Shown here one piece after another: positions 1 through 64,000 of a stretch of DNA of 64,000 bases. Below the pieces are notes generated by a model. The model was not told the DNA's origin. It saw only the letters and a program-made list of their open reading frames with translations, and did no database searches. Location: contig QPMI01000479.1 of NCBI GenBank assembly GCA_004431415.1, positions 1 to 64,000 on the forward strand, given 5' to 3'. Origin of the DNA: Cyanophora paradoxa CCMP329. Taxonomy: Eukaryota; Plantae; Glaucophyta. The translations under genes and the position numbers were made by a program. Numbering within the stretch: the stretch's first letter is position 1; each line of letters starts with the position of its first letter.

Positions 1-506
1 GATATCCAAACCTGTGGATTGCTGACTTTTACGAACTTGCAGATAAACGACAAGCGAACTTTGATTGCCCTGAATTGATCCAGACTATCCCCTTAAACGT
101 TTTGGTAGAGAGGTTGCAATTCTATCTAAATATTCAATCACATCTACAACAACTTCCCTTCTGGCTCTGTATGTGAGCCAGCGATATAATTCATTAATGC
201 TGTTCCATCTTCTGCCTCTGGTTCTATTTGCCTCAGGCGATCGAGTTCATCAAGAGTTCAACTTTATCATAGAGGTTATTGGCTTTTCTGGTTAATTTTG
301 CTAAAGTGGGTCTGCCCCTTGAAATAAATCCGATTTCCCGGTCATATTCAGCCTCTGTGATTTCATGGGCTGCATACAGTGTTCCCAGTAATCCATGTTC
401 CCATTTCTTTCTCTAATGAGTCTGTTGCTAATTCGGGCATTGTTCCTAACTTGTTCTACTAAAAGGGGAGGTTTTAAATGGGGAATTCTGAACACAAAAT
501 TTGATG

Positions 507-545
507 AAAACTACTTAAAGAAATATCTTCTATATATATAAAAGG
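507..545 (+). promoter_or_regulatory. Putative viral early promoter, copy 1
   Basis: AAAACTACTTAAAGAAATATCTTCTATATATATAAAAGG ends 3 nt before the ATG at 549, is preceded by AAAATTTGA (496-504), and is 38/39 identical to 1826-1864. Confidence 0.7.
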
Positions 546-548
546 ACA

Positions 549-1337
549 ATGGCAGAGAAGAAATCGTATTGCCTGGAAAAGCTCAAAGCGGCTTTAATGT
601 TGCTTTGTGGATCTGATAACTTCAATGATTATGTTGCTCTTGGAAGTAACAGGAAACCGCTCCCTCTTTGGGCAAAGCTTGCAAAATATGATTAAGTGAC
701 TATGACCTGCCTCCAGAGTCTGAGCATTGCGCCTGTGATCATCCAATTAAAGAGCAATGCTATATTCTGCATGTTAATAAAAAGATTGTGGTCATTGTTG
801 GGAATTGCTGCATTTTACGATTTATTCCGAAGGGTGCCAGAGGTCAAGATATATGTGAAAGATGTGGAGATCGGCATAAAAACCGAAAGGATAATTTCTG
901 TAATAAGTGCAGAATCGCTTTAAAGCAAGAAGAACTGGAAAGAAAAAGAGAACTTGAAAAAACAAGAGGAAGTCGAAAGAGGCAGCTTGAATTAGAAGAA
1001 AGAGAGCGAAGACAGAGAGAATTAGAACAGAAAGAGCAAGGAATAAACATGCAGTTAATCTTTTCCTGATTTGGTGAACCAATTTTATTCCGAAAATGGA
1101 TAATCTTCGCAGAGATGATATAGAGAGGTTCAGAGAGGGCAGATCTGCATTGATTGAAATGTATGCAGAACTCAGTACAACAAATACATTGGTTGCTGGG
1201 TTTCAGGTGCCTTATCTTAAAAAGATATCGCAAAAGGATTAGATTGCAGATGGAATAAGGACAAGAAAACATGGGAGACCTTGGAAATTGAACCATTTGT
1301 AGCATTGCTAGGTAAGCATTCAAACTTATGTATATGA
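549..1337 (+). CDS. Cys/His zinc-finger protein with coiled coil and C-terminal DUF5710-like domain (frameshifted)
   Basis: Joined frames read HCACDHPIKEQCYI...VGNCCILRF...CERCGDRHKNRKDNFCNKC, then an E/K/R-rich coil, then VPY..KKDIAKGLDCRWNKDKKTW (DUF5710-like). About 3 frameshifts are needed. Confidence 0.6.
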
Positions 1338-1364
1338 GCGATTTGGACAAAGAGGTTAGAGAAC

Positions 1365-1398
1365 AAAAAATGATTTAAAGAATTCTCTATATATATTA
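1365..1398 (+). promoter_or_regulatory. Putative viral early promoter, degenerate copy
   Basis: AAAAAATGATTTAAAGAATTCTCTATATATATTA lies upstream of the ATG at 1416 and has the same TTAAAGA...TCTATATATAT layout. Confidence 0.6.
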
Positions 1399-1415
1399 AG
1401 AGAGACAAAGGAAAA

Positions 1416-1658
1416 ATGCCACTCAGTGAAGCCCAGAAGAGAGCTATGAAAAGATATCAGCAAACTGAAAAAGGTAAGGCTCAAATCAAAAAGTTTAACG
1501 AAAAAATAGCCACACAGCTAAGAGATCTATATAACAATGATGATACTTATAGAGCCATGAAAATAGCCAGTTCATGTCAGCGAAGTATGCAGCCAATGCA
1601 GTCTGCTTTGTCAAGTATTTGTATGATGTCCCTTACTCAAACAGAGGGAGAAAATTGA
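1416..1658 (+). CDS. Small basic viral hypothetical protein (possible DNA-binding)
   Basis: MPLSEAQKRAMKRYQQTEKGK... follows the promoter motif. The C-terminus is probably frameshifted. Confidence 0.6.
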   Translation: MPLSEAQKRAMKRYQQTEKGKAQIKKFNEKIATQLRDLYNNDDTYRAMKIASSCQRSMQPMQSALSSICMMSLTQTEGEN

Positions 1659-1825
1659 AACATGTCTAAATTATTTTTCCCAGCATATTACTAGGCTGGG
1701 GATATGCTGTTTATTCGCTGAAATACCCATTCATCCTTTTTGTATCTGAACCACTCGATAAGTCGTGTGGAAATATTTCGTAGGGATACTTTCTCGATTT
1801 CCAACAAAAAATGATTGGGGGACCC

Positions 1826-1864
1826 AAAACTACTTAAAGAAAAATCTTCTATATATATAAAAGG
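1826..1864 (+). promoter_or_regulatory. Putative viral early promoter, copy 2 (primase-helicase)
   Basis: 39-bp near-identical copy of 507-545, preceded by AAAAAATGA and bracketed by an imperfect inverted repeat (ATTGGGGGACCC / GGGACCCCCAAT). Confidence 0.7.
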
Positions 1865-1882
1865 GACCCCCAATCGCTGAAA

Positions 1883-4206
1883 ATGAACGCCAAACAGACT
1901 AAATCGCTCAAATCGCTCGCTAACTGGCTCAGATCTGATGAGGATCTAGCCAAAAACATGATTATCCCGGTGAAACCTGACAGCAAAGACCCTGTTTTCA
2001 AGCATAAGGGAGGTGCTTGGTCCTGGGAAAGTATGAGGAAGCGCTGGCAACTAATCAGTATGTATCTTGGGGCATTCTGCTCTCAGACAACATGATGGTT
2101 ATTGACTTTGATGATGAGGAGAACTTTGAGAAATTCCGGGATATGTTTCCTGATGACTTTGATGCCAATCAGCCCATGGCAAAAACTAAAAAAGGCTATC
2201 ATGTCTACTTTAAACGACCTGAGGAGTTCACTAAACTCAAAATCACCGATAAGGCTCCTGGCTTTAAAGGCTTTGAAAAGGTTGACCTGAAAACAATCAC
2301 TGGAACTGGTACTTCTGGATTGATCAATGTGTGTCCCAGTGTCAACAAGGCTTGGGTGATCTCCCCATGGGATGATACCTGTGATTTCAATGAGCCTACT
2401 GATGACTTCAAAAAGTGGATAATAGATAACTACATCTATAAGAGTGAGTATACTGCTAATGCTACCTCACATGATGAACTGGAAAACAATATTATCAAAG
2501 AGCTGGTGGATATGGGATTTATGCATCCCAATATAATCTCTAAAACTGAACTTGGCTTTAACTTTGATGCTGCTAACAAGGGACTCAATTGCCCATGCTG
2601 CAATGGTTCACATGAATCGAATAACTGGTATGTTATGAAAGCTAAAGGAGATGATAACAAATACATTGTGTCAAGCTACAGTGGAAATTGCAAAAAACGA
2701 TTCATCTGCATTGGAATGCAATCTGATATCTTAATCTTATAGATAAATCCGCTGGTTCAGGTGGCGCTCATTATGATGTAAGTTTAGTATGCAAAGAGGT
2801 TCTGAAACACACTTGGAGATACTCCAAAAAGTCATGGTTCAAACTCAATACTGATACTGGGATTTGGGAGCTTGATGACACAAACCTTAAGATTTACCTA
2901 GATATAAGCCGTCTTGTTGTCCCCCAATACCTTGGAAGGGCTGTGCATTATAGTCAAAGAGCTTTAAAGGATGAGGAAAACAAAGCAGCTTTCGAAGAAA
3001 GATCCAAAACATTGATGACCATTGCCAAAAATCTTAAACAATCAGGATTTCGCAAATCCCTTCTGACTGACTTGGTCCCACTGCTGAATGATGATGAATT
3101 CTTTGAGAAGATTGACACAGTTCCATATGTGATTGGATTCGAAAATGGTGTATTTGATCTGACCACTATGACTTTCAGAAAGGGTAAACTGGAAGATATG
3201 GTGAGCAAGACTGTGGGTTATGACTATACTGAAAATGTAGACCCCAAGAAAGTGGAGCATCTCAATCAGATTTATAAAGAGATTGTGGATGATCCAGCAG
3301 AGCGAAAGTATCTTCTGGCATCCATTGCAATTGCCCTTAGTGGATCAACTAAATCCCAGAAGTTCTATATGTGGACTGGTGCTGGTGCTAATGGTAAATC
3401 ACTTGTTCAGGAATACTGCAAACAGATATCTGGTCGCTATTACAGCCCTCTCGAAATATCCTATTGGACTAAGCCTAAAAAGAACTCATCAGAGGCTACT
3501 CCTGAACTTGCCAAACTCCTTGGAAAGCGACTTGTATTCAGTAATGAGGCTGAAGATGGTGATAAACTGCAGATCTCCAAGATTAAGGAGGTCACAGGTG
3601 GAAATGAAATGACTGTGAGAGCCTTGTTCAAAGACCCAGTTATCCTTACCCCAATGTTTCAGGTCTACATTACAACTAATGACAATTTGACTATAAATAA
3701 ACCAGACTTTGCAATTCAAAGAAGACTTTCCTATCAGAGATTCAATAATATATTCAGAGAGAAGCCAGAAGCTGGTCAAAAGAAAGCTGACCCAACTCTG
3801 TTCACACTTCTACACAATGATGATGAGTATAAGATGGCTCACATGAAGATATTACTGGATATGTGGAAGAACAAAGAGGTTGAAGAGATCTTAAGAAGTC
3901 CCCTCAATCGATTATTGAACAGGGAATTAACTTTATAGCTGAAAATGATAAGATTGGTGAATGGCTTCGAGATAATTTCGAGGTTACACATAATGCTAAC
4001 GACTTTGTTTCCAGTGATATCATTTACAAATCATACAAAAGTGTTGATGATAAAGTTGAATGTGTATCTGTTATGAAGAGAGTAAGGGAGATCTTCAATG
4101 TTAAATCAGAGGTTAAACGAATTCATGGAACCAGAGCAAGGGCTACATTGGACTTCGAAAGATAACAAGGGTTCAAGAAGACAATGGAGAGGATGTTGAA
4201 TATTAA
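1883..4206 (+). CDS. Bifunctional primase-polymerase fused to D5-like superfamily 3 helicase (frameshifted; ORFs 1883-2095, 2017-2742, 2943-3938 plus tail)
   Basis: Prim-Pol motifs MMVIDFDD and TKKGYHVYF; Zn motif CPCCNGSHESN; D5_N-like IGFENGVFDLTT..FR; Walker A GAGANGKS; Walker B LVFSNE; motif C ITTN; AIQRR. Confidence 0.9.
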
Positions 4207-4249
4207 ACGAAACGATTAATGATTGATTTGTATATGTAATTTTTATAGC

Positions 4250-4378
4250 CTTACTGGAAATGGTGTTGTTCACAGGTGTCACAGGTCCATCCCAGGGAAA
4301 GTCAAACATAAAAAATGATTAAGAAAATCGGTGGGATAGACCTGTGACACCTGTGACACCTGTGACACCTGTGACACC
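4250..4378. repeat. Inverted iteron-like array A (9-bp ACCTGTGAC units), candidate origin
   Basis: CACAGGTGTCACAGGTCCATCCC, an A-rich spacer, then GGGATAG(ACCTGTGAC)x4, directly after the helicase gene. Two related copies lie at 21001-21318. Confidence 0.85.
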
Positions 4379-4445
4379 GATCGAAAAAGACCAAAATTTG
4401 ACAAGAATACTTAAGGCTTACTTGATTGTGTATAGTGAAGACAAA

Positions 4446-4667
4446 ATGGCAAAGACTCTTGATGAGATGACCATGACTGAGTTAGATAAATGCATAAAGC
4501 ATGGAGATATTGGAGCATATATCGAAATGTCACAGAGATTGATAGGTTACAATATGTATGCAGCAAAACCAAAAAGAAATAGATCAGTAAACATTCACAT
4601 TACTGTTTCAGTGTCTGAGAATGCAAACAAAAAACAACAAAAGCATATTTACAAAACTTATGTGTGA
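4446..4667 (+). CDS. Small viral hypothetical protein
   Basis: MAKTLDEMTMTELDKCIK..., preceded by an AAAATTTGA...ACTTAAG promoter-like motif (4393-4415). Confidence 0.5.
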   Translation: MAKTLDEMTMTELDKCIKHGDIGAYIEMSQRLIGYNMYAAKPKRNRSVNIHITVSVSENANKKQQKHIYKTYV

Positions 4668-4754
4668 CTTGATTGCAAGTATAAAGCCAATTCCTTTGTA
4701 TATATTTTTATAGCTGCCTCAGTGGCATACTGAGACCGCTTTTTCTCAATTATC

Positions 4755-5000
4755 TTATAGACCTGGGGGTCCATTGCTACTATCAGTGGGCAAATAATAT
4801 TTAATCGGTCTCCCTCTAGGTCTCTGCTCCTCTTTTTGGGCTTTTCTTCGATAATAGGATGCCAAAGCTTGTTGTTTCTTATACTCTCTATATTCTGGGT
4901 CCTCTCTATATCGTTTCTGCTTTGCCAGTATGTGTCTAATAGCACCCTCAGTTAAAGGCTCATCATTGGTAAACTCGATTAAACTAATTGTATCCTCCAT
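4755..5000 (-). CDS. Small basic protein with AT-hook-like motif
   Basis: Starting from the internal Met (MEDTISLIEF...), it has a basic helix KQKRYREDPEYREYKKQQALASYYRRK followed by RPRGRP. Confidence 0.5.
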   Translation of the reverse strand: MEDTISLIEFTNDEPLTEGAIRHILAKQKRYREDPEYREYKKQQALASYYRRKAQKEEQRPRGRPIKYYLPTDSSNGPPGL

Positions 5001-5256
5001 TAATATTTGCAGAGAAAACGTTTTCACCAGGTAAAGAACTTCTCCTTGGATACTCCTGTTGCTCATATGTATACTCTGTGGGGTCTGCTGGCATTGACTC
5101 CACAGACACTGTTGATCTTCTTCTCTCTCTTGCTTCTGAGGCATTATCCTCATTATCTGACATCTCAAACTCTATTGTTGTGTCACAGCATCCACTGTGG
5201 CAATTGCTGACCACATGCAGACTGAGCATCTCAATAAACTTTCGTATTATATCCAT
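4984..5256 (-). CDS. Small viral hypothetical protein
   Basis: 90-aa ATG ORF co-oriented with the structural module, with a short Cys cluster CHSGCC. Confidence 0.5.
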   Translation of the reverse strand: MDIIRKFIEMLSLHVVSNCHSGCCDTTIEFEMSDNEDNASEARERRRSTVSVESMPADPTEYTYEQQEYPRRSSLPGENVFSANINGGYN

Positions 5257-5325
5257 GTCTCTAATAAAACAGAGAAAATTAAAGCCAAACTCGTCTTTTA
5301 TATACTGTTGGGGCTACTCCCTTTT

Positions 5326-6010
5326 CTACTTCAGCTTTGGTGGCACCAGGTTCAATGGTTCCCTTTTGGGTTTTGTTTTCATTTCATCTACTGCCTGCTC
5401 ATCGATTTGGTTCTCTTTCTTAGCAATAAACTGTTTATCTGGGACACCAGTAATGCCCATTTTATAAACTTCCTTTCGAAGCATCTCCTTTAGCTTAGCC
5501 CTCTCTTTCTTCTCAGTAACATACTGCTCCAAGGCACTGGATTTGGCTTCCAAGTCTTTGAGTTTAGCAGTCATCTCATCCCATTGAGCTTTGGGAATTC
5601 GATGAATATTTTGAGTGGGAGCAGTCTTATATGTGACTTCACCAGCCATAGACTGGATAACCTTGTCTGATTCCTTACTTAGACCTTCACCTTTGCGAGC
5701 CAGTGATAGATCTTGCAAGCCTAAACCTTTATCATCAGCAGCACCAATAATTCGCCTGGCACCCTCAGCAACAGCTTTCATTTTTGAGGCTTCTGGTGAT
5801 ATATTGAGTTGGTCACTGGTTGAAGCCTGTGGGCTTTGTCATCGACTGATTCCTCATAGGCAGCATTGAGGGGTCTTCTTCTTGCTGTGAGGGCTTCACC
5901 TCATTCATACCATTGAATTTCATTGGTTCAGTATTAATGGATCCATTGTTTCCACCACCTGAATAGCCAACAGCCCCAGCTGGGATCCCTATCTTTCGTT
6001 TGGGAGGCAT
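5326..6010 (-). CDS. Viral hypothetical protein with coiled coil (ORFs 5813-6010 and 5326-5781 joined by a frameshift)
   Basis: Starts MPPKRK (NLS-like), has a K/E-rich C-terminus, and lies immediately downstream of the ATPase. Confidence 0.55.
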
Positions 6011-6088
6011 TGTATCTTTATTAGAATGAGAGATAATTTTATAAACCGCGTTTATATCGCATCAATTTATTGCTATGGACTTGGCTTT

Positions 6089-6819
6089 TCACTTCTTTGG
6101 GGCTTCCTCTTTTTCTGGTGGTTTCAGTTCATCCTCTTTCTTTTTTGGCTTCCTGTGGAAGCGAGGAAATGGGAAATCTTTCACAAGCTCAGCTTTATCT
6201 ACATAGTATTTAACTGAGTAGTTTGCAGAGGACCAAATGATATACTGATAGGAGTGAACATACTCTTCAAACATCTTGTAGAAATCCTCTTTATTTCGCA
6301 TTATATTGTATTCTTCCTCTATGGCTTCAAGTTCTTTGCGATTAGCAGCACTGAGAAACATAGCATAGTCAGAATTGACTCGAATAGTCGAAGAGACTTT
6401 TCTTAGCTTTTGTGTGATGCAGATAATGGATATTTTCGAATGGCGACCTCTGGAATACAGAGATCCGATTATTTTATCCTTGTGAGATCGACTATCTCAT
6501 TATCGATTAAATCATCTAAAACTACACATAACTGGTTAACAGGTTCACCCTTTTCTATTTTCTCTTGCCTCTCATCTAGCAATTTAGCAATGTAAGGGGC
6601 ATCCCATTTTCCCAGTTGCAGTGTTGCCACTTTATCCCAGAAATGATTGAAGCTGGTTCCACTCACAACTAATACAACATCAATCTTTTTGGCATCATGC
6701 AACTGCTTCAACCAATACTTTACAGCTTCTGATTTACCAGTTGCTGATTTTCCTATTGCCAATACACGAAATGGTGGTTCTATCATTTCACCAGCCACAA
6801 ATTCATCCAGATCATTCAT
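6089..6819 (-). CDS. A32/FtsK-family DNA packaging ATPase (one frameshift near 6470)
   Basis: Walker A GKSATGKS; Walker B CVVLDD; after the shift, SRGRHSKISIICITQ and IRVNSDY, which are A32 family signatures. Confidence 0.93.
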
Positions 6820-6884
6820 TGTTGTATATCTTTCTAAATAAAGACAGATAAAAATAATGCAGGAAGACTGAATATCGTAACAAT

Positions 6885-8253
6885 CTATAAATTAATTCTG
6901 CGTAAACCATCTTTGTCGACAATAAGGAAACTATGCATGAGAGCGCGAACATTAACATCAATTGTCTTATCTGAAGGCATGTAGAGGGTGAGGAATGAAG
7001 ATGAGGAATTTGTTAAATCAACATAACCAGACTGGGCAATATTTCGAATTGCCTTTTCTCCATCAAGGCAGAATGGGAGTCCTGAAAGGACATAGCGATC
7101 AGCAACCTTATCCATGTTAGAGCATTTGAAGGCATCAGCAATTAGCTCAGCACCTTTGAGTAGGGAAATTGGCTCAGTGGCAAAAAGTCGCTGACCATTT
7201 ATTTCAGTTGTAAATGTTATGTCTTTGGAGTTGGCATAGGTCTTAAGAACACTATGGGAGCCTGTGGATTTGTCAACAGTTGCATTATCACGAACTGAAA
7301 CAAGCAGAGCATATACAAGACCAGAGATTTGTGAGAGGTTGATTCGATTGGGTTGGGCATTGCCCTTAGCAGGGAAAGCAATAGCATCAACAAATCCAAT
7401 ATCAAGGGAGGGAATAGCCATGCCAGTAGTCTTAACCTTTTCAATTACAGTAGCAAACAGCTCATCAGAAACATTAATAGCATGCATGTAAAGGCGAGGA
7501 GAAGTAATTGAAATTTCAGGAGTTGTTGCACCAAGAGTAAAGCCTGTGATGTTTTGTCCAACATTTGCCAGAACAGTTTCAGCAGGGCAGTTCCAAGACC
7601 ATCATCTTTTGAATAATCTACATCAGCTGCTGCAACAGTAAGACCACGACCACCATAGATGTTTCAACATAGCCTTTTCCAACATCCTTAAACCAAACAG
7701 TAACAACCATTTCACCAGATAAAGCACCAAGGGAAGGTAGTGATTTAGCCAAGGCACAGGGATTTCAACGAAAAATGAGCCACCAAGTCGGTTGGTTCCA
7801 TGAGCAGGGATGCCATGAACCATGCCCATTGATCGCTTCTTTTTAGCTAGTTGATCTTCCGAATAATAGACCAGGGGAAATGAGCAAGGAAATCAGAGGG
7901 GATATGGTAGGTGTAAGATCCATAGGTAATTTCAAGTCGCTGAACTAAAGCACCAACTGGGCGAGTGTATCCATTGCGAACAAGGTCAGTATCGCCAGCA
8001 AAAGCAGTGATCTCTGGAAGGTCGAAAGCAAGTTCGAGTTTTCCACAGAAATTGTAGCGAGGTAGCTTGAAGGAAATGCGATTTCCTACATTATTTGTGA
8101 AAGTATTGCTGGGATTCACAACAACTAGAACTGGCTTTGACTTGGATTCGAGACCAAGCATAAGAGAGTTATCCAGGAAAAAGGCTTTCGCCTCCTCTGG
8201 GTTGTTAGGGCTTCTTTCAGCGAAAGTCTTTGAAGAGTGGAAGTGATATCCAT
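6885..8253 (-). CDS. Double-jelly-roll major capsid protein, PLV-type (frameshifted, ~455 aa)
   Basis: GNRISFKLPRYNFCGKLELAFDLP, ALVQRLEITYG, FFVEIPVPW, RINLSQISGLVYALLVSVR, FTTEINGQRLF. Size and position between ATPase and penton fit an MCP. Confidence 0.82.
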
Positions 8254-8306
8254 TATATTCTCTTTTATTATACTGCAACATAAAAAATCTACCAATGATC
8301 CTTAAT

Positions 8307-9315
8307 TTATGCGAAGTTTGTAATAACTGGATAGGAAGGGTGAAGCTGCGACATTCTCATCTTATAGTATTCATAAACTGGGTCCCCAGCTGGCTCATCA
8401 CCATAGCGAATTTCAAAGGTAAGGTGAACAGGTTGACCCTCGAAATCAATTGGTTCATTTACAGCATTCACAATATCAACCGAGAAAGTGGATAATCCAA
8501 CCTTCTTATTATAGTATTTGTAAAGTGGATGAGCCTCTGTCGAATTGTAAACTACATGCTCACCATAATCTTTGTCAGGGACCACTATTTTATGGAAGTA
8601 ACCAGTCAGAAGACCATCCCCACATTGCACCAGATCACCCAGCTCCTTTACTCTCACAAACAAAACACTATCCCTGGTCGTCTCAGGCTCAAATGAAGAT
8701 ATAATACCGTTCACTCGAGTCCCAGTAAAGATACCATCAGTGAGACCATCATAAACTTGTGATTTGATTGGGAATTGCCATATCTTCCAGGATCAAGACC
8801 AAAAAGTCGAGCTGAGCTTAACAGCTTTTGGATTGTTTGCAGGTTTGGGTTTACAGCAAGTGAGAAAGCCAGGTAAAACTTTTTTTCGGAATGGAAAATA
8901 ATTCGTTTCAGTGTCTCATCCCATTTGCAGCGAAGAGATGGTTTAGGATTTCTGTCATTAAACTTTTCATTTATAACATTCACCAGCTGTTGGTGGTTTT
9001 GAATGGGGTTTCGCGATTTACAATGAATTGTTTCCATTGTTCAAAATCAGCAGCTGGGCGAGTTGTTGGAATTCCTGTTATTCCAGCTCCTGCAAGTTCT
9101 TCAGAATAATAAATACTAAATGTGTTATCAACTGTAACATCTCCTGCTTTGGTTTCACCACTCACCATAGGGATGCTGTTATAAAATTCGGCTGAGACCA
9201 GTCTCACAGCCCTCACATTCTCATAAGTACTGGGGAGTCTTGCCACAAAGCTTGATGTGGGACCATCACCAGAGATTGTATTAAATGAGCTAACCTCGAT
9301 GTAATCCACAGGCAT
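8307..9315 (-). CDS. Minor capsid (penton) protein 1 (frameshifted)
   Basis: N-terminal SSFVARLPSTYENVRAVRLVSAEFYNS; C-terminal VLFVRVKEL...LSTFSVDIVNAVNEPIDFEGQPVHLTFEI, typical of a single-jelly-roll penton. Confidence 0.8.
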
Positions 9316-9344
9316 TCTTCTTTTATCTATATTTATATATTAAA

Positions 9345-10275
9345 ATGAATCGACTTGTTAATATTGATAGCAGGGATAGAAGCCAAGGACAAAATGAAAA
9401 CTCTTACAGGGTCACCCTCACAACTCCAGTAGAGAGACCAAGGGAATGCAGGGTTCTATATGCAGAGATTCCAAACAGTATCTATAACAGTGTGGGAACT
9501 GATCATCTAACAGTTCAGTTTAATTACCAAGATGGTTCATATAACCAAGTGATCACACAACAAGTGTATCCCCTTCCCAGTGGCTACATCAATCAGGGTC
9601 ATTTTGGGTAACACACCCTTATAATTATGGGCTGAACTATTCAAGCTTCCAAACCATTGCAGGCAAAACAGTAGCTTTTGAGTTCAAGATATTCTACAAC
9701 CCAACAACCTATAAAGTGGAGTTTTACAGTAACCATGAGTTTCGTTTTATTGCAAGCAACCAGAGAATAGGAAAGCTTTTGGGTGTAAGTTCTACTGAAT
9801 ACACCACTGGGTATTATAGCACTCCTCCTGTTGGTGGATCTCCCTATCGACCTGAGAACCTTTTAAAGTATGATGGCAAACCTATTACACCTGATCACCC
9901 AGCATGGGAATCACCTTCTCAGGACCCAGACTCTCCTCTAAGCCCTTGCAATATTATTTTGACAGCAGGAAGATGTCTGATATGAATGCTGAGCAGTATC
10001 TGTACATGCATATTAAAGAGCTGTCCCCCTTTGCCAGCAGACACAATATAATTCCAAAATCGCAACCACAAAATCAGGGAGCTATCCTTAGATTGCAATT
10101 GAGTAAGGATATAGGGGGCTATGTTTACCATAGTGGTGAGCATGCAGAATTTATTCAAATCAATGACAGAAACCTGGTGATAAGGGAACTCACAGTTGAA
10201 TTTAAAGATTACTTTGGTGAACTGATTGATATGAATGGAATCGATAATTCTTTTCAGTTGGAGTTTATCGAATAA
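9345..10275 (+). CDS. Minor capsid (penton) protein 2 (frameshifted)
   Basis: VNIDSRDR...YRVTL...VLYAEIPNSIYN; C-terminal YLYMHIKEL...IRELTVEFKDYFGELIDMNGIDNSFQLEF. Confidence 0.85.
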
Positions 10276-11816
10276 AGGCACCTGTAAAGTCAACTCTCAT
10301 TGTGGGAGCATTCACATACACAAGGGATAAATGCGAATATATCTTATTCTCAGAGAATAACCTATGTAAAAAGCATCCTTGATGCTGAGAGGGAACCCAC
10401 TCAATAGAGCCACATCACCAGAGTTGTGAGCATTGTTAATGTTCTCACAGACATATATTTTGTTTTGCCCATCTGATCGAATAAAAGACCAGTTGATCCC
10501 ATCAGTGGATGTTGCCACATTGAAAGTCTTAATAAAAGCATTGGTGTCCCTGATCCATAGGCAATCACAGAGGAGAGTTCAAAAGTATATGGAAAAGCAA
10601 CTTGAAGGTATTCAGTGGGGTTTCCCATATCTGCTCAGGAGCATAGGCTCCAGCTTCCCAGCCAAATGCTGAAGGTCTAGCCATGAAAGGCTCTTTACCA
10701 GTCACAGAGGATGAGGCAGTGAAGGCATCATCTGCAAGCTGATACCAATTAGCATCTAAAGGAGGTGACTCTGTGAGAGTGGATGAGATGTAAGCCTTTG
10801 TAGGGTTCTTTAGTTCATAGTTTGCTACTAGTAGGCTGCAAAGCTTATTAATCATATCATTGTTTGCTGCAATGTATGTTTCAGTGAATGCTAGCATATC
10901 TGGGATTTTAGAAGTGTCATCCAGAGAGCTTACTATATGATTTGGAAGAGGGACTGATAGCCTATAGTATCTCCCATAATCCTGATCATAGTTGTATGGT
11001 AACAACTCCTCCATCTTATCAAGGGCAGAAAGCTCACTTGCAGCCATGAGCATGTTAATCAATGGGCTTCCATCTGTTGAGGCAATCCATGAGAGAATTC
11101 CCCAGCTGTTTACAGTCTCATAAGCATAACCCACATAATCAGACTCTAAATGTGGGTCCACCTCTCCACAAGAGATACTTATTACTATAATGTCATCATC
11201 ATCACTGTAAATCTTCTTTGCATGGCTGTAACCACACACACTGGGATTATTGTTTCCCGAAATGGCACCATCAATGAGACAGACATATACCCCCGATTGA
11301 AATCAACAATGCTTACAGGAGAGAAATATGTAGGAGCAGCAGAGGTAGCCCTAGCAGCAATCTTACAAGGCAGAAAGTTGTAATTGTTATCATTTGTGAT
11401 AAATATTGGTTTCATATTCTGAGTATCAAAGGATGTGATCACAATGTCCTTTAGGGAATCCTGTATTAGTGATTCCCCAGTAACTGAATTGATTGCAGTC
11501 TCCAAGGGTCCCACATCATACTTTGTATTAAATAGGGCATTTTCGATTATATTTCGAGGATTTGCGAAAATCAAGGGCAGTTGGGCTAGGTAAATGTTGT
11601 GTAAATCGTTTGCTGTGAGTTTAGGTTCACCTGGTTTATCAGGATGCCTTATATTCAAACCTATTGCAATGATCCACCAGTGGAAGTTCCACTCACAAGA
11701 TCCACAAGATCGATTATTCTCCTGCCAGTTCGATTTTCGATTTCTTTTAGCAGCCTGGTTATGATAATGCCCCTTGCACCCCCGCCAGAAAGACTTAAAA
11801 CGACCTTGAGAGGCAT
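10265..11816 (-). CDS. Patatin-like phospholipase fused to C-terminal F5/8 type C (discoidin) domain (frameshifted)
   Basis: From the ATG at 11816: LSLSGGGARG, nucleophile GTSTG, ARATSAAPTYF, LIDGA. C-terminus: FTASSS..., EYLQVAF, TFNVATSTDGINW, RYIRIYP, MRVDFTG. Confidence 0.85.
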
Positions 11817-11859
11817 CTTTTACTTATCAGGAATTTTATAAATCCATATAGTAAAAGCC

Positions 11860-14800
11860 ATGAGCTTCAATTACCCACCAAATCTAGAAACCATTCAAGA
11901 TGATAATGCAAGCAGCACCAAGCATGTGAACTTTGATAATATTAAAGTAAAGGGTTCAGTTTCAATTGACCACAGCTCTGATAATTCATCAAAGACTCAA
12001 TCAAGGGAGCATGCTTTATCTGTGAATCAAACCGATCCAGATAAAGAGGAGGTCAGTGTTGCTTTTAGTTTGGGTAATGTGAAAGCAAACCAAGTGGCAG
12101 AGATCAAAGCAACAAGAAGGAGACCTAGGAAACTAAAAACCAGTGGCACCCATCCAGATATACCTTCCAGGTTCGATAGTGGTCGATTGATTTTCAATGT
12201 TCAAGATGAGCAGGGCAAACAGAACACAGCTTTGCGAATTTACAATGAGGGCAGCACTGCAAAAGCTGAGGTCCCCAAGTATTGCAAGTGGGTCCCATTG
12301 CCAACACAAATCAGGTCTCCTACACAAATGATGTATACCCCAAGGATATTACATATGACTTTGCGAGGAATGAGCCTTTTGGGTTTTTACTCCAAAAGAT
12401 GTCCATCAAAAAAAGCCATCAATTACAATCAACAGTAGCCCCAGTCAACCAGTAGCAATCCATTTACACCCTGATTTAGTCGAAATGGATAGGCACCTTT
12501 TGCCTTTGTATAGCAATGTGAAAGACCTTGGAATTCGAACCAGGCAATGGCGAAATATCCATGGCAGCAATGTGTATGCAAATGGAGAGAAGCTTGTAAG
12601 TGAGAAAACTCTAAGGGAAATCATTGAGCATTATGGTCCCAATGGACCTACTGTCCCATTCCCTATTCCATTTCCCAATGGACCACCCGATTTAACACCA
12701 AAGAAGCAACCTGGAAGAGAATACACAGCAACTGAAGATGTAGCCTTTGGGCAGCATATTGTAAGTTGGGAGCAAGTTCGCAATAAACCTATAATTGAAC
12801 CAAGAAAGCAAATAGATGAGCAGTATTTACCTCCTGAAATCGATATATTAGAGCTTGAAGAATATCAATTCGTTCCAGATGAGGAAGAGTATTTACCAGA
12901 TGGTTTTGACCCACAAGAGTATGAGTATGATCAATTTGACCCCAATGAGGAGGAGATACTACCAGATGGCTTAGATCCACAAGAGTTTGAGTATGAGCAG
13001 AACTATGAACCTGATGAGGAGTATTTGCCAGATGGGCATGATCCACCAGCTGTTGATTATGAGCAACCTTATGAACCCCATGAGGAATTACTACCAGATG
13101 GATTTCGACCTGAGATCTGGGAGTTCTTTCCTGATTATGAACAAATTAATAATAAACCTGCAAAGTATCCCCAGAGGATCACAATCATGATTGGGATGAG
13201 ATCTTAGGCAAACCTCAAAAGTATCCACCAGAGGATCACAGGCATGATTGGGGTGATATTGATGGAATACCAGAAGAATTTCCACCAAGCAAACATGAAC
13301 ATATTTGGGATGAGATTAATGACCAACCAGAGTTTGCAAAAGTGGAGCCTTTGGCAACCCTAGGGTTTCTCTTTACCAGACTTGCAATGTCCCTGAAAGG
13401 ATCTTTTTGAATGAACACTATGTACATGTGAATGGGACACTTGCGAATTCAGGTATGAGAGGACCACTTCATATTAGGACATTACCAGGCTCTTTTGAAA
13501 CCCCACCAGAACCAGGAGCAACCATACCAAATATCTTTGTGTCAAGCTACATGGAGGTTGACATACCCACAGATACTTTTAGAGTTCCAACAGACCCAGC
13601 AACCTACCAAAATTACAATGCAGCTATACAGGTTCATGTTGCAGATGTGAGCAGTCTGGATGGATCAAGACCAATGATAGTTTTCAGTCGAGATAAATAC
13701 TCCTACATTCCCATAGTGGGAACTGCAAATGATAATTATGGAAGGGCAGAACTTGCATGGATAAAAACGAATTATGGTGGGGTTCTGGAATCCAATCAGA
13801 GGATGGCTGCAAAAAACATACACAACGAGAATATATCAAGAGTGGTCACAGAGGATTACCTTACTGCTGTAATACTTGTAAATTTCGTAACTCTTGCTAT
13901 GCTTGGAGATTATGTAACAAAACCTGAACTTGCAGATGAATTATCAAAATATCTTCCGCTTGTTGGTGGGACAATCACAGGAAATCTAAGAGTCAATAGT
14001 AATATTTACAGCAGCAATATTGAGACCAGCAATCTTAAAGTAATTGAAACTCTCACAATTGGTCCAAGTAATTTGCACACACTGAATCAGATTATCAGGG
14101 AATATTATCCCATCACATCATCTTATGATCCCGCCTTAAATATTTCAAATTGCATTTTTGCATGGAAAGCCTCAGGAACAGATGGACAATCAGCCACAGG
14201 AACAACCGTTTATAGTCGAATATCATCAATCATACCATCTCTTCCTGTCGTTGGAAATCCCTATTACTCCACCGGGATAAACAACCAAATGAGTTTGACA
14301 ATTGGAGCAGATGCCGGTTTTGCTTTGTATTCGTATGTATCAAGAACTATTGATTACTCAAATGGATTAACCTTTTTCTTTGTGGGAAGATATGGAAGAG
14401 CTACAAGTGGGAATGATGTCCATTTTAGATGTGACAAAACAACAACTCCAAATAGACGTATTTCCTATGGAGCAAATACTTGGGCATCACTTGGTATCAG
14501 TTCATTTATAATCAATGCCGTAGGTCAAACAAAACCTTCGTTCAATGTTTCAACATTTGCAAATCAATGGTATTATTCCGACCAAACAATAACATCAGAC
14601 AGCTACACAGTAGGATTTAATGGAATTGATATAGGAACGATCACAGGAACAAATTATTTACCTGATTCGGTAGTTAATTTATTTGGAATAGGTTACCTCA
14701 ATGGTGGTAGCATTTGTGAAATCATTGTTTTCAACAGAGCATTAACGGCAGAAGAAAAACAGAACGTCAGGTATTACATCCAGCAAATGTATGGTTTCCC

Positions 14801-17581
14801 TATAACTCAACCTCTTTCAACATCTATTGCGTTAAAGATCACATCACCTGAAACAATAATAGATAATCTCACTGTTATTAGTAAAGCAAACCTTCCAAAC
14901 TATCCTACAAATGATGTGGTTCAAAATTGGATACGAAACCATACACACACCAAAGGTCAAATAACAGATTTCGCACACAAGCATTTATGGGAGGATATCA
15001 CGAATCCACCATTAACCTTTCCGCCTGATATTCACACTCATGATTATACCCAGATTACCAACTGCAATCACAGACACCCATGGAGCGAAATTGATCAACA
15101 ACCAGTATTTGCACAATTGAATGCAATCGGAAATATTTTTAATGGAGTTACACTTTACCAATCCAGTAATACAGCTGAAAGGTTATATTTGAATGATCAT
15201 TATGTCAGCCTCAATGGGACTTTTACAGGTCAAACAGGCACCCCCATGGTGGGAACTCTTGCAGTAAGATTACCCAGGGATCCTATTGTAAATGGAGCCT
15301 ATGATGGAGATTTTAATGTTAGTGTGACTGATACTTTCCCAGTATCTATGTAACGAATTATCACCCAGGAGAAACAGGACAAGAAGAGAATTTTTCAGCA
15401 GCAATTCAAGTAAATGTAACAGATCAAAGCGCATATGATGGAGCAAGACCTAAAATAGTTTTCACAAGGGAGAAAGTTGTAAACTACCTTCCTGTTGCGG
15501 GACAACCCACAGATGATCACGGAAAATGTGAGATGGCGTGGATAAAAACGTTATCAGGTGGCGCCTTAGAAGTCAATCAGAGAATGGCGGCGAAAAACTT
15601 ACACAATACCACCCTTTCCGGTGTTGTTACAGATGATTATTTAGAAAACAAAGATTATGTTACAAATACAGAATTACAATTAGCTGTTACAGATTTTGTT
15701 ACAGATACCGATTTAACGGCGGCACTTGCTAATTATCTACCTCTAACAGGTGGAACTGTAACAGGTACTGTGAATGCTACCACTTTACAAATTGGCGGAA
15801 CCACAATACCAAAAGGTTACGATTTCGACCAATTAGATGTGGTCTCATCAGATAGAAGCCCGAATAATTGGACTGTTACAGGATGGATACCAAGAACCGG
15901 ACAAACAGGATGTTATACAACACCAGCAAATGATGAAGATTGCAGCGGTTGTTGGATGAGGTGGGTTGTTCCGACAGGTATGAAATCGTTTTATATTCAG
16001 CACATGCCTTGGGGTAATTGTAGATATTTCGATATCTACGGGCAAACTGTTAATGGATATCAACATTTCTTAAAGCGTGTAAATGCTTATCAAGTAATTC
16101 AGGAAGTTAATCAAGGTGGAACACACAATTGTATTTTGTTTGTCTCTATTAATTGCGAATTCTACAAATATATTTATGTTCAAGGTCGAAAAGGTCGCAT
16201 TCATCTTACGGGGGTTTTCGGTTGGAGTAGACAAAGAGCAACGGATAATGAGGTTGGTATGATCTCTTGGGATAATATTTTTAGTAAACCATCATTTTAT
16301 TCAGCCGCAGACCTTCCACAAACAGCGACATGGCCAACAAATACATGGTTAAAATCAACCGACACTGTTCCGCGAATTTGGTTTGGAAATGGTGATTGCA
16401 CATATATTCGAGGTTATGGAAATAGTGGTGGTGTTTCAATTGAATTCAGAGACTCAGCAGATGGAGCAATATTAAAGTCTTATAACAATGGTAACTTTTG
16501 GGTGAAAAACACTATTACAGCGACCACTATTAATGCTACAACAGATCTTCAAATAAATGGTAATGCTGTTCCAAAGTTTCACACAGCAGATAAAACAAAA
16601 GGAGGTATTGAATTTAATAGATGTTCTTATGGCGATTGGACATGGGCGTGGAGTTCAGCATGGGATCCACATTATAATTATGGTTCATATGTTCATAATA
16701 ATCAAACGGATGATCAAACTTCTACCGCTTGGATTGACTTCGATATTCCAGAAGGATATCACACAGGAACAGCGTTTTTAACTTATCTACCTTGGACTAA
16801 CTCACGAATTTTTGAAATTTGGGGACTGAATCGACAAGGGAATGAAGTTTTTATTACATCAGTGAATAGTTATCAACCATACGCCACATCGCCTGATGGT
16901 AACCACAGTGGTGTAAATAATGTTCCGATACATCTTGGTAATCGATTTCTCACAATTCGAATTAGACCAAAGATTGGAAGAGTTCACATTATGGGTATAA
17001 GTTACATGAAAATATGGGTAGGAAATAGTTATGGTGGTCACACCGGCTATATTCATTGGAATAATGTTTATAGTAAACCAAATATCTTAACAGGAACTGT
17101 GGGGACTTGGTTTAATTCCAGTGATGGATATAATCGAATTCATTTCGGTAACAATGATTCTACATATTTGAAAGGAAGAGGAACTTATCCAATAAGATTT
17201 CGAAATGAATTAGATTCTAATATTTGTTGGATCGATCATGACGGGCGGATGTGGATAAACAATTATTTAACACAAGGAAGTGACAGAAGATACAAAACCG
17301 ATATTAAAAAGATAACCGGCGCTCTTTCAGCAATTGAAAAATTGGAAGGAGTGAGTTTTAAACGAATTGGGAGTGAAAAAGACGGAACAAAATTAGGTTT
17401 AATTGCGCAAGATGTAGAAAAGGTAATACCAGAAATTGTAAGTGTCACAAAAGAAGATGGTTACCTTTCTCTCGAATACACGGGTTTAATTCCAGTTCTC
17501 ATTGAAGCTGTGAAGGAGTTGTCCCAAAAATGCAAAGATCTACAGGATCAAATAGACCAAATTAAAAATGTCAAAGTATAA
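11860..17581 (+). CDS. Giant modular fibre/spike protein with C-terminal Peptidase S74 intramolecular chaperone (ORFs 11860-12438, 12485-13207, 13407-15353 and 15533-17581 read as one ~1,900-aa gene)
   Basis: Frames run through the inter-ORF gaps with single-base shifts. Motifs: fibre motif KDLGIRTRQWRNIH, HxH repeats, LamG-like EIIVFNRALTAEE, and terminal SDRRYKTDI...LGLIAQDVEKVIPEIV...YTGLIPVLIEAVKEL. Confidence 0.85.
12850..13140 (+). repeat. Coding acidic repeat (EExLPDGxDPxExEY, ~5 units of ~20 aa)
   Basis: GAGGA...CCAGATGG recurs at roughly 60-nt spacing within ORF 12485-13207. Confidence 0.85.
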
Positions 17582-17584
17582 TAA

Positions 17585-17890
17585 ATGGCGACCTATCCTC
17601 TTGGTGGAACCACCTATTCTACTGAGCCTGTTGCGCTTTCTTTTGATACAATCACCCTTGTAAACGCATTACAAACAGTTGAAAAAACGATTCAGCAAAC
17701 TAACAAGCTCTCACCAGTTGTCAATGAGTATAAAAACCTCTTGGTTAATGTCCTTGCTCAAGCTGCATATGGTGACCCTGTTGCTAAATACACTGAGTGT
17801 GATAACAACATTAAAGCAATGACATCCAACCTGCAAGTTCTTTCAACTGTTTACCAATCCCTTGGATCGAATTTAATCACTTTGGCTTGA
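17585..17890 (+). CDS. Small helical viral protein downstream of the fibre
   Basis: Intact 101-aa ATG ORF starting 3 nt after the fibre stop codon. Confidence 0.65.
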   Translation: MATYPLGGTTYSTEPVALSFDTITLVNALQTVEKTIQQTNKLSPVVNEYKNLLVNVLAQAAYGDPVAKYTECDNNIKAMTSNLQVLSTVYQSLGSNLITLA

Positions 17891-17929
17891 TTGCAGTTTA
17901 TTTTTCTTTCCTTCTTAGTAAAAGAAGCA

Positions 17930-18784
17930 ATGGGTGAATATAATCGAGTTCAACTGCCTATATATTCCCTTGGATCCCCTGCAATGCATTTTCGCCAGCA
18001 TGAAGTAAATGATGAGGTTCGTGGTTTAGAATCCACAGAGAGACCCAATTCCAATGGCAACTCCTTTGATAAAAATTCGATTATTCGAGTTAAAGAGCTG
18101 AGAGCTGATAAGAATTCTGGTGTGGTTAAAACAACTCGACTTCTTGTCACAAATGCTAACTTTTTCCAGCCTACCAATGGAGGTCCTGATGCTTACAGTG
18201 TTGATCTGAAAGCCCTTGATTTCGATAAGAATTCTGCTGCTGTAACTGTGAGATCAGGAGGAGCATTTATTGGTGGTGGCTGCAGAGTTTCAGGTCAGCT
18301 ATCTTCATCTGTTTCCTACAATGATGTCCCAGATACTCTCGAACAAAATGTGGAGAACCCACAACGAATTCGTTTCTACACACCTGTTGCACAGCAACCT
18401 TTTTTGCATTTCTATGTTGCATCCTCTGTAACTCTTGAGAATTCGGAATTAGTTTCCATTACAGGAACTGATCGAGTAAGAAGAAATATTCCTCTTCCCA
18501 CTGCAATGCTTTCCATGTGTAGAGCCAATAATAATCAACCAGGACACAACTACTTATTCTTTGTTCAAGCTTCGAACCATTTTGGCAGAGGATATTGTGT
18601 TTATAACAATTTGACATTTACCTATGATCTGTTTGTCACTGAGGTTGGAGTATACAATACTATGATTATGGGACTGAGAACAGATATAGCAGCTGTATCA
18701 GCACTTCGTGGGGTAAATGTTGCTGATATATTCACAACAGGATTTTACCAAGAATTAGATGTAATTGATGACCCAACCCCATAA
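17930..18784 (+). CDS. Short fibre/spike-like protein, paralogue 1
   Basis: ATG at 17930. Shares ELRxDKNxGxVKTTxLLVTNANF and SGGAxIGxGxRVxG with the next gene; C-terminal GVYNTMIMGLRTD. Confidence 0.65.
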   Translation: MGEYNRVQLPIYSLGSPAMHFRQHEVNDEVRGLESTERPNSNGNSFDKNSIIRVKELRADKNSGVVKTTRLLVTNANFFQPTNGGPDAYSVDLKALDFDKNSAAVTVRSGGAFIGGGCRVSGQLSSSVSYNDVPDTLEQNVENPQRIRFYTPVAQQPFLHFYVASSVTLENSELVSITGTDRVRRNIPLPTAMLSMCRANNNQPGHNYLFFVQASNHFGRGYCVYNNLTFTYDLFVTEVGVYNTMIMGLRTDIAAVSALRGVNVADIFTTGFYQELDVIDDPTP

Positions 18785-18807
18785 AAGATATATCCCTTTA
18801 ATGTAAA

Positions 18808-19641
18808 ATGGCTGAGCAACCCCCACTTGAACGAATTATTACACCTCAACTATCATTAGCTGCCCCAGCAAACCATGTTTTACAGCATGCTACTTTTGAT
18901 GATGTAGAGGGTCTCCAATCAACAGAGGTCCAACCTACAATGAACACCTTTGGTTCCACCCATAAACTGAGATTACAGGAACTCAGATGTGATAAAAATA
19001 ATGGAATAGTTAAGACAACTAAGCTACTTGTTACCAATGCAAACTTTTCTGCTCATTATGGAGACCCAGATAGCTATGGAGATCCTCTTTCTACTTATTC
19101 TTTTGAATCTAGGTCGGGAGCTATTAACTGCAAATCGGGGGGAGCTTATATTGGTGATGGTCTTAGGGTTGGTGGGGCTGTTGGAGCGCCTCTATTTGTG
19201 AATGATCAACCCAATCCCATTGATCCCAACACAAGAATTCGAACCTATGTCCCCAGCATGAATGCCCCCTATATAATCAAGATATTCCCCATTGTTGTAA
19301 ATGAACAAACAGCAGTAGTAGATTCTCTTGTTGAGATTGGTGACCACTACAAGGTAGTTGTGGATATTCCACCAGATGTTTATGCTGTATGTCAAGTGGA
19401 GGGTGGAACTCCTAATTTTGCAGTTGTGATCACCCCATATGATAATTTCGGAATTGCTTATCATGGAGTCAATTTCGGTTTGGAAGACTATCAGTTTCTT
19501 GTGAGAGCCACCAAGTTTGGTATCTACAAGTGTGTGATGTTTGCAGAGAGAACCGATTTTATTGCAAAGCAGAATACCTATGCTGAATACTATGGGACAA
19601 ATCGATATTTTCCCATTTTTGGGCAGGATACTGCTCCATAA
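18808..19641 (+). CDS. Short fibre/spike-like protein, paralogue 2
   Basis: Intact 277-aa ORF and clear paralogue of 17930-18784; C-terminal GIYKCVMFAERTD. Confidence 0.65.
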   Translation: MAEQPPLERIITPQLSLAAPANHVLQHATFDDVEGLQSTEVQPTMNTFGSTHKLRLQELRCDKNNGIVKTTKLLVTNANFSAHYGDPDSYGDPLSTYSFESRSGAINCKSGGAYIGDGLRVGGAVGAPLFVNDQPNPIDPNTRIRTYVPSMNAPYIIKIFPIVVNEQTAVVDSLVEIGDHYKVVVDIPPDVYAVCQVEGGTPNFAVVITPYDNFGIAYHGVNFGLEDYQFLVRATKFGIYKCVMFAERTDFIAKQNTYAEYYGTNRYFPIFGQDTAP

Positions 19642-19663
19642 GAATATTGGTTATATATAGAGT

Positions 19664-19936
19664 ATGGATAGTAAAACAAAAAAGTTTATTGATGCTGCTA
19701 TGACAGTTCATGGTAAAGATAAATTCGATTACAGTGAGACACATTACATCAAAGCTCAAGAGAAAGTATCTGTGAGATGTTTGCAGTGTAATAAAGTGAT
19801 CCTTACCTATCCCTTTAATCATGTGAAGGGATCAGGTTGTAGGGAATGCAACAAAAAGCATTCTCAGGCTTACAGGAAAAGGGCTACTTCATCAATCAAA
19901 GTAGAGTACAGGGATATTTGCATTAGGTTCGATTAG
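19664..19936 (+). CDS. Stand-alone zinc-binding domain of the DUF723/homing-endonuclease-associated type
   Basis: KFIDAAMTVHGKDKFDYSETHY...VSVRCLQC...PFNHVKGSGCREC; no nuclease domain follows. Confidence 0.75.
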   Translation: MDSKTKKFIDAAMTVHGKDKFDYSETHYIKAQEKVSVRCLQCNKVILTYPFNHVKGSGCRECNKKHSQAYRKRATSSIKVEYRDICIRFD

Positions 19937-19965
19937 GATTAATTAATTTTTCTAAGGTATTCTTA

Positions 19966-20364
19966 ATGGAGACTAAATACAGAGGCTTTCATGTAATGCT
20001 TGATTACAAGGCTAAAACAGCTATAGCAACAGGTTATGAGCATGTTAGCTTCCTAGGTAATTGGATTATGGGAACCCTTGAACAAGCAGTATTGAGACAA
20101 GGTATTAGGATTGTTCATAAGCATTGTGAGATATTTGATGGCAAACTATCACCTCCTGGTTTTGCATTGGTTCTGCTATTAGATGAAAGCCATTGCACAG
20201 CTCATTGTTATTCCAATGAAGGCATGTTAGCAATTGATATATTCAGTTGTGGTAAAGAAGCTCAGCATAAAACACAAGCAGTTGCAGATGAGATCGATAA
20301 AACAATGAATTTCCTCACATTTGAGAAGACTGAGAGACATAAACATGATAGATTCCCGTTTTGA
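19966..20364 (+). CDS. speD: Prokaryotic-type S-adenosylmethionine decarboxylase proenzyme (AdoMetDC/SpeD family)
   Basis: 132 aa. GFHVMLD, PPGFALVLLLDESHCTAHCYSNEGMLAIDIFSCG, with the E|SH autocleavage site and the D(I/V)F(S/T)CG motif. Confidence 0.88.
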   Translation: METKYRGFHVMLDYKAKTAIATGYEHVSFLGNWIMGTLEQAVLRQGIRIVHKHCEIFDGKLSPPGFALVLLLDESHCTAHCYSNEGMLAIDIFSCGKEAQHKTQAVADEIDKTMNFLTFEKTERHKHDRFPF

Positions 20365-21000
20365 TAGGTTTATATAATGATAATCAGGGTAATTTACCTT
20401 TTTTATTACAAAAGCTTTCTACAATGATTATTTTCCGGATTCCGGTCATTCTTTACGATAGAAATTCTACTGTATGATGTAGCCGAAATATGAATGCACC
20501 CTACATTAAGCAATGTCAAATAATTAGAATAATGTTCGATTTCCTTACACTAAAACCTCAGCATCTGCCCTAGATTCCCCCTATAATTAAAGTGGAATCA
20601 AGGTTGACTCATATTAATCGATAGTATATGGATTTTGTTACGAATTCAATGCAAGGTTGACTAAGTGGTTGAGTTGACTCAATTTCACAGAAATAACAAT
20701 GAATCAGAGTATAAATGCATTTTTTTTGAATCAACTACACAACTAACTGAGATAGTAGAAGATATCATATAGTATACCATATATGGTTTGTCAGCACTAT
20801 AATATAGTTGTCAGCAGTAATATAGTATGTCAGCATTGTCAGGCACCTTTTAGAAACTTTTAAAATTGAAATTTCATGTTAATCCAAACAATGACTTAGC
20901 CAAATAAAATACTTTATGAAATCGATAGATTAATGCTGACAATAAATGCTGCTGAAAGATTAACACCAACTAACACTGAGATTTTCACAATATATGAGGT

Positions 21001-21111
21001 CCTTACTGAATATGGTATGTGTCACAGGTGTCACAGGTCTATCCCAAAGTTTTCTATAGCATAAAAATGAACTCTCAAAAGTTTGGGATGGACCTGTCAC
21101 ACCTGTCACAC
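21001..21111. repeat. Inverted iteron-like array B
   Basis: GTGTCACAGGTGTCACAGGTCTATCCCAAA...TTTGGGATGGACCTGTCACACCTGTCACAC; homologous to 4250-4378. Confidence 0.85.
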
Positions 21112-21198
21112 TCGATTATTTCATTTGTTTATTCAAGTAGAATTACATAGATAAACTTCTTACTTATTGTTACTGAGTTTTTCATTATAAAAGAGGCT

Positions 21199-21341
21199 CT
21201 TACCATAAATGGTGTTGTTCACAGGTGTCACAGGTCTATCCCAAAGTTTTCACATATATAAAAATCAACTCTCAAAAGTTTGGGATTGACCTGTGACACC
21301 TGTGACACCTGTGACACCCAAATTCTAAGGGTCCCCCTTAG
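21199..21341. repeat. Inverted iteron-like array C plus small hairpin
   Basis: AAATGGTGTTGTTCACAGGTGTCACAGGTC (identical to array A)...GGGATTG(ACCTGTGAC)x3, followed by CTAAGGG-TCC-CCCTTAG. Confidence 0.85.
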
Positions 21342-21558
21342 ACTCAACAAAACAATGATAAAATCATATAAGTTTCATGTATAATTACGATTGAATTCAA
21401 TAAGAGATCGATTTGTTAATATAAACAAATGAATCATTTATGGATCTTAATCGAGTTTAGCGATATATTTCCGATTAAATGAATTAAATTTAATTAAATT
21501 TAATCGAGAAAGTACATGAATATAATATCGATTAAATCAATTACCTTTTAGACCAATC

Positions 21559-21841
21559 ACACATAGTAAAATGCGGAGTTTTAACCAGAGGCAAGATCTA
21601 ATTGAGATTCAGTTATATTATTCGGAAATATATACAGATTATCGATTGACTCAGTAAGACTAATCGGAAAATAAGAGAAATTTACGATAAAATATCGAAA
21701 AGAATACAAAATAATCGAAATAATTGAATATTCGATAAGATATACACAGATTATCGATTGATTGAAATAGAATATACGAGATATATCAACAAAATCAATT
21801 AAGATAAGCCGAGGGTTAAAACTCCGCATTTTACTATGTGT
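21559..21841. repeat. Terminal cassette bounded by a perfect 28-bp inverted repeat
   Basis: ACACATAGTAAAATGCGGAGTTTTAACC (21559-21586) and its exact reverse complement (21814-21841), located at the AT/GC boundary. Confidence 0.92.
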
Positions 21842-23750
21842 CTTTAGGCGTTCGTGTGCGCACTCTGACAATATCGCGATGGGGCTCCGTCTCGAATCCA
21901 GTAAAGACAAGCTTCACAACTCTTCCAGCCGGGGCCGAAATTAACCTATGACAACTTCAAAAACGCAAGAGCGAACGCATAAAGAGAGACAAGAACAGAA
22001 AGCCGCAAATGTAGCTGACCACTCCCGGGGAGTCGCCACCAAGCCATTCTCGTAGTTTGACGCGCCAGATCCATCGTCGAATGGAACAGACAGAGAGTTG
22101 TCTGTCAAGGCGATGCTGCAAGGATTGTAGGACGTGCAAGCGAACGCGCCGCTCCCTGATTTAAGTGCCGCAGCCACCGCACATACGACCACGAACGAAT
22201 AAAGTGTGACCTGTCGACCCCTAAGCGCATGCGTATACTTACTACAAGTACTCGCCAGTGCACGTGCTGTTCGGGCTCGCGATCGCGCGCTTGTTCGGAG
22301 GCTACGCAACTGCATATGAAAGTGATGTTGCTACTGCTGCTTTATCTTGTACATTAGATCTATCTGTATATATAGGCAGCCGATACGCATGCGCATATGC
22401 ACGTTAGAGCTTGATACTGCTCGCTTTAGATGTTTAGCTATAGCCTGTAGCTGGCAGCTATGTCCGACGGTCTATCGATATCTTTCCTAGCGCTGGTCAT
22501 GAATTCGAAGCTCATGTGATGTGCGGGTTGCTGCAGCTGCGCTCAATAGCTAGGTATGCGTATACCTATATATGATAGCTGCTCGAGGGGATCATGCAAC
22601 TTGATGTAAGGCACGCGCAGACCGGTACCGGACCGTCGGCCGCGGACAGCTGCAGCGCGTGCTCAGTGTATCTACAATAAGCAGCTGGCACTGCCTGGCA
22701 GTACCTGGCAGAGGCTGGCACTGCCTGCTGCCAGGCTGCTGGCACAGTCACTGAGTGGCCCAGTGGCCCAGCGGCACAATAGCCTAGTTGCCTAGTACTA
22801 GGCTAGTAGCCAGTACCGTGGTAGTACGGTGGTACTCAATGTACTCAGGCTGCACGATCTGCCGGCGCCAGCTGCAACTTAAGCCTGCAAGCCTAGGCTG
22901 CACGCCAGTACTAGTGCACGGTCTGCACCGTCACTGTACCGTGCAACATCAATGATCAGTATTAATGCTGCCGCACCGTGGCACTGCGCATGCGCAGTGC
23001 CGCGCCGCGGCGTGTGCGGCGTGCTCTACTAGGCTACCGTCCTCTACGTACTGTTCGGTAGTACAGACTGTACAGTGCTACACTGCACACTGCCGCAGTG
23101 CCGCCAGTGCGGACTCACTGCGGAGGCTTGCAATTGCTACCGTAGTACTACTATACTAGTACAGTAGTAGTACTACCGGTCTAGTACCGGACGTTACTAA
23201 GTTAGAGCTTGATACCGTAGTACTGCGCGCCCGCGGCCGCCGCGCCCGGGCCGGGCCCCGGCCCGGGGGCCGGCGGGGGCCGGCCCGGCCGGGGCCGGCG
23301 GGCCGCGCCGGCGGCCGCCGCCGGCGGCCGGCCGGGCCGCGCGGCCCCGCGGGCCCGCGCGCGGGCGCGGCGGGGCGCCGAGCGCGTGCCACGGTGCTGG
23401 CCCAGCCCAGTGGCACTGTCACGCCGTGACGTGCACGTGCACCGTGGCACTGCGCAGTGCGCACTGCGCACTGCGGCAGTGCGCCGCGGCGGCTGCCAGT
23501 GCCTCGCCGAGTCGGCCGGGCTCGGGCTCGGTCTCGGGCTCGGAGCCTCAGGGCCTCGGACAGAGTCGGACTCTGGCCCGGGACTCTGGGAGTCTGGGCC
23601 GGGAGTCTGTCTCTGGGACTCCGGGAGCCTCCGAGCCTGTCCGAGAGTCGGAGGTCGTTAACGTTCGAGGCTCTAACATTCATGCGCGGTACGTACCTAC
23701 TACCTCGATTGGTGCTTAAGTACGTACATGCCGATTCGGGACCCGAAATA

Positions 23751-23989
23751 CCGTGTAACACTTAAGTAATGCGGTCCCAAATTAATGCGTTTTGCCAGCG
23801 GAAAACGCATTAATTTGGGACCGCATTAATATCGAAACGCTAAGAAACTGCCGTATGTACCCCCTTACAGCAGCCAATGTTTTTAAAAGGCTTCAAAACG
23901 CATTAATTCGGTACCGCATTAATATCCATTGTCGGGGTCGGGGTCCAAAAACGCATTAATTTCTGGCGCATTAATTAAGTGTTACACGG
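23751..23989. mobile_element. Tc1/mariner (pogo/Tc2-like) MITE, copy 1
   Basis: TIR CCGTGTAACACTTAA...TTAAGTGTTACACGG with TA on both sides; internal GCATTAAT palindromic repeats. Confidence 0.85.
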
Positions 23990-24061
23990 TATCGCCGAGT
24001 CGAGTCGCGAATCGCGATATATATCGATTCGCAATATTAATCGATCCAACGAATTCGAATA

Positions 24062-24354
24062 CCGTAGAACACTTAATTAATACCGGGGGGAATACCGGGG
24101 GCGCACACTTAATTAATGCGCCCCCTAATTAATTAATGCGTTTTCCGCTGGCCGGCAAAACGCATTAATTTGGGGGCGCATTAATATCGAAACCCTAAGA
24201 AAATGCTGTATGTACCCCCCCTACAGCAGCCAAAAAAAGCTTAAAAACGCAATAATTCGGGGGCGCATGATTATTACTCATACGAGGCCGGCCCGGGGTC
24301 CTGGTTGATCCAAAAACGCATTAATATCGGGCGCATTAAATAAGTGTTTTACGG
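24062..24354. mobile_element. Tc1/mariner MITE, copy 2 (diverged)
   Basis: TA|CCGTAGAACACTTAA...TAAGTGTTTTACGG; the interior is colinear with copy 1 (GCATTAATATCGAAAC, GTATGTACCCCC, TACAGCAGCCAA). Confidence 0.8.
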
Positions 24355-25849
24355 TGCTTACTGGCCGGGCCATGGGCCGGCATTGGCCGGGGAATTTGGC
24401 CCGGCAAGCGCACACGGCCCGGCAGTGGGCCCGGCAGGGCCGGCACTCAGTAACTGGCCCGGCAGTGGCCGGCACTGGCCCGGCAGTGGCCGGCAGTGCC
24501 CGACACTGGCACTGCGCACTGCGCAGCTCGCGGCAGCTGTCTGCGGGCCAGACTGCGGCGGCAGAGCCTCGGAGGCTAGAGTCGGAGCTCCGAGGCTCGG
24601 AGACTGTCCGAGTCCTGGGCCTCTGGCCACTGTACGTGGCCAGGGCCGCGCGCGGGCCCAGCCGCCCACACGGGCCAGGGCTCGCCGGCTCGGCCCGAGT
24701 CGGAGGCCAGGGTACCATATATGCATAGTAACTGGCAAGCCGCTGGCAAGCCCGCTGAATTTTCAGGGCCGCCTAGCGGCTAGGGCCAGCCCCGGTGCAA
24801 GCTTTCGAAATTTTGGGCCAGCCCCGGTGCAAGCTTCTAGCCCTAGCCCCGCTTCTAGCCCCGACGGCCAGTGCCCTATAGCTACCTGGGCCAAACGTTA
24901 ACTTGAGAAAATCGCGACTCGGCGACTCGCCACTCTGAGACTCTGAGTCGCGACTCCGACTCGCGAGTCACCGACTCACCGCCGAGTCGGCGCCGACTCG
25001 GCGACTCATGATCACCGGTAGCCTGGCGGTAGGCTGCGGCGGTAGCGCACTGCGGCAGGCGCCGCACTGCGGCAGGCTGCGCAGCCCGGAGCCCACGGCC
25101 GGGGTGACGGCCCGGCCCGGGGGGGGGGGGGGGGGGGGGGGGGCGCTACGCGTACGGTACTGCCAACTTCCGAAGTTCAAAACAGTGCCGAGCAGTGCCA
25201 AGTCACGTGCACTGCCAACTTGTGCCAAGTGCCAACTGCCATTGCCAGGCTGCCTGAGTCTGCAGAGCAGCAGCCTATATATGCCAGCAGGAGCATCGAG
25301 GTCGGACCGGTGCAGCCGCCGCGCAGCCGCTGATCACGAGCGTATCCGAGCGTAGTGCGATACGAAGATGACAGCATATATATACACGCAAAAAGTGCGA
25401 GCTCTGTCTTGCGTGCATACATAAACAGATATTGAAGCTTCGAGTTGTAATCAGTAGCCTGATCGATGCGCGGCGTACACGTATATTTGCAGTAGACGCA
25501 TATCGATATTAGTGCAGCGCTTGCAATTTCGCGAGCACGCAACCGTGTGTATATGAGGCGAGCTCGAGCTACGAGCTGCGAGGGCTCGAGCACGTTATCG
25601 GCCGCGAAGAAGCCCTTCAGGCATATGCATAGAAGTATAAGCTTCAGTTCAGCAGCTATATGCGTCGCATTTCTTGGTGTATGCGCATCTTCTGCATTCA
25701 ACGGTGCGCACGGTGCCCACTAAGCCATTCAGAGATATCGATGGACCAATCTATAGCTTATCTCTAAATGTATATATAGCTAGCGCGTGCAATCGCAAAA
25801 AAGAAACATATATCGAGGAGACATATAAATCTCTCCGAATCACGTCGAC

Positions 25850-28560
25850 GTCAATGTGCGGGCTGCGCGCATGCCACCCGTGACCGCTTGCGCAGGGCCA
25901 AGTGTTCCGGGGGTTAAGAGTGCGTTCGCTGTACTGGTGTCACATTGGCCCACACAGCTTTGACGCGCGCGCACGCGCGCGATGGCGTGCAGCTGTGCTC
26001 TACGCGGCTCCACTCGCGACTTGGGATTTTCTGTCCCTCAACGTCCCTCGCGTGCCGAGTCTCGTTGTCGTTGGGAAAGACCTCGACGACAATCTCCTCA
26101 TCTGCGAGTAAGCCCGCGCTCGCGTATCCCGGGCCCGGCCGCGGCCTGCAGGCGTACACAATGCGCGTACCAGCAGATGTAGACGCGGGCTGCCCCATGC
26201 GCAGGTGGAATTTGGTATCCAGCGCCTGTCGCTCGAGCCGAGTTTTGGCGAACCTCCTGCAAAATGTAAGCGCACGCGCGATTTGCCACTGGCCTGACAC
26301 TGGTACTGAAATCAAGCCTTGCAGGCCTCATTCGCTCCCGTCGAGTTTACTTTCACGACCTTCACGCCCTTTCCCGGAAGGGTTCGCTCGCGATCGCTTC
26401 TGCGACTCGACGATCTAGATCTGTGTCGCGCACGTGCGCATGCCTCCCTGCGGCTGCAGCTCACGATCAGACGCGCTACGTACGTAGGACATCGACGTCC
26501 GCTCGACGAGGGTCGGGGACGGCGAGTTTTCTCGCGGCATTCAAACGTGGGCGGGAAAGGACACCGGCCAGCTCTTCGTGCCTTCGTCCCTCATCGGCTT
26601 TGCCGGGGAATCCCAGAGCAGCACCCTCCCAGGCTACTCGAGTGCCCGCTACTCCGCGCTGTGCTTGAACCCCAGATACTCGAGCGTCGACTGCCTGCAT
26701 TATATGCCGCTTGCCCTCATGACCGTGAAGTACTCCGGTGACTTGGCTCAACGGTATTCGCTTTGAAGGACCACACTGACGTCCGCGACGGGCCGTTTCC
26801 TCCCTCAGGCTGCAATATGTGCTGCAAACCGGACGGCAGTCAGTACCTTGGCGACGATCTTCCCGCCGAGGCCACTGCTACCTGGCCGGGCTGCAACGCG
26901 GACGTATACCGATTTGTTCAACTGGGGCGGAATTTCACTGTCGATGAAAGGCGCGCAGTCTTTATATTACTGATATATATCTTTTTGAGGAAATAAAATG
27001 CGCTTCAGGTGGTATGGCCCACTTTTCGAGTCTGCGACGCATCATTTCGCCTCAGGAGCGTTTCTTGGAAGCGCATGGGAAAAGCCAGCGTGCTCTCGCT
27101 TGCCATCGCCCTTCTAATCTGAACTGCGAGACAGGCTTGAGTGGCTCGGCGCCTTCGGAAATCTTTTCATGTTCGACACGAGTGCAGCGGGCACCGTGTC
27201 CTACATGGTCCACACCGACCTTGCATCGTACGGCGCCCTCAAGGGGGCCAACCTCGCGAACCGCACGGGCTGGCCCTTCGACACGAGGCGTGGGCTGAAC
27301 TGCCCGCCGCGTGCGTCCCGGGACCCCCCCGCCCCCCACTCCCCGCCACTCTCAAGCCTTCAAATGCAATATATTTCAAAAGATATCAAAAGAGCTCGAT
27401 ATCCACCTCGCTGCATGATACTGAAACTTCGGCAGCGTCGGACAGCGGCCGTCTGTTTCTGCTCGACGTCCAAGTCTTCAGCTTCGCCCAGCGCGGCGTG
27501 ATCTACGCAGCCTCGTACTCGTCGGGGGCGGTGTCCGTGTTTCTTAGGCTGCGCCTCTGCAAGATGAGCGGCCCTCTCGATGTAAACGCGCTTGCCCCCT
27601 CCATTCTGAGATTCCTAAGCCTGTCTCAAGTTGTGACTCAATTGCAATTGCGCTCAGCTTCCGACGGTCGAAGGTCTCGAGACAATCGCGGCTGCCGATT
27701 CAGAGTACGAGCTTACGGCATATACCTACATGAACGGAAAGTGTGCATCGATTGTACATGTGTTTTCCGCATGCTTAGCGCGCGCGCTTCGCGACCGTGC
27801 ATTTATGTGTGTGCCCACGGCGCGACGCTCGCAGCTTTCTCACGGCTCTGGTTGCCGGTACGCCCATGATAAACGTGGAGCACATCCCGCCTGGCGCCAG
27901 CGTCCACGCTATGGCAACCGATGGCCGCGTCGAGGCGACCGGTCCCGTGCTCTACCATGCCATTATCAGGCGCGCCGATCATCTATATAACCTCCACCCA
28001 CCCCTTTTTCCTGCATTCCACTGCCGCGGGCTCAGCTCACTTTCGTTTTGCTGGCGAATGGCATGATAGGTATCCTTTGTTCTCCAAGTACTGCTATGGA
28101 GCATGGATCTCTGACACCTGCGTCACAAAGGTGCGGCCTGCACACGCACGCGCACGAGTGCTCTCAACCCCTCACACGGCACGGCGGCGAATTACGCGAA
28201 TGCACAGGTGAAGCACGTCATCGCTGCGTGGACCTGGGGCGTGACAGGGACCAGGGCGGTTCTTCAGCGCGCCCCGCTTGTCTTGATGGAGCGAATTGTG
28301 TCAAACCAGGAAACGTGCATGGTCCAAAACGGGAACACTGGCGAAGTTGGCTCAGGCTACGGGGCTCTCGAGGGAAAGTGGGCGGAGGGCCGTCGCAACT
28401 CTTTCTATGTACTCGGAGACGGTTTGTGCAGTCTGGGAATTCGCCGACGTGCTGAACATCCGCTCATCGCTCCATTTTCCGCTTGGCCGCAGAGATCGTT
28501 CGGCTCAGGTGCTCTGCGCGTCTATAAGCCGCGCCCGCGCCGAAGTCTGCACATTTAAAA
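25850..28560 (+). CDS. Probable multi-exon host gene of unknown function (boundaries approximate)
   Basis: Short GC-rich coding-like blocks separated by GT...CAG introns; no recognisable domain. Confidence 0.3.
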
Positions 28561-29789
28561 TTTACGAATAAATTATCAGGCGCCCCGGTGCTTTCGAGAG
28601 CGGAATGGGCGGAAACATAACTGGGCGGCTAAGGCTCCAGCCGGAAGCGTGGCAACCTTCTTTGAACACCGAATGGTCAGACACTGCCAGCCATCCCCCA
28701 TATAACACGATCCGATCATTTTACTTACTTATATAAACGTACGCATATAAATGTGTATCAGGTACTCTGTTCGGGCTGCTGTTTACTCCCGGGGGTCGCT
28801 CTTCATTGTCCGAGAAAGGTCCGCATTGCTGACCAAGCAGCTGATACTAGTTCCTCGCGCTCTGCGCAGTCGTCGATGATTCTCAACAGGCACACGATGG
28901 AGAACACGCCATGCCCCCCGTACTTGACCAACCCGAACTGGCAGCTCACGAGGGCAGCCCAAGGTCGCCTCCGCAAGATATCGGTGGCGTCCACAGCCCC
29001 AGCTGAGCTTCTGAAGGTGGGCAAGACCTATGGGCCCTGAATCTCGCGCTTGTGTCCGCTTGCCGAGACATCGAAATCCCATTGTAGGTCGAGAATGTCG
29101 ATGGCGAAGTGATGGGCCCCGTCTTCGTTGTCGTACCAAACTTTGTCAGGACTGTCGGTGGAGGTTACACAATAGATGACGTGCCGTACGCATGAAACGC
29201 ATTCAGTCATTAATGTGCCCGAATGTCGAGAGTGCAATATAATTTTCATGACAGACATGTCTGGAATATGGACCCTTTCCAGCCGTTCCCCGAGATGAAT
29301 TACATCGTCTTTTGGTCAAAAGATCCGTGCGCGATGCCTCTTGCTTGCATTTCTTTTGATTCGCACTGCGCATAACTGGGCTATTCCGCAGTCAAGCCAT
29401 CATAAAGGTAGATTTTTGTTTTTATTAAACCAGAGACGTCGACTGCAGCCCTCATCGGGCACGCACACGGATAAAATGTACATGTGTATATAGAAAATGG
29501 GAGCTGAAGAATGTATATAACGGATGTATCCCAAAAACTAAACCCGCACTGATAACACACATGCGCGAAAGGTCTACGTTGATTGCGAGCCTGGCACGGT
29601 CTGTTGCGCCCGGCGCGCCGGTTTCAATCAGTCGACCCTTGGCTAATCGCGTCCTGCATATAAACGAATAAAGACATTCAGCACAGAATCGATATTTACG
29701 ACCACAATAGGAGGCAACTGCGTTCCTGTAGATCCCGGTTAGCCCGCTTGTTTTGGAATGAGGTTTTAAGGCGTTATAACTATTCTCAT

Positions 29790-32700
29790 TCAGGTCGCTA
29801 CTCAAACAAGACGGGCGTTATCAGTAACGTCGAAGCGCCGCTGTGCCCAGCAGGGACCTTTTCAACTGGCGGAGCAACCTTCTGCACAGGTAATGATCAG
29901 ATCTAGAGCCGTGAAGAAGGGTAGCCTCTCGCGCAAACGTCAACCGCGGCTCCCGCAGTATGCCCCCTAGGCTCGTACTCTAGGGAAGGGGCGAGCTCCT
30001 GTACCGGTCCGTCTATTGGGTGTCCCCTCGAATGCGCGCCCAGCTGTTTACGCAACGTGTCGCTTTTCGATGTCGATGCTCTGCAGAGTGTCCACAGGTG
30101 CTTTGCAATTCAAATAATTGAATTCAAGCTGCTTCCGACTTTGTGTTGATAATTGCTTCCGCAGAATTCATTCGCAACGGAGGCCGGCAAGCCCTGCACT
30201 CCATGGTGCGCCCCTCTTGGTTTGCATCGAGATGGCTCCACTGTCTGCCTGAACCAAGCCATGGGGTTCTCGCGATCGTCCGCAGCCCCCCGAACGCATA
30301 TACCCCCACGGCCGCTTGGACCTCCCCTTGCTCTTCGTGCGACGCCGGCTACTACCTCCCGTACACCGGGGCGACGCTCTGCATGCTCTGCCCCCCCACG
30401 ACGTGGAGCCCCCCTGGAGCCCTGGGCTCGTGCAACTTCTGTGAGCGCGCGCTGTCTGTTTGCGCCCCAGACTCGCTCGCCGTTATTGACGTCCGACGCG
30501 CCGCAAATTCGAAGGCCCACAGGGCGAAGTCCCTTCGTACGACGGCTCGCGTTGCGAGAATTGGTGCGCCGACAAATCGGTCGAACGCGAACAGAGTATT
30601 ATGCGAAGCCGCTCTCCCTTTGACTGCCAGCTGCCGAACTAATTTCTTAATAATTAATAATCTCTGCGCAGCCCCGTTGGCTACTTCCAACCTGCCAACA
30701 ATACTGCATGCCGTTTGTGTCCCATTAACACCTACTCGAGAGCCGGCGCTTTCGGAGAGTGTACACCCTGCCCCAAGTGCGCGTGTTTTAATTTCTGAAT
30801 TCTGTTTCCACGCGATTTGTAGGTGCAGAATTTAATCCCATGCCATCTCCAGGGGCCACGCTAGCGTCGATGACCACTCCGAGTGTCGGCCCTGCTTGCC
30901 AGGATATTTCCTAGTAGACGACGTGTGCGCGCGCTGCCGAGGCAACTCTATCGCGCCTGCCATGGCCGCCGCAAGTTGCGACGCCTGTCCCGTCGGCTCC
31001 GTCGCGGATGAATCGAAAACCTCTTGCGTCGACTGCCCGCCTGGAACGTACTTTTCTGCGAACACGACGACCTGCAACCGGTGACGACCCTCTAAATCTT
31101 GCTGCTAGATCCTCCAAGTTGGGAGTTAACTTCTCAGCAGTTGTCCGCTGAACTACATCTCAAGTCTGCCGCGCTCCTTGACTTGCGAGCCGTGCCCCCC
31201 TGGATATATCAGCACGTCAGATTTCCAGGTGCGGCTCCGAACTAAGAGCTCTTGCCAATGATCGGCCCGCTTGAGCTTATATATCCATGACAAAACCATA
31301 CGGGGATAGACATGTATCGCCTGCGGAGTGGGCAGCTATCGGACGGAAGCAATGGCCTTGTGCACCCCTGTGCCGTCTGGAAGCGTGGCGTTAGCCGGTA
31401 GCGCGAACTACACGGAGTGCGAGCCCGGCTCTGTACCTTCCATTTCCAAGATGGAATGTCTGCCTTGCGCCGCGGGTGCGCACTTTTGAGAATTGTTTCT
31501 GAGAAGGATAAGCGTGAGGCCGGCCGACGCGTTTCGCTTTTCAGGCATGTTCCAGATAGGCGAGCGTTGCGAGAGGTGCGCACATAGATATTCGCCGCAC
31601 TTTTGCGAGCAGTTTCAACATAACACTGATGGCGTCACGGCGTTCGAACCGTCCAGGTGTCCCATCAATTCCGTGAGCGGTTCGGCGGGAGCGACTGCGT
31701 GCACGCCCTGCAAGAATGGTACCGTTGCGGCCTCGGATTCGCAGGTATGTCGGCCTCTCTATTTTGCTTCTTCTGAGTTTGCTGTGCTGGCTCTGATCGC
31801 GAGTCTTCGCGATCGCACAGACATGCAACGAGTGCCGCCCAGGCACGTACGATGCTGGTGGCGTCTGCGAAAGGTTCGCGACGCTCTTTACTTTCAATTT
31901 CGGTTTTTGTTTCTCCGCGCGATGACCGCTCGATTGCTCGCAACGTCCAGATGTCCTTTGAATCACGTATCAAGCCTGCCAGCCTCCACAGCGTGCACGC
32001 CCTGCCCGGAGGGGTCTGTCTCGGCGACGGACTCGCAGACCTGCGTGAAATGTGGCACAGGTTTGCGAATGTAGACCCACATTTCCATCCGAAATCGGTC
32101 GGAATTCGAGGCTTGCGCAGGGTCGTACCGTTCAAGCAACATGTCGAGCTGCATGCCCGTCCCCGACCGGACCGTCGCGCTCCAGGGCTCTGCTTTGTAC
32201 ACAAACTGCTCCGCCGGGTGGGTTGCCAACATCGCGCGGAGTGAATGCGTGCAGTGCCAGGCGGGTGAGCATGCCACAGCACTTTTCTTTGCATGTGCGC
32301 ACTGACGCCACTTTGCTTGGGGTTGGAATCAAGGCACATATCAAACGGGCGACACGTGCGAGCGGTGCCCCGTGCTGATGTACTCTCCCGCAAGTGCGAG
32401 CGTCCAGTGCTTGCCCTGCGCTGTGGGCACGGTCCCCGCGGACGACCAGCAGTCTTGCATTTCGTGTCCCTCTGGTGCGTTGGGTTGGAAAATTCTAAAA
32501 GCTTGGCTTCGCTGGTAGATCTTGAAACGCAATTAATCGCGAGAGCAGGAACGTACCGGGGACCTGGGGACTTGGCGTGCGTCAACGTACCGAACCGCGC
32601 GGTGGCATTGCCGAAGTCATCGAACTTCACCGTCTGCCCCGCCGGCTCGGTCCCGGACACGGCGCGCGCTCAGTGCATACAATGCCTCTCGGGATCCTAC

Positions 32701-35700
32701 GACGCCGGAAGCACGTGCGAGCGGTGCGTTTAATATCTTTAGTGGCGCCGGCTTTGTGAAAACAACGTGTGCCCGTCACTTTAGGTGTCCGATGAATTTT
32801 GTGTCTGGGTTTCCGGGCGCGACGGAGTGCACAGCATGCCGGGAGGGCACCGTGGCTGCGACGGACTCACAGACCTGCATCGATTGCAGTCCAGGCGCGT
32901 TTTAAACCTAAGCATTTCCCCTTTTGACGGGGAAGTTGCAACGTTAGCGCTAACCCCTCAAGTACAGGAACCTACCGCTCTTTCAGCATGACATCTTGCA
33001 TGCCTGTGCCAGAGCGGAGCGTGGCTCTTCAGGCATCTTCCATGTTTGAACGCTGCCAAGACGTGCGGTCTCGAGAAAATTGCACCTTTAATCCCGCTGT
33101 TGACAACAGTCACATGTGCACAGGGCTACATTCCGGCCGTTGGCAAGAGCGTCTGCCAACCGTGCCCGAAAGGTGACGATTGACACATTGCAGCTTTCAC
33201 TCGGCGCTGTACATGTGTCGTTTTTAAAATCCGTTTGCAGGCACTTTTCAGCGGGCTGAGTCGTGCGAGTACTGTCCCACCAACTACGTAGCGTCTACTG
33301 CAGGAAGCAGCGCTTGCACTGCTTGCCAGCGTGCGTCCGTAACAAATTCATTTTGCTTGCGGCTGAAGGCGTTGATCTGGCAGCTGGCTATGTTTCTTCT
33401 ACGGACAGCCAAACCTGCATTCGTGCGTTCACCTTGAAGACCTGCATTCGTGCGATCGCGCGCGAACTAGCACTATTACTGATTCTCATTCAGCGTGCAT
33501 GAGCGGCACCTATCGATCCGCCGACATGGTCAACTGCGTCTCCGTACCTCTTGGCGCCATAGCGCAGTCCGGTGCGCGGCTCTATAATCTATCGGTGCCT
33601 GTATGCCTTTCTCATGGGGCCACTGCAGCGAGCTCGAGCTACATCGTATGCGCCACCGGCACAGTGCCGAATCCGACAGGCGACGAGTGCATGCCATGCG
33701 GAAAGGGGGCCTACGAGAGCAACCGTGTGTGTCGGCCCTGCGGAGGTTACCGGATCGCCCCGTCGCCTGGGTCCTTTTTCGAATCTTTGATCTTATATTA
33801 ATATGTGTGCAGGAAACACTTTCAATCCGGACGTCGCCGCAACTTCCTGTCAGCCGTGGTCTGTTTCCCAGCTTTAATCCCTTTATCATGGAGCGGCGCT
33901 CCAAACCCACAAACTGAAAAAGAGCTCTCAGCCCTGCTGGAAGCGTGGCGAGCCCGAACAAAGAGAGCTGCGACTATTGTTTGCCAGGTCACCGATCAGA
34001 CCGAACCCAGACGCTAGCCAGTGGCTGCAGCGCTTCCACTGACAAATGTAACGCGTCGCATTCACAGGATTCTATCGCTCTGCCACTATGGGCGAGTGCG
34101 CCTTCTGCCCCAACGGTGCATACAGCTCTGGAGGCGCTGAACGCTGCCGGTGCAATCCCAAACTGCCGATCAGTTTTCTCCGATCTCCTGCAATAGTAAC
34201 AGGAATCCATTCGCAGCCCATGCGATGCGGGGTACGTGTCGACGCCTGACCGGACGGGCTGCGAGCCTTGCAAGGTCCATGCTCATTTGTGGAGCCTTGA
34301 ATTTCTGCTCTGACGCTGCCCAACATTTACAATTCGTTCATTCGCGATCTCAAAGGCGGGGTTCTACGAGCGGGACCGGAATTGCTACGAGTGCCCCGCA
34401 AATGCCGTGACACCAGAAACGGGGGCGACCACGTGCGCTCACGGCATAATATCCGATATTCTCGGTATCCGTTAAGGCTCGCGATCGGGGCAGGTGCACT
34501 GTTTGTCCGGCTGGTCACGTTGCAAGCCAAGACCGGCAGAACTGTATCGTGCGCCCGCACACGCGCGCGCCCTCGTCGACACTGGCGCTCGCGCCCAGCT
34601 GATCGTCGCGCGTCTCATCCCAGCCGTGCTCTCAAGGCACCTTCCGAACTCAGAACATGACATCCTGCCTTCTGGCGAGCGCATGGTTTTCAAGCCTTTA
34701 AAGCTCTGCGCCGTGCCAGCTCTGACACTGGCACGCATTAATATTCCAGTGCCCCTTCCGCACCTACACGCCTGCAGCGGGGGCGACGAGCTGCACTCTT
34801 TGGTCGGCGCCATCGCGCTCTTTCGCCGGCGTTAGTTGCAATTCATTTTTCTGACAAAGTGCGCCGGTCAGTCCAAGAGGGACTCAGTCTTCGGACGATC
34901 GAACGGAGTGCCGGTTCGTCATATATTTGTTGCGTGAACTTCAGCATCGCCTGATCACTTCCGCCTGCAGCGTCTGCCCGCGTGGCACGTACGAGGACGA
35001 CGGGTCCTGCTGGTCCTGCCCCAGTGTTCGTTGATGCTTCCCACTCTGCTCCTGACAACGTTTGCTTTTGCTGACCCGCCCCGGCGCCGGCGCCGAGCAG
35101 GGGACCGTTGCGCCCGTGGCGCAGTCATCTTCGTGCGATCAGTGCCCCAACGGGACAATATCGAGCGGCGACCGGACGCGCTGCATCGACTGTACGCCGG
35201 GCACTTTTCAGCCTCAGGATCAAGATCTCTGCCTCTCCTGCAGACCGGTCTGCTTCGAATTCAGTTCTGTAACCGCTGCAGTTGTAATGGATATCTGAGA
35301 TGCAATGCACACGCGCAGGGCACGTGGGCGCCTGCAAAAGCCCACGGGGCTTGCAAGCTGTGTCCGATCGGCAGCACGGCTTCCAGCGACAGGCAAGCCA
35401 TTTTTCGCAACGCTTTTGCGACATTCGTTCGAATTCGAATTTTATTTATGCGAGCTGACGATTATTTTGTGTAGCACGCGCTGTATTCCGTGCGACCCTG
35501 GCACGTTCATGCGGAACGGGAGCGCCTTTTGCGAGCAGGCGGGTCGTTGCTGTAATATCGAACTGAACATTCGATTGTGATGTAACTCGCGTGCCGTTTG
35601 CAGTGCGGGCCCAACACGTACGCTTCCGAAGCGGGCCAAGCATTTGCCTGCAAACCATGCGAGGCTGGCTACACCAGTGCCCCCGACTACAGAAGCTGCC

Positions 35701-38700
35701 AAGTGCGTATTCGCATTGCGTCCTGAACTTCTCGGGCTGTCCTAAAGTCTCGCAGCTCTGCCCACCCGGCACGTCTCGAAATGGCTCCATGCAGAGCTGC
35801 CTCTCGTGCCCTCCGGTTAGTGGACGCGCAGGTCGATGTCCCTCCTGCTGGGCTCTCTCACAGCTCAAGCTCACAGGGCACCCATGCGAGAGAATACGGC
35901 TCCATCGAGTGCACTGCCTGGTGCGAAACTCGCATACACTCGATGGAACCCGTCTCGCAAAGCTCATGTTCAAATTCGCTACACCAGCCCGGCAGGGTCT
36001 ATTCCCAGAGAAGACGGGTGCGCGTCCTGCGCCGAGCAAACAAACAAAACAATCCTTTAATCTCTCCTTTCCGACGCTTGCTCTTAACATTTTCTCCCGC
36101 TTTCAACAGGATTGATTGCGTAGGTTTGTGGTTTTCAGCATCTTCAGCACGTCTGCATTGAACTGACAAGGCTCTCGATCGCAGTTTGCGGGCCGGGTCG
36201 GGTTCCCCACGCAGGGCGGGTCTGCCGCCCGTGTTCTGCAAATCAGATCGCTCCGTCTCCGGGAATGGAGTCGTGCGAGGCGCGCTCCGGCTGTGCTCTG
36301 TGAACTGCCGATTCCCGTTCCCCGGCTCAAAACCACACAGGCATGCCCGGCTGGTCACATCGCGGACCCAGGGCGCGAAACCTGCATTGCCTGCCAAGCG
36401 GGGACTTACGAGTCTGGCGGCGAGTGTCTGCGGTGCGCGCACGGGTTTAATTATTTTCTTCCTCGTCCTTCGGTCGTGAGTAGATCTGACGAATGCACGC
36501 AGGTGCGCGAAAAACTTCGTGTCAGGCGCCGCTGCGAAGAATTGCACGGGCTGCCGCCCGGGCACCGTCAGCCAGTCGGGCGTCGAGTGCACGAACTGCC
36601 CGCCCGGATCGTTCCGCAACGCTTCCATGCTCGTGCGCCCGCCCGCGTCCGCCCGCCTGCGAGCCGGCGTCGCCCTTGCGAACTGTTTTCTTTTTTTCGC
36701 GCAGGTGTGCGCCCCCTGTCCGTTCGGAACGTACGCGTCGGCGTTCGGCAGCTTCGCGTGCGAGCCGTGCCCCGCCGGCAAGCTCTGCCCAGTCGGTGCG
36801 CGTCTCGACGAGTCTGGCGTGGCGAGGAGGAGCCTATCTTACGTTTCTGGGGGCAGCTGCCTCGGAGCCGATCGATCTCGCGTTGAGGAGCAGCAGCACG
36901 TTGGAGGAGATAGCGGCGCCGGAAAACGCTGCGGCCACGACCTTCCGCCGCTGGCTGCTGGGCGAGGCGCCTGCCGCGAGCTCAAAGAGCAGGCGGCACC
37001 TGGCGAGCTCGAGCGCCGGCAAGGCCGGGCCGCTGACGAGCCAGGACCTCGTGTTCGGTCAGAACAACGTGACCGTCACGCAGTCGACCGTCGTGAACGA
37101 GGACGAGGCGCTGCAGCGCGTGAACCGGATGTTCCTCTTCATCCTCGCCGGCGTCGCCGGCGTGGCGCTCCTCGTCGGCCTCTGCATCTTCGCGTACCTC
37201 CGCCTCGCCCCCGACTCCTCGCCGGCCGCCCGCCTGGCCCGCGTCCGGCGCATCAAGCGCCTGCACCTGTTCTACCGAGGCGCGCCCCGCTCGGCTGTCG
37301 CTGTCCAGCTTACGTCAATGCGTGGTCTGATGCGGGTCGACGAGCAGAGCCGGAGCCTCCGAAGGCACCGGAACCGTCTGCCAACGACGTCGACGTCGAC
37401 CACACGGAGGAGGACGCCCCGAAACCGGACCCGCTGAAGGGCCGCTCTGTGCCGGGAGCGTATTTCACGATCGTCGGAGTCGCTGGCGTGGCCGTTGCAG
37501 GTGAGCAGGTTTCCTTTGCGACCTCCGCGCCGTTTACAAGCGCGCCCTCGGCCAGTTATGTTCGTCGTGGTACAAGCCGGCGTCGCAAACTACAACATCG
37601 TCCAGAGTCTGTGCGTTCTGATAGTCTAGACATCAAATTACATTCTTCAAATGAAACTATCGGTACCATCGAATACCCTGAACTGCCATAGGAACCCCGG
37701 GACATCGCCGTCGGCGACATCGATCCGGGGCACCTTCGCCGTCGCCGCCACCTTCCGCGGCTACTCCGGCGACTGCGACGAGAACGACGCGAATTTCAAC
37801 AGCTCCGGATTCGGCGGACAGCAGGTCTGTCAGATATCTACTTCGATGACGTCGACGACAAGCCAGACTTTGCTGACCTCGAGCTCGCCAAATTCGAACG
37901 CGTGCGCCCGCAGGCCATCAAAGTGAACAAGACGAGCGCCGCGAGCCGCGTCTGCACGTGCGTGCCCGCGTTTCCCCTTCGATCGCCGCGTCTGATTTCG
38001 CGTATGCAGCGTCGCGTGGAGCTGCACGAACTGCCGCATCACGGCTGATGACGGCGCGTACCTGCGGCTGTACCTCACGTACCGTCTCGCTATGGCCGTC
38101 TCCATTAGCTACGCCATGAAGGTGCTTACTTCAATTTAAATTAAATCAAGCATTGCCCTTTCATCGGGCCTGCGAACCGATGCCGCGATCCGGGGCAGAT
38201 TCCCGAGTACATTACAGTGAACGGCATGGTCACGCCGTCGGCCGACGACGCTGTGTTCCGCGGCTCGCGACCTCTCGTCGTCCCCGTCGATCTCGTATGC
38301 AATTCTTGAGGCTTAAGCTAATATCAGAGAATGCGAACCTAGGCAGAGAAGAGAATATATCAGCTTAAGCTAATAATATATCCGATTAAATATATATTGA
38401 CCTGCGTCGCGCCCTCTCGTCGCCGCAGACGCCGATGCACTTCATGTCGGAGGAGGACGGCTCCGCGCGCTACTTTGCCGCCGTCTCCTCCTCGGACACG
38501 GAGGCGGGCCAGCGCACCCTCACCGACTTCGTGCGCCCGGCGTCCGGCCGCGGCCGACGCCGCCAGCCGCCATCCGTCGAGGCTATTTATATGTGAGCTG
38601 AAGTCGTGCGGCTTTAATTTCGCCGCGCAGGCGCTGTGCCAGCCGGAGCGGGCCATGTCCGAGTGCCCTGATGAGATGGTCTCGTTTGGCGTCAACTTCC

Positions 38701-39835
38701 GTGTCTCTCAGGCAAGCCGTAAGATTCCAATCATGAACTCCTGCAGCAATTCGTGGCGCAGTCGACCCTGACGGGTCGCGCGCGCAGGTCTACCTCCTAG
38801 TCGATAGGAAGGTCCGCTCGACGGTGCTGGACACCATCGCCAACATCATGTCGCTCGCCTCGGCCGCCTTTGGCGCCGGGGGGCAGGCCCTCGCCGCCTT
38901 CCTCGCAGTCCGAGCGCTCGTCTGGGTGAGCGGACCTTTCAATGTAACGGCGTTGCGATTGCACCGCGATCTTTATGGAGCTGATGCCGGGGCCGCCGCA
39001 GCGCAAGAGGCCGATCATCTTAGACCCGGAGGACGACGCGCAGCTGCAGGAGGTCGCGCCCAAGGGCGATCGGAAGGCCTCGGATTCCCCGAAATTGCCC
39101 CCTGCGTTGAGCTCCGCGTCGGCGCGGCAGCATCCACGGAAAAGTGCTAGCCCTGATCATGAGCCACCGCCAGCTCCATCAGCCCCCGCACCGGCAACGG
39201 CCGTCAGGCGGGCATCTCTGTCCCTCTTGGGACCTCTCTCGCCCAATCGCGAGCGGAAGTCTGCGCTTGCCGCGCCCACCCCCGCCGAACCCTCTCGAGA
39301 TCTTCCGTCCCCATCCTCCCGCGATCGCGACAAACAGGGATCTGCACCAAAGCAACGGGCGAAATCGCCCTCTCCAGTGCCCTCATCGACTGCCTCCTCG
39401 CGATCGCTATCCTTCAAGCCGCCCTTCCCCGCCCCGTTGACCGCCCACGACGGGCCTCCGAAGCCGACGGCAACTGCTCCCAAAGCCCCATCGGTATCGG
39501 AGGCCGCGCCTCCCCGGCAGCGTTCAGTCCATATGGCTGCACCCGCCTCGGCTGCGCATGCCGCGCATGCCGCCAGGCCATCCGGATCCCCAGTGTCCTT
39601 CGTGAGCCAGCTGGCCGGAGCCGCGTCGCCTCTCCAGCGGTCTCGGTACCTGACCGCCGAGCTCGGGGCGCGGATGCATATGGGGCTGACGGGCCCACCC
39701 ACGTTCTCCAACCTCCCCGCGCTGACGGCTGCGGCGGGCCCAAGCGCCGCCTCGCCCCGGAGCAGGGCGACTGCGATCCGTAGCGATCCTGAGGGCGAGG
39801 GCGGGGCCCCCGGCGGCTTGGAAGACCAGTTCTAA
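29790..39835 (+). CDS. Large multi-exon host membrane protein with GCC2/GCC3 (ephrin-receptor-like/TNFR-like) Cys-rich repeats (start approximate)
   Basis: Dozens of short exons with CxxCPxGTY-type repeats (e.g. CDACPVGSVADESKTSCVDCPPGTY). Hydrophobic segments near 37130-37200, 37460-37500 and 38830-38925. Pro/Ser/Ala-rich tail ending at TAA 39835. Confidence 0.8.
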
Positions 39836-41121
39836 TAGAGCGCCTGCCGTTTAATTTAATTTGCAAGGCCGGCCGAACTAGCATTTCACAATAATCTTTA
39901 ATTTCTAGCTAGCTTTAGGTAATGAATGTAGCCTGACGTCAGAACGTAGCCTAGGCCTATCGCTGCAGCTGGCTACAGTCACACATGCCTAGTCGTGATA
40001 TCGAGTATTATTGTTCATGATCAGCTAATATATATCATTATTCAATGTTGGGCGTGCAGTTGCGCGGCGCTATATTGCAAGGGGGGAAAGAAGACCGAAG
40101 GTCTTCCCCCCCTGGCTTCCCGTTCCCTCGCTTCAGCCAAAATTTTTCTATGAGGCCGTTTTCGAGGTCCAGTATGCAACACCAGAAAAAAATGATGCTT
40201 TATTCGCGATCCTATTGGCTCGGTGGACCGGTCAGCCTTCGACTTTCGAGCGTCGAATTCGAGGGGAAAAAGTGGTTTTCGAGGGGAAAACTACCTTCTC
40301 TCTAACTCCGGTCTTCGAATTCCTTGCGCGGTTCTGCATGGAACCAGTTCTCCCTAGCTGTCTCCTCTAGATTTCGGCTTCCTCGCAGTGCGTCGCGTAC
40401 GCCTTAAGCTTGCTCTTCGTTGCGCGGTTCTGAATGGAACCTCTTCTCTCTACCTCAGACTACCTGTCAACGTCTCCTCTAGATTTCCGCCTGGAAACTG
40501 CTTGCGTTGCTGCCTGCGCCGCTGCAGCTAGCGCTGATCGCAGCCGAGCACGCCCGGCGGGCCAGATCTAGACCGTACTCTCTTGCTGCGCTTATATCGA
40601 GCTTATATCGAGCTTATATTGCAGAACCGCGTGTGCCGGCCGAGCACGCCGGCCGGGCCGGGCGCTCGGCGCTCTTGTTGCGATCGCGATCGGCACCCGG
40701 ACAGCAGACTAGCTAGTGTGCTGCGCACGACGTGGCCGCAGTGGCGCTTGTCCGCTCATTCGGCACCCCGCGTGCGCCCTGTGTTGCGCCGCGTGCACGT
40801 GCGTGCGCCCCCGCGGCCGCCGCCTGTCACCCGGCCTGGGCATTGCCTCCGGACGCGCCGCTGCACGCCGCTTTCCGGTCGTTACGGATCCAGCTAACAG
40901 GCCAGCTGGCTGCACTGCAGCTTAAGCTTCAGCAGTGTTCGCAACAGCCGGCAGTTCCCTTATTCAGCAGTAGCTCATGATCAGGGAAAGACCTTCCCTT
41001 GGCGAATTTCAGACGAGATGGGACGGACAGCTGCATTGGACCTTGTCCTCGCGATCGGGCGAGATTTCCTGCCGTCGCACTGCAGCTGCACTCTCTCATC
41101 GTCGTGCACGGGCGGCATTTC

Positions 41122-44100
41122 TTTTTTTTTGCAAAAGTGGACGTCGCATTGATACACCACGGCACATGTATCAATGTTCTACGTGACGCGCCCTTCCGAC
41201 CGGTCATCTATCTAGCCGAAGATGCTAGCGAGGTGCCGGCCATGGGTCGCTCAATATGGGAGGTTCGCCTGAGTGGGGGAGCCATGGTTTTCGGTGATAG
41301 CCGTAACCAGACCCGCGCGCCCACCCCTTGATCAACTCCTCCATCCCTCATGAGCCCTGGAAGTGAAATGTCTCGCAGTCCGCCGCCCTCCCTTGCCGCC
41401 GCTCCGCCACCCCTCCTCCTCCTCACTCTGCCTCCTCCCTCCTCCTCACCTGCGCCCCAGGACCCCGATTAATCGGTGTCCCGTCTTGTCGAGGTGAAGA
41501 AGGTGGTAGGAGGAAGATATGAGGAAGGAGAGGGAGTGGGCGGAGGCAGCAGCTTGGGGCGGGCAGCGGATGCGGGGCAAGGCAGGGAGGGGTGCCGGGA
41601 CAGCAGTGTGGAGTGAGCGTGGGCATTGGCAGGCGGCGCAGAGAGCTGGGAGTGCGGGGACGAGGCGGGCCGCGAGGGTCGGAGGGGTCGACCGGGTTAG
41701 AGGGGGGGCCGAGGCCAGGGGGTGGCCGAGGCCGATGGGTGGCCGAAGCCGGGGGGGGGGCCGAAGCCGATGGATGGCCGAAGCCGAGGGGAAGGCCGAA
41801 GCCGGTGGGGGGCCGAAGCCATAGGGTGGCCGGAGTCAACGAGGGTTCGACACTTGTGAGTCGGTTGGGGCTGGGGAGGGACCGTAGGGGCGGCGGGGCG
41901 GCATCGTGTGGGGTCCCGGTCGGGGGGCCGGCTGAAGCGAGGAGGGGGGGGGAGAGTCGGCTACTTGAGGCGTCGTTAGTGGTTTGTACACTCCAGGTGC
42001 GAAGAGGGACGTGATTGTGGGTTGTCCAGCGGGTATCGACACCGTTCGCGCTTTCTTGGTCCCGCGCTTGGGGGTCTTGCGACCGGCTGCCTGTCTTTTC
42101 GCCGTAGGTACGGGTGGGGCGGGTGCAGAGGCGGGAAGGGGAGGGGTCATGGGGCACGGGCGTTTGGTGCCGGGGCGGGGGAGTATCGGTTGTCCGTTTG
42201 CGTGAGGCAGGCGACGGGCGAGTTCGTTTCGAGGGAGGGGCCAGGGGGGGCGTTGGGGCGGGGCGCTTGGAAGGTTGAGTAGCGGACGTAGGGCCCGCGG
42301 GCAAAGCGGGCAGGGTGCCATTGTTGGGGTTCTTGTGGGAAGGCTGCGTTGGGGGTGCAGCCGGTTGGGAGGCAGGGCTAGAGTATGAGGTGGTCTCCGG
42401 GCGAGCGGGGCACTTTCCCCGTCTGGCGTCGGAGTGGGCCTGGAGGGCAGCTGCGGAGGCAAATCGGGTGCCACAGGTGCAAGAGAAGTCAGATGTCATG
42501 GCTACGGTGCCGGCATTGGGCGGCTGGGGGAGGGGGGCCTGGGGGAGGGGGCGGTCTGGGCGAGGAGGGGGCAGGGAGTCGTGCAATTGCCTGGCGGAAA
42601 TTTTCCAGGAGAACCCATGGTTGGCTTTCCGAGTCCAATCCGCAGCAGAAGTCAGTAATGGAGATGGTATCATGGAGGGAGGGGCGGGGGGGGCGGGGGG
42701 GGAGGGGGGACTAGGCGGCTGTACTGGCGGCGAGCGGGAGGGTTTGGTGTCGGCATGTTTGCGGTATCGACGTTTGGTTCTGTCAGTGATGCCCTGTCGG
42801 AGCTCCCAGGCGTGGTTGCGGGCGCAGCGGTCCTCCAGATCGCACGGAGGTGTTGGTCGAGGAGTAGCGCTAAATCTTTTTGGATTGACATTGTGGTGGT
42901 CTTGTTGATGCCCAGGGCTGCGCAGAGGCGGGCAATCCTGCCGGGTACCGAGGCGCAGGAGGGCAGGAGCGGGAAGGGGAGTATGTCAGCCAAGGCCGGG
43001 CTAAGCTTTGTCCATAGGGTATCGGTGAGACCTGGGGGCGGACAAGGGCCGGATTTTCGGTGGGGAGAGGAGGGCGGAGTGGAGGGGAGAGGCGGGTCAG
43101 GGGAGACGAGGCGGAGGAAGGGAAAGAGTTGAAAAATAGTGTCGTCGTGTCCTAAGGTTTGGGCGAGTGGCGGAGAACCCGGGTGCGGAGGAAGGTCACG
43201 AGTGCGTCCTGGAGAGCTTGGAGGAGGAGGCGAGCGGCGGGCAAGTAAATATGTGAATGAAGTCTTCGGGGGTGGGTTGTAGGGTCGGGCTGTCTGGGGT
43301 CTGCGGCCCTCGGTGGGGAAGAGGGCGGGGGGAGCCCGGGGGGTGCACGTGGCAGGGGCGGGGAGGGTGGGGTGGGAAGTAGGGTCCTCGGGACTGGGGC
43401 AGGGGTGGGGGGAGGTGACAGAAGGGGCAGTGGGCGATACCGTCAGGAAAGAGAGGGCCGTATAGGTCGGGGTCGTGGAGGAGGCGGATGGTGAGGGAGG
43501 GAGGCCTCCAAGAATGCACTGGAATCTGACTTTGCGGAGGTGATCGCCTGTGGGGTACGGCGGTCCGGTGGCTTGTCGGACACGAGGGAGAGGGCTGGGG
43601 CGAGGGTAACGTGAGGATTGCTGAGGACGGCCCAGCGTTGCGAAGCTGGCGCCAGTCGAGGTATTGGAGAGGGAGGCTTCGGCTAGGAAGTGAGAGCGGG
43701 GGTCCCCCTCAACGCGGTATGCATGGAGTCTGCCTCTGTAGGGCTCGGCTCCTGGAACTGGGCCTTGGGAGGACGGGGGCGGGAGGCCGACGCGGATGAG
43801 GAAGCATTTGAAACTGTGGGGAATGAAGAGAAGGGCTGAGAGGGGGGCGTCTGAGGCCGTTTTGGCAAGCTTGTCAACGGCGTCATTGTGGCAGTTGTCA
43901 GGAGTGTAGGCTGGGTTCGGGATACGGTTCTTGGCCGGGGTCCGGGCCGCCTCTTTCTTTGCGGCCGTTTTAGATGTTTTGGCGGACCGTGGTGGCGGCT
44001 GGGCGGCGTCGCGGTGAGCGGCTTCAGCTAGGATGGTCGCCGCCTCGAGTGGGTCACGTGGACGGCCGGAAGAGACGGCGTGCTGTTGCGAAAGCTTCGT

Positions 44101-44527
44101 TGCGGGCCAGGTCAGCGAGCTGAGAGGCGAGTTCTTGGGCGTAGCGAGCACCGGGAGGGAGGGGGTGGCGGCCCTGCAGGGCGAGGCGGGGTAGACTCAA
44201 GCACAGTTGGGGAGCGCGGGAGGGCTGGGCGGTCGGGGGAGGGTGGTGGGGAGTCTATAGCGAGGGTAGGCAGGGTGCCGCCAGTGGAGACCGGGGGGCG
44301 GCGTGGCGGTCGGGGGCGCCCCGGGAAGGTCGGTGGGGGTCTGAGGGCCGGGAGGGCAGGGCCACAGCATATAGAGTCGAGGGTGACGGACCCGTAGCAG
44401 AGGCTGAGGGCAATATATTCACGGTATCTGCGGAGCGCAGCATTGTCGACCTGAATGTAGGCTGGGGGGCGGGGCAAGTCCGACGGGGCAAGTGCTGAGG
44501 AGCGACTGAGTAGGTCAGCTGTGAGGA
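41122..44527 (-). mobile_element. 5'-truncated non-LTR retrotransposon (RNase H end, Cys/His knuckle, poly-A, 18-bp TSD)
   Basis: Direct repeat GTGCACGGGCGGCATTTC at 41104-41121 and 44528-44545; T9 at 41122-41130. Minus-strand peptides HNDAVDKLAK, CPFC...EDFIHIFTC and IWRTRCARNHAWELRQGIT (across frameshifts). Confidence 0.85.
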
Positions 44528-44545
44528 GTGCACGGGCGGCATTTC

Positions 44546-44686
44546 GCCATCCACGCCAAGCGGTGGATTTTCTTTGTGTTGCGTCTCGTCGCCCGCCGTC
44601 TGATCTGAACTGCGCATTCTCGCAGCGTCACGCTGCAAGCAAAGGACATTCAGTTCGCCCGCCGGATCCGCGGCGAGCGAGACTGA
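44546..44686 (+). pseudogene. Histone H3-like C-terminal fragment with one intron, interrupted by the retrotransposon
   Basis: Splicing out 44563-44625 (GT...CAG) gives [25 protein letters not shown], versus canonical H3 [25 protein letters not shown]. Confidence 0.8.
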
Positions 44687-45057
44687 ACCCTTCCTCTTCA
44701 ATACGCTCACGCACGTGTTCCGATGTAAATAATTCGCGCATGTGCTGTCTGTGTGCACGAAATCGCAGCTGCAGAATCTATCTTCGAGCTGCTGCAATTA
44801 TCGCAAGCGCGGGTCATTCAGGGCTGAGCTCGGGAAAATAATGAATGGGCCTCTATTTTAAGTTCCAGGGATCTCGGCTTTTAGTCGTGCACTTCAGGCA
44901 TGCTTGCGGGATTCCTGTCTTTTCTGTCTATCTTCTTTCTTCCACTCTCTGTCTTCAGCGCTCTTTCTTCTTACTGTCGTCAGCGCTCTGTTGGTGCGCG
45001 AAGATTCATTCAAGTGGACCGCCCATAGCTGACCTCTGTTCATGATTGCTACCGCAG

Positions 45058-45373
45058 GCCTAGGCCTGCGATCGAGGACCTCCACATGGGAGTCCTCAAG
45101 CGCCTCCGTGACGCCGGCCTCGCGGATATCGAAATTCAAGACCTTGTCTACCAGATGCGCGGCGGGAGCGAGCAGCGCGCCAGCCGCGTGGCTCTGCGGG
45201 CGCTCGAGGCGGCGGGCCGCCTCACCATGCTCTCGCAGGACGGCTCTCTTCAGGACCGGCGCCGCTGGCTGCCGCTCACCCCCATGGCCGACTTCCGCCC
45301 CGACCCCCTCCAGAAGGCCTGGATCGCCTATGTTTACGGCGAGCCCTGTGCAGACAGCACCATCATCTTTTAG
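45058..45373 (+). CDS. Terminal exon of an unknown host gene
   Basis: CAG acceptor at 45057, then a GC3-rich open frame to TAG. Confidence 0.35.
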
Positions 45374-48144
45374 CCAGCTGTTCAGGGTTAGCGGTAGGCC
45401 GCGCGAACACAGTTGATGCGCAGCGTTTTTTGCTCCAGAACAATCTTTCTTATACAGTGCGCTGAATCTGGCCTTTCATTAAGGCTTTTCTTTATTCGGT
45501 TTGATCGCAGCGTCTGCTTAATGTGCCTTTTCTATTTTTTTCAATCATATATACTCTGTGTCTATCTTTACACTTCAACCTGCCGCGCGCGCCGGGCTGG
45601 GGTCGATCTAGATCTGCCCCGTGCATGTGCGTGCCACTACGACTGTTTCATTAGATCCCGGTTCCCCCCTTGCACCCCCGGCGCGAGAATCGCGGCCGGG
45701 CCCCTAGTATATATAGTGTGTGCGGCCGGTAATTCACCAAAACTGAAATAGTTTGCGGAAGGCGCATGTCCGGAATCCGGGGCTCAGCGGCTCTTGCCTC
45801 GCCAATTGGAACGCGACAGAGCTCGAGGGGGGCCCGGGCCCCGGAGGGTGAAGCTTAAGAAATCCGCGAACGTGACCAGCGAATTTAAGCTGATTCCAGC
45901 CGCGCTCAAGCTTATGATCATGATCACAATCGTACTTTATTTACATTTGCTAAGGGGCTTATGTTTCTGATATACAATACGAATATTCCATGGCCCATGG
46001 CGCGATTGTGAATAGCTCCGGATCCGGATCCATATATGCATGCGAAGTCATTGCACATAGTAGAGGTCCTTGATCATGGCCGCGGCGGACGCCACGCGCC
46101 GCGGCGCCGGGTCGCCCTCCTCCCAGCTTAGGACTTTCGTGAAGGGGTGCTGCGCGGCGCAACCGTCGTGATCAGCTGCAGCTGCAGCGCGGGTTGCTAA
46201 AATACAGGCTGCATCAAAACTCTGAAATTAAGATCGTCGGATACGTGTACTGCGCACGGAGGTATCTAAGGGTCGCTGGCGTGATCATGATCAGCGCGGG
46301 TGGAGATTCTAAGAGATCAAGAGCTAGATAATGAAATTTAAGTCTTGGCAATAGCTATAGCGAGCAAGAAACTCGGAGCGATTCGAAGAAAAGGCGGGCC
46401 GCATCCAAGACTTCAATCACCGCGGGGTCGCCGAGGGCGTCGCTGGCCTAGGGGCACCTAGGGGTAGCTGGCGTGAACATGATTAGCGCGCGCGGAAAAC
46501 GTAAAATCGAAGCATTTTAAGACTTCTTGACAATGGATATATATGGCGAGCAAGAAATTCGAAGCGACTCGAAAACAAGGGAGGCCGCGATCACGACCGG
46601 GGGCACCGCGGGGTCGCCGAGGGCATCGCTGGCCTGGCGGAGGACGTCCCCCATCGTCGTGCTCGGCTGCAGCACCTGCGGGCTCGAAACGTTAACTCAG
46701 CAAACATTTAAAGATCAAATTGAATGCGCTTGCGAGGTTCGAGTTCGATCGCGGGGCAATTTACAATTTCTAGATTTATACAACGTTATATAATTAGAGA
46801 ACCGTCATTGAAGACCATGATCACGAAGGCTCACCAGCTCGATCACGTCTTCTGGGGGTGGGGGCCCGCCGCTGGGCGGCGGGGGCCACTTGGCGAGCCC
46901 CACGAAGGTCAGCGTGATGTTAGTCTTGTTGTCGGTCACTGTGCTCGCCAGCTTGATTTTGTCCCCCACCGAAGGCCCAGCTGCAGTCGACGCCGGCGCC
47001 GGTGCGGCGCCGGCCGCTCGTGAGCTCGAGCTGACGCCCGCGCCCGCGGGCCCCGAGCCCGCGGCAACGGCTGCCGGAGACTTAGATGCAGCCGGCTCTG
47101 GCTCCGCCCGCGGCTCACATGTGCCCGCCCGCTTGGAATGGCGATCGGCAGGCGCAGACGCAGACGGGTCCTGCGTGGCCGGGGCGGGGCGCTTTTCGCC
47201 CGCGACCGTCGCCGCGCGCAGACGGCCCGATGATGACGAGGGGGCCTGCGGCTGGCCGCTGCGAGACGGCACCGTCGGCCCGGGGCCTGAGCTCGCGGGT
47301 TCCTGGATCGCAATAAAAACAGGGACGTCGCGATTAGAAAACCGGAAAACTGGAATTGCTCAGAAAGAAAGAACGAGGAGGGGCAGTGGCATGGGCGCAC
47401 TGCATGCCGCGGCCGGCTCCGGGCCCCATGCACGTTGAAGGTGGGGCTGGAGGGCTGCTGGCCATGGTCGATGTCGCGGCCGCGGCCCGAGCCCGAGGCC
47501 GGCGCCCCGGCGCTAGAGCCGGAGCCGGCGCCCATCGCCAGCGCCTCGCCTCCCGCGATCGCGACCGCAACCGCCGGCGCCGGCGCCGGCGCCTCCGAAT
47601 CCGGATCCGCGGGGGCCCGGCGCTCCCGGCCGTCGACGTCGACGTCGACGTCTTCACCGCCGCTGCGAACCTGCAGGACGAATTCGAATTCGAAAGTGCT
47701 TATGATTGCACTGTGAGAGGAGGAGCGATATCTGCAGCTCGAACCTCGTTCTCCGGCTCGACTCCGGAATTCGAACTGACCTTGTCGTGCCCCTGCGCGA
47801 AAAGTTATCAAACAATTCCGAATTCGAAGAGCGCAGCACTGGTACTTAAAGAGGCAAAAGCAAGGACGTTGGCCGATGAATTCGAATCGGACCTCGAGCT
47901 TGCCAGCGAACTGGTCGCGGAGGATCGGGAGGAGCTGCTCGTGCAGGGCGCCCCACGACTCGTTGAAGAGCGCCTCGTCCGCCTGGGTCCAGCCGCCCCC
48001 GGGCCCGCCCCCGCCGAGGCGGTCCCGTGGGATGCGGCCCGCGCAGCTCCCGCCCGCGAAGATCTTGGAGTACCACGGCTCCCGCATCAGCTCTGCGAGC
48101 GGCGCCGGCGCCATTGTAAAGTTAATATATATTGTGTAAAACAA

Positions 48145-48195
48145 GTGCCGTGGTGTATCAATGCGACGTCCACTTAAGCTTTTGCGGAAACAACA
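48145..48195 (+). mobile_element. Solo 3'-end fragment of the same retrotransposon family
   Basis: 48145-48175 is the exact reverse complement of 41135-41165 and is followed by an A-rich remnant. Confidence 0.7.
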
Positions 48196-51100
48196 ATGTT
48201 TTAATACCGTGCAAGCTTTTCGATCCGTGAGCGCTCACCGGCCAGCGCCCTCGCGTTCCCGAACTTGCTCTTGAATTGCCGCGACCCCCATTTGTTGCAG
48301 GCAGCCAAGAAATTCTCGTTTCCTACACCGGCGAGAAGGTAGCAGGCTTCGGCGTGCTCCGCCTCCTGAACACGGGACATGAGATGTGATAATTAGACCT
48401 GAAGCTTATAATTCTAAGCCCACCTCCTGCGACTCGAATTTTCCAATGTACTTCTCGAGTGGCTTCTTGGTCTCCGGATTCTTGCCATCGTTCGGGAAGC
48501 CGCGGACGAGCATTCTCTGTGCGCGCATACGTACATGAACGCGCAGCGCCAATATCAATATTAATAATATTTATATTCGCTGCCGAGTGGTCCCAGCCGC
48601 CCAGGATCACCTTCTGGACTCGGGCCTCCTTCTTGGGCGCCTTGTTCGAAGGGTCCCGAGCTCCCGCAGCTGCAGCAGCAGCTGTATGTGCAGTACCAGT
48701 GGAAGGCTTCGAATGCTTCCGAGCCCGAGGCCGCGCCCTCGCCCTCTTTCCCGTGGCCCCGCTTGGACCCTGCGAGAAGAGCTGATTACATAATTATAAA
48801 CTATAAAGAATATAATTAGCGCAATTGCGATCCTTGCTGAGCTTGGGATCGATATCCGTTAACGTTGTCGCGGCGCACCTTTTCCCAGTCGGAGTCGCCA
48901 TCGTCGACAGAGCTCTCCGCGCCACTTGCGCCGTCCGAGTCGTGCGCGATGTCGTCCGGCGCGACCGGTGCTGCGCGCGCGCCCGCTTGCGCATGCGGCT
49001 GCAGATTCTGTAATTAGAGCGCCATGAATGTAAAGCTGAAGGCTCGCGCTGCGCACTGCGTTGTCGGGACCGAGCTCGAGCTCGTTCTGCGGCCGCGCCA
49101 CGCGCGAGCCCGAGGAATCACCGCGTCATTGCCGGCGCCGCGCGCATGCGCATTAGGCCGCGAGCGCGTCCAACCTGATCATCCCCGTTGGAATGTAGGC
49201 TCCCCGCCATGCGCATCGACGCCATCGACGCCATATCGCGGCTTCCCGAATGTCTGCACTCGGGCGAAAATTAGAGCAATCGTGCGCGCGCGTTTGTTGG
49301 CCGGCGCCTGGCGCGCACGCGTTCGTGTCTTCCAGGCGCGGTTCTTCGCACTATCGGCGAGCGGAGGCGCACCGATTATTATCCCCCCTAGCAATGGCCA
49401 GAGCTCTCTAGAGCTTAATTTCGATCTTGCGGATCGAGCTCAAGAGGCCTAATTACAGTTTGGAGCGCTCGCGCGCGAGCTCGAGGTCTATAATTAACAC
49501 GTTAAGCTAGGACCGCGTACCGCGAAAACTCGAGTCCGTCTAGAGGGGATGTTATAGAGAGCTCGAGGAAACAGCGATGAACGAGGGGCGATAATTATAA
49601 TTATAAAACGGGGTCGCGCCTCGCGATCGCTCACTCGTCACCGCGCGCCGGCGCCGCACCGCGGCGGCTCCTCGACGTCAAGTCAACCACGCTTACGGTA
49701 TGAAGATCGACATCTAGAGCGTTCTCAGACATGTGCATAATAGAAGGGCGCCGCGCGGTCCGCCGCCTCGCGCCCCCGTCGGACGTCGCGCCGGCGCCTC
49801 TATAAGACCGCGCACACGCGCGCGCGCGCGCGCGCGCGCATCCAGGGCCAATTTAGGCCAGCGCTAAATTTTAGACGCGCGCCCGAGGAGAGAGAGCGCT
49901 TCGCAACCGTTGAACAGCCCCCGGAGTCGTGTGTTCCGCGATCGCGAGCGGGCGCGCGGCGTGACCGCGGATCCTCAGAGCCTGCGCGATCCTGTCCGCG
50001 AAAGAGGGTTGATTGTGCGCTGTCTTCTCGCGCAGGAAAATGGCGTCGTCCGCGGACAAGAAGCTCAAGCTTAAGGGTCCTCGGGTCGACCAGGTTCGAC
50101 CCGCCCGCTCGAGCTCTTCCGCGCGCGCATGCATATGCAGCGACGTCGACGTCCACGTCGACGCGCGCGCGCGCGCGTCCACGGAGCTCGAGCGCTTAAT
50201 CCGTGGCGCCGGCTCGCGCGGCCGCAGAACGATCCCGATCGCGATCGCGACGGCCCCGCTCGCGATCGCACTCCCGCGGCTGCCCTCGGTCCCGGTCGCG
50301 GCCGCGGGACTCCGGTGCGTCGCGCAAGCCTCTTGCAGCTCTAACGATGTGATCGCGGCGCAAAACTCGCGGTCGCGACGCAGGTTCTGCAGCCGCAAGG
50401 GGCCGCAAGCTCCGGGCACGCGAACGTCATCGCGCAAGATTCGGATGACGGCGACGGTGGCGCAGAGCCCGAAAGCTCGGACGGCGACGGCGACTCTGAC
50501 TGGGGAAAGGTCCCTCTTCAATTTAATTTCTCGTGTGCATTTTCAACTGCAAGACGTCGACCGGGTCCATCCCGCAGGGTCCGAGCGCGGCCACGGGGAA
50601 GCGGGCCGGCGCCCCTTCTCAGAAGCCGTCGAGCGCGAGTTTCTCAGCTGCAGGTGACACGCGCACGAAACAGGCGCGAGTCGATACGGTAAGCTCACGC
50701 GAAGCTTAAGCTTTAAGCTCAAGTTGAACGTTAACTAGCGCCTTATATGAATTATAATGTATACGTTTACGTACATCTAGATCTGCAAGTGCTTCAAGCG
50801 TCGACGTCTAGACGGATATAGATTGCCAGCATTAATGCCAGATCTCATGCGTCCGCCGACGCCGTGAAGAATTTAGGTAGCCATCATAGGTAGCCATCAT
50901 GCCCCACGGCCGCGTCCCGACGTTGCCAGACGGCGCAAAACTGCTCGACACCAAGTGCATTGAAAAGGTTAAGACAACGGAGGTTCGATTCCATTTGCCT
51001 AAAGCCTAACTACGAATATCATGGCATGTGTTGCGTGCAGTGTGAGGACCCGGGATGATTCGGGGAATCACTAGCCTCTCGCGAGATGGCCTATTGGTAG

Positions 51101-51740
51101 AACTGCCGCCTTGACACCCCTTAGTCGTTGTTTCCCGGCCGCGCGGATTGATTCCGAAGTTATATATAGTTAGATTTTAACTTAGCCGCCCACGCGGATC
51201 AACCCGGCTGCCGTTCGCCGCGCACGCCTCTGAATTTGGTTTTTGCAGCCCACGCTGCAGCTGCAGCTGATCACGCCGGTTCCTCCGCGCAGAGCCCGTT
51301 CAAAAAGGTGCTGAGCTGGGAGGAGGGCGACCCGGCGCCGCTGCGCGTGGCGTCCACCGCCGACATGATCAAGGAGCTCTACTACGTCGACGTCGACGCC
51401 CAGTGACTGCGCCCGCAGCCGCATGTTCGCGGCATCTCACTAGGCTAGACCGGTACCGTCGACGTCGACTGCAAAATAAGGGCCGCCTGCGAAAATAAAA
51501 TTGAGGCTCTGTGAGAATTGTATTCGTAGCTGTAGGTTGTGCATGGAACTAGCTACAGCCTGGCAGATCTCCTGCATTAGTTCTTCCTGAAGATCCTTTG
51601 TATTCCTGCAATAAAAAAAATGCAGTATACAGTTGCTTGCTCCCTTGCTTTAATCCAGATATCTATCGATCAATATCGGCATCTATCCAGAATCCAAAAA
51701 GAAGCATCAACATAAATAAAGATGCAAATAAGAGCGAGCG

Positions 51741-54540
51741 TCAGGAGGGGTAAGAGGCGGAAAGGCGCCAGAGGGGCGACGCCGCGGGCCGCGGGGGCCA
51801 GCACCACGGGTACGGAGCCGGGCCCGTACGGGTGCCAGGGGTACGGGTGCAGCCGCTGAGGCAGGGGTACCGCGTACGTATACGGCGGGGGTAGGCGGAA
51901 GGGCGGCTGGAGGACGTCCAGGGTCCGGGGGGGAGGGGGGGGCGGGGGGCGGGGGCGGGAGGGTTAGGGCCGCGGGCGGGAAGGGTTGGGCCGCGGGGGG
52001 CAAGGGCGGCCCCCGCCCCGCCCCCTCCTCCGTGTCCGGCCCCCCGAACCCCGGGGGTACCCCCTCCGCCTCCGCCTCCGACCGCGGGGGTACCGGAGCC
52101 TCTTCCTCCTCCTCCAGGGGTACAGCGGCCTCCGGGGGGACCGCCTCCGCCTCCTCGGGGGCGAAGCGGGGGGGCGAGGCGGGCGCGCTGGGGCCAGCCA
52201 GGCCGCGACCGGCCGCCTCCCAAGAGGACCGCTTCGGCCGCGGGCTCCAAAGGCGGCTCCAGCGGCGGTGCCGCGCCCTCGTCCCGCCATAGCTCGGCGC
52301 CAGGCGCCCCCCGGCCTGCCGGCCGTCGTGAGCTGAACCTTTGCAGGGCGGGGCGGGGGCAGGGGCGGGGGTGGGGTACGAGGGGAAGCACCCGTGGGGG
52401 CCTCGCCGCTGCTGGGTTCGCTCTTGCGCCGCCACTCCGTTCTGGGTTCGCGGTTCGGTGGGTAAGGTAGGCAACAAGTTTGAGGGGGTGCGCGGGGAGA
52501 AATGAGGGGGTACCGCGGGGCGCCCCGCCGGGCTCGGGGGCGGGCCTGAGTGCAGGGGGGTACGAGGTGTCGCGCCCAAGCCCCGGAGGGGGCGGGGGGC
52601 GAGGCGGGAGCCGGGGCGGCAAGCGCGGCGGGGGGCAAGGGCGTCGGGGAGGGCTCGAGGGGTACGCCCCCCTCGGAAAGGCCGGTCCGGGAGGCGCGCG
52701 TGCGGGCCGGCGCGGGCCGCGGGGCGTGGGGAGGGTACGCCATTCTCTTCGGTACGAGTGTTCGCTGTTCGGGGGGTAAGGTAGGGAACGAGGGGGTGTA
52801 AGGGGAGAAAAGGGGGGTACCGCGGGCGCCCCGCCGGACTCGGGGCGGGCCTGAGGGGGCGGCTGGCTTTGGGGAGGGCTCGAGGGGTACGCCCCGCTCG
52901 GAGAGGCCCGTGCGGGTACGCCATCTCTTCGGCCCCCGCGGCGGCTGCGGTACGCCGCGTCCACCGCCCCGCACCCGCGCCGCGCCGGCGGTCCCGCGGC
53001 TAAGGCCACGCCGGGGCCCCGGCCGCCGGCCCCGGCCCCGCCCCCGCTCCTGCGGCGGGCGCCGCGGCTCCTGCGGCAAACGCCCCTCCCCGCTCCGCTT
53101 TCTCTGCGGCTCGGGAGGCATGGGCTCGTCGTGACGCGATGACGCATCGCGGCCTCGCAGCAGCCGAGGTACGCCTGTACCCCGCGACGAGAGAGGAGGC
53201 TCGGTGAGGGCAGGGAGAAGGGAAGAGGAAGAGAGGGGAGGGCGCACAGGGCGTCCCAGTCGATCGCGCCGGCGTCGGCCGCGGGCGGGACGGGGCGCCG
53301 CGCCCGCACGAAGCCGGCGGATCCGGCCCCGTGGGACCTGACGGGCAGGCGGACAGACTCAGCGGGGTACGGTGAAGGCGGAGGGGGGGTACGGACTCGA
53401 AGGCCGGCTCATCTTCCAGCGACTGCGCACGCCCTGCGGCGAGGCACGGGGCGCAGGCGTTGCAGCGCTCCGCCCCGGGGAACGCATCGTGCTGCGCGAA
53501 GCGTCGGGGCGGCTGCGCGGGCCAGGGGACCAGGGGTACGCGGGGCGGGCCTGGGGGTCCTCGATGAGCAGCGGCGCGGCTGCGGCGGCCGTCAGAGCGA
53601 ATCGGGCGGACCGGCGGCGGGCGGACCGGCGGGGCCCAGGGCGAAGTGCTCGTGGAGCTCGGCCGCGAAGGCGCGGCCTGTGACGACGCGCCCGTCGTCC
53701 GCCACCTCTGCGGCCGCCCTCGCCCGGTCCGACGGTCGGCCCGGGCCCGCCGCGGGGCGCGCGGGGGGTCGCAGAACACCGTGCAGCGGACGACGACGGG
53801 TTGGCGGGCGAGGGCGGCGCCGGCACGAGCTCCTCGAGGGCGCCCGAGCAGAAGACGAGGCCCTCGTCGGGCGGCAGCGCCACGCGCGCCGGCGCGAGCG
53901 TCGCGGGGCGTCCCGCGGCCACCAGCGGCCGCACCTCCTCCTCCGAGAGCTGCCAGAGCACCAGCGGCGACCCTGCACGCGCGCGCGGCAGTTGGGCGGA
54001 GCAGGCGGCGGATGTCGGGCGGCGGGCGGCGGGCGGCGGACCGTACGGGGCGGCGGGTGAGGAGGCCCGCCAGTGCTCGCAGACGCGCCCGCCCGGCAGG
54101 TCGAGGACGACGCGGAGCGACGCGACGCGCACCTGGCGCGCGGCGCCCCCGCGAGGGGCGAGCGGCGGGGCGCGGCGCGCGGCGGATCCGGAGGGGAAGA
54201 CGAAGAGCGCGTCGTCGCCCGCCGCGCGGTCAGCGCCCGTCTGCAGGCGGACACAGGGCCGCGGGCGGCGCTCTCGGGCTCGCGCCGGCGCGCCGCGGCG
54301 GGCGCGGAGGCGCGCGGGGGCGGGAGGTCGCGGCCGCGCTGCAGCGAGACGCGCAGGGGGAAGATCCGCTCCGTGGGCGGCGCTTCCGGCCCCCACGCGT
54401 CGCTCTCGTCGATCAAGAACTTGTCTGTCCGCGCCAGGATCGCTCTCGTGGATCAGGATCGAAGTGCGGGACAAGGGCCGGTCAAATGCGCGTAGGCGCC
54501 CGCAAACGAGAAGGCGGAGCGCGTCCTGCGCATTTCCCCC
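51741..54540 (-). CDS. Probable multi-exon Pro/Ala-rich host gene of unknown function (boundaries approximate)
   Basis: Minus-strand coding-like exons (e.g. VRVASLRVVLDLPGGRVCEHW, LVLWQLSEEEVRPLVAAG) with splice signals. Confidence 0.35.
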
Positions 54541-54636
54541 TCTGCCGATGGGGGTGATACGTACCCCCCATCTTTCCCAGCTGCCCAGCGGACCCAGCTG
54601 CCCAGCAGCGACCGAAGCGAGCGAGAGCGCTCGGGT

Positions 54637-54701
54637 AGCAAACGGAGCAAACGGAGCAAAGGGAGCAACGGAGCAAACGGAGCAACGGAGCAAACGGAGC
54701 A
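54637..54701. repeat. GCAAACGGA minisatellite (~7 imperfect units)
   Basis: Tandem 8-9 bp units directly upstream of the F-box ATG at 54714. Confidence 0.85.
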
Positions 54702-54713
54702 GCCCGCAGCCGC

Positions 54714-57424
54714 ATGGCTCCGGGCGGAAAGAAGCTCGGCAGGGCCACCAGCGGAGGCGAGACACAAGCGGAGAAGGCTGCTGACACAGCAGGTGGGTCA
54801 GAACAAGCCAAGCAGGCAGCGCCCGAGCGAAAGAGCGCCAAGGAGAACGCTCCAGCGGCTTCAAGCAACTGCAGAGCCGTCCCGTCAGCAGAGCCGCCAA
54901 GTAAAGCAGCGACAAGCGCTTCGAGCAACACGCACGACCGAAAGCGCCAGCGGGCAGCACGATCAAATTCTCGCAACACGCCAGCTGCAGTGCGGGCCGC
55001 GTCGGACTTTTCCACCTTGGAGCGTCTGCCGGACGAGTTGCTGAAGCGCATCATCAGCTTTCTCGGAATCCGCGAGGTGTGGGGTGCGTGCCGCCTGTCG
55101 CTCGTGAGCCGGCGGGTGCGCGAGGTGGTGGCTTCGATGGAGTTCGACGCTCTTGTCCTTCGGGGGCAGCGGATCGGGCTGTCGCGGTACCGCGACCTGC
55201 GCGAATCAGAGCTCCGGTCATGGGCGCTGCGCGTACGATCGGGCGCCCTGCGGCTCGCGGGCGGCGCGCTGGAGATCGATTTGTGGCGCCCGTCACAGTC
55301 TGTCACCGGGTGCGGGGAATTCTTTCCGTTCATTAGAAAAGCGCACACCATTCAAGAGAGCGTTCGTGCAGACCCATTTCCGACGGCGTCCGCTACTCGT
55401 TCTGGCCCTCAAAGCCCTTCCCGAGTCCGGCCAAGGCCTTCCTCTCGTTCGCCTCGTCCATCCAGGGGCTCCGCCGCTTCGTCGCCTGGCACGGGTGCGG
55501 GCACGGCGCCAACGCATGCCTGCAGCATTGACCGGCACTTCGCAGAGATATCGGGCCCCCAGGGGGTAGCTCTTCGCGGCACGAGTACGCCGGAGAACTG
55601 CTGGAGGCCCTGGCGCCAGTGGCGGGCACCCTCGAGGAGCTAAGCATCCGCATCCAATATTCAATCATTGATGAACGTCGCCGCCTACCCCGTGCGCCCC
55701 TTTGTCAACGGCATCTTATCCCATCCCCTATCATCCTCCCCCCCCCCCCCCCCCCCCCCCCCCCCTCGGCCTCCTACCCGCATCCGGATCCGACTCCTCG
55801 GCAGAAATGTCCGACCGCAGCGCGATCGTGGCGGGGCTGCGGCGGCTGACGGCCCTCCGGAGCCTCGACCTCGCCGACTGCATCGGCTTCTCCGCCGAGC
55901 TCCTGGACGAGGTCCGCCGTTACGTTCGGATTCCGGCGCCGCCTTTCTCTGACCGGCGGGGGGTGCAGGTCGCGCCGGCGCTGGCGCGGCTGCGGTCCTT
56001 TCGGCTTGCCGGTTCTGCGGAATTTCGGAATACCGTCGTTATCTTCTACGATCGCGAGATCGAGTATGTGTACACGCCCCCGCAGGCACTCGCCGCCGCC
56101 GTCGAGCGCCTGTGCCCTCTTCTCGAGGTTCGCGCGCAGCGTCTCCTCCCCCCGGCGCCCCCCGCTCAACTGTACCCCTCACGGCCTCCCAGGAGCTCCG
56201 GATAGCGTTCGGCAACGCCTATCTCGACTCCGACGCGCTCGAGCCGCTCTGCCGCTTGCCGAACCTGCGCACCGTCGCCATCAGCGGGCGGCTCCACGCC
56301 CTTCCCAAGGCCCGTCCCGTGTACCCCCTTTCGATAACGGTCCCCCTACACCCTCACGACCCTTCTCAGTTCGCCTCTTCGAAGCTAGAGGAGCTCGAGA
56401 TCGACACGGGCACGGTTGGGCAGTATTTCGAGGGGCCAGCAATCGGACAAGACATCGAACAGATCGCGCGCCCCAGCCCCACTTTTGCCGTGTTCGAATT
56501 CCCTTCGCCTCGCTCACCGACCCGCCGGCGCCGTGCAGGGAAGCCTGCGGGCGCTCTCTCTGTATGGAAGCTGGCGAAGAGCTCCAGACTGGTCGAGCCT
56601 TTTCGACACCACCGCAGTGCTTTCCTTGCCCTTCTGCTCGCCCTGTACCCCCCTGAGTGCTCCTCCGCAGCTGCGATCCTTGACCATCGGCCCGTGCGCT
56701 CCCCAGCATTCTGCCCCCCTACCTCCCCTTACCCCCCCCCCCTCCCCCCCCCCCCCTCTTCTTCGCCTCCTCCGAACTGTGCCCCCTTTTGCAGACCCGC
56801 CTCCAAGCTGCCTCGCGAGATCTTCGAGCCGGCCCCCGATTGCTTTGCCCTCGTACCCCACCTGGCCGCCCTCGAACGGCTCTCGGTCCACTTCTCGACG
56901 CACCCGCCCCCGGCCCTCGCCCACTCCCTCGCCACCCTCGCCTCGGCGCTCCCCTTCGCGCCCTCGCTCCGCTCCCTCCTCGTCCACGTCTCGTTCACGT
57001 ACTACGCCAGCTCCGCGCCCCGCCTCGACCCGGCCCTTGGGGCTTCGGCCGCCGCCCTCCTCCGCGCCGCGAAGGTCTCCTGCTCCTGTACCCCCTCCGC
57101 CCGCCGCGCCTCCCCTCTCGGCTAACCGTTGTACCCCAGGACACCCTCGAGGAGTACGATCGGGACATGGTGTACCCCTCCGTGCAGGAGAGCGAGGCGC
57201 TGGCGGCGTGCACGCGCCTGCGCCGTGCCTCACTGACCCTCGCGGAGCCGGCGTGGACTGTCGCCGAGAGCGCCGCGGGGCTCGCGGCGCTGGCACCGCT
57301 GGCGTCCATGGCGGCGCGCCCCGCCCCGGCCCAGGAGGACCTCGTGCTCCTTCGCGACGGAGGCGACTTCTCGAACTGGGGCCCCGTTCGCGCCCGCCTC
57401 GGCGGTCGCTGGCGCCTCGAGTAG
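54714..57424 (+). CDS. F-box protein with LRR-like repeats (multi-exon)
   Basis: LERLPDELLKRIISFL...LSLVSRRVREV; later LTALRSLDLADC, LPNLRTVAI and LAALERLSV. Confidence 0.75.
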
Positions 57425-57783
57425 GGGCTCGAAATCGCCCTCCGCCCCGCTGCGGGCCTAGCGCGGCGCTCGGCCCGCTCTCCCGATCCCGATCCTCTCC
57501 CCCGACCCTCGGCTCTGTAACCGCGACCCTATCCTGCGTCCCTGAACACCGAAAGACCCTTAAAAGCCCTCCAGCGCCTTCTGATCATGAGCTTTCGACT
57601 AGTGGTTCAGTGTCCGAACTATAATGAAGAAAAATGGAGCGACTAAGACAGAGTCGACGTCCGAAGGAAGAAGACCCCGGGAACTATCATGACCATGAAG
57701 CGACCGTCGGACTGAGACAGAGTCCGGAGGCCCGCTTCGGGCGTTGGGGCGGCCGGGCGGCCGGGCCGGGGCCGGGGGCCGGG

Positions 57784-60666
57784 CTACTCGAGGAGGTCGA
57801 GGAGGTCGCGTACCCCCTGCACCGCCTCGTGCACGAACCTGCCGCCCCGCCGCCCCCCGCGTTACGGGCGGGCGGGGTACTGGAGTGTAGGGCTGGGGCC
57901 GGGGTGGGTGCTAGAGAGCAGGGCGGGGGCGGGGTGGACGCCGACGGGGGCGCCCGAGCGGGTTCTGAAGGGGCGCTGCGGGCGCGGTACTGGAGTGTAG
58001 CCTAGGGGGGGGGGGGGGAGGGGGGGGGGGGGCCGGGGCCGGAGTGGAAGGCTGGCCTAGTAGAGCGGGTGCTAGAGAGCAGGGCCGGGCCGGGGGGGGG
58101 GGGCCGATGCCTGGGGCGCCCCAACGGGTTCTAGAGGGTGGGGTCGGGGCGTGGGCGGGGGGGCGGGGCCGGGGCGCACGTTGAGAGCGGCTTCATGGGG
58201 AACGCCGACGGTCCCTCCGCCGCCAGCCGCCTGGGGGGAGGAGTCAGGGGGGGTACAGGAGGAACGGGGGGGGGAGGGGGGGAGGGGGCGCGCGTGACGT
58301 TCTCCTCGATCTCGCGGTAGCCCGTCAGGGAGCGCCGCCGCGTCTCCCAGCCCTCCCAGGGCGTGCTGCGCCCCGGCCCCCCTCAGCCGCGGGGTACACG
58401 ATCCGATTGGAGGGGGGGTACCTGAAGAGGGCGTAGAGGAGGGAGGTGGGGAGCCAAGCGACGTAGAGCGCGAGCGTGCTGCGGGGCCGGGGCGGGGGCC
58501 GAAGGCGTCAGACGAGCTCAGGTGAATCGCGGGCTCCCGGGTACGCGCGACGCACCAGAGGGTCCAGGGTACCCCCCCGGAGGTCCAGCTCTGGCCCGCG
58601 AGAAGCGCAGCGTCCACAGCCTCCTCGGAGCCGAAGAGGAAGACCGGCGCCTGGGTACGCGAAATCAGCGCGAAACTTCGTGGTACCCAGTATTGGGGGT
58701 ACCTTGAGCGAGAAGAAGAGGGCGGCGGAGGCGGCGGGGGGGGGAGTGCGAGGGGGAGGACGCGCCGGGACCTGCCGACCCGCGTCGGGGGGTACAGATA
58801 CGCCTCGGGGGGGGGGGGGGAAAGGGGGGCGGGGTGGGTACACGCAGAGGAGGAAGGAATCGGAGCGCGCGATGTCCTCCTGCCGCAGGGGTTCGAGATC
58901 AAATCGAAATTTGGCAAGGCAGAGAAGGGGAGGGGGGTACGGGGGTCATGCGGGTCCAGGGGTGGAGGGTGCAGCGCTGCGAGCCGATCTGTGCCGGGGG
59001 TACGAAAGAAAGAGAGGGGGCACACCGCCTCAGCAAACTTGTGAGGACGGGGTGAAGGGGTACGGGGTTGCAGGGACGGCTCACCTCGAAGACGAAGCCG
59101 GGTACGCGGTCCTCCTCGACGTCGCGGGGGTCGGGGGGTAGAGGCCTCTCCAGGACGGCGGCGGCGGCCCCCAGCTCGGCACCCGCCCAGCCCTAAAGAG
59201 GCGGGGGCCCGGATCAGATCCCACCGCAAGCTCTCAGGTTCAGGTGAGTGAGAGGGGGAGGGGGGGGGGTCACCTGGGAGACGCGCGAGGCGAGGGTGCG
59301 GAGCTGCGGGGCAGGTCCGGCTCAGGTGAGGGGCGCCGCAGATCGCGAGCAGAGCACGCGAGCTTGCCGCGTCCTCGCCCTAGCTTCCTACAATCCCGCA
59401 CGATCTATATATAGCGCGCACTCGCCGCCCTCGTCCTCCAAAAGACTCTGACCAGCGTGGCCCCGGCCCAGTGAGCTTCTAGGACCGCCCAGCCTCGCAC
59501 CTGCTTCGCCGTGGCCTCGGCCCGCCCCCGCAGCTCCTCCTCCAGCTCCTCCAGCTGCCCCCGCAGCTCCCCCAGGTCCTCCAGCGTCACCTGAGCCGGC
59601 GGGGGTACCGTAGTACGGAGGTTCGGCTTCGTGAGGTACGGGGGGCGGGGGCTGGAGTTACGCGCCTCGGCCGCGAAGGACTGGCCGCTCGCCTGGCTCC
59701 ACCTTAGCACCTGAAGAAGGGGGGGGATTAGGAGGGAGTACGGAGGCTCCAGGGGGTACGGGCGCAAACCGCGTCGAGCTGCTCGGCCTGCATTGCAGAG
59801 AATCGCGCGTACGCCCGCGCCGCACGCAGCTCTTCCGCAAGCTCTCCCAGCTCCTGCGAGGGGGGGGGGGGGGGGGGGGTTACGCGTTCGGTACTGCGGG
59901 GGTAAGCCTTCGGCGAGATCGGGCAGGGGGCGTACATCGATCTCGGAGTCGAGCAGGTCGCTGGCGTCCGCGACCTGGGGGGGTATCCTGAGCTCGTCCC
60001 TGCGGGGGCGCCGCGCGATCACAGCTCGCAGTTAGATTCGCAGGCGGACGGGAGGGACGTGGGGAGGGACTCCGGGAGGGCTCGCTGAGATAGGTCGGAT
60101 CGAGTCTAGATTTACTAGGGTTACTTGTGAATGAAGGGTTTAAGAGCAGAAGCTAGAGCGGTCAGCGGGCGCGCGGCGCGCGGCTGAGGGGCTCGCGGCT
60201 CTGGGGCGGCTGCGGCGCTCGATTGGCAGTGATTGCGATTGGCAGCGCACCGGCATCGCTCGGCGGCCACATTGAACTCGCGCTGCTTCTCGTTGACGAA
60301 GTGGACGAGCTCGAAGGGGTCCGTCGTGTCTGGGATCACGCGCGGCTCGAACTGCGGCGGCGCCGGCGCCGGCACGGCCGGCGCGGCCCCCGCGTCGTCG
60401 TCGAAAGTCGCCGGGTCAAAAGCCGCGGATGCGTCCTCTTTCCTTTCGCTATCCGCGGACGAATCGCTCTGCTCCGCGCTCGCCAGGACCCGCGCCGCGC
60501 GCAGCGGCGACGGTCCGGGTCGCGCCGCTCGCCAAGCGCTGCCGGCAGTGCGCGCTGGCGTCCGAAGCCCGAGAAAGCTTCTATCTAACCGAAAGAAGCG
60601 AGCGGCGGACGCGGAGGCCAGCGTCCGCTGGGGTCGACGGCTGCCGTTGAATCTCGAAGCGGCCAT
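57784..60666 (-). CDS. Multi-exon host gene with organellar transit-peptide-like N-terminus and coiled coil
   Basis: MAASRFNGSRRPQRTLASASAARFF... (rich in Arg/Ser/Ala, with very few acidic residues), then an acidic region and LEDLGELRGQLEELEEEL. Confidence 0.5.
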
Positions 60667-60960
60667 CGCGTCGCGGTCATCGCAGGTGAGCGAGCCAACA
60701 GAGCAGTACTTCCCGCAGCGTGATGGCCATGCTAGCCGCGGAGCCGCGGCTGATGCGTCGCGGCCGACCGCCGGCGCGAGGGCCAGCCCGCCGATGCTGA
60801 AGCCAACCGCTCGATCAAGCATAAGGAGCGATATTTGCGCCAAGATGCTGCGGCAGAGCTGCTACTGTGCTCGTGCTTGTTGCGCGCTTCAGCGCTGACA
60901 GCGCCACCGGGACCGGTACCACGATTCCATCGATCCGCTGCGCCGAAAGCAGGTCCCACC

Positions 60961-63900
60961 TCGCGATCGCCAACCGCGCACCGCCCTCGCGGCATAAGAG
61001 CCCGAGGAAAGTTGAGCTCGGCACAGTCGGGCTCGTCCACAACGTGTATCAATCCCTCGCCTTTTACTAGAGATTGCCGTGTGTGACGAGCCATATCGAC
61101 ACTCAACATTTTTTAGCGGCCGCTCTGCGGTCTACCTTTCTTCTTGACAAATAAATGAAAATCGATTGGCCGGTGGACGAGGTTGATTGCGCTTCAAGTT
61201 GCATGCTACCGCGTGCAAAGTTGAATTGCAATTTGAGGGAGTTGCGCTTCTGTTGGCATTTGCAGGAAGCTTGAGATGAGAGCGAAAAGCTTGAGATGAG
61301 AGCGATGATGAGATGAGATGAGATGGAAGCTTGAGGGAGCGCAGCGGCCGACGATACGGCGTGCGAGTGTGAGCTCGAGGCGAGCGCTCCAGCTGAGCAT
61401 GCATTTGCAGCTCAACACACGCCTCGGCGTGTGCGGCAAGCGCCAGCGGGGAAAAGAGCGCCAGCGAGCCTGCACTTAAGCTTGCCGCGCAGCAGCCGCG
61501 GGCCGCTTCGGACTTCTCCGCCCTCGAGCTGCTTCCGGATCCAGACGAGCTGCTGAAGCGCGTCGTCGGCTTTCTCGGCATGCGGGAGGCGTGGGAAGTT
61601 TGCCGCCTCCCGCTTGTCAGCCGACGGATGCGCGACGCGCTCGCGTCCATCGAGTTCGACGCGCTCGTCCTTCGCGGGCAGCGCGGCGGAGTCTCGCGGT
61701 ACCGCGACGTGCCCGAGGCGGAGTCGACGTCGCGTGCAGTCGGGCGCCGTGCGGCTCGCAGGCGGCGCGCTGGAAATCGATTTCTGGCGCTCGACATTCT
61801 ATGAGGTCGACGTCGGGTGCGCGCTGCCCCGTCCTCGACGGCCATTCGGGAGTCTTTGAGCGCCCCCCCTGGCCTGCGCATGCGCGCGCAGGTCTGTGAC
61901 GGACGCCGCGGCGTGCCCAAGGCGGAGTTCCGGTCGTGGGCGCAGCGCGTGCGGTCGGGCGCCCTGCGGCTTGCGGCGGGCGGGGCGCTGGAGATCGATT
62001 TGTGGCACCCGCCGCAATATGAGGCCGGGTGCGCGCTGCCCCGTCTTCCCGTTCGGGCGTCTTTGAGCGCCCCCCTGCACGCGCAGGTCTGTCGCGGGCG
62101 CCGACAGCATCCAGCCGTCGTTCTGGGTGCCGGAGCCGGCCAGGCCCTTCCTCGCGTTCGCCTCCTCGCTGCAGGGGCTCCGCCGCTTCGTCGGGTGCGG
62201 ACGCGGCGTCTGCCGCAGTGCGCCGCACGCCGCCTTGGCTGATATCTGCACAGGGATGCGGTTGCCCGCGAAGTGAGGAGCGGGGCAGCCGGCACGAAGG
62301 CGCTAGTGCTGTGTAAGTCCTACCACCCTCTCCCCCCCCGCCCTCCAGCTCCGCTGAGCCCACCCCCGCAGGCTTCCCCCCCCCCCCCAGATCTACGGTG
62401 ATCTTGAGTACTACGGGCGTGGCAGCGCTAGCTCCACTCTACGCGGTACCCCGCCGTATCGCCAAAATCGTACTCGGTACCCTGCCGTACCCCGCCCCTC
62501 CCCGCGCCCCTCTGACGCCCCCCGGGCCGCAGCTGCAGGAGAGCCTGCGTACCCTGGCCCTGGAAGGGGGCAGCCAGCATTGGCAGACCATCACTACAGC
62601 TGTGCAGTCCCCCCCCCTTCCCCCTTCCCCCTTCTCTCCCCTTTCCCACCCCCTCCTCCCTCCTCGCCTCCTTCCTTCCCCCCCCCCCCCCCCCCCCCCT
62701 TTCGCCTCCTTCTTCCTCCCCCCCCCCCCCAACCCCCTTCGCCTCCTTTTTCCTCCCCCCCCCCATCTCCCAGAAACACCCCAGAAAGTTCCCGCCCCTC
62801 CCTCCCCTTCTTGAGCTCTGCCCCCTTCTTGAGCTCCCCTCGCCCCCTCCCCCCCCTCCCCCCCTTCCCCCCCCCCCCCGGTCTCCGGAGCGGCCTGGAG
62901 CCCCGTGCCTGGAGCGCCTGTCGGTCCACTTCACGAGCTACACGCCCGCGCGGCTCACTTCCTCCCTCGCCACCCTCGCCGCGGCCCTCCTGTCCGCCCC
63001 CCCCCCCCCCCCCCCTGCTACTCGCCGTCTCCTTCCCGGGCTCTGTACCCCCCCGCGACCGCTTTTGAAGCCACCCAAACCGCCGTACTCCGCGGCCGCT
63101 CTGCGAAGGTGGGTACCGGGTCTCAATCTTCTCCGTACCCTCCGCACCTCTCTGAACGCCGTACCCCAGGACACCCTGGAGGGGTACGACCGGGAGGCGG
63201 ACGCACCTCACTGTTCGGGAGAGCGCGGCGCTGATGGAGGGCATTGCTGACCCTCGCGGCCCTGGCGCCGCTGACGTCGATGGCGGCGCGCCCCGCCCCG
63301 GCCCCCAGCCCCGCCCCGGCCCAGGGAGACCTTGTGCTCGCCCGGCGCCTGCGGGACGACTCGGACGGGGGAGCCATCCGCCCACTTCTTAAGCTTGGCG
63401 GCCGCTAGCGCTAGCGCTGGCGCCTCGAGAACCTGGCCCGGGCTTAAAGCTTGACCCGGCTCCGAGGCTCCATGTCGCGATCGAGCTAACGCTCATTCTT
63501 ACGATCACGAACGAGAGCTTTGCCCACGTGCTACAATGGTTTTGGGACGCATGCTGCTCCCTAGAGACTCCTACAAGACTCCGGAATGATGGGCAGGGCT
63601 CGAGATCGAGAGAGGGGCACTGCGGCAGTGCACGTTGGGGGAGCGCGATCGCGATTCGAATTCGCGATCGGCGGCGGCGAATTCGAATAGGCTTCAACGT
63701 CAACGTCGACTAGCCCGACCTAGCCCGACTAGCCAACGTCGGGGCAGATAGAAGAGAGCGATCCGATGGTCATGATTATGGGACCCTGACCGGGTCGCGA
63801 TCGCCAACCGCGCACCGCCCTCGCGGCATAAGAGCCCGAGGAAAGTTGAGCTCGGCACAGTCGGGCTCGTCCACAACGTGTATCAATCCCTCGCCTTTTA

Positions 63901-64000
63901 CTAGAGATTGCCGTGTGTGACGAGCCATATCGACACTCAACATTTTTTAGCGGCCGCTCTGCGGTCTACCTTTCTTCTTGACAAATAAATGAAAATCGAT
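60961..64000 (+). repeat. Tandem segmental duplication (unit 2,834 bp; second copy starts at 63795 and runs off the window)
   Basis: 63795-64000 is identical to 60961-61166 (206 bp). Confidence 0.85.
61399..63391 (+). pseudogene. Second F-box paralogue, apparently rearranged/degenerate
   Basis: LELLPDPDELLKRVVGFLGMREAWEVCRLPLVSRRMRD is homologous to ~55000-55290. There is an internal duplication (~61700-61900 vs ~61910-62090) and frame disruptions. Confidence 0.6.

What the first reader, a model, noticed from the sequence alone, without database searches (positions are those of the whole stretch)
1..21843. Endogenous Polinton-like virus with an unusually rich accessory gene set, integrated in a GC-rich protist genome
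Seen: the complete morphogenesis module (MCP, pentons, A32 ATPase) plus primase-SF3 helicase in an AT-rich block that ends sharply against intron-rich host DNA. Established: this module defines PLVs/virophages/Mavericks. Inference: a recently integrated and possibly still active element that replicates through Prim-Pol/SF3; no pPolB, protease or integrase occurs in these 21.8 kb.
Basis: partly seen in the sequence, partly recalled or inferred. Interest (0 to 1): 0.8.

Follow-up and report, generated by a model that had tools for sequence, protein, structure and literature searches.

The report
Common algal endogenous polinton-like virus copy
This is the right-hand 21.8 kb of a small DNA virus inserted in an alga's genome, most likely one of the hundreds of already catalogued copies in Cyanophora paradoxa; its gene set is typical of that family, and the only fresh detail is a phage-style repeat site where it likely starts copying its DNA.

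Summary
The element is real. Window 1-21841 is 33-43% GC against 50-78% host DNA. It encodes a Prim-Pol/D5-SF3 helicase, an A32 ATPase, a double-jelly-roll capsid (shown by folding its 61%-identical intact homolog), two probable pentons (weak evidence), patatin-discoidin, two fibres and an AdoMet decarboxylase. Short-read contigs of two DNA runs cross the right junction at single-copy depth, while the element body is hundreds of times deeper. The capsid is 81% identical over 108 residues to a published Cyanophora paradoxa endogenous MCP. A published table of 156 glaucophyte PLVs already lists AdoMetDC (66), lipase (89), S74 fibre (37), rve integrase (85) and no protease (0). So 'unusually rich accessory set' is not supported. 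The frameshifts look like long-read errors. Core genes are CpG-depleted, which fits silencing more than activity. Not found in my paper searches: three inverted 9-bp iteron hairpins, one just after the helicase gene, whose motif sits next to primase-helicases in phages; a giant-virus-like AdoMetDC; a swappable fibre cassette. The scan noted the iteron-origin idea before on other DNA. New member of a known kind; interest 0.3.

The parts
1..21841 (.). Endogenous polinton-like virus, right part; left end lies beyond the window
   Evidence: GC and CpG shift; contigs run over the window's first base
1..443 (-). Unidentified gene running off the left edge, in pieces
   Evidence: no family hit beyond weak SHOCT
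549..1310 (+). Zinc-ribbon plus coiled-coil protein, in pieces
   Evidence: weak PHROG DNA-binding hit E 1e-4
1883..4165 (+). Prim-Pol / D5-type SF3 primase-helicase, frameshifted in the assembly
   Evidence: Pfam Prim-Pol, D5_N, DUF5906; PHROG primase E 3e-48 and C-terminal piece; TIGR01613 E 7e-28, under its cut-off
4270..4378 (.). Iteron hairpin 1: inverted sets of 9-bp repeats around an AT-rich spacer, about 105 nt after the helicase gene; candidate origin
   Evidence: (z -5.6); motif linkage
6089..6819 (-). A32-type packaging ATPase, frameshifted
   Evidence: Pox_A32 E 1.7e-5; Walker A and B
6885..8253 (-). Double-jelly-roll major capsid protein, frameshifted
   Evidence: published homologs in PMC10120064 Table S2
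8307..9315 (-). Possible second penton-like protein, in pieces
   Evidence: recalled motif pattern only; no hit
9345..10275 (+). Probable penton (minor capsid protein), three pieces
   Evidence: intact 314-aa homolog P0017 covers all pieces; weak Atlas support
10312..11819 (-). Patatin-like phospholipase with C-terminal F5/8 type C (discoidin) domain, in pieces
   Evidence: catalytic motifs present; fusion described for glaucophyte PLVs
11860..13407 (+). Unidentified, partly repetitive acidic protein(s), in pieces
   Evidence: no family hit
13455..15353 (+). Fibre-like protein 1 with weak Laminin_G_3 domain; middle part is low-copy
   Evidence: contig 14012-15122 at about twice host depth with no differences
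15533..17581 (+). Fibre protein 2 with C-terminal Peptidase_S74 chaperone; not CpG-depleted
   Evidence: Pfam E 5e-16; PHROG tail fibre hits
17585..17890 (+). Small unknown ORF, 101 aa
   Evidence: no credible hit
17930..19641 (+). Two paralogous unknown ORFs (284 and 277 aa)
   Evidence: 34% identity over 254 aa; no family hit
19664..19936 (+). Zinc-finger repeat of the kind found in HNH/endonuclease proteins
   Evidence: PHROG E 3e-9
19966..20364 (+). Class 1b-type S-adenosylmethionine decarboxylase homolog, intact, with the ESH self-cleavage motif
   Evidence: Pfam E 3e-11
21019..21111 (.). Iteron hairpin 2
   Evidence: (z -7.6)
21219..21318 (.). Iteron hairpin 3
   Evidence: (z -8.7)
21559..21841 (.). 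Terminal 283-bp fold-back: perfect 28-bp inverted repeat arms (21559-21586, 21814-21841) around an AT-rich loop
   Evidence: (z -8.9)
21864..21953 (-). Probable host exon of a CUB-like domain; the element appears to sit 22 nt into the next intron
   Evidence: three weak PDB hits (E 0.25-1.3), all CUB-containing proteins by recall; no Pfam hit

Best explanation
This is an integrated copy of a multi-copy polinton-like virus, most likely of the published Cyanophora family, which is probably kept silent by host CpG methylation and, once activated, would copy itself with its Prim-Pol/SF3 protein from an iteron origin and package the DNA in a double-jelly-roll capsid. Shown: the genes, the junction, the high copy depth, the repeats and their linkage to primase-helicases elsewhere. 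Inferred: the helicase binds the 9-bp repeats and melts the AT-rich spacer; the A32 ATPase fills the capsid; fibres and patatin-discoidin serve attachment and entry; an rve integrase, encoded left of the window or supplied by sister copies, inserted it; a giant virus may act as helper. The frameshifts are mostly assembly errors.
For: Capsid. Family: PMC10120064 Table S4 gives 366 MCP hits in C. paradoxa; PMC12220804 Table S6 gives, of 156 glaucophyte PLVs, A32 139, rve 85, YR 0, protease 0, pPolB 49, D5_N 40, Prim-Pol 8, S74 37, lipase 89, AdoMet_dc 66 (columns mapped by me). Junction: one 1478-nt contig 21815-23290 in both X1 and X8 at depth 105 and 91, against 120 and 114 for a host contig; most element bins 5,000-41,000. 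Errors: all 23 distinct indels shown are one base missing from the window, 20 of 23 in a run of the same base; contig 531-1012 has 0 substitutions and 3 gaps. Origin: a relaxed motif gave 41 public loci; 10 of 41 have an adjacent D5/SF3 ORF by my profile against 0 of 77 control loci; Pfam confirms 8 D5-type and adds 5 VapE-type ORFs within about 150 nt; the layout matches PICI origins (PMC6092414 passages). Silencing: CpG across codon junctions 0.0-0.43 of expected in 7 of 8 ORFs.
Against: Left end, TIR pair, target-site duplication and integrase are outside the window and untested. Junction contigs hold only 27 element letters. Short-read contigs pool many copies, so they show intact versions in the family, not that this copy is intact; 80 and 26 further indels were not shown. 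The 41 motif loci include duplicates, 12 had no long ORF nearby, the controls are not matched, and my profile was iterated on those loci. Two of the three hairpins lie 17 kb from the helicase gene. Pentons are weakly supported. CpG depletion is not a methylation measurement. Host species rests on homolog labels and on scan notes.
Confidence: 0.85

Rival explanations
1. Same virus, but this copy is a decayed relic whose core genes are truly broken.
For: Many frame breaks in 1-13.4 kb; strong CpG loss; pooled contigs cannot clear this copy.
Against: Breaks are one-way single-base losses mostly in homopolymers; catalytic motifs are intact; the low-copy segment has no differences over 1111 nt; PMC10120064 describes such false frameshifts in multi-copy elements.
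Confidence: 0.2
2. Replication starts at the ends: the 283-bp terminal fold-back primes synthesis as a hairpin, and the iteron sites are secondary or only came along with the helicase gene.
For: Perfect 28-bp arms ending at the terminus; terminal palindromes are reported with non-pPolB replication genes in Halocafeteria elements (bioRxiv 10.64898/2026.07.28.741278 passages).
Against: The loop is 227 nt and only partly paired, unlike the 52-nt palindromes described there; the iteron motif is tied to the same protein class in phages.
Confidence: 0.25
3. Chimeric assembly: a free virus or another copy was joined to host DNA.
For: Multi-copy repeats are error-prone; junction contigs fall short of the 31-letter bar.
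Against: The junction words are in two runs at single-copy depth, and the contig starts where a many-copy end joining a unique flank should start. Either run might be of the same culture as the assembly, which does not affect this point. An inner mosaic of sister copies cannot be excluded.
Confidence: 0.04
4. A fragment of an endogenous giant virus.
For: The capsid model ranks NCLDV capsids above virophage ones; the AdoMetDC groups with giant-virus contigs.
Against: No polymerase, transcription or other NCLDV core gene; Pfam Capsid_NCLDV does not hit the window's MCP pieces; discrete end; compact PLV gene set.
Confidence: 0.03

Closest known systems
Endogenous PLVs of Cyanophora paradoxa (PMC10120064 Tables S2, S4; PMC12220804 Table S6)
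   Same: MCP 61% identical to P0001, whose sequence is listed in Table S2, and 87 of 108 residues identical (my hand count, window 8200-7877) to the tig00021571 entry; A32, no protease, D5/Prim-Pol, S74 fibre, lipase, discoidin-patatin, AdoMet_dc all tabulated.
   Different: Nothing at family level. Whether this very copy is among the 156 or 366 counted could not be checked. Iterons, terminal fold-back and AdoMetDC origin are not in the passages I read.
Protease-less PLVs (Aquintoviricetes-type, as described in PMC12220804; TsV-N1 and Gezel-14T recalled as examples)
   Same: MCP, penton, ATPase without protease; primase-SF3 helicase in place of pPolB; phage-like fibres.
   Different: No tree against reference PLV capsids was built; both Cyanophora MCP clusters fall under 'Iterative HMM searches', not a named group (my column count).
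PICI / SaPI pri-rep-ori module and phage Prim-Pol-D5 replicons (PMC6092414; loci L108, L113, L131, L137)
   Same: Two inverted iteron sets flanking an AT-rich spacer next to a primase-helicase; nearly the same repeat word; two phage contigs also carry a second distant copy.
   Different: Bacterial hosts; function tested there, untested here.
Maverick/Polinton elements and virophages
   Same: Double-jelly-roll capsid, packaging ATPase, integrated low-GC state.
   Different: No pPolB or protease found in the window; capsid model scores lower against Sputnik and mavirus (Z 12) than against NCLDV capsids (Z 15-23).
Class 1b AdoMetDCs of Algavirales and phages (PMC9992855)
   Same: Small prokaryotic-type proenzyme with the self-cleavage serine.
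   Different: Carried by a PLV with no spermidine synthase in the window; substrate untested, and some viral homologs act on arginine or ornithine instead.

Membership tests
Polinton-like virus | Double-jelly-roll MCP | tested here: met
   Via intact homolog P0001; window gene not folded whole
Polinton-like virus | A32-type packaging ATPase | tested here: met
Polinton-like virus | Single-jelly-roll penton | tested here: inconclusive
Polinton-like virus | Replication gene (pPolB or primase-helicase) | tested here: met
   Prim-Pol/D5-SF3
Polinton-like virus | 14-40 kb genome with terminal inverted repeats | not testable with these tools
   Left end outside the window; no genome held; at least 21.8 kb
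Polinton-like virus | Integrase (rve or tyrosine recombinase) | tested here: inconclusive
   None in the window; 85 of 156 glaucophyte PLVs have rve, none YR
Polinton-like virus | Integrated in a protist chromosome with a composition shift | tested here: met
Cyanophora endogenous PLV family | [quoted passage not shown] | tested here: met
   61% to P0001, which is listed in Table S2
Maverick/Polinton (Polintoviricetes) | Protein-primed PolB | tested here: inconclusive
   Absent from the window; left part unseen; a primase-helicase is present instead
Maverick/Polinton (Polintoviricetes) | Maturation protease | tested here: inconclusive
   Absent from the window; 0 of 156 in the family table
Virophage (Maveriviricetes) | Virophage-type MCP | tested here: inconclusive
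   Model scores Z 12 to Sputnik and mavirus, well below NCLDV capsids; the family table lists 0 virophage MCPs; no tree built
PICI-type iteron origin | Two inverted iteron sets around an AT-rich spacer beside the primase-helicase gene | tested here: met
PICI-type iteron origin | Rep-dependent replication from the site | not testable with these tools
   needs experiment
Class 1b AdoMetDC | Fold family and self-cleavage serine | tested here: met
   TIGR03330 hit is below its cut-off
Class 1b AdoMetDC | Activity on S-adenosylmethionine | not testable with these tools
   needs assay; homologs may be ADC or ODC

The most novel reading that the evidence does not exclude
Glaucophyte PLVs took an AdoMet decarboxylase from giant viruses and use it as an anti-silencing weapon: with no spermidine synthase of their own they drain SAM and build up decarboxylated SAM, a DNA-methyltransferase inhibitor, loosening the host's CpG silencing so that integrated copies can wake and replicate from phage-type iteron origins.
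Probability: 0.1. Interest if true: 0.75.

Novelty: new member of a known kind. Interest (0 to 1): 0.3.

Why it matters
As a locus it adds little: the family, its copy number and its accessory genes are already tabulated. It matters modestly as a test bed, because Cyanophora can be cultured. How pPolB-less PLVs start replication is open, and this copy offers two concrete candidates, an iteron site beside the helicase gene and a terminal fold-back. The AdoMetDC, present in 66 of 156 family members but not discussed in that paper's main text, could link a small virus to polyamine supply or to host methylation. Its giant-virus relatives hint at what a helper virus of glaucophytes might look like.

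Tried and rejected
Searches for free relatives: MCP piece in viral contigs gave one marginal 30-residue hit, not followed; helicase and penton homolog gave none; P0001 in metagenomes gave none; these are word-based and insensitive. The representative search gave 6 hits, one of them (P0003, a repeat protein) dropped as spurious. PDB sequence searches with P0001 and P0017 found nothing credible. The single-sequence fold of P0017 failed and was not searched. The two penton candidates show no BLAST similarity. No RNA holder listed; contigs of runs only guessed to be RNA covered diverged copies at 10.1-10.7, 18.6-20.6 and 21.3-21.8 kb and are not used as evidence. My early guess of a tyrosine recombinase was dropped when the family table showed rve 85, YR 0. 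A recalled likeness to the phage P4 repeat word was not confirmed in print. The AdoMetDC tree is a quick tree of 91 rows, 128 columns, without cellular references, and the context of P0009 and P0010 is unknown, so direction of transfer is untested. The tRNA-Ala call at 23259-23355 lies in a GC-only repeat and is rejected. Paper searches with no paper: 'adenosylmethionine decarboxylase'+'Polinton', 'Polinton-like'+'iteron'; 'virophage'+'iteron' gave one phage-satellite paper (listing only). Bellas Dataset S1, Zenodo files and bioRxiv supplements were not seen and may describe this locus.
Full report
Observation. The first 21.8 kb are 33-43% GC per kb and the rest 50-78%, with the step near 21.84 kb. 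Genes in 1-13.4 kb are broken into frames. Pfam finds Prim-Pol (weak), D5_N, DUF5906, Pox_A32, patatin, F5/8 type C (weak), Peptidase_S74 and AdoMet_dc. A scan of 114 six-frame fragments found no pPolB, protease, rve or tyrosine recombinase. The host side has F-box and Cys-repeat genes split over frames and two U5 snRNA genes.

Capsid. The C-terminal piece of 8253-6885 found one homolog, P0001 (456 aa, 61% identity), labelled Cyanophora paradoxa. It aligns across the window gene through several frame changes. Its model (mean pLDDT 61, 7 sequences) matches PBCV-1 and iridovirus capsids (E 1e-16; Z 22.6, rmsd 3.6, 325 aligned). The pentons are weaker: 9345-10275 has an intact homolog with only weak Atlas support and a failed fold; 9315-8307 rests on a recalled pattern.

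The family is known. PMC10120064 (I read parts 1 and 2 of 7, passages and supplement rows) lists P0001's sequence as a confirmed MCP and a closer one that matches the window at 87 of 108 residues by my hand count, and counts 366 MCP hits in C. paradoxa. PMC12220804 (sections 10 and 11, passages, supplement rows) tabulates 156 glaucophyte PLVs: A32 139, protease 0, pPolB 49, D5_N 40, Prim-Pol 8, rve 85, tyrosine recombinase 0, S74 37, lipase 89, AdoMet_dc 66 (column mapping is mine). Its text reports discoidin, alone or fused to patatin, in 11 glaucophyte PLVs and calls S74 fibres ubiquitous. The accessory set is therefore ordinary for this family, and the missing protease is the family norm.

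Junction and copy number. Fourteen DNA runs hold about 0.65 of the words of 15001-25000; I laid two. In both, one contig spans 21815-23290 at depth 105 and 91, close to a host contig at 120 and 114. It carries 27 element letters, under the tool's 31-letter bar, but that is where a contig should begin when a many-copy end meets a unique flank. Most element bins are 5,000-41,000 deep; summed depth is no copy number, but it agrees with a large family. A perfect 28-bp inverted repeat ends at 21841 and contigs of two other runs stop there, so I place the end at 21841. The flank reads as a CUB-like exon followed by an intron into which the element is inserted (weak hits; no Pfam hit). This is an inference.

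Frameshifts. All 23 distinct indels shown are single bases missing from the window, and 20 extend a run of the same base; 80 and 26 more rows were not shown. A 483-nt contig at about 20 times host depth differs by no substitution and 3 gaps, while a low-copy 1111-nt segment has no difference. Catalytic motifs of the ATPase, primase and patatin are intact. This fits long-read error left unpolished in repeats, as PMC10120064 describes. It does not prove that this copy is intact.

Modularity and silencing. The replication region is mostly 2,000-14,000 deep against 10,000-41,000 for most of the capsid region, in line with only part of the family using D5. Fibre middles are low-copy, and one joint skips 986 nt of fibre 2. 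CpG across codon junctions is 0.0-0.43 of the synonymous expectation in 7 of 8 ORFs but 1.12 in fibre 2; host CpG is 1.11 of expected. C. paradoxa methylates repeats and viral genes at CpG (PMC12344493 passages). I infer long residence under methylation for the core and recent arrival of fibre 2. Activity is not shown.

Candidate origin. Three copies of an inverted 9-bp repeat structure occur, at 4270-4378 just after the helicase gene and at 21019-21111 and 21219-21318. A relaxed pattern found 17 viral and 24 genome loci. Ten of 41 have an adjacent D5/SF3 ORF by my profile, against 0 of 77 unmatched control loci. Pfam confirms 8 of these and adds 5 VapE-type helicases; 12 of 41 had no long ORF within 400 nt, and several loci are duplicates. 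The layout is that of PICI origins, two iteron sets around an AT-rich region (PMC6092414 passages). I put the origin role at about 0.6. The rival is end-priming from the 283-bp terminal fold-back, by analogy with Halocafeteria elements (preprint passages). I reached this reading before consulting the scan's notes, which hold the same idea for other genomes; those notes are not support.

AdoMetDC. The ORF is intact with the self-cleavage motif. In a quick tree it groups (SH-aLRT 97) with two proteins of unknown context and three metagenome loci. One of these, L013, carries Capsid_NCLDV, D5, Erv1, RNase III and a capping-enzyme domain; L014 carries D5, Erv1 and RNase III in the same order. This suggests exchange with giant viruses; direction is untested. 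Viral homologs can be AdoMetDC, ADC or ODC (PMC9992855 passages). Decarboxylated SAM inhibits DNA methyltransferases in mammalian cells (PMC6213949 passages), which motivates the anti-silencing idea; plain polyamine support is more likely.

Verdict. A genuine endogenous PLV of a catalogued family: new member of a known kind, interest 0.3. The testable extras are the iteron site, the terminal fold-back and the enzyme's substrate.

Noticed in passing
window 507-545, 1371-1400, 1826-1864: A shared AT-rich motif lies just upstream of three + strand ORFs on the replication side, including the primase-helicase; candidate promoter.
   Followed up: partly
window 61023-61133 and 63857-63967: Two U5 snRNA genes inside a 206-nt identical repeat, 2834 nt apart.
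   Followed up: partly
window 54600-62400: Tandem F-box gene copies at about 6-6.5 kb spacing.
   Followed up: partly
window 29700-37700 (+): Intron-rich gene with many ephrin-receptor-like Cys repeats and a likely membrane segment.
   Followed up: partly
window 41135-48175: 35-nt inverted repeat arms 7 kb apart enclosing long GC-skewed ORFs, one with a C2H2 finger; possibly a transposable element. A second 148-nt inverted pair lies at 46055-46202 and 51240-51387.
   Followed up: no
window 23150-25150: Low-complexity, palindrome-rich repeat at raised depth, with several 32-nt repeats; one contig joins the element's end to a flank like this repeat, suggesting another insertion there.
   Followed up: no
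L013, L014, L015: Giant-virus-like metagenome contigs whose AdoMetDC is closest to the window's among fetched loci, next to Erv1 and RNase III.
   Followed up: partly
L099/L108 and L107/L113: Two GC-rich phage contigs each hold two copies of the iteron hairpin about 36 kb apart, one directly before a Prim-Pol-D5 gene.
   Followed up: partly
window 21331-21841: The terminal 511 nt is CpG-rich (2.1 of expected) while the element core is depleted (0.32).
   Followed up: no

Follow-up and report, generated by a model that had tools for sequence, protein, structure and literature searches.

Six-base inverted-triplication insertions in host DNA of Cyanophora paradoxa, probable excision scars of a cut-and-paste transposon

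The window analysed here, a stretch of 64,000 nucleotides from Cyanophora paradoxa CCMP329 (contig QPMI01000479.1), carries an integrated DNA virus, followed by host DNA in which trimers recur as unit, reverse complement and unit (X-rc(X)-X). Its larger features are:

1..21841, no strand assigned: integrated AT-rich DNA virus (D5_N, patatin, Peptidase_S74, AdoMet_dc), an internal control, not enriched
22430..63720, no strand assigned: host DNA with X-rc(X)-X events of unit 3, 175 events
29931..39835, + strand: Cys-rich repeat gene (rough model made here), for which events were counted per exon and intron class
41122..44527, - strand: non-LTR-like retroelement with an 18-bp target duplication, an internal control
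45700..51700, no strand assigned: the densest stretch, orphan or decayed gene fragments

The preliminary description had the host DNA peppered with inverted-triplication trimers, and the counts bear this out, with 175 merged events of unit 3 at 22430-63720 versus 22.5±4.3 expected under a Markov-3 model; every site that it quoted as an example is indeed present where it had been placed. The excess persists under an over-fitted Markov-5 model (60±10 expected). For units of 2, 4, 5, 6, 7 and 8 bases, the host part gave 204, 5, 2, 1, 1 and 0 events versus 192, 2.6, 0, 0, 0 and 0 expected (9 in all for units of 4-8 bases), and pairs of palindrome centres peak at a lag of 3 (255 versus ~70 at longer lags). 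The geometry is confined to unit 3, is even-centred and leaves both flanking copies whole. The choice of trimer is almost unrestricted, and the flanks show a weak C-NNN-G bias: 29/32 trimer classes are represented, the AAA class has no event, and ATA and CGC trimers were removed by the filter as dinucleotide repeats. Among 179 events, 151 consist of three units, 17 of four, 9 of five, none of six and 2 of seven, odd numbers being favoured.

Among the footprint shapes tested, the exact +6 is the sole one that stands out (172 versus 13.7, 12.5x). The +3, +4 and +5 shapes all lie at 0.8-1.1x of chance, the plain +3 at 268 versus 263, a background in which an excess below about 45 could hide, and the +7 to +9 shapes number 1-7 cases each. 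Microhomology extends to a fourth base slightly more often than expected (116/324 versus 97.8, z 2.3), and short-range clustering is not significant (gaps of at most 20 bp in 22/178 versus 17±3.6).

The events are spread very unevenly across the window, from 0 to 11 per kb, with 0.5/kb in Cys-repeat exons, 3/kb in introns and 11/kb in intergenic or decayed DNA. The densest stretch holds 66 events versus 1.4 expected (11 per kb); an exon from it, used as a query, matched only its own orphan gene model. Within the Cys-rich gene, the repeat exons carry 2 events versus 1.5 expected and the introns 12 versus 0.8, while the later exons carry 9 versus 1.3, 7 of them in the last, low-complexity exon. 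Both young inserts are nearly free of events, the retroelement with 1 versus 0.5 and the virus, counted over 1-21845, with 8 versus 5.0, in agreement with the rarity previously noted there. Event density therefore tracks constraint, with structured exons depleted.

Individual sites and the copies with which they were compared are as follows:

45056..45067, + strand: AGG-CCT-AGG-CCT, 6 bases of which are missing in other copies of the repeat; ambiguous with tandem duplication
47632..47652, + strand: (GTC-GAC)n array of seven units, VDVDVDV in an ORF also carrying EFEFE
48173..48181, - strand: AAG-CTT-AAG in a retroelement 3'-end fragment, exact +6 versus the copy at 41131
51386..51400, + strand: GTC/GAC array, +12 (one mismatch) versus the inverted copy at 46055-46202
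61534..61542, + strand: TCC-GGA-TCC in an F-box, adds PD (LPDPDELL versus LPD[E/D]LL in paralogues)
61806..61814, + strand: GTC-GAC-GTC, +6 versus the internal repeat copy near 62020
63388..63396, + strand: CTT-AAG-CTT, adds LK (PLLKLGG), both residues in no other paralogue covering the site
63404..63418, + strand: GCT array of five units, +12 versus the 57400 paralogue, brings in a stop

The paralogues reveal which way the change went, and some events prove to be insertions (+6 or +12) where a bare trimer had stood before: the empty paralogous sites for 48173, 61806 and 63388 have one trimer only and no palindrome. Both comparisons on which the preliminary description had relied held up, the exact +6 at the retroelement 3' end and the step from LP-DELL to LP-DP-DELL, in which the PD at 61534 is missing from all 7 other paralogues covering the site (of 12), one extra substitution versus the in-window paralogue being needed at the DNA level. 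Together with the depletion in structured exons and the near absence from young inserts, the direction of change upholds the proposed frame-preserving insertion process on host DNA. Inverted insertions were also predicted among the indels, and they are present there as a substantial, not a dominant, class: of 29 distinct paralogue indels catalogued under strict criteria within the window, only 3 are triplications (2 exact, the third with one mismatch). The repeat at 45056..45067 was found in 4/4 public runs (depth 919 of 3400 in X1).

Beyond the window, the evidence for the genome-wide extent claimed earlier consists of F-box paralogues from other contigs, in which 6-7/13 two-residue insertion sites are compatible with such events versus a background of 13-18%; in that family, two-residue insertions exceed one-residue insertions (15 versus 5 of 26). 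A tripeptide a-b-a test on 22 Cyanophora proteins found complementary-codon pairs not in excess (0.90 versus 1.19 for other pairs), a signal that was likely swamped by leucine-rich repeats.

A source for these insertions was sought in the window itself. The TIR and TSD scan of the host part yielded no 3-bp-TSD element bounded by CACTA/CACTG ends, only chance-like pairs; Pfam identified no transposase family, CMC included, in the 26+114 window ORFs; and no filled allele with a 3-bp target duplication was seen, the scar unit being exactly 3. The retroelement-end pattern had 0 matches in metagenome and viral contigs, and transposon terms are absent from a supplement of PMC12344493. A high-copy repeat at about 44990-45710 has Helitron-like ends, lacks a TSD and was set aside. 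An exon of this repeat gave only unnamed Atlas leads, at 0.90.

We consider it reasonably probable (about 0.6) that the six-base insertions are scars from the excision of a cut-and-paste transposon that duplicates 3 bp of its target and forms hairpins on the flanking DNA. Insertion would give XYZ|element|XYZ, and on excision each flank would be closed into a hairpin precisely where the element had ended, with zero bases lost. The hairpins would be opened at least 3 bases from the tip, leaving a left end XYZ-zyx and a right end zyx-XYZ, and annealing at the shared zyx, a 3-base microhomology, followed by fill-in would produce the +6. The sole alternative microhomology join would restore the empty site and go unseen; if the cell lacks classical end joining, few blunt joins (+3, +4, +5) would be expected, and +12 and +18 products may stem from repeat hits or slippage. 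Direct observation covers the insertions as a class, the direction in which they changed the sequence, their exact size, and their depletion from exons under constraint and from young inserts; the cause of the scars we can only infer, because the window yielded neither an element of this kind nor a transposase or a filled site. Of the two candidate causes first proposed for the pattern, the geometry favours the hairpin excision footprint over the break-repair or template-switch pathway.

Hairpin chemistry is also associated with CACTA elements, which have little target sequence preference, like the events here. They generate 3-bp TSDs (bioRxiv 10.1101/342816), matching the scar unit, although no element, TIR or transposase of this CACTA/EnSpm (CMC) type was found in the window. 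For hAT, Transib, RAG and MULE, hairpin formation on the flanks is established (PMC5499845), Ac/Ds footprints combine P-nucleotide palindromes with microhomology (PMC5873905), and C. paradoxa is listed without Ku70 and Ku80 (PMC11936186), a listing that may reflect database coverage. As far as these sources describe them, the footprints of Ac/Ds and other hAT elements, Transib, RAG coding joints and MULE Muta1 share with our events short palindromic P-nucleotide inserts at the empty site and microhomology joining, and palindromic inserts templated from both flanks and joined at microhomology were indeed found here. The unit here, however, is 3 bases instead of 8, 5 or 9; the events have an even centre and lose no base, whereas in Ac a single base forms the centre of the hairpin (PMC5873905); and one dominant product, which natural DNA carries at about 4 per kb, replaces the heterogeneous spectrum of those systems. 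Ds revertants, with 28 footprint types in 128 (PMC5873905), count against the model in this respect. Also against it, about 3.7x10^5 surviving scars would be required, by simple arithmetic, if the window is typical, and the Cyanophora genome paper, in its accessible text, describes little repeat expansion and gives no DNA-transposon figure.

Two other superfamilies were tried and rejected. The hAT footprint (Ac/Ds, Hermes), an 8-bp TSD with palindromes (7-8-7) centred on one base, has no case here for TSDs of 6-9, unit 8 giving 0 events. PIF/Harbinger elements target TAA/TTA (TWA), and no such preference was detected (TAA/TTA 2 versus 2.8 expected, CTA/TAG 3 versus 2.8). Our literature search, which left older En/Spm and Tam1 papers mostly outside its coverage, returned no description of the pattern in Cyanophora and no exact 3/3/3 majority footprint.

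A transposon-independent host process is the less likely alternative, in which a nuclease or repair enzyme would make a 3-base staggered break whose ends, after fill-in and hairpin formation or after snap-back synthesis, would be joined at microhomology in a Ku-less cell to give the +6. The uniformity of the product, the almost complete lack of sequence preference, the very high density, the failure to find an element in the window and the reported Ku loss (PMC11936186) all speak for it. Nevertheless, it requires a duplication plus two hairpins in a single event, for which we know of no host enzyme; snap-back products usually vary in length; and the duplicated trimer comes naturally from the transposon route. 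It is doubtful, with similarly low odds, that Cyanophora has a host-encoded, transposon-free mutation pathway that precisely makes an inverted triplication of whatever trimer it acts on; such a pathway would have operated hundreds of thousands of times in each genome and would be a major origin of two-residue insertions and of dipeptide repeats (VDVDV, EFEFE, RDRD) in its proteins.

A short replication template switch, with the polymerase copying 3 opposite-strand bases and returning 3 bases back, would make a miniature inverted triplication, and it shares the DUP-INV-DUP layout of the small inverted triplications, or SITs (PMC13334657). We regard it as improbable. SITs, tied to FEN1/Rad27 loss, are about 50-fold larger and broad in size (median 148/160/148 bp, arms of at least 7 bp, an inverted part of at least 20 bp and a spacer of about 30 bp; PMC13334657), whereas the events here are 3/3/3 with no spacer and sharply of size 3 within the window. 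Four-point template switches likewise copy a short piece of neighbouring DNA in reverse complement, but they need point 4 at or after point 1, and the present pattern requires 4 before 1, a class not observed in the human-chimp data of PMC5453318 as far as accessible. Furthermore, empty sites such as 48173 lack priming homology.

Ordinary 6-mer slippage at palindromic hexamers, combined with composition bias, is even harder to maintain as the origin, and is already largely refuted: duplication of a hexamer palindrome cannot yield the three-unit events (151/179), the empty paralogous sites hold a single trimer, and the excess survives Markov-5. Slippage may, though, have made existing arrays grow, since arrays of five and seven units outnumber what independent re-hits would give (9+2 versus 3.2 expected), non-palindromic 6-bp tandems are likewise raised (31 versus 7.5), and even-unit arrays, such as that at 45056, fit either route. 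An assembly or base-calling artefact can practically be dismissed, because density follows exons, introns and young inserts, and contigs (not raw reads) from 4/4 public runs, which may be of the same strain as the window, are identical to it over 45687-48174 and about 48150-51057 (0 differences, 0 gaps).

Should no element be involved, the events would represent a novel mutational class. Under the transposon reading, a Ku-less alga would make of every excision one fixed, frame-preserving scar. Past transposition could then be tallied from the scars across the whole genome, the opening of hairpins and their joining at microhomology could be read from a natural system, and there would be a first hint of how a 3-bp-TSD superfamily cuts DNA. 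Moreover, given the predominance of two-residue insertions in the F-box family, the long-standing proposal that protein diversity arises from footprints would become testable at scale.

In the host part of the window, we counted 175 events in which a trimer is followed by its reverse complement and then recurs (X-rc(X)-X, here termed triplications), against 22.5±4.3 expected under a third-order Markov model and 60±10 under an over-fitted fifth-order one, with overlapping windows merged and dinucleotide repeats taken out. The following parts were compared:

22430-63720, host part
1-21841, integrated virus, internal control
29931-39835, plus strand, Cys-rich gene, our own rough model, in which six retained introns were separated out by eye
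41122-44527, minus strand, non-LTR-like retroelement, internal control
45700-51700, the densest, decayed stretch

All of the examples quoted in the preliminary description are present at the coordinates given, and its supposed excess over a Markov expectation holds for the three-base unit. Units of 2, 4, 5, 6, 7 and 8 bases gave 204, 5, 2, 1, 1 and 0 host events (192, 2.6, 0, 0, 0 and 0 expected), and distances between palindrome centres have a sharp maximum at 3 (n=255 vs about 70 at long lags). The virus, in which triplications had been called rare, does contain few (8 vs 4.8-5.0 expected). The contigs of all four public runs compared, used in place of raw reads and possibly from the same strain, equal the window at 45687-48174 and about 48150-51057 with 0 differences and 0 gaps; therefore, assembly did not create the sequence. 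At 51829-51976, two contigs of about half depth each occur: the first matches the window exactly, and the second, a variant, differs by 14 substitutions and 10 gap letters and is the sole one listed in run X19. Either a duplicated segment has its edge here, or there is a second haplotype, although the species is described as haploid. The viral DNA is AT-rich and CpG-depleted (observed/expected 0.40), and ends in an inverted repeat pair (21559-21841).

Compared with in-window paralogues, the change is an exact +6 at 48173, where AAG has become AAG-CTT-AAG, and at 61806 (trimer GTC), and a +12 with one mismatch at 51386; judged by eye, 61534 and 63388 are +6 each, and 63404 is a +12 that brings in a stop. 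Both +6 insertions claimed earlier from paralogues thus stand, the retroelement end (48173) exactly and the F-box case (61534) by eye and by protein paralogues, its PD being absent in 7/7 other paralogues covering the site (12 in the set); the LK of 63388 is likewise absent in every other protein paralogue covering it. The empty sites carry a single trimer without palindrome, which rules out duplication of a pre-existing palindromic hexamer. A 6-bp peak among indels between repeat copies, also envisaged earlier, does not dominate our small strict catalogue (30 rows, 29 distinct; lengths 1 (6), 3 (5), 4 (3), 6 (4), 12 (2), plus others), in which only 3/29 distinct indels are triplications. At 45056, 6 bases are missing from the other copies of a high-copy repeat in 4/4 runs, which tandem duplication fits equally. 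This repeat (44990-45710) has a coding exon, a 3' end resembling that of a Helitron, in which CTAG follows a hairpin and precedes T, and, near its end, a depth several hundred times the single-copy level; a shorter one (51030-51134, about 60-fold depth) had no match in an Rfam search.

The window proteins have EukProt gene-model matches, and 10/10 family members looked up bear Cyanophora paradoxa accessions. Beyond the window, across 17 F-box proteins from several contigs, with insertions counted if at least three pairwise alignments support them, two-residue insertions account for 15/26 and one-residue for 5/26, and 9/15 of the two-residue rows are encodable by triplication (background 13-18%). 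A stricter multiple-alignment filter left 3/6 compatible, and 6-7 of 13 hand-pooled sites were compatible (binomial p 0.018-0.004), with one Ala-rich site entered as not compatible and three sites whose independence is doubtful, as they fall in a single alignment column. For 22 proteins, a tripeptide test of wider reach came out negative. A broken F-box copy is bracketed by a duplication spanning 206 bp or more, each arm of which contains an identical U5 snRNA gene (61023-61133, 63857-63967).

We give a probability of roughly 0.6 to the reading, inferred in each of its causal steps, that the events are microhomology-joined excision footprints of a flank-hairpin transposon with a 3-bp target-site duplication. 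The duplication would place XYZ on either side of the element; each flank would be closed into a hairpin right where the element begins, and opening at least three bases from the tip would yield ends sharing zyx and XYZ, and joining at zyx would give +6, while joining at XYZ would restore the empty site. Joining by microhomology alone would account for +6 and little else. The exact XYZ-zyx-XYZ template occurs 172 times vs 13.7 expected, plain XYZ-XYZ 268 vs 263, +4 and +5 shapes at 0.8-1.1x expectation, and +7 to +9 shapes in 1-7 cases apiece, with motifs of fewer than three different bases left out; the 'complement' control was raised (62 vs 13.8), which we read as shifted windows of arrays with equal first and third base. 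One-mismatch triplications are also raised (236 vs 119; 237 vs 149), as expected from decay of older events, microhomology extends to a fourth base slightly more often than expected (116/324 vs 97.8), the flanks have a weak C-NNN-G bias, and the TAA/TTA trimer is not preferred.

Flank hairpins are described as established for hAT, Transib, RAG and MULE (PMC5499845), Ku70 and Ku80 are listed as missing in C. paradoxa (PMC11936186), and CACTA elements are reported with 3-bp duplications (bioRxiv 10.1101/342816). Since no 3-bp-duplication element was found in the window, the triplications cannot be filed under CACTA; nor did we find a transposase among the window ORFs or a filled allele. If the window is typical, the transposon model requires about 3.7x10^5 scars (calculated from the event counts and the genome size), in a genome described as 99.94 Mb, probably haploid and with little repeat expansion (PMC6704402), whose repeats are reported as methylated (PMC12344493, PMC12695648). 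A host pathway acting independently of any transposon is possible but unlikely. Template switching appears improbable, because small inverted triplications are described as far larger and spaced (PMC13334657) and the switch order needed was not seen in the human-chimp data reported (PMC5453318). Slippage alone is very doubtful. Arrays of three, four, five, six and seven units number 151, 17, 9, 0 and 2; independent hits on one site would give fewer of five and seven units (3.2 expected), and slippage or repeat targeting therefore contributes to these.

The triplications work like a flank-hairpin excision footprint. Ac/Ds footprints, as described (PMC5873905), share palindromes and microhomology with the scars, but are heterogeneous with a one-base centre, in contrast to the uniform +6 here. 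Tested for membership, the triplications fell outside hAT, Harbinger, small inverted triplications and the four-point switch. A second scar-like signature lies at 22400-25300, with single-base-centred palindrome pairs 4 apart (41 vs 2.3 expected, local baseline about 15) and 6/7 exact 4-5-4 patterns, three being one and the same 13-mer; a palindromic satellite has this geometry, as do hairpins of the Ac type where the duplication is 5 bp long. Two related AT-rich MITE-like copies (23749-23991, 24060-24355) differ in the orientation of an 8-bp internal spacer; the first, with terminal inverted arms of 26 bases and TA on its flanks, is presumably Tc1/mariner-like.

Along the Cys-rich gene, repeat exons hold 2 events (1.5 expected, 3.8 kb), introns 12 (0.8 expected, 4.0 kb) and later exons 9 (1.3 expected); the retroelement holds 1 (0.5 expected), the GC-rich 57700-60100 none, and density reaches 11 per kb in intergenic 39836-41120 and the decayed stretch. 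We infer that mutation has acted with selection and residence time in the host as filters, which would produce such a pattern. In the last exon of the Cys-rich gene, seven dipeptides were gained, and simulated insertions created a stop in 56/828. In the very GC-rich 51800-54500 and 57700-60100, triplications are few and GTAC occurs at 9-10 per kb (Cys-gene introns, 0.5 per kb). The annotated gene model P0153 (50040-51403), an orphan, consists mostly of triplication-derived motifs (KLKLK, DVDV, ELERL, IAIA, VDVD), and a search returned no other homologue.

No earlier report of the pattern was found in an open-access library, a scope outside which older subscription-only En/Spm and Tam1 footprint papers lie. 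What is notable in these triplications is their precision, their density and their effect on proteins.
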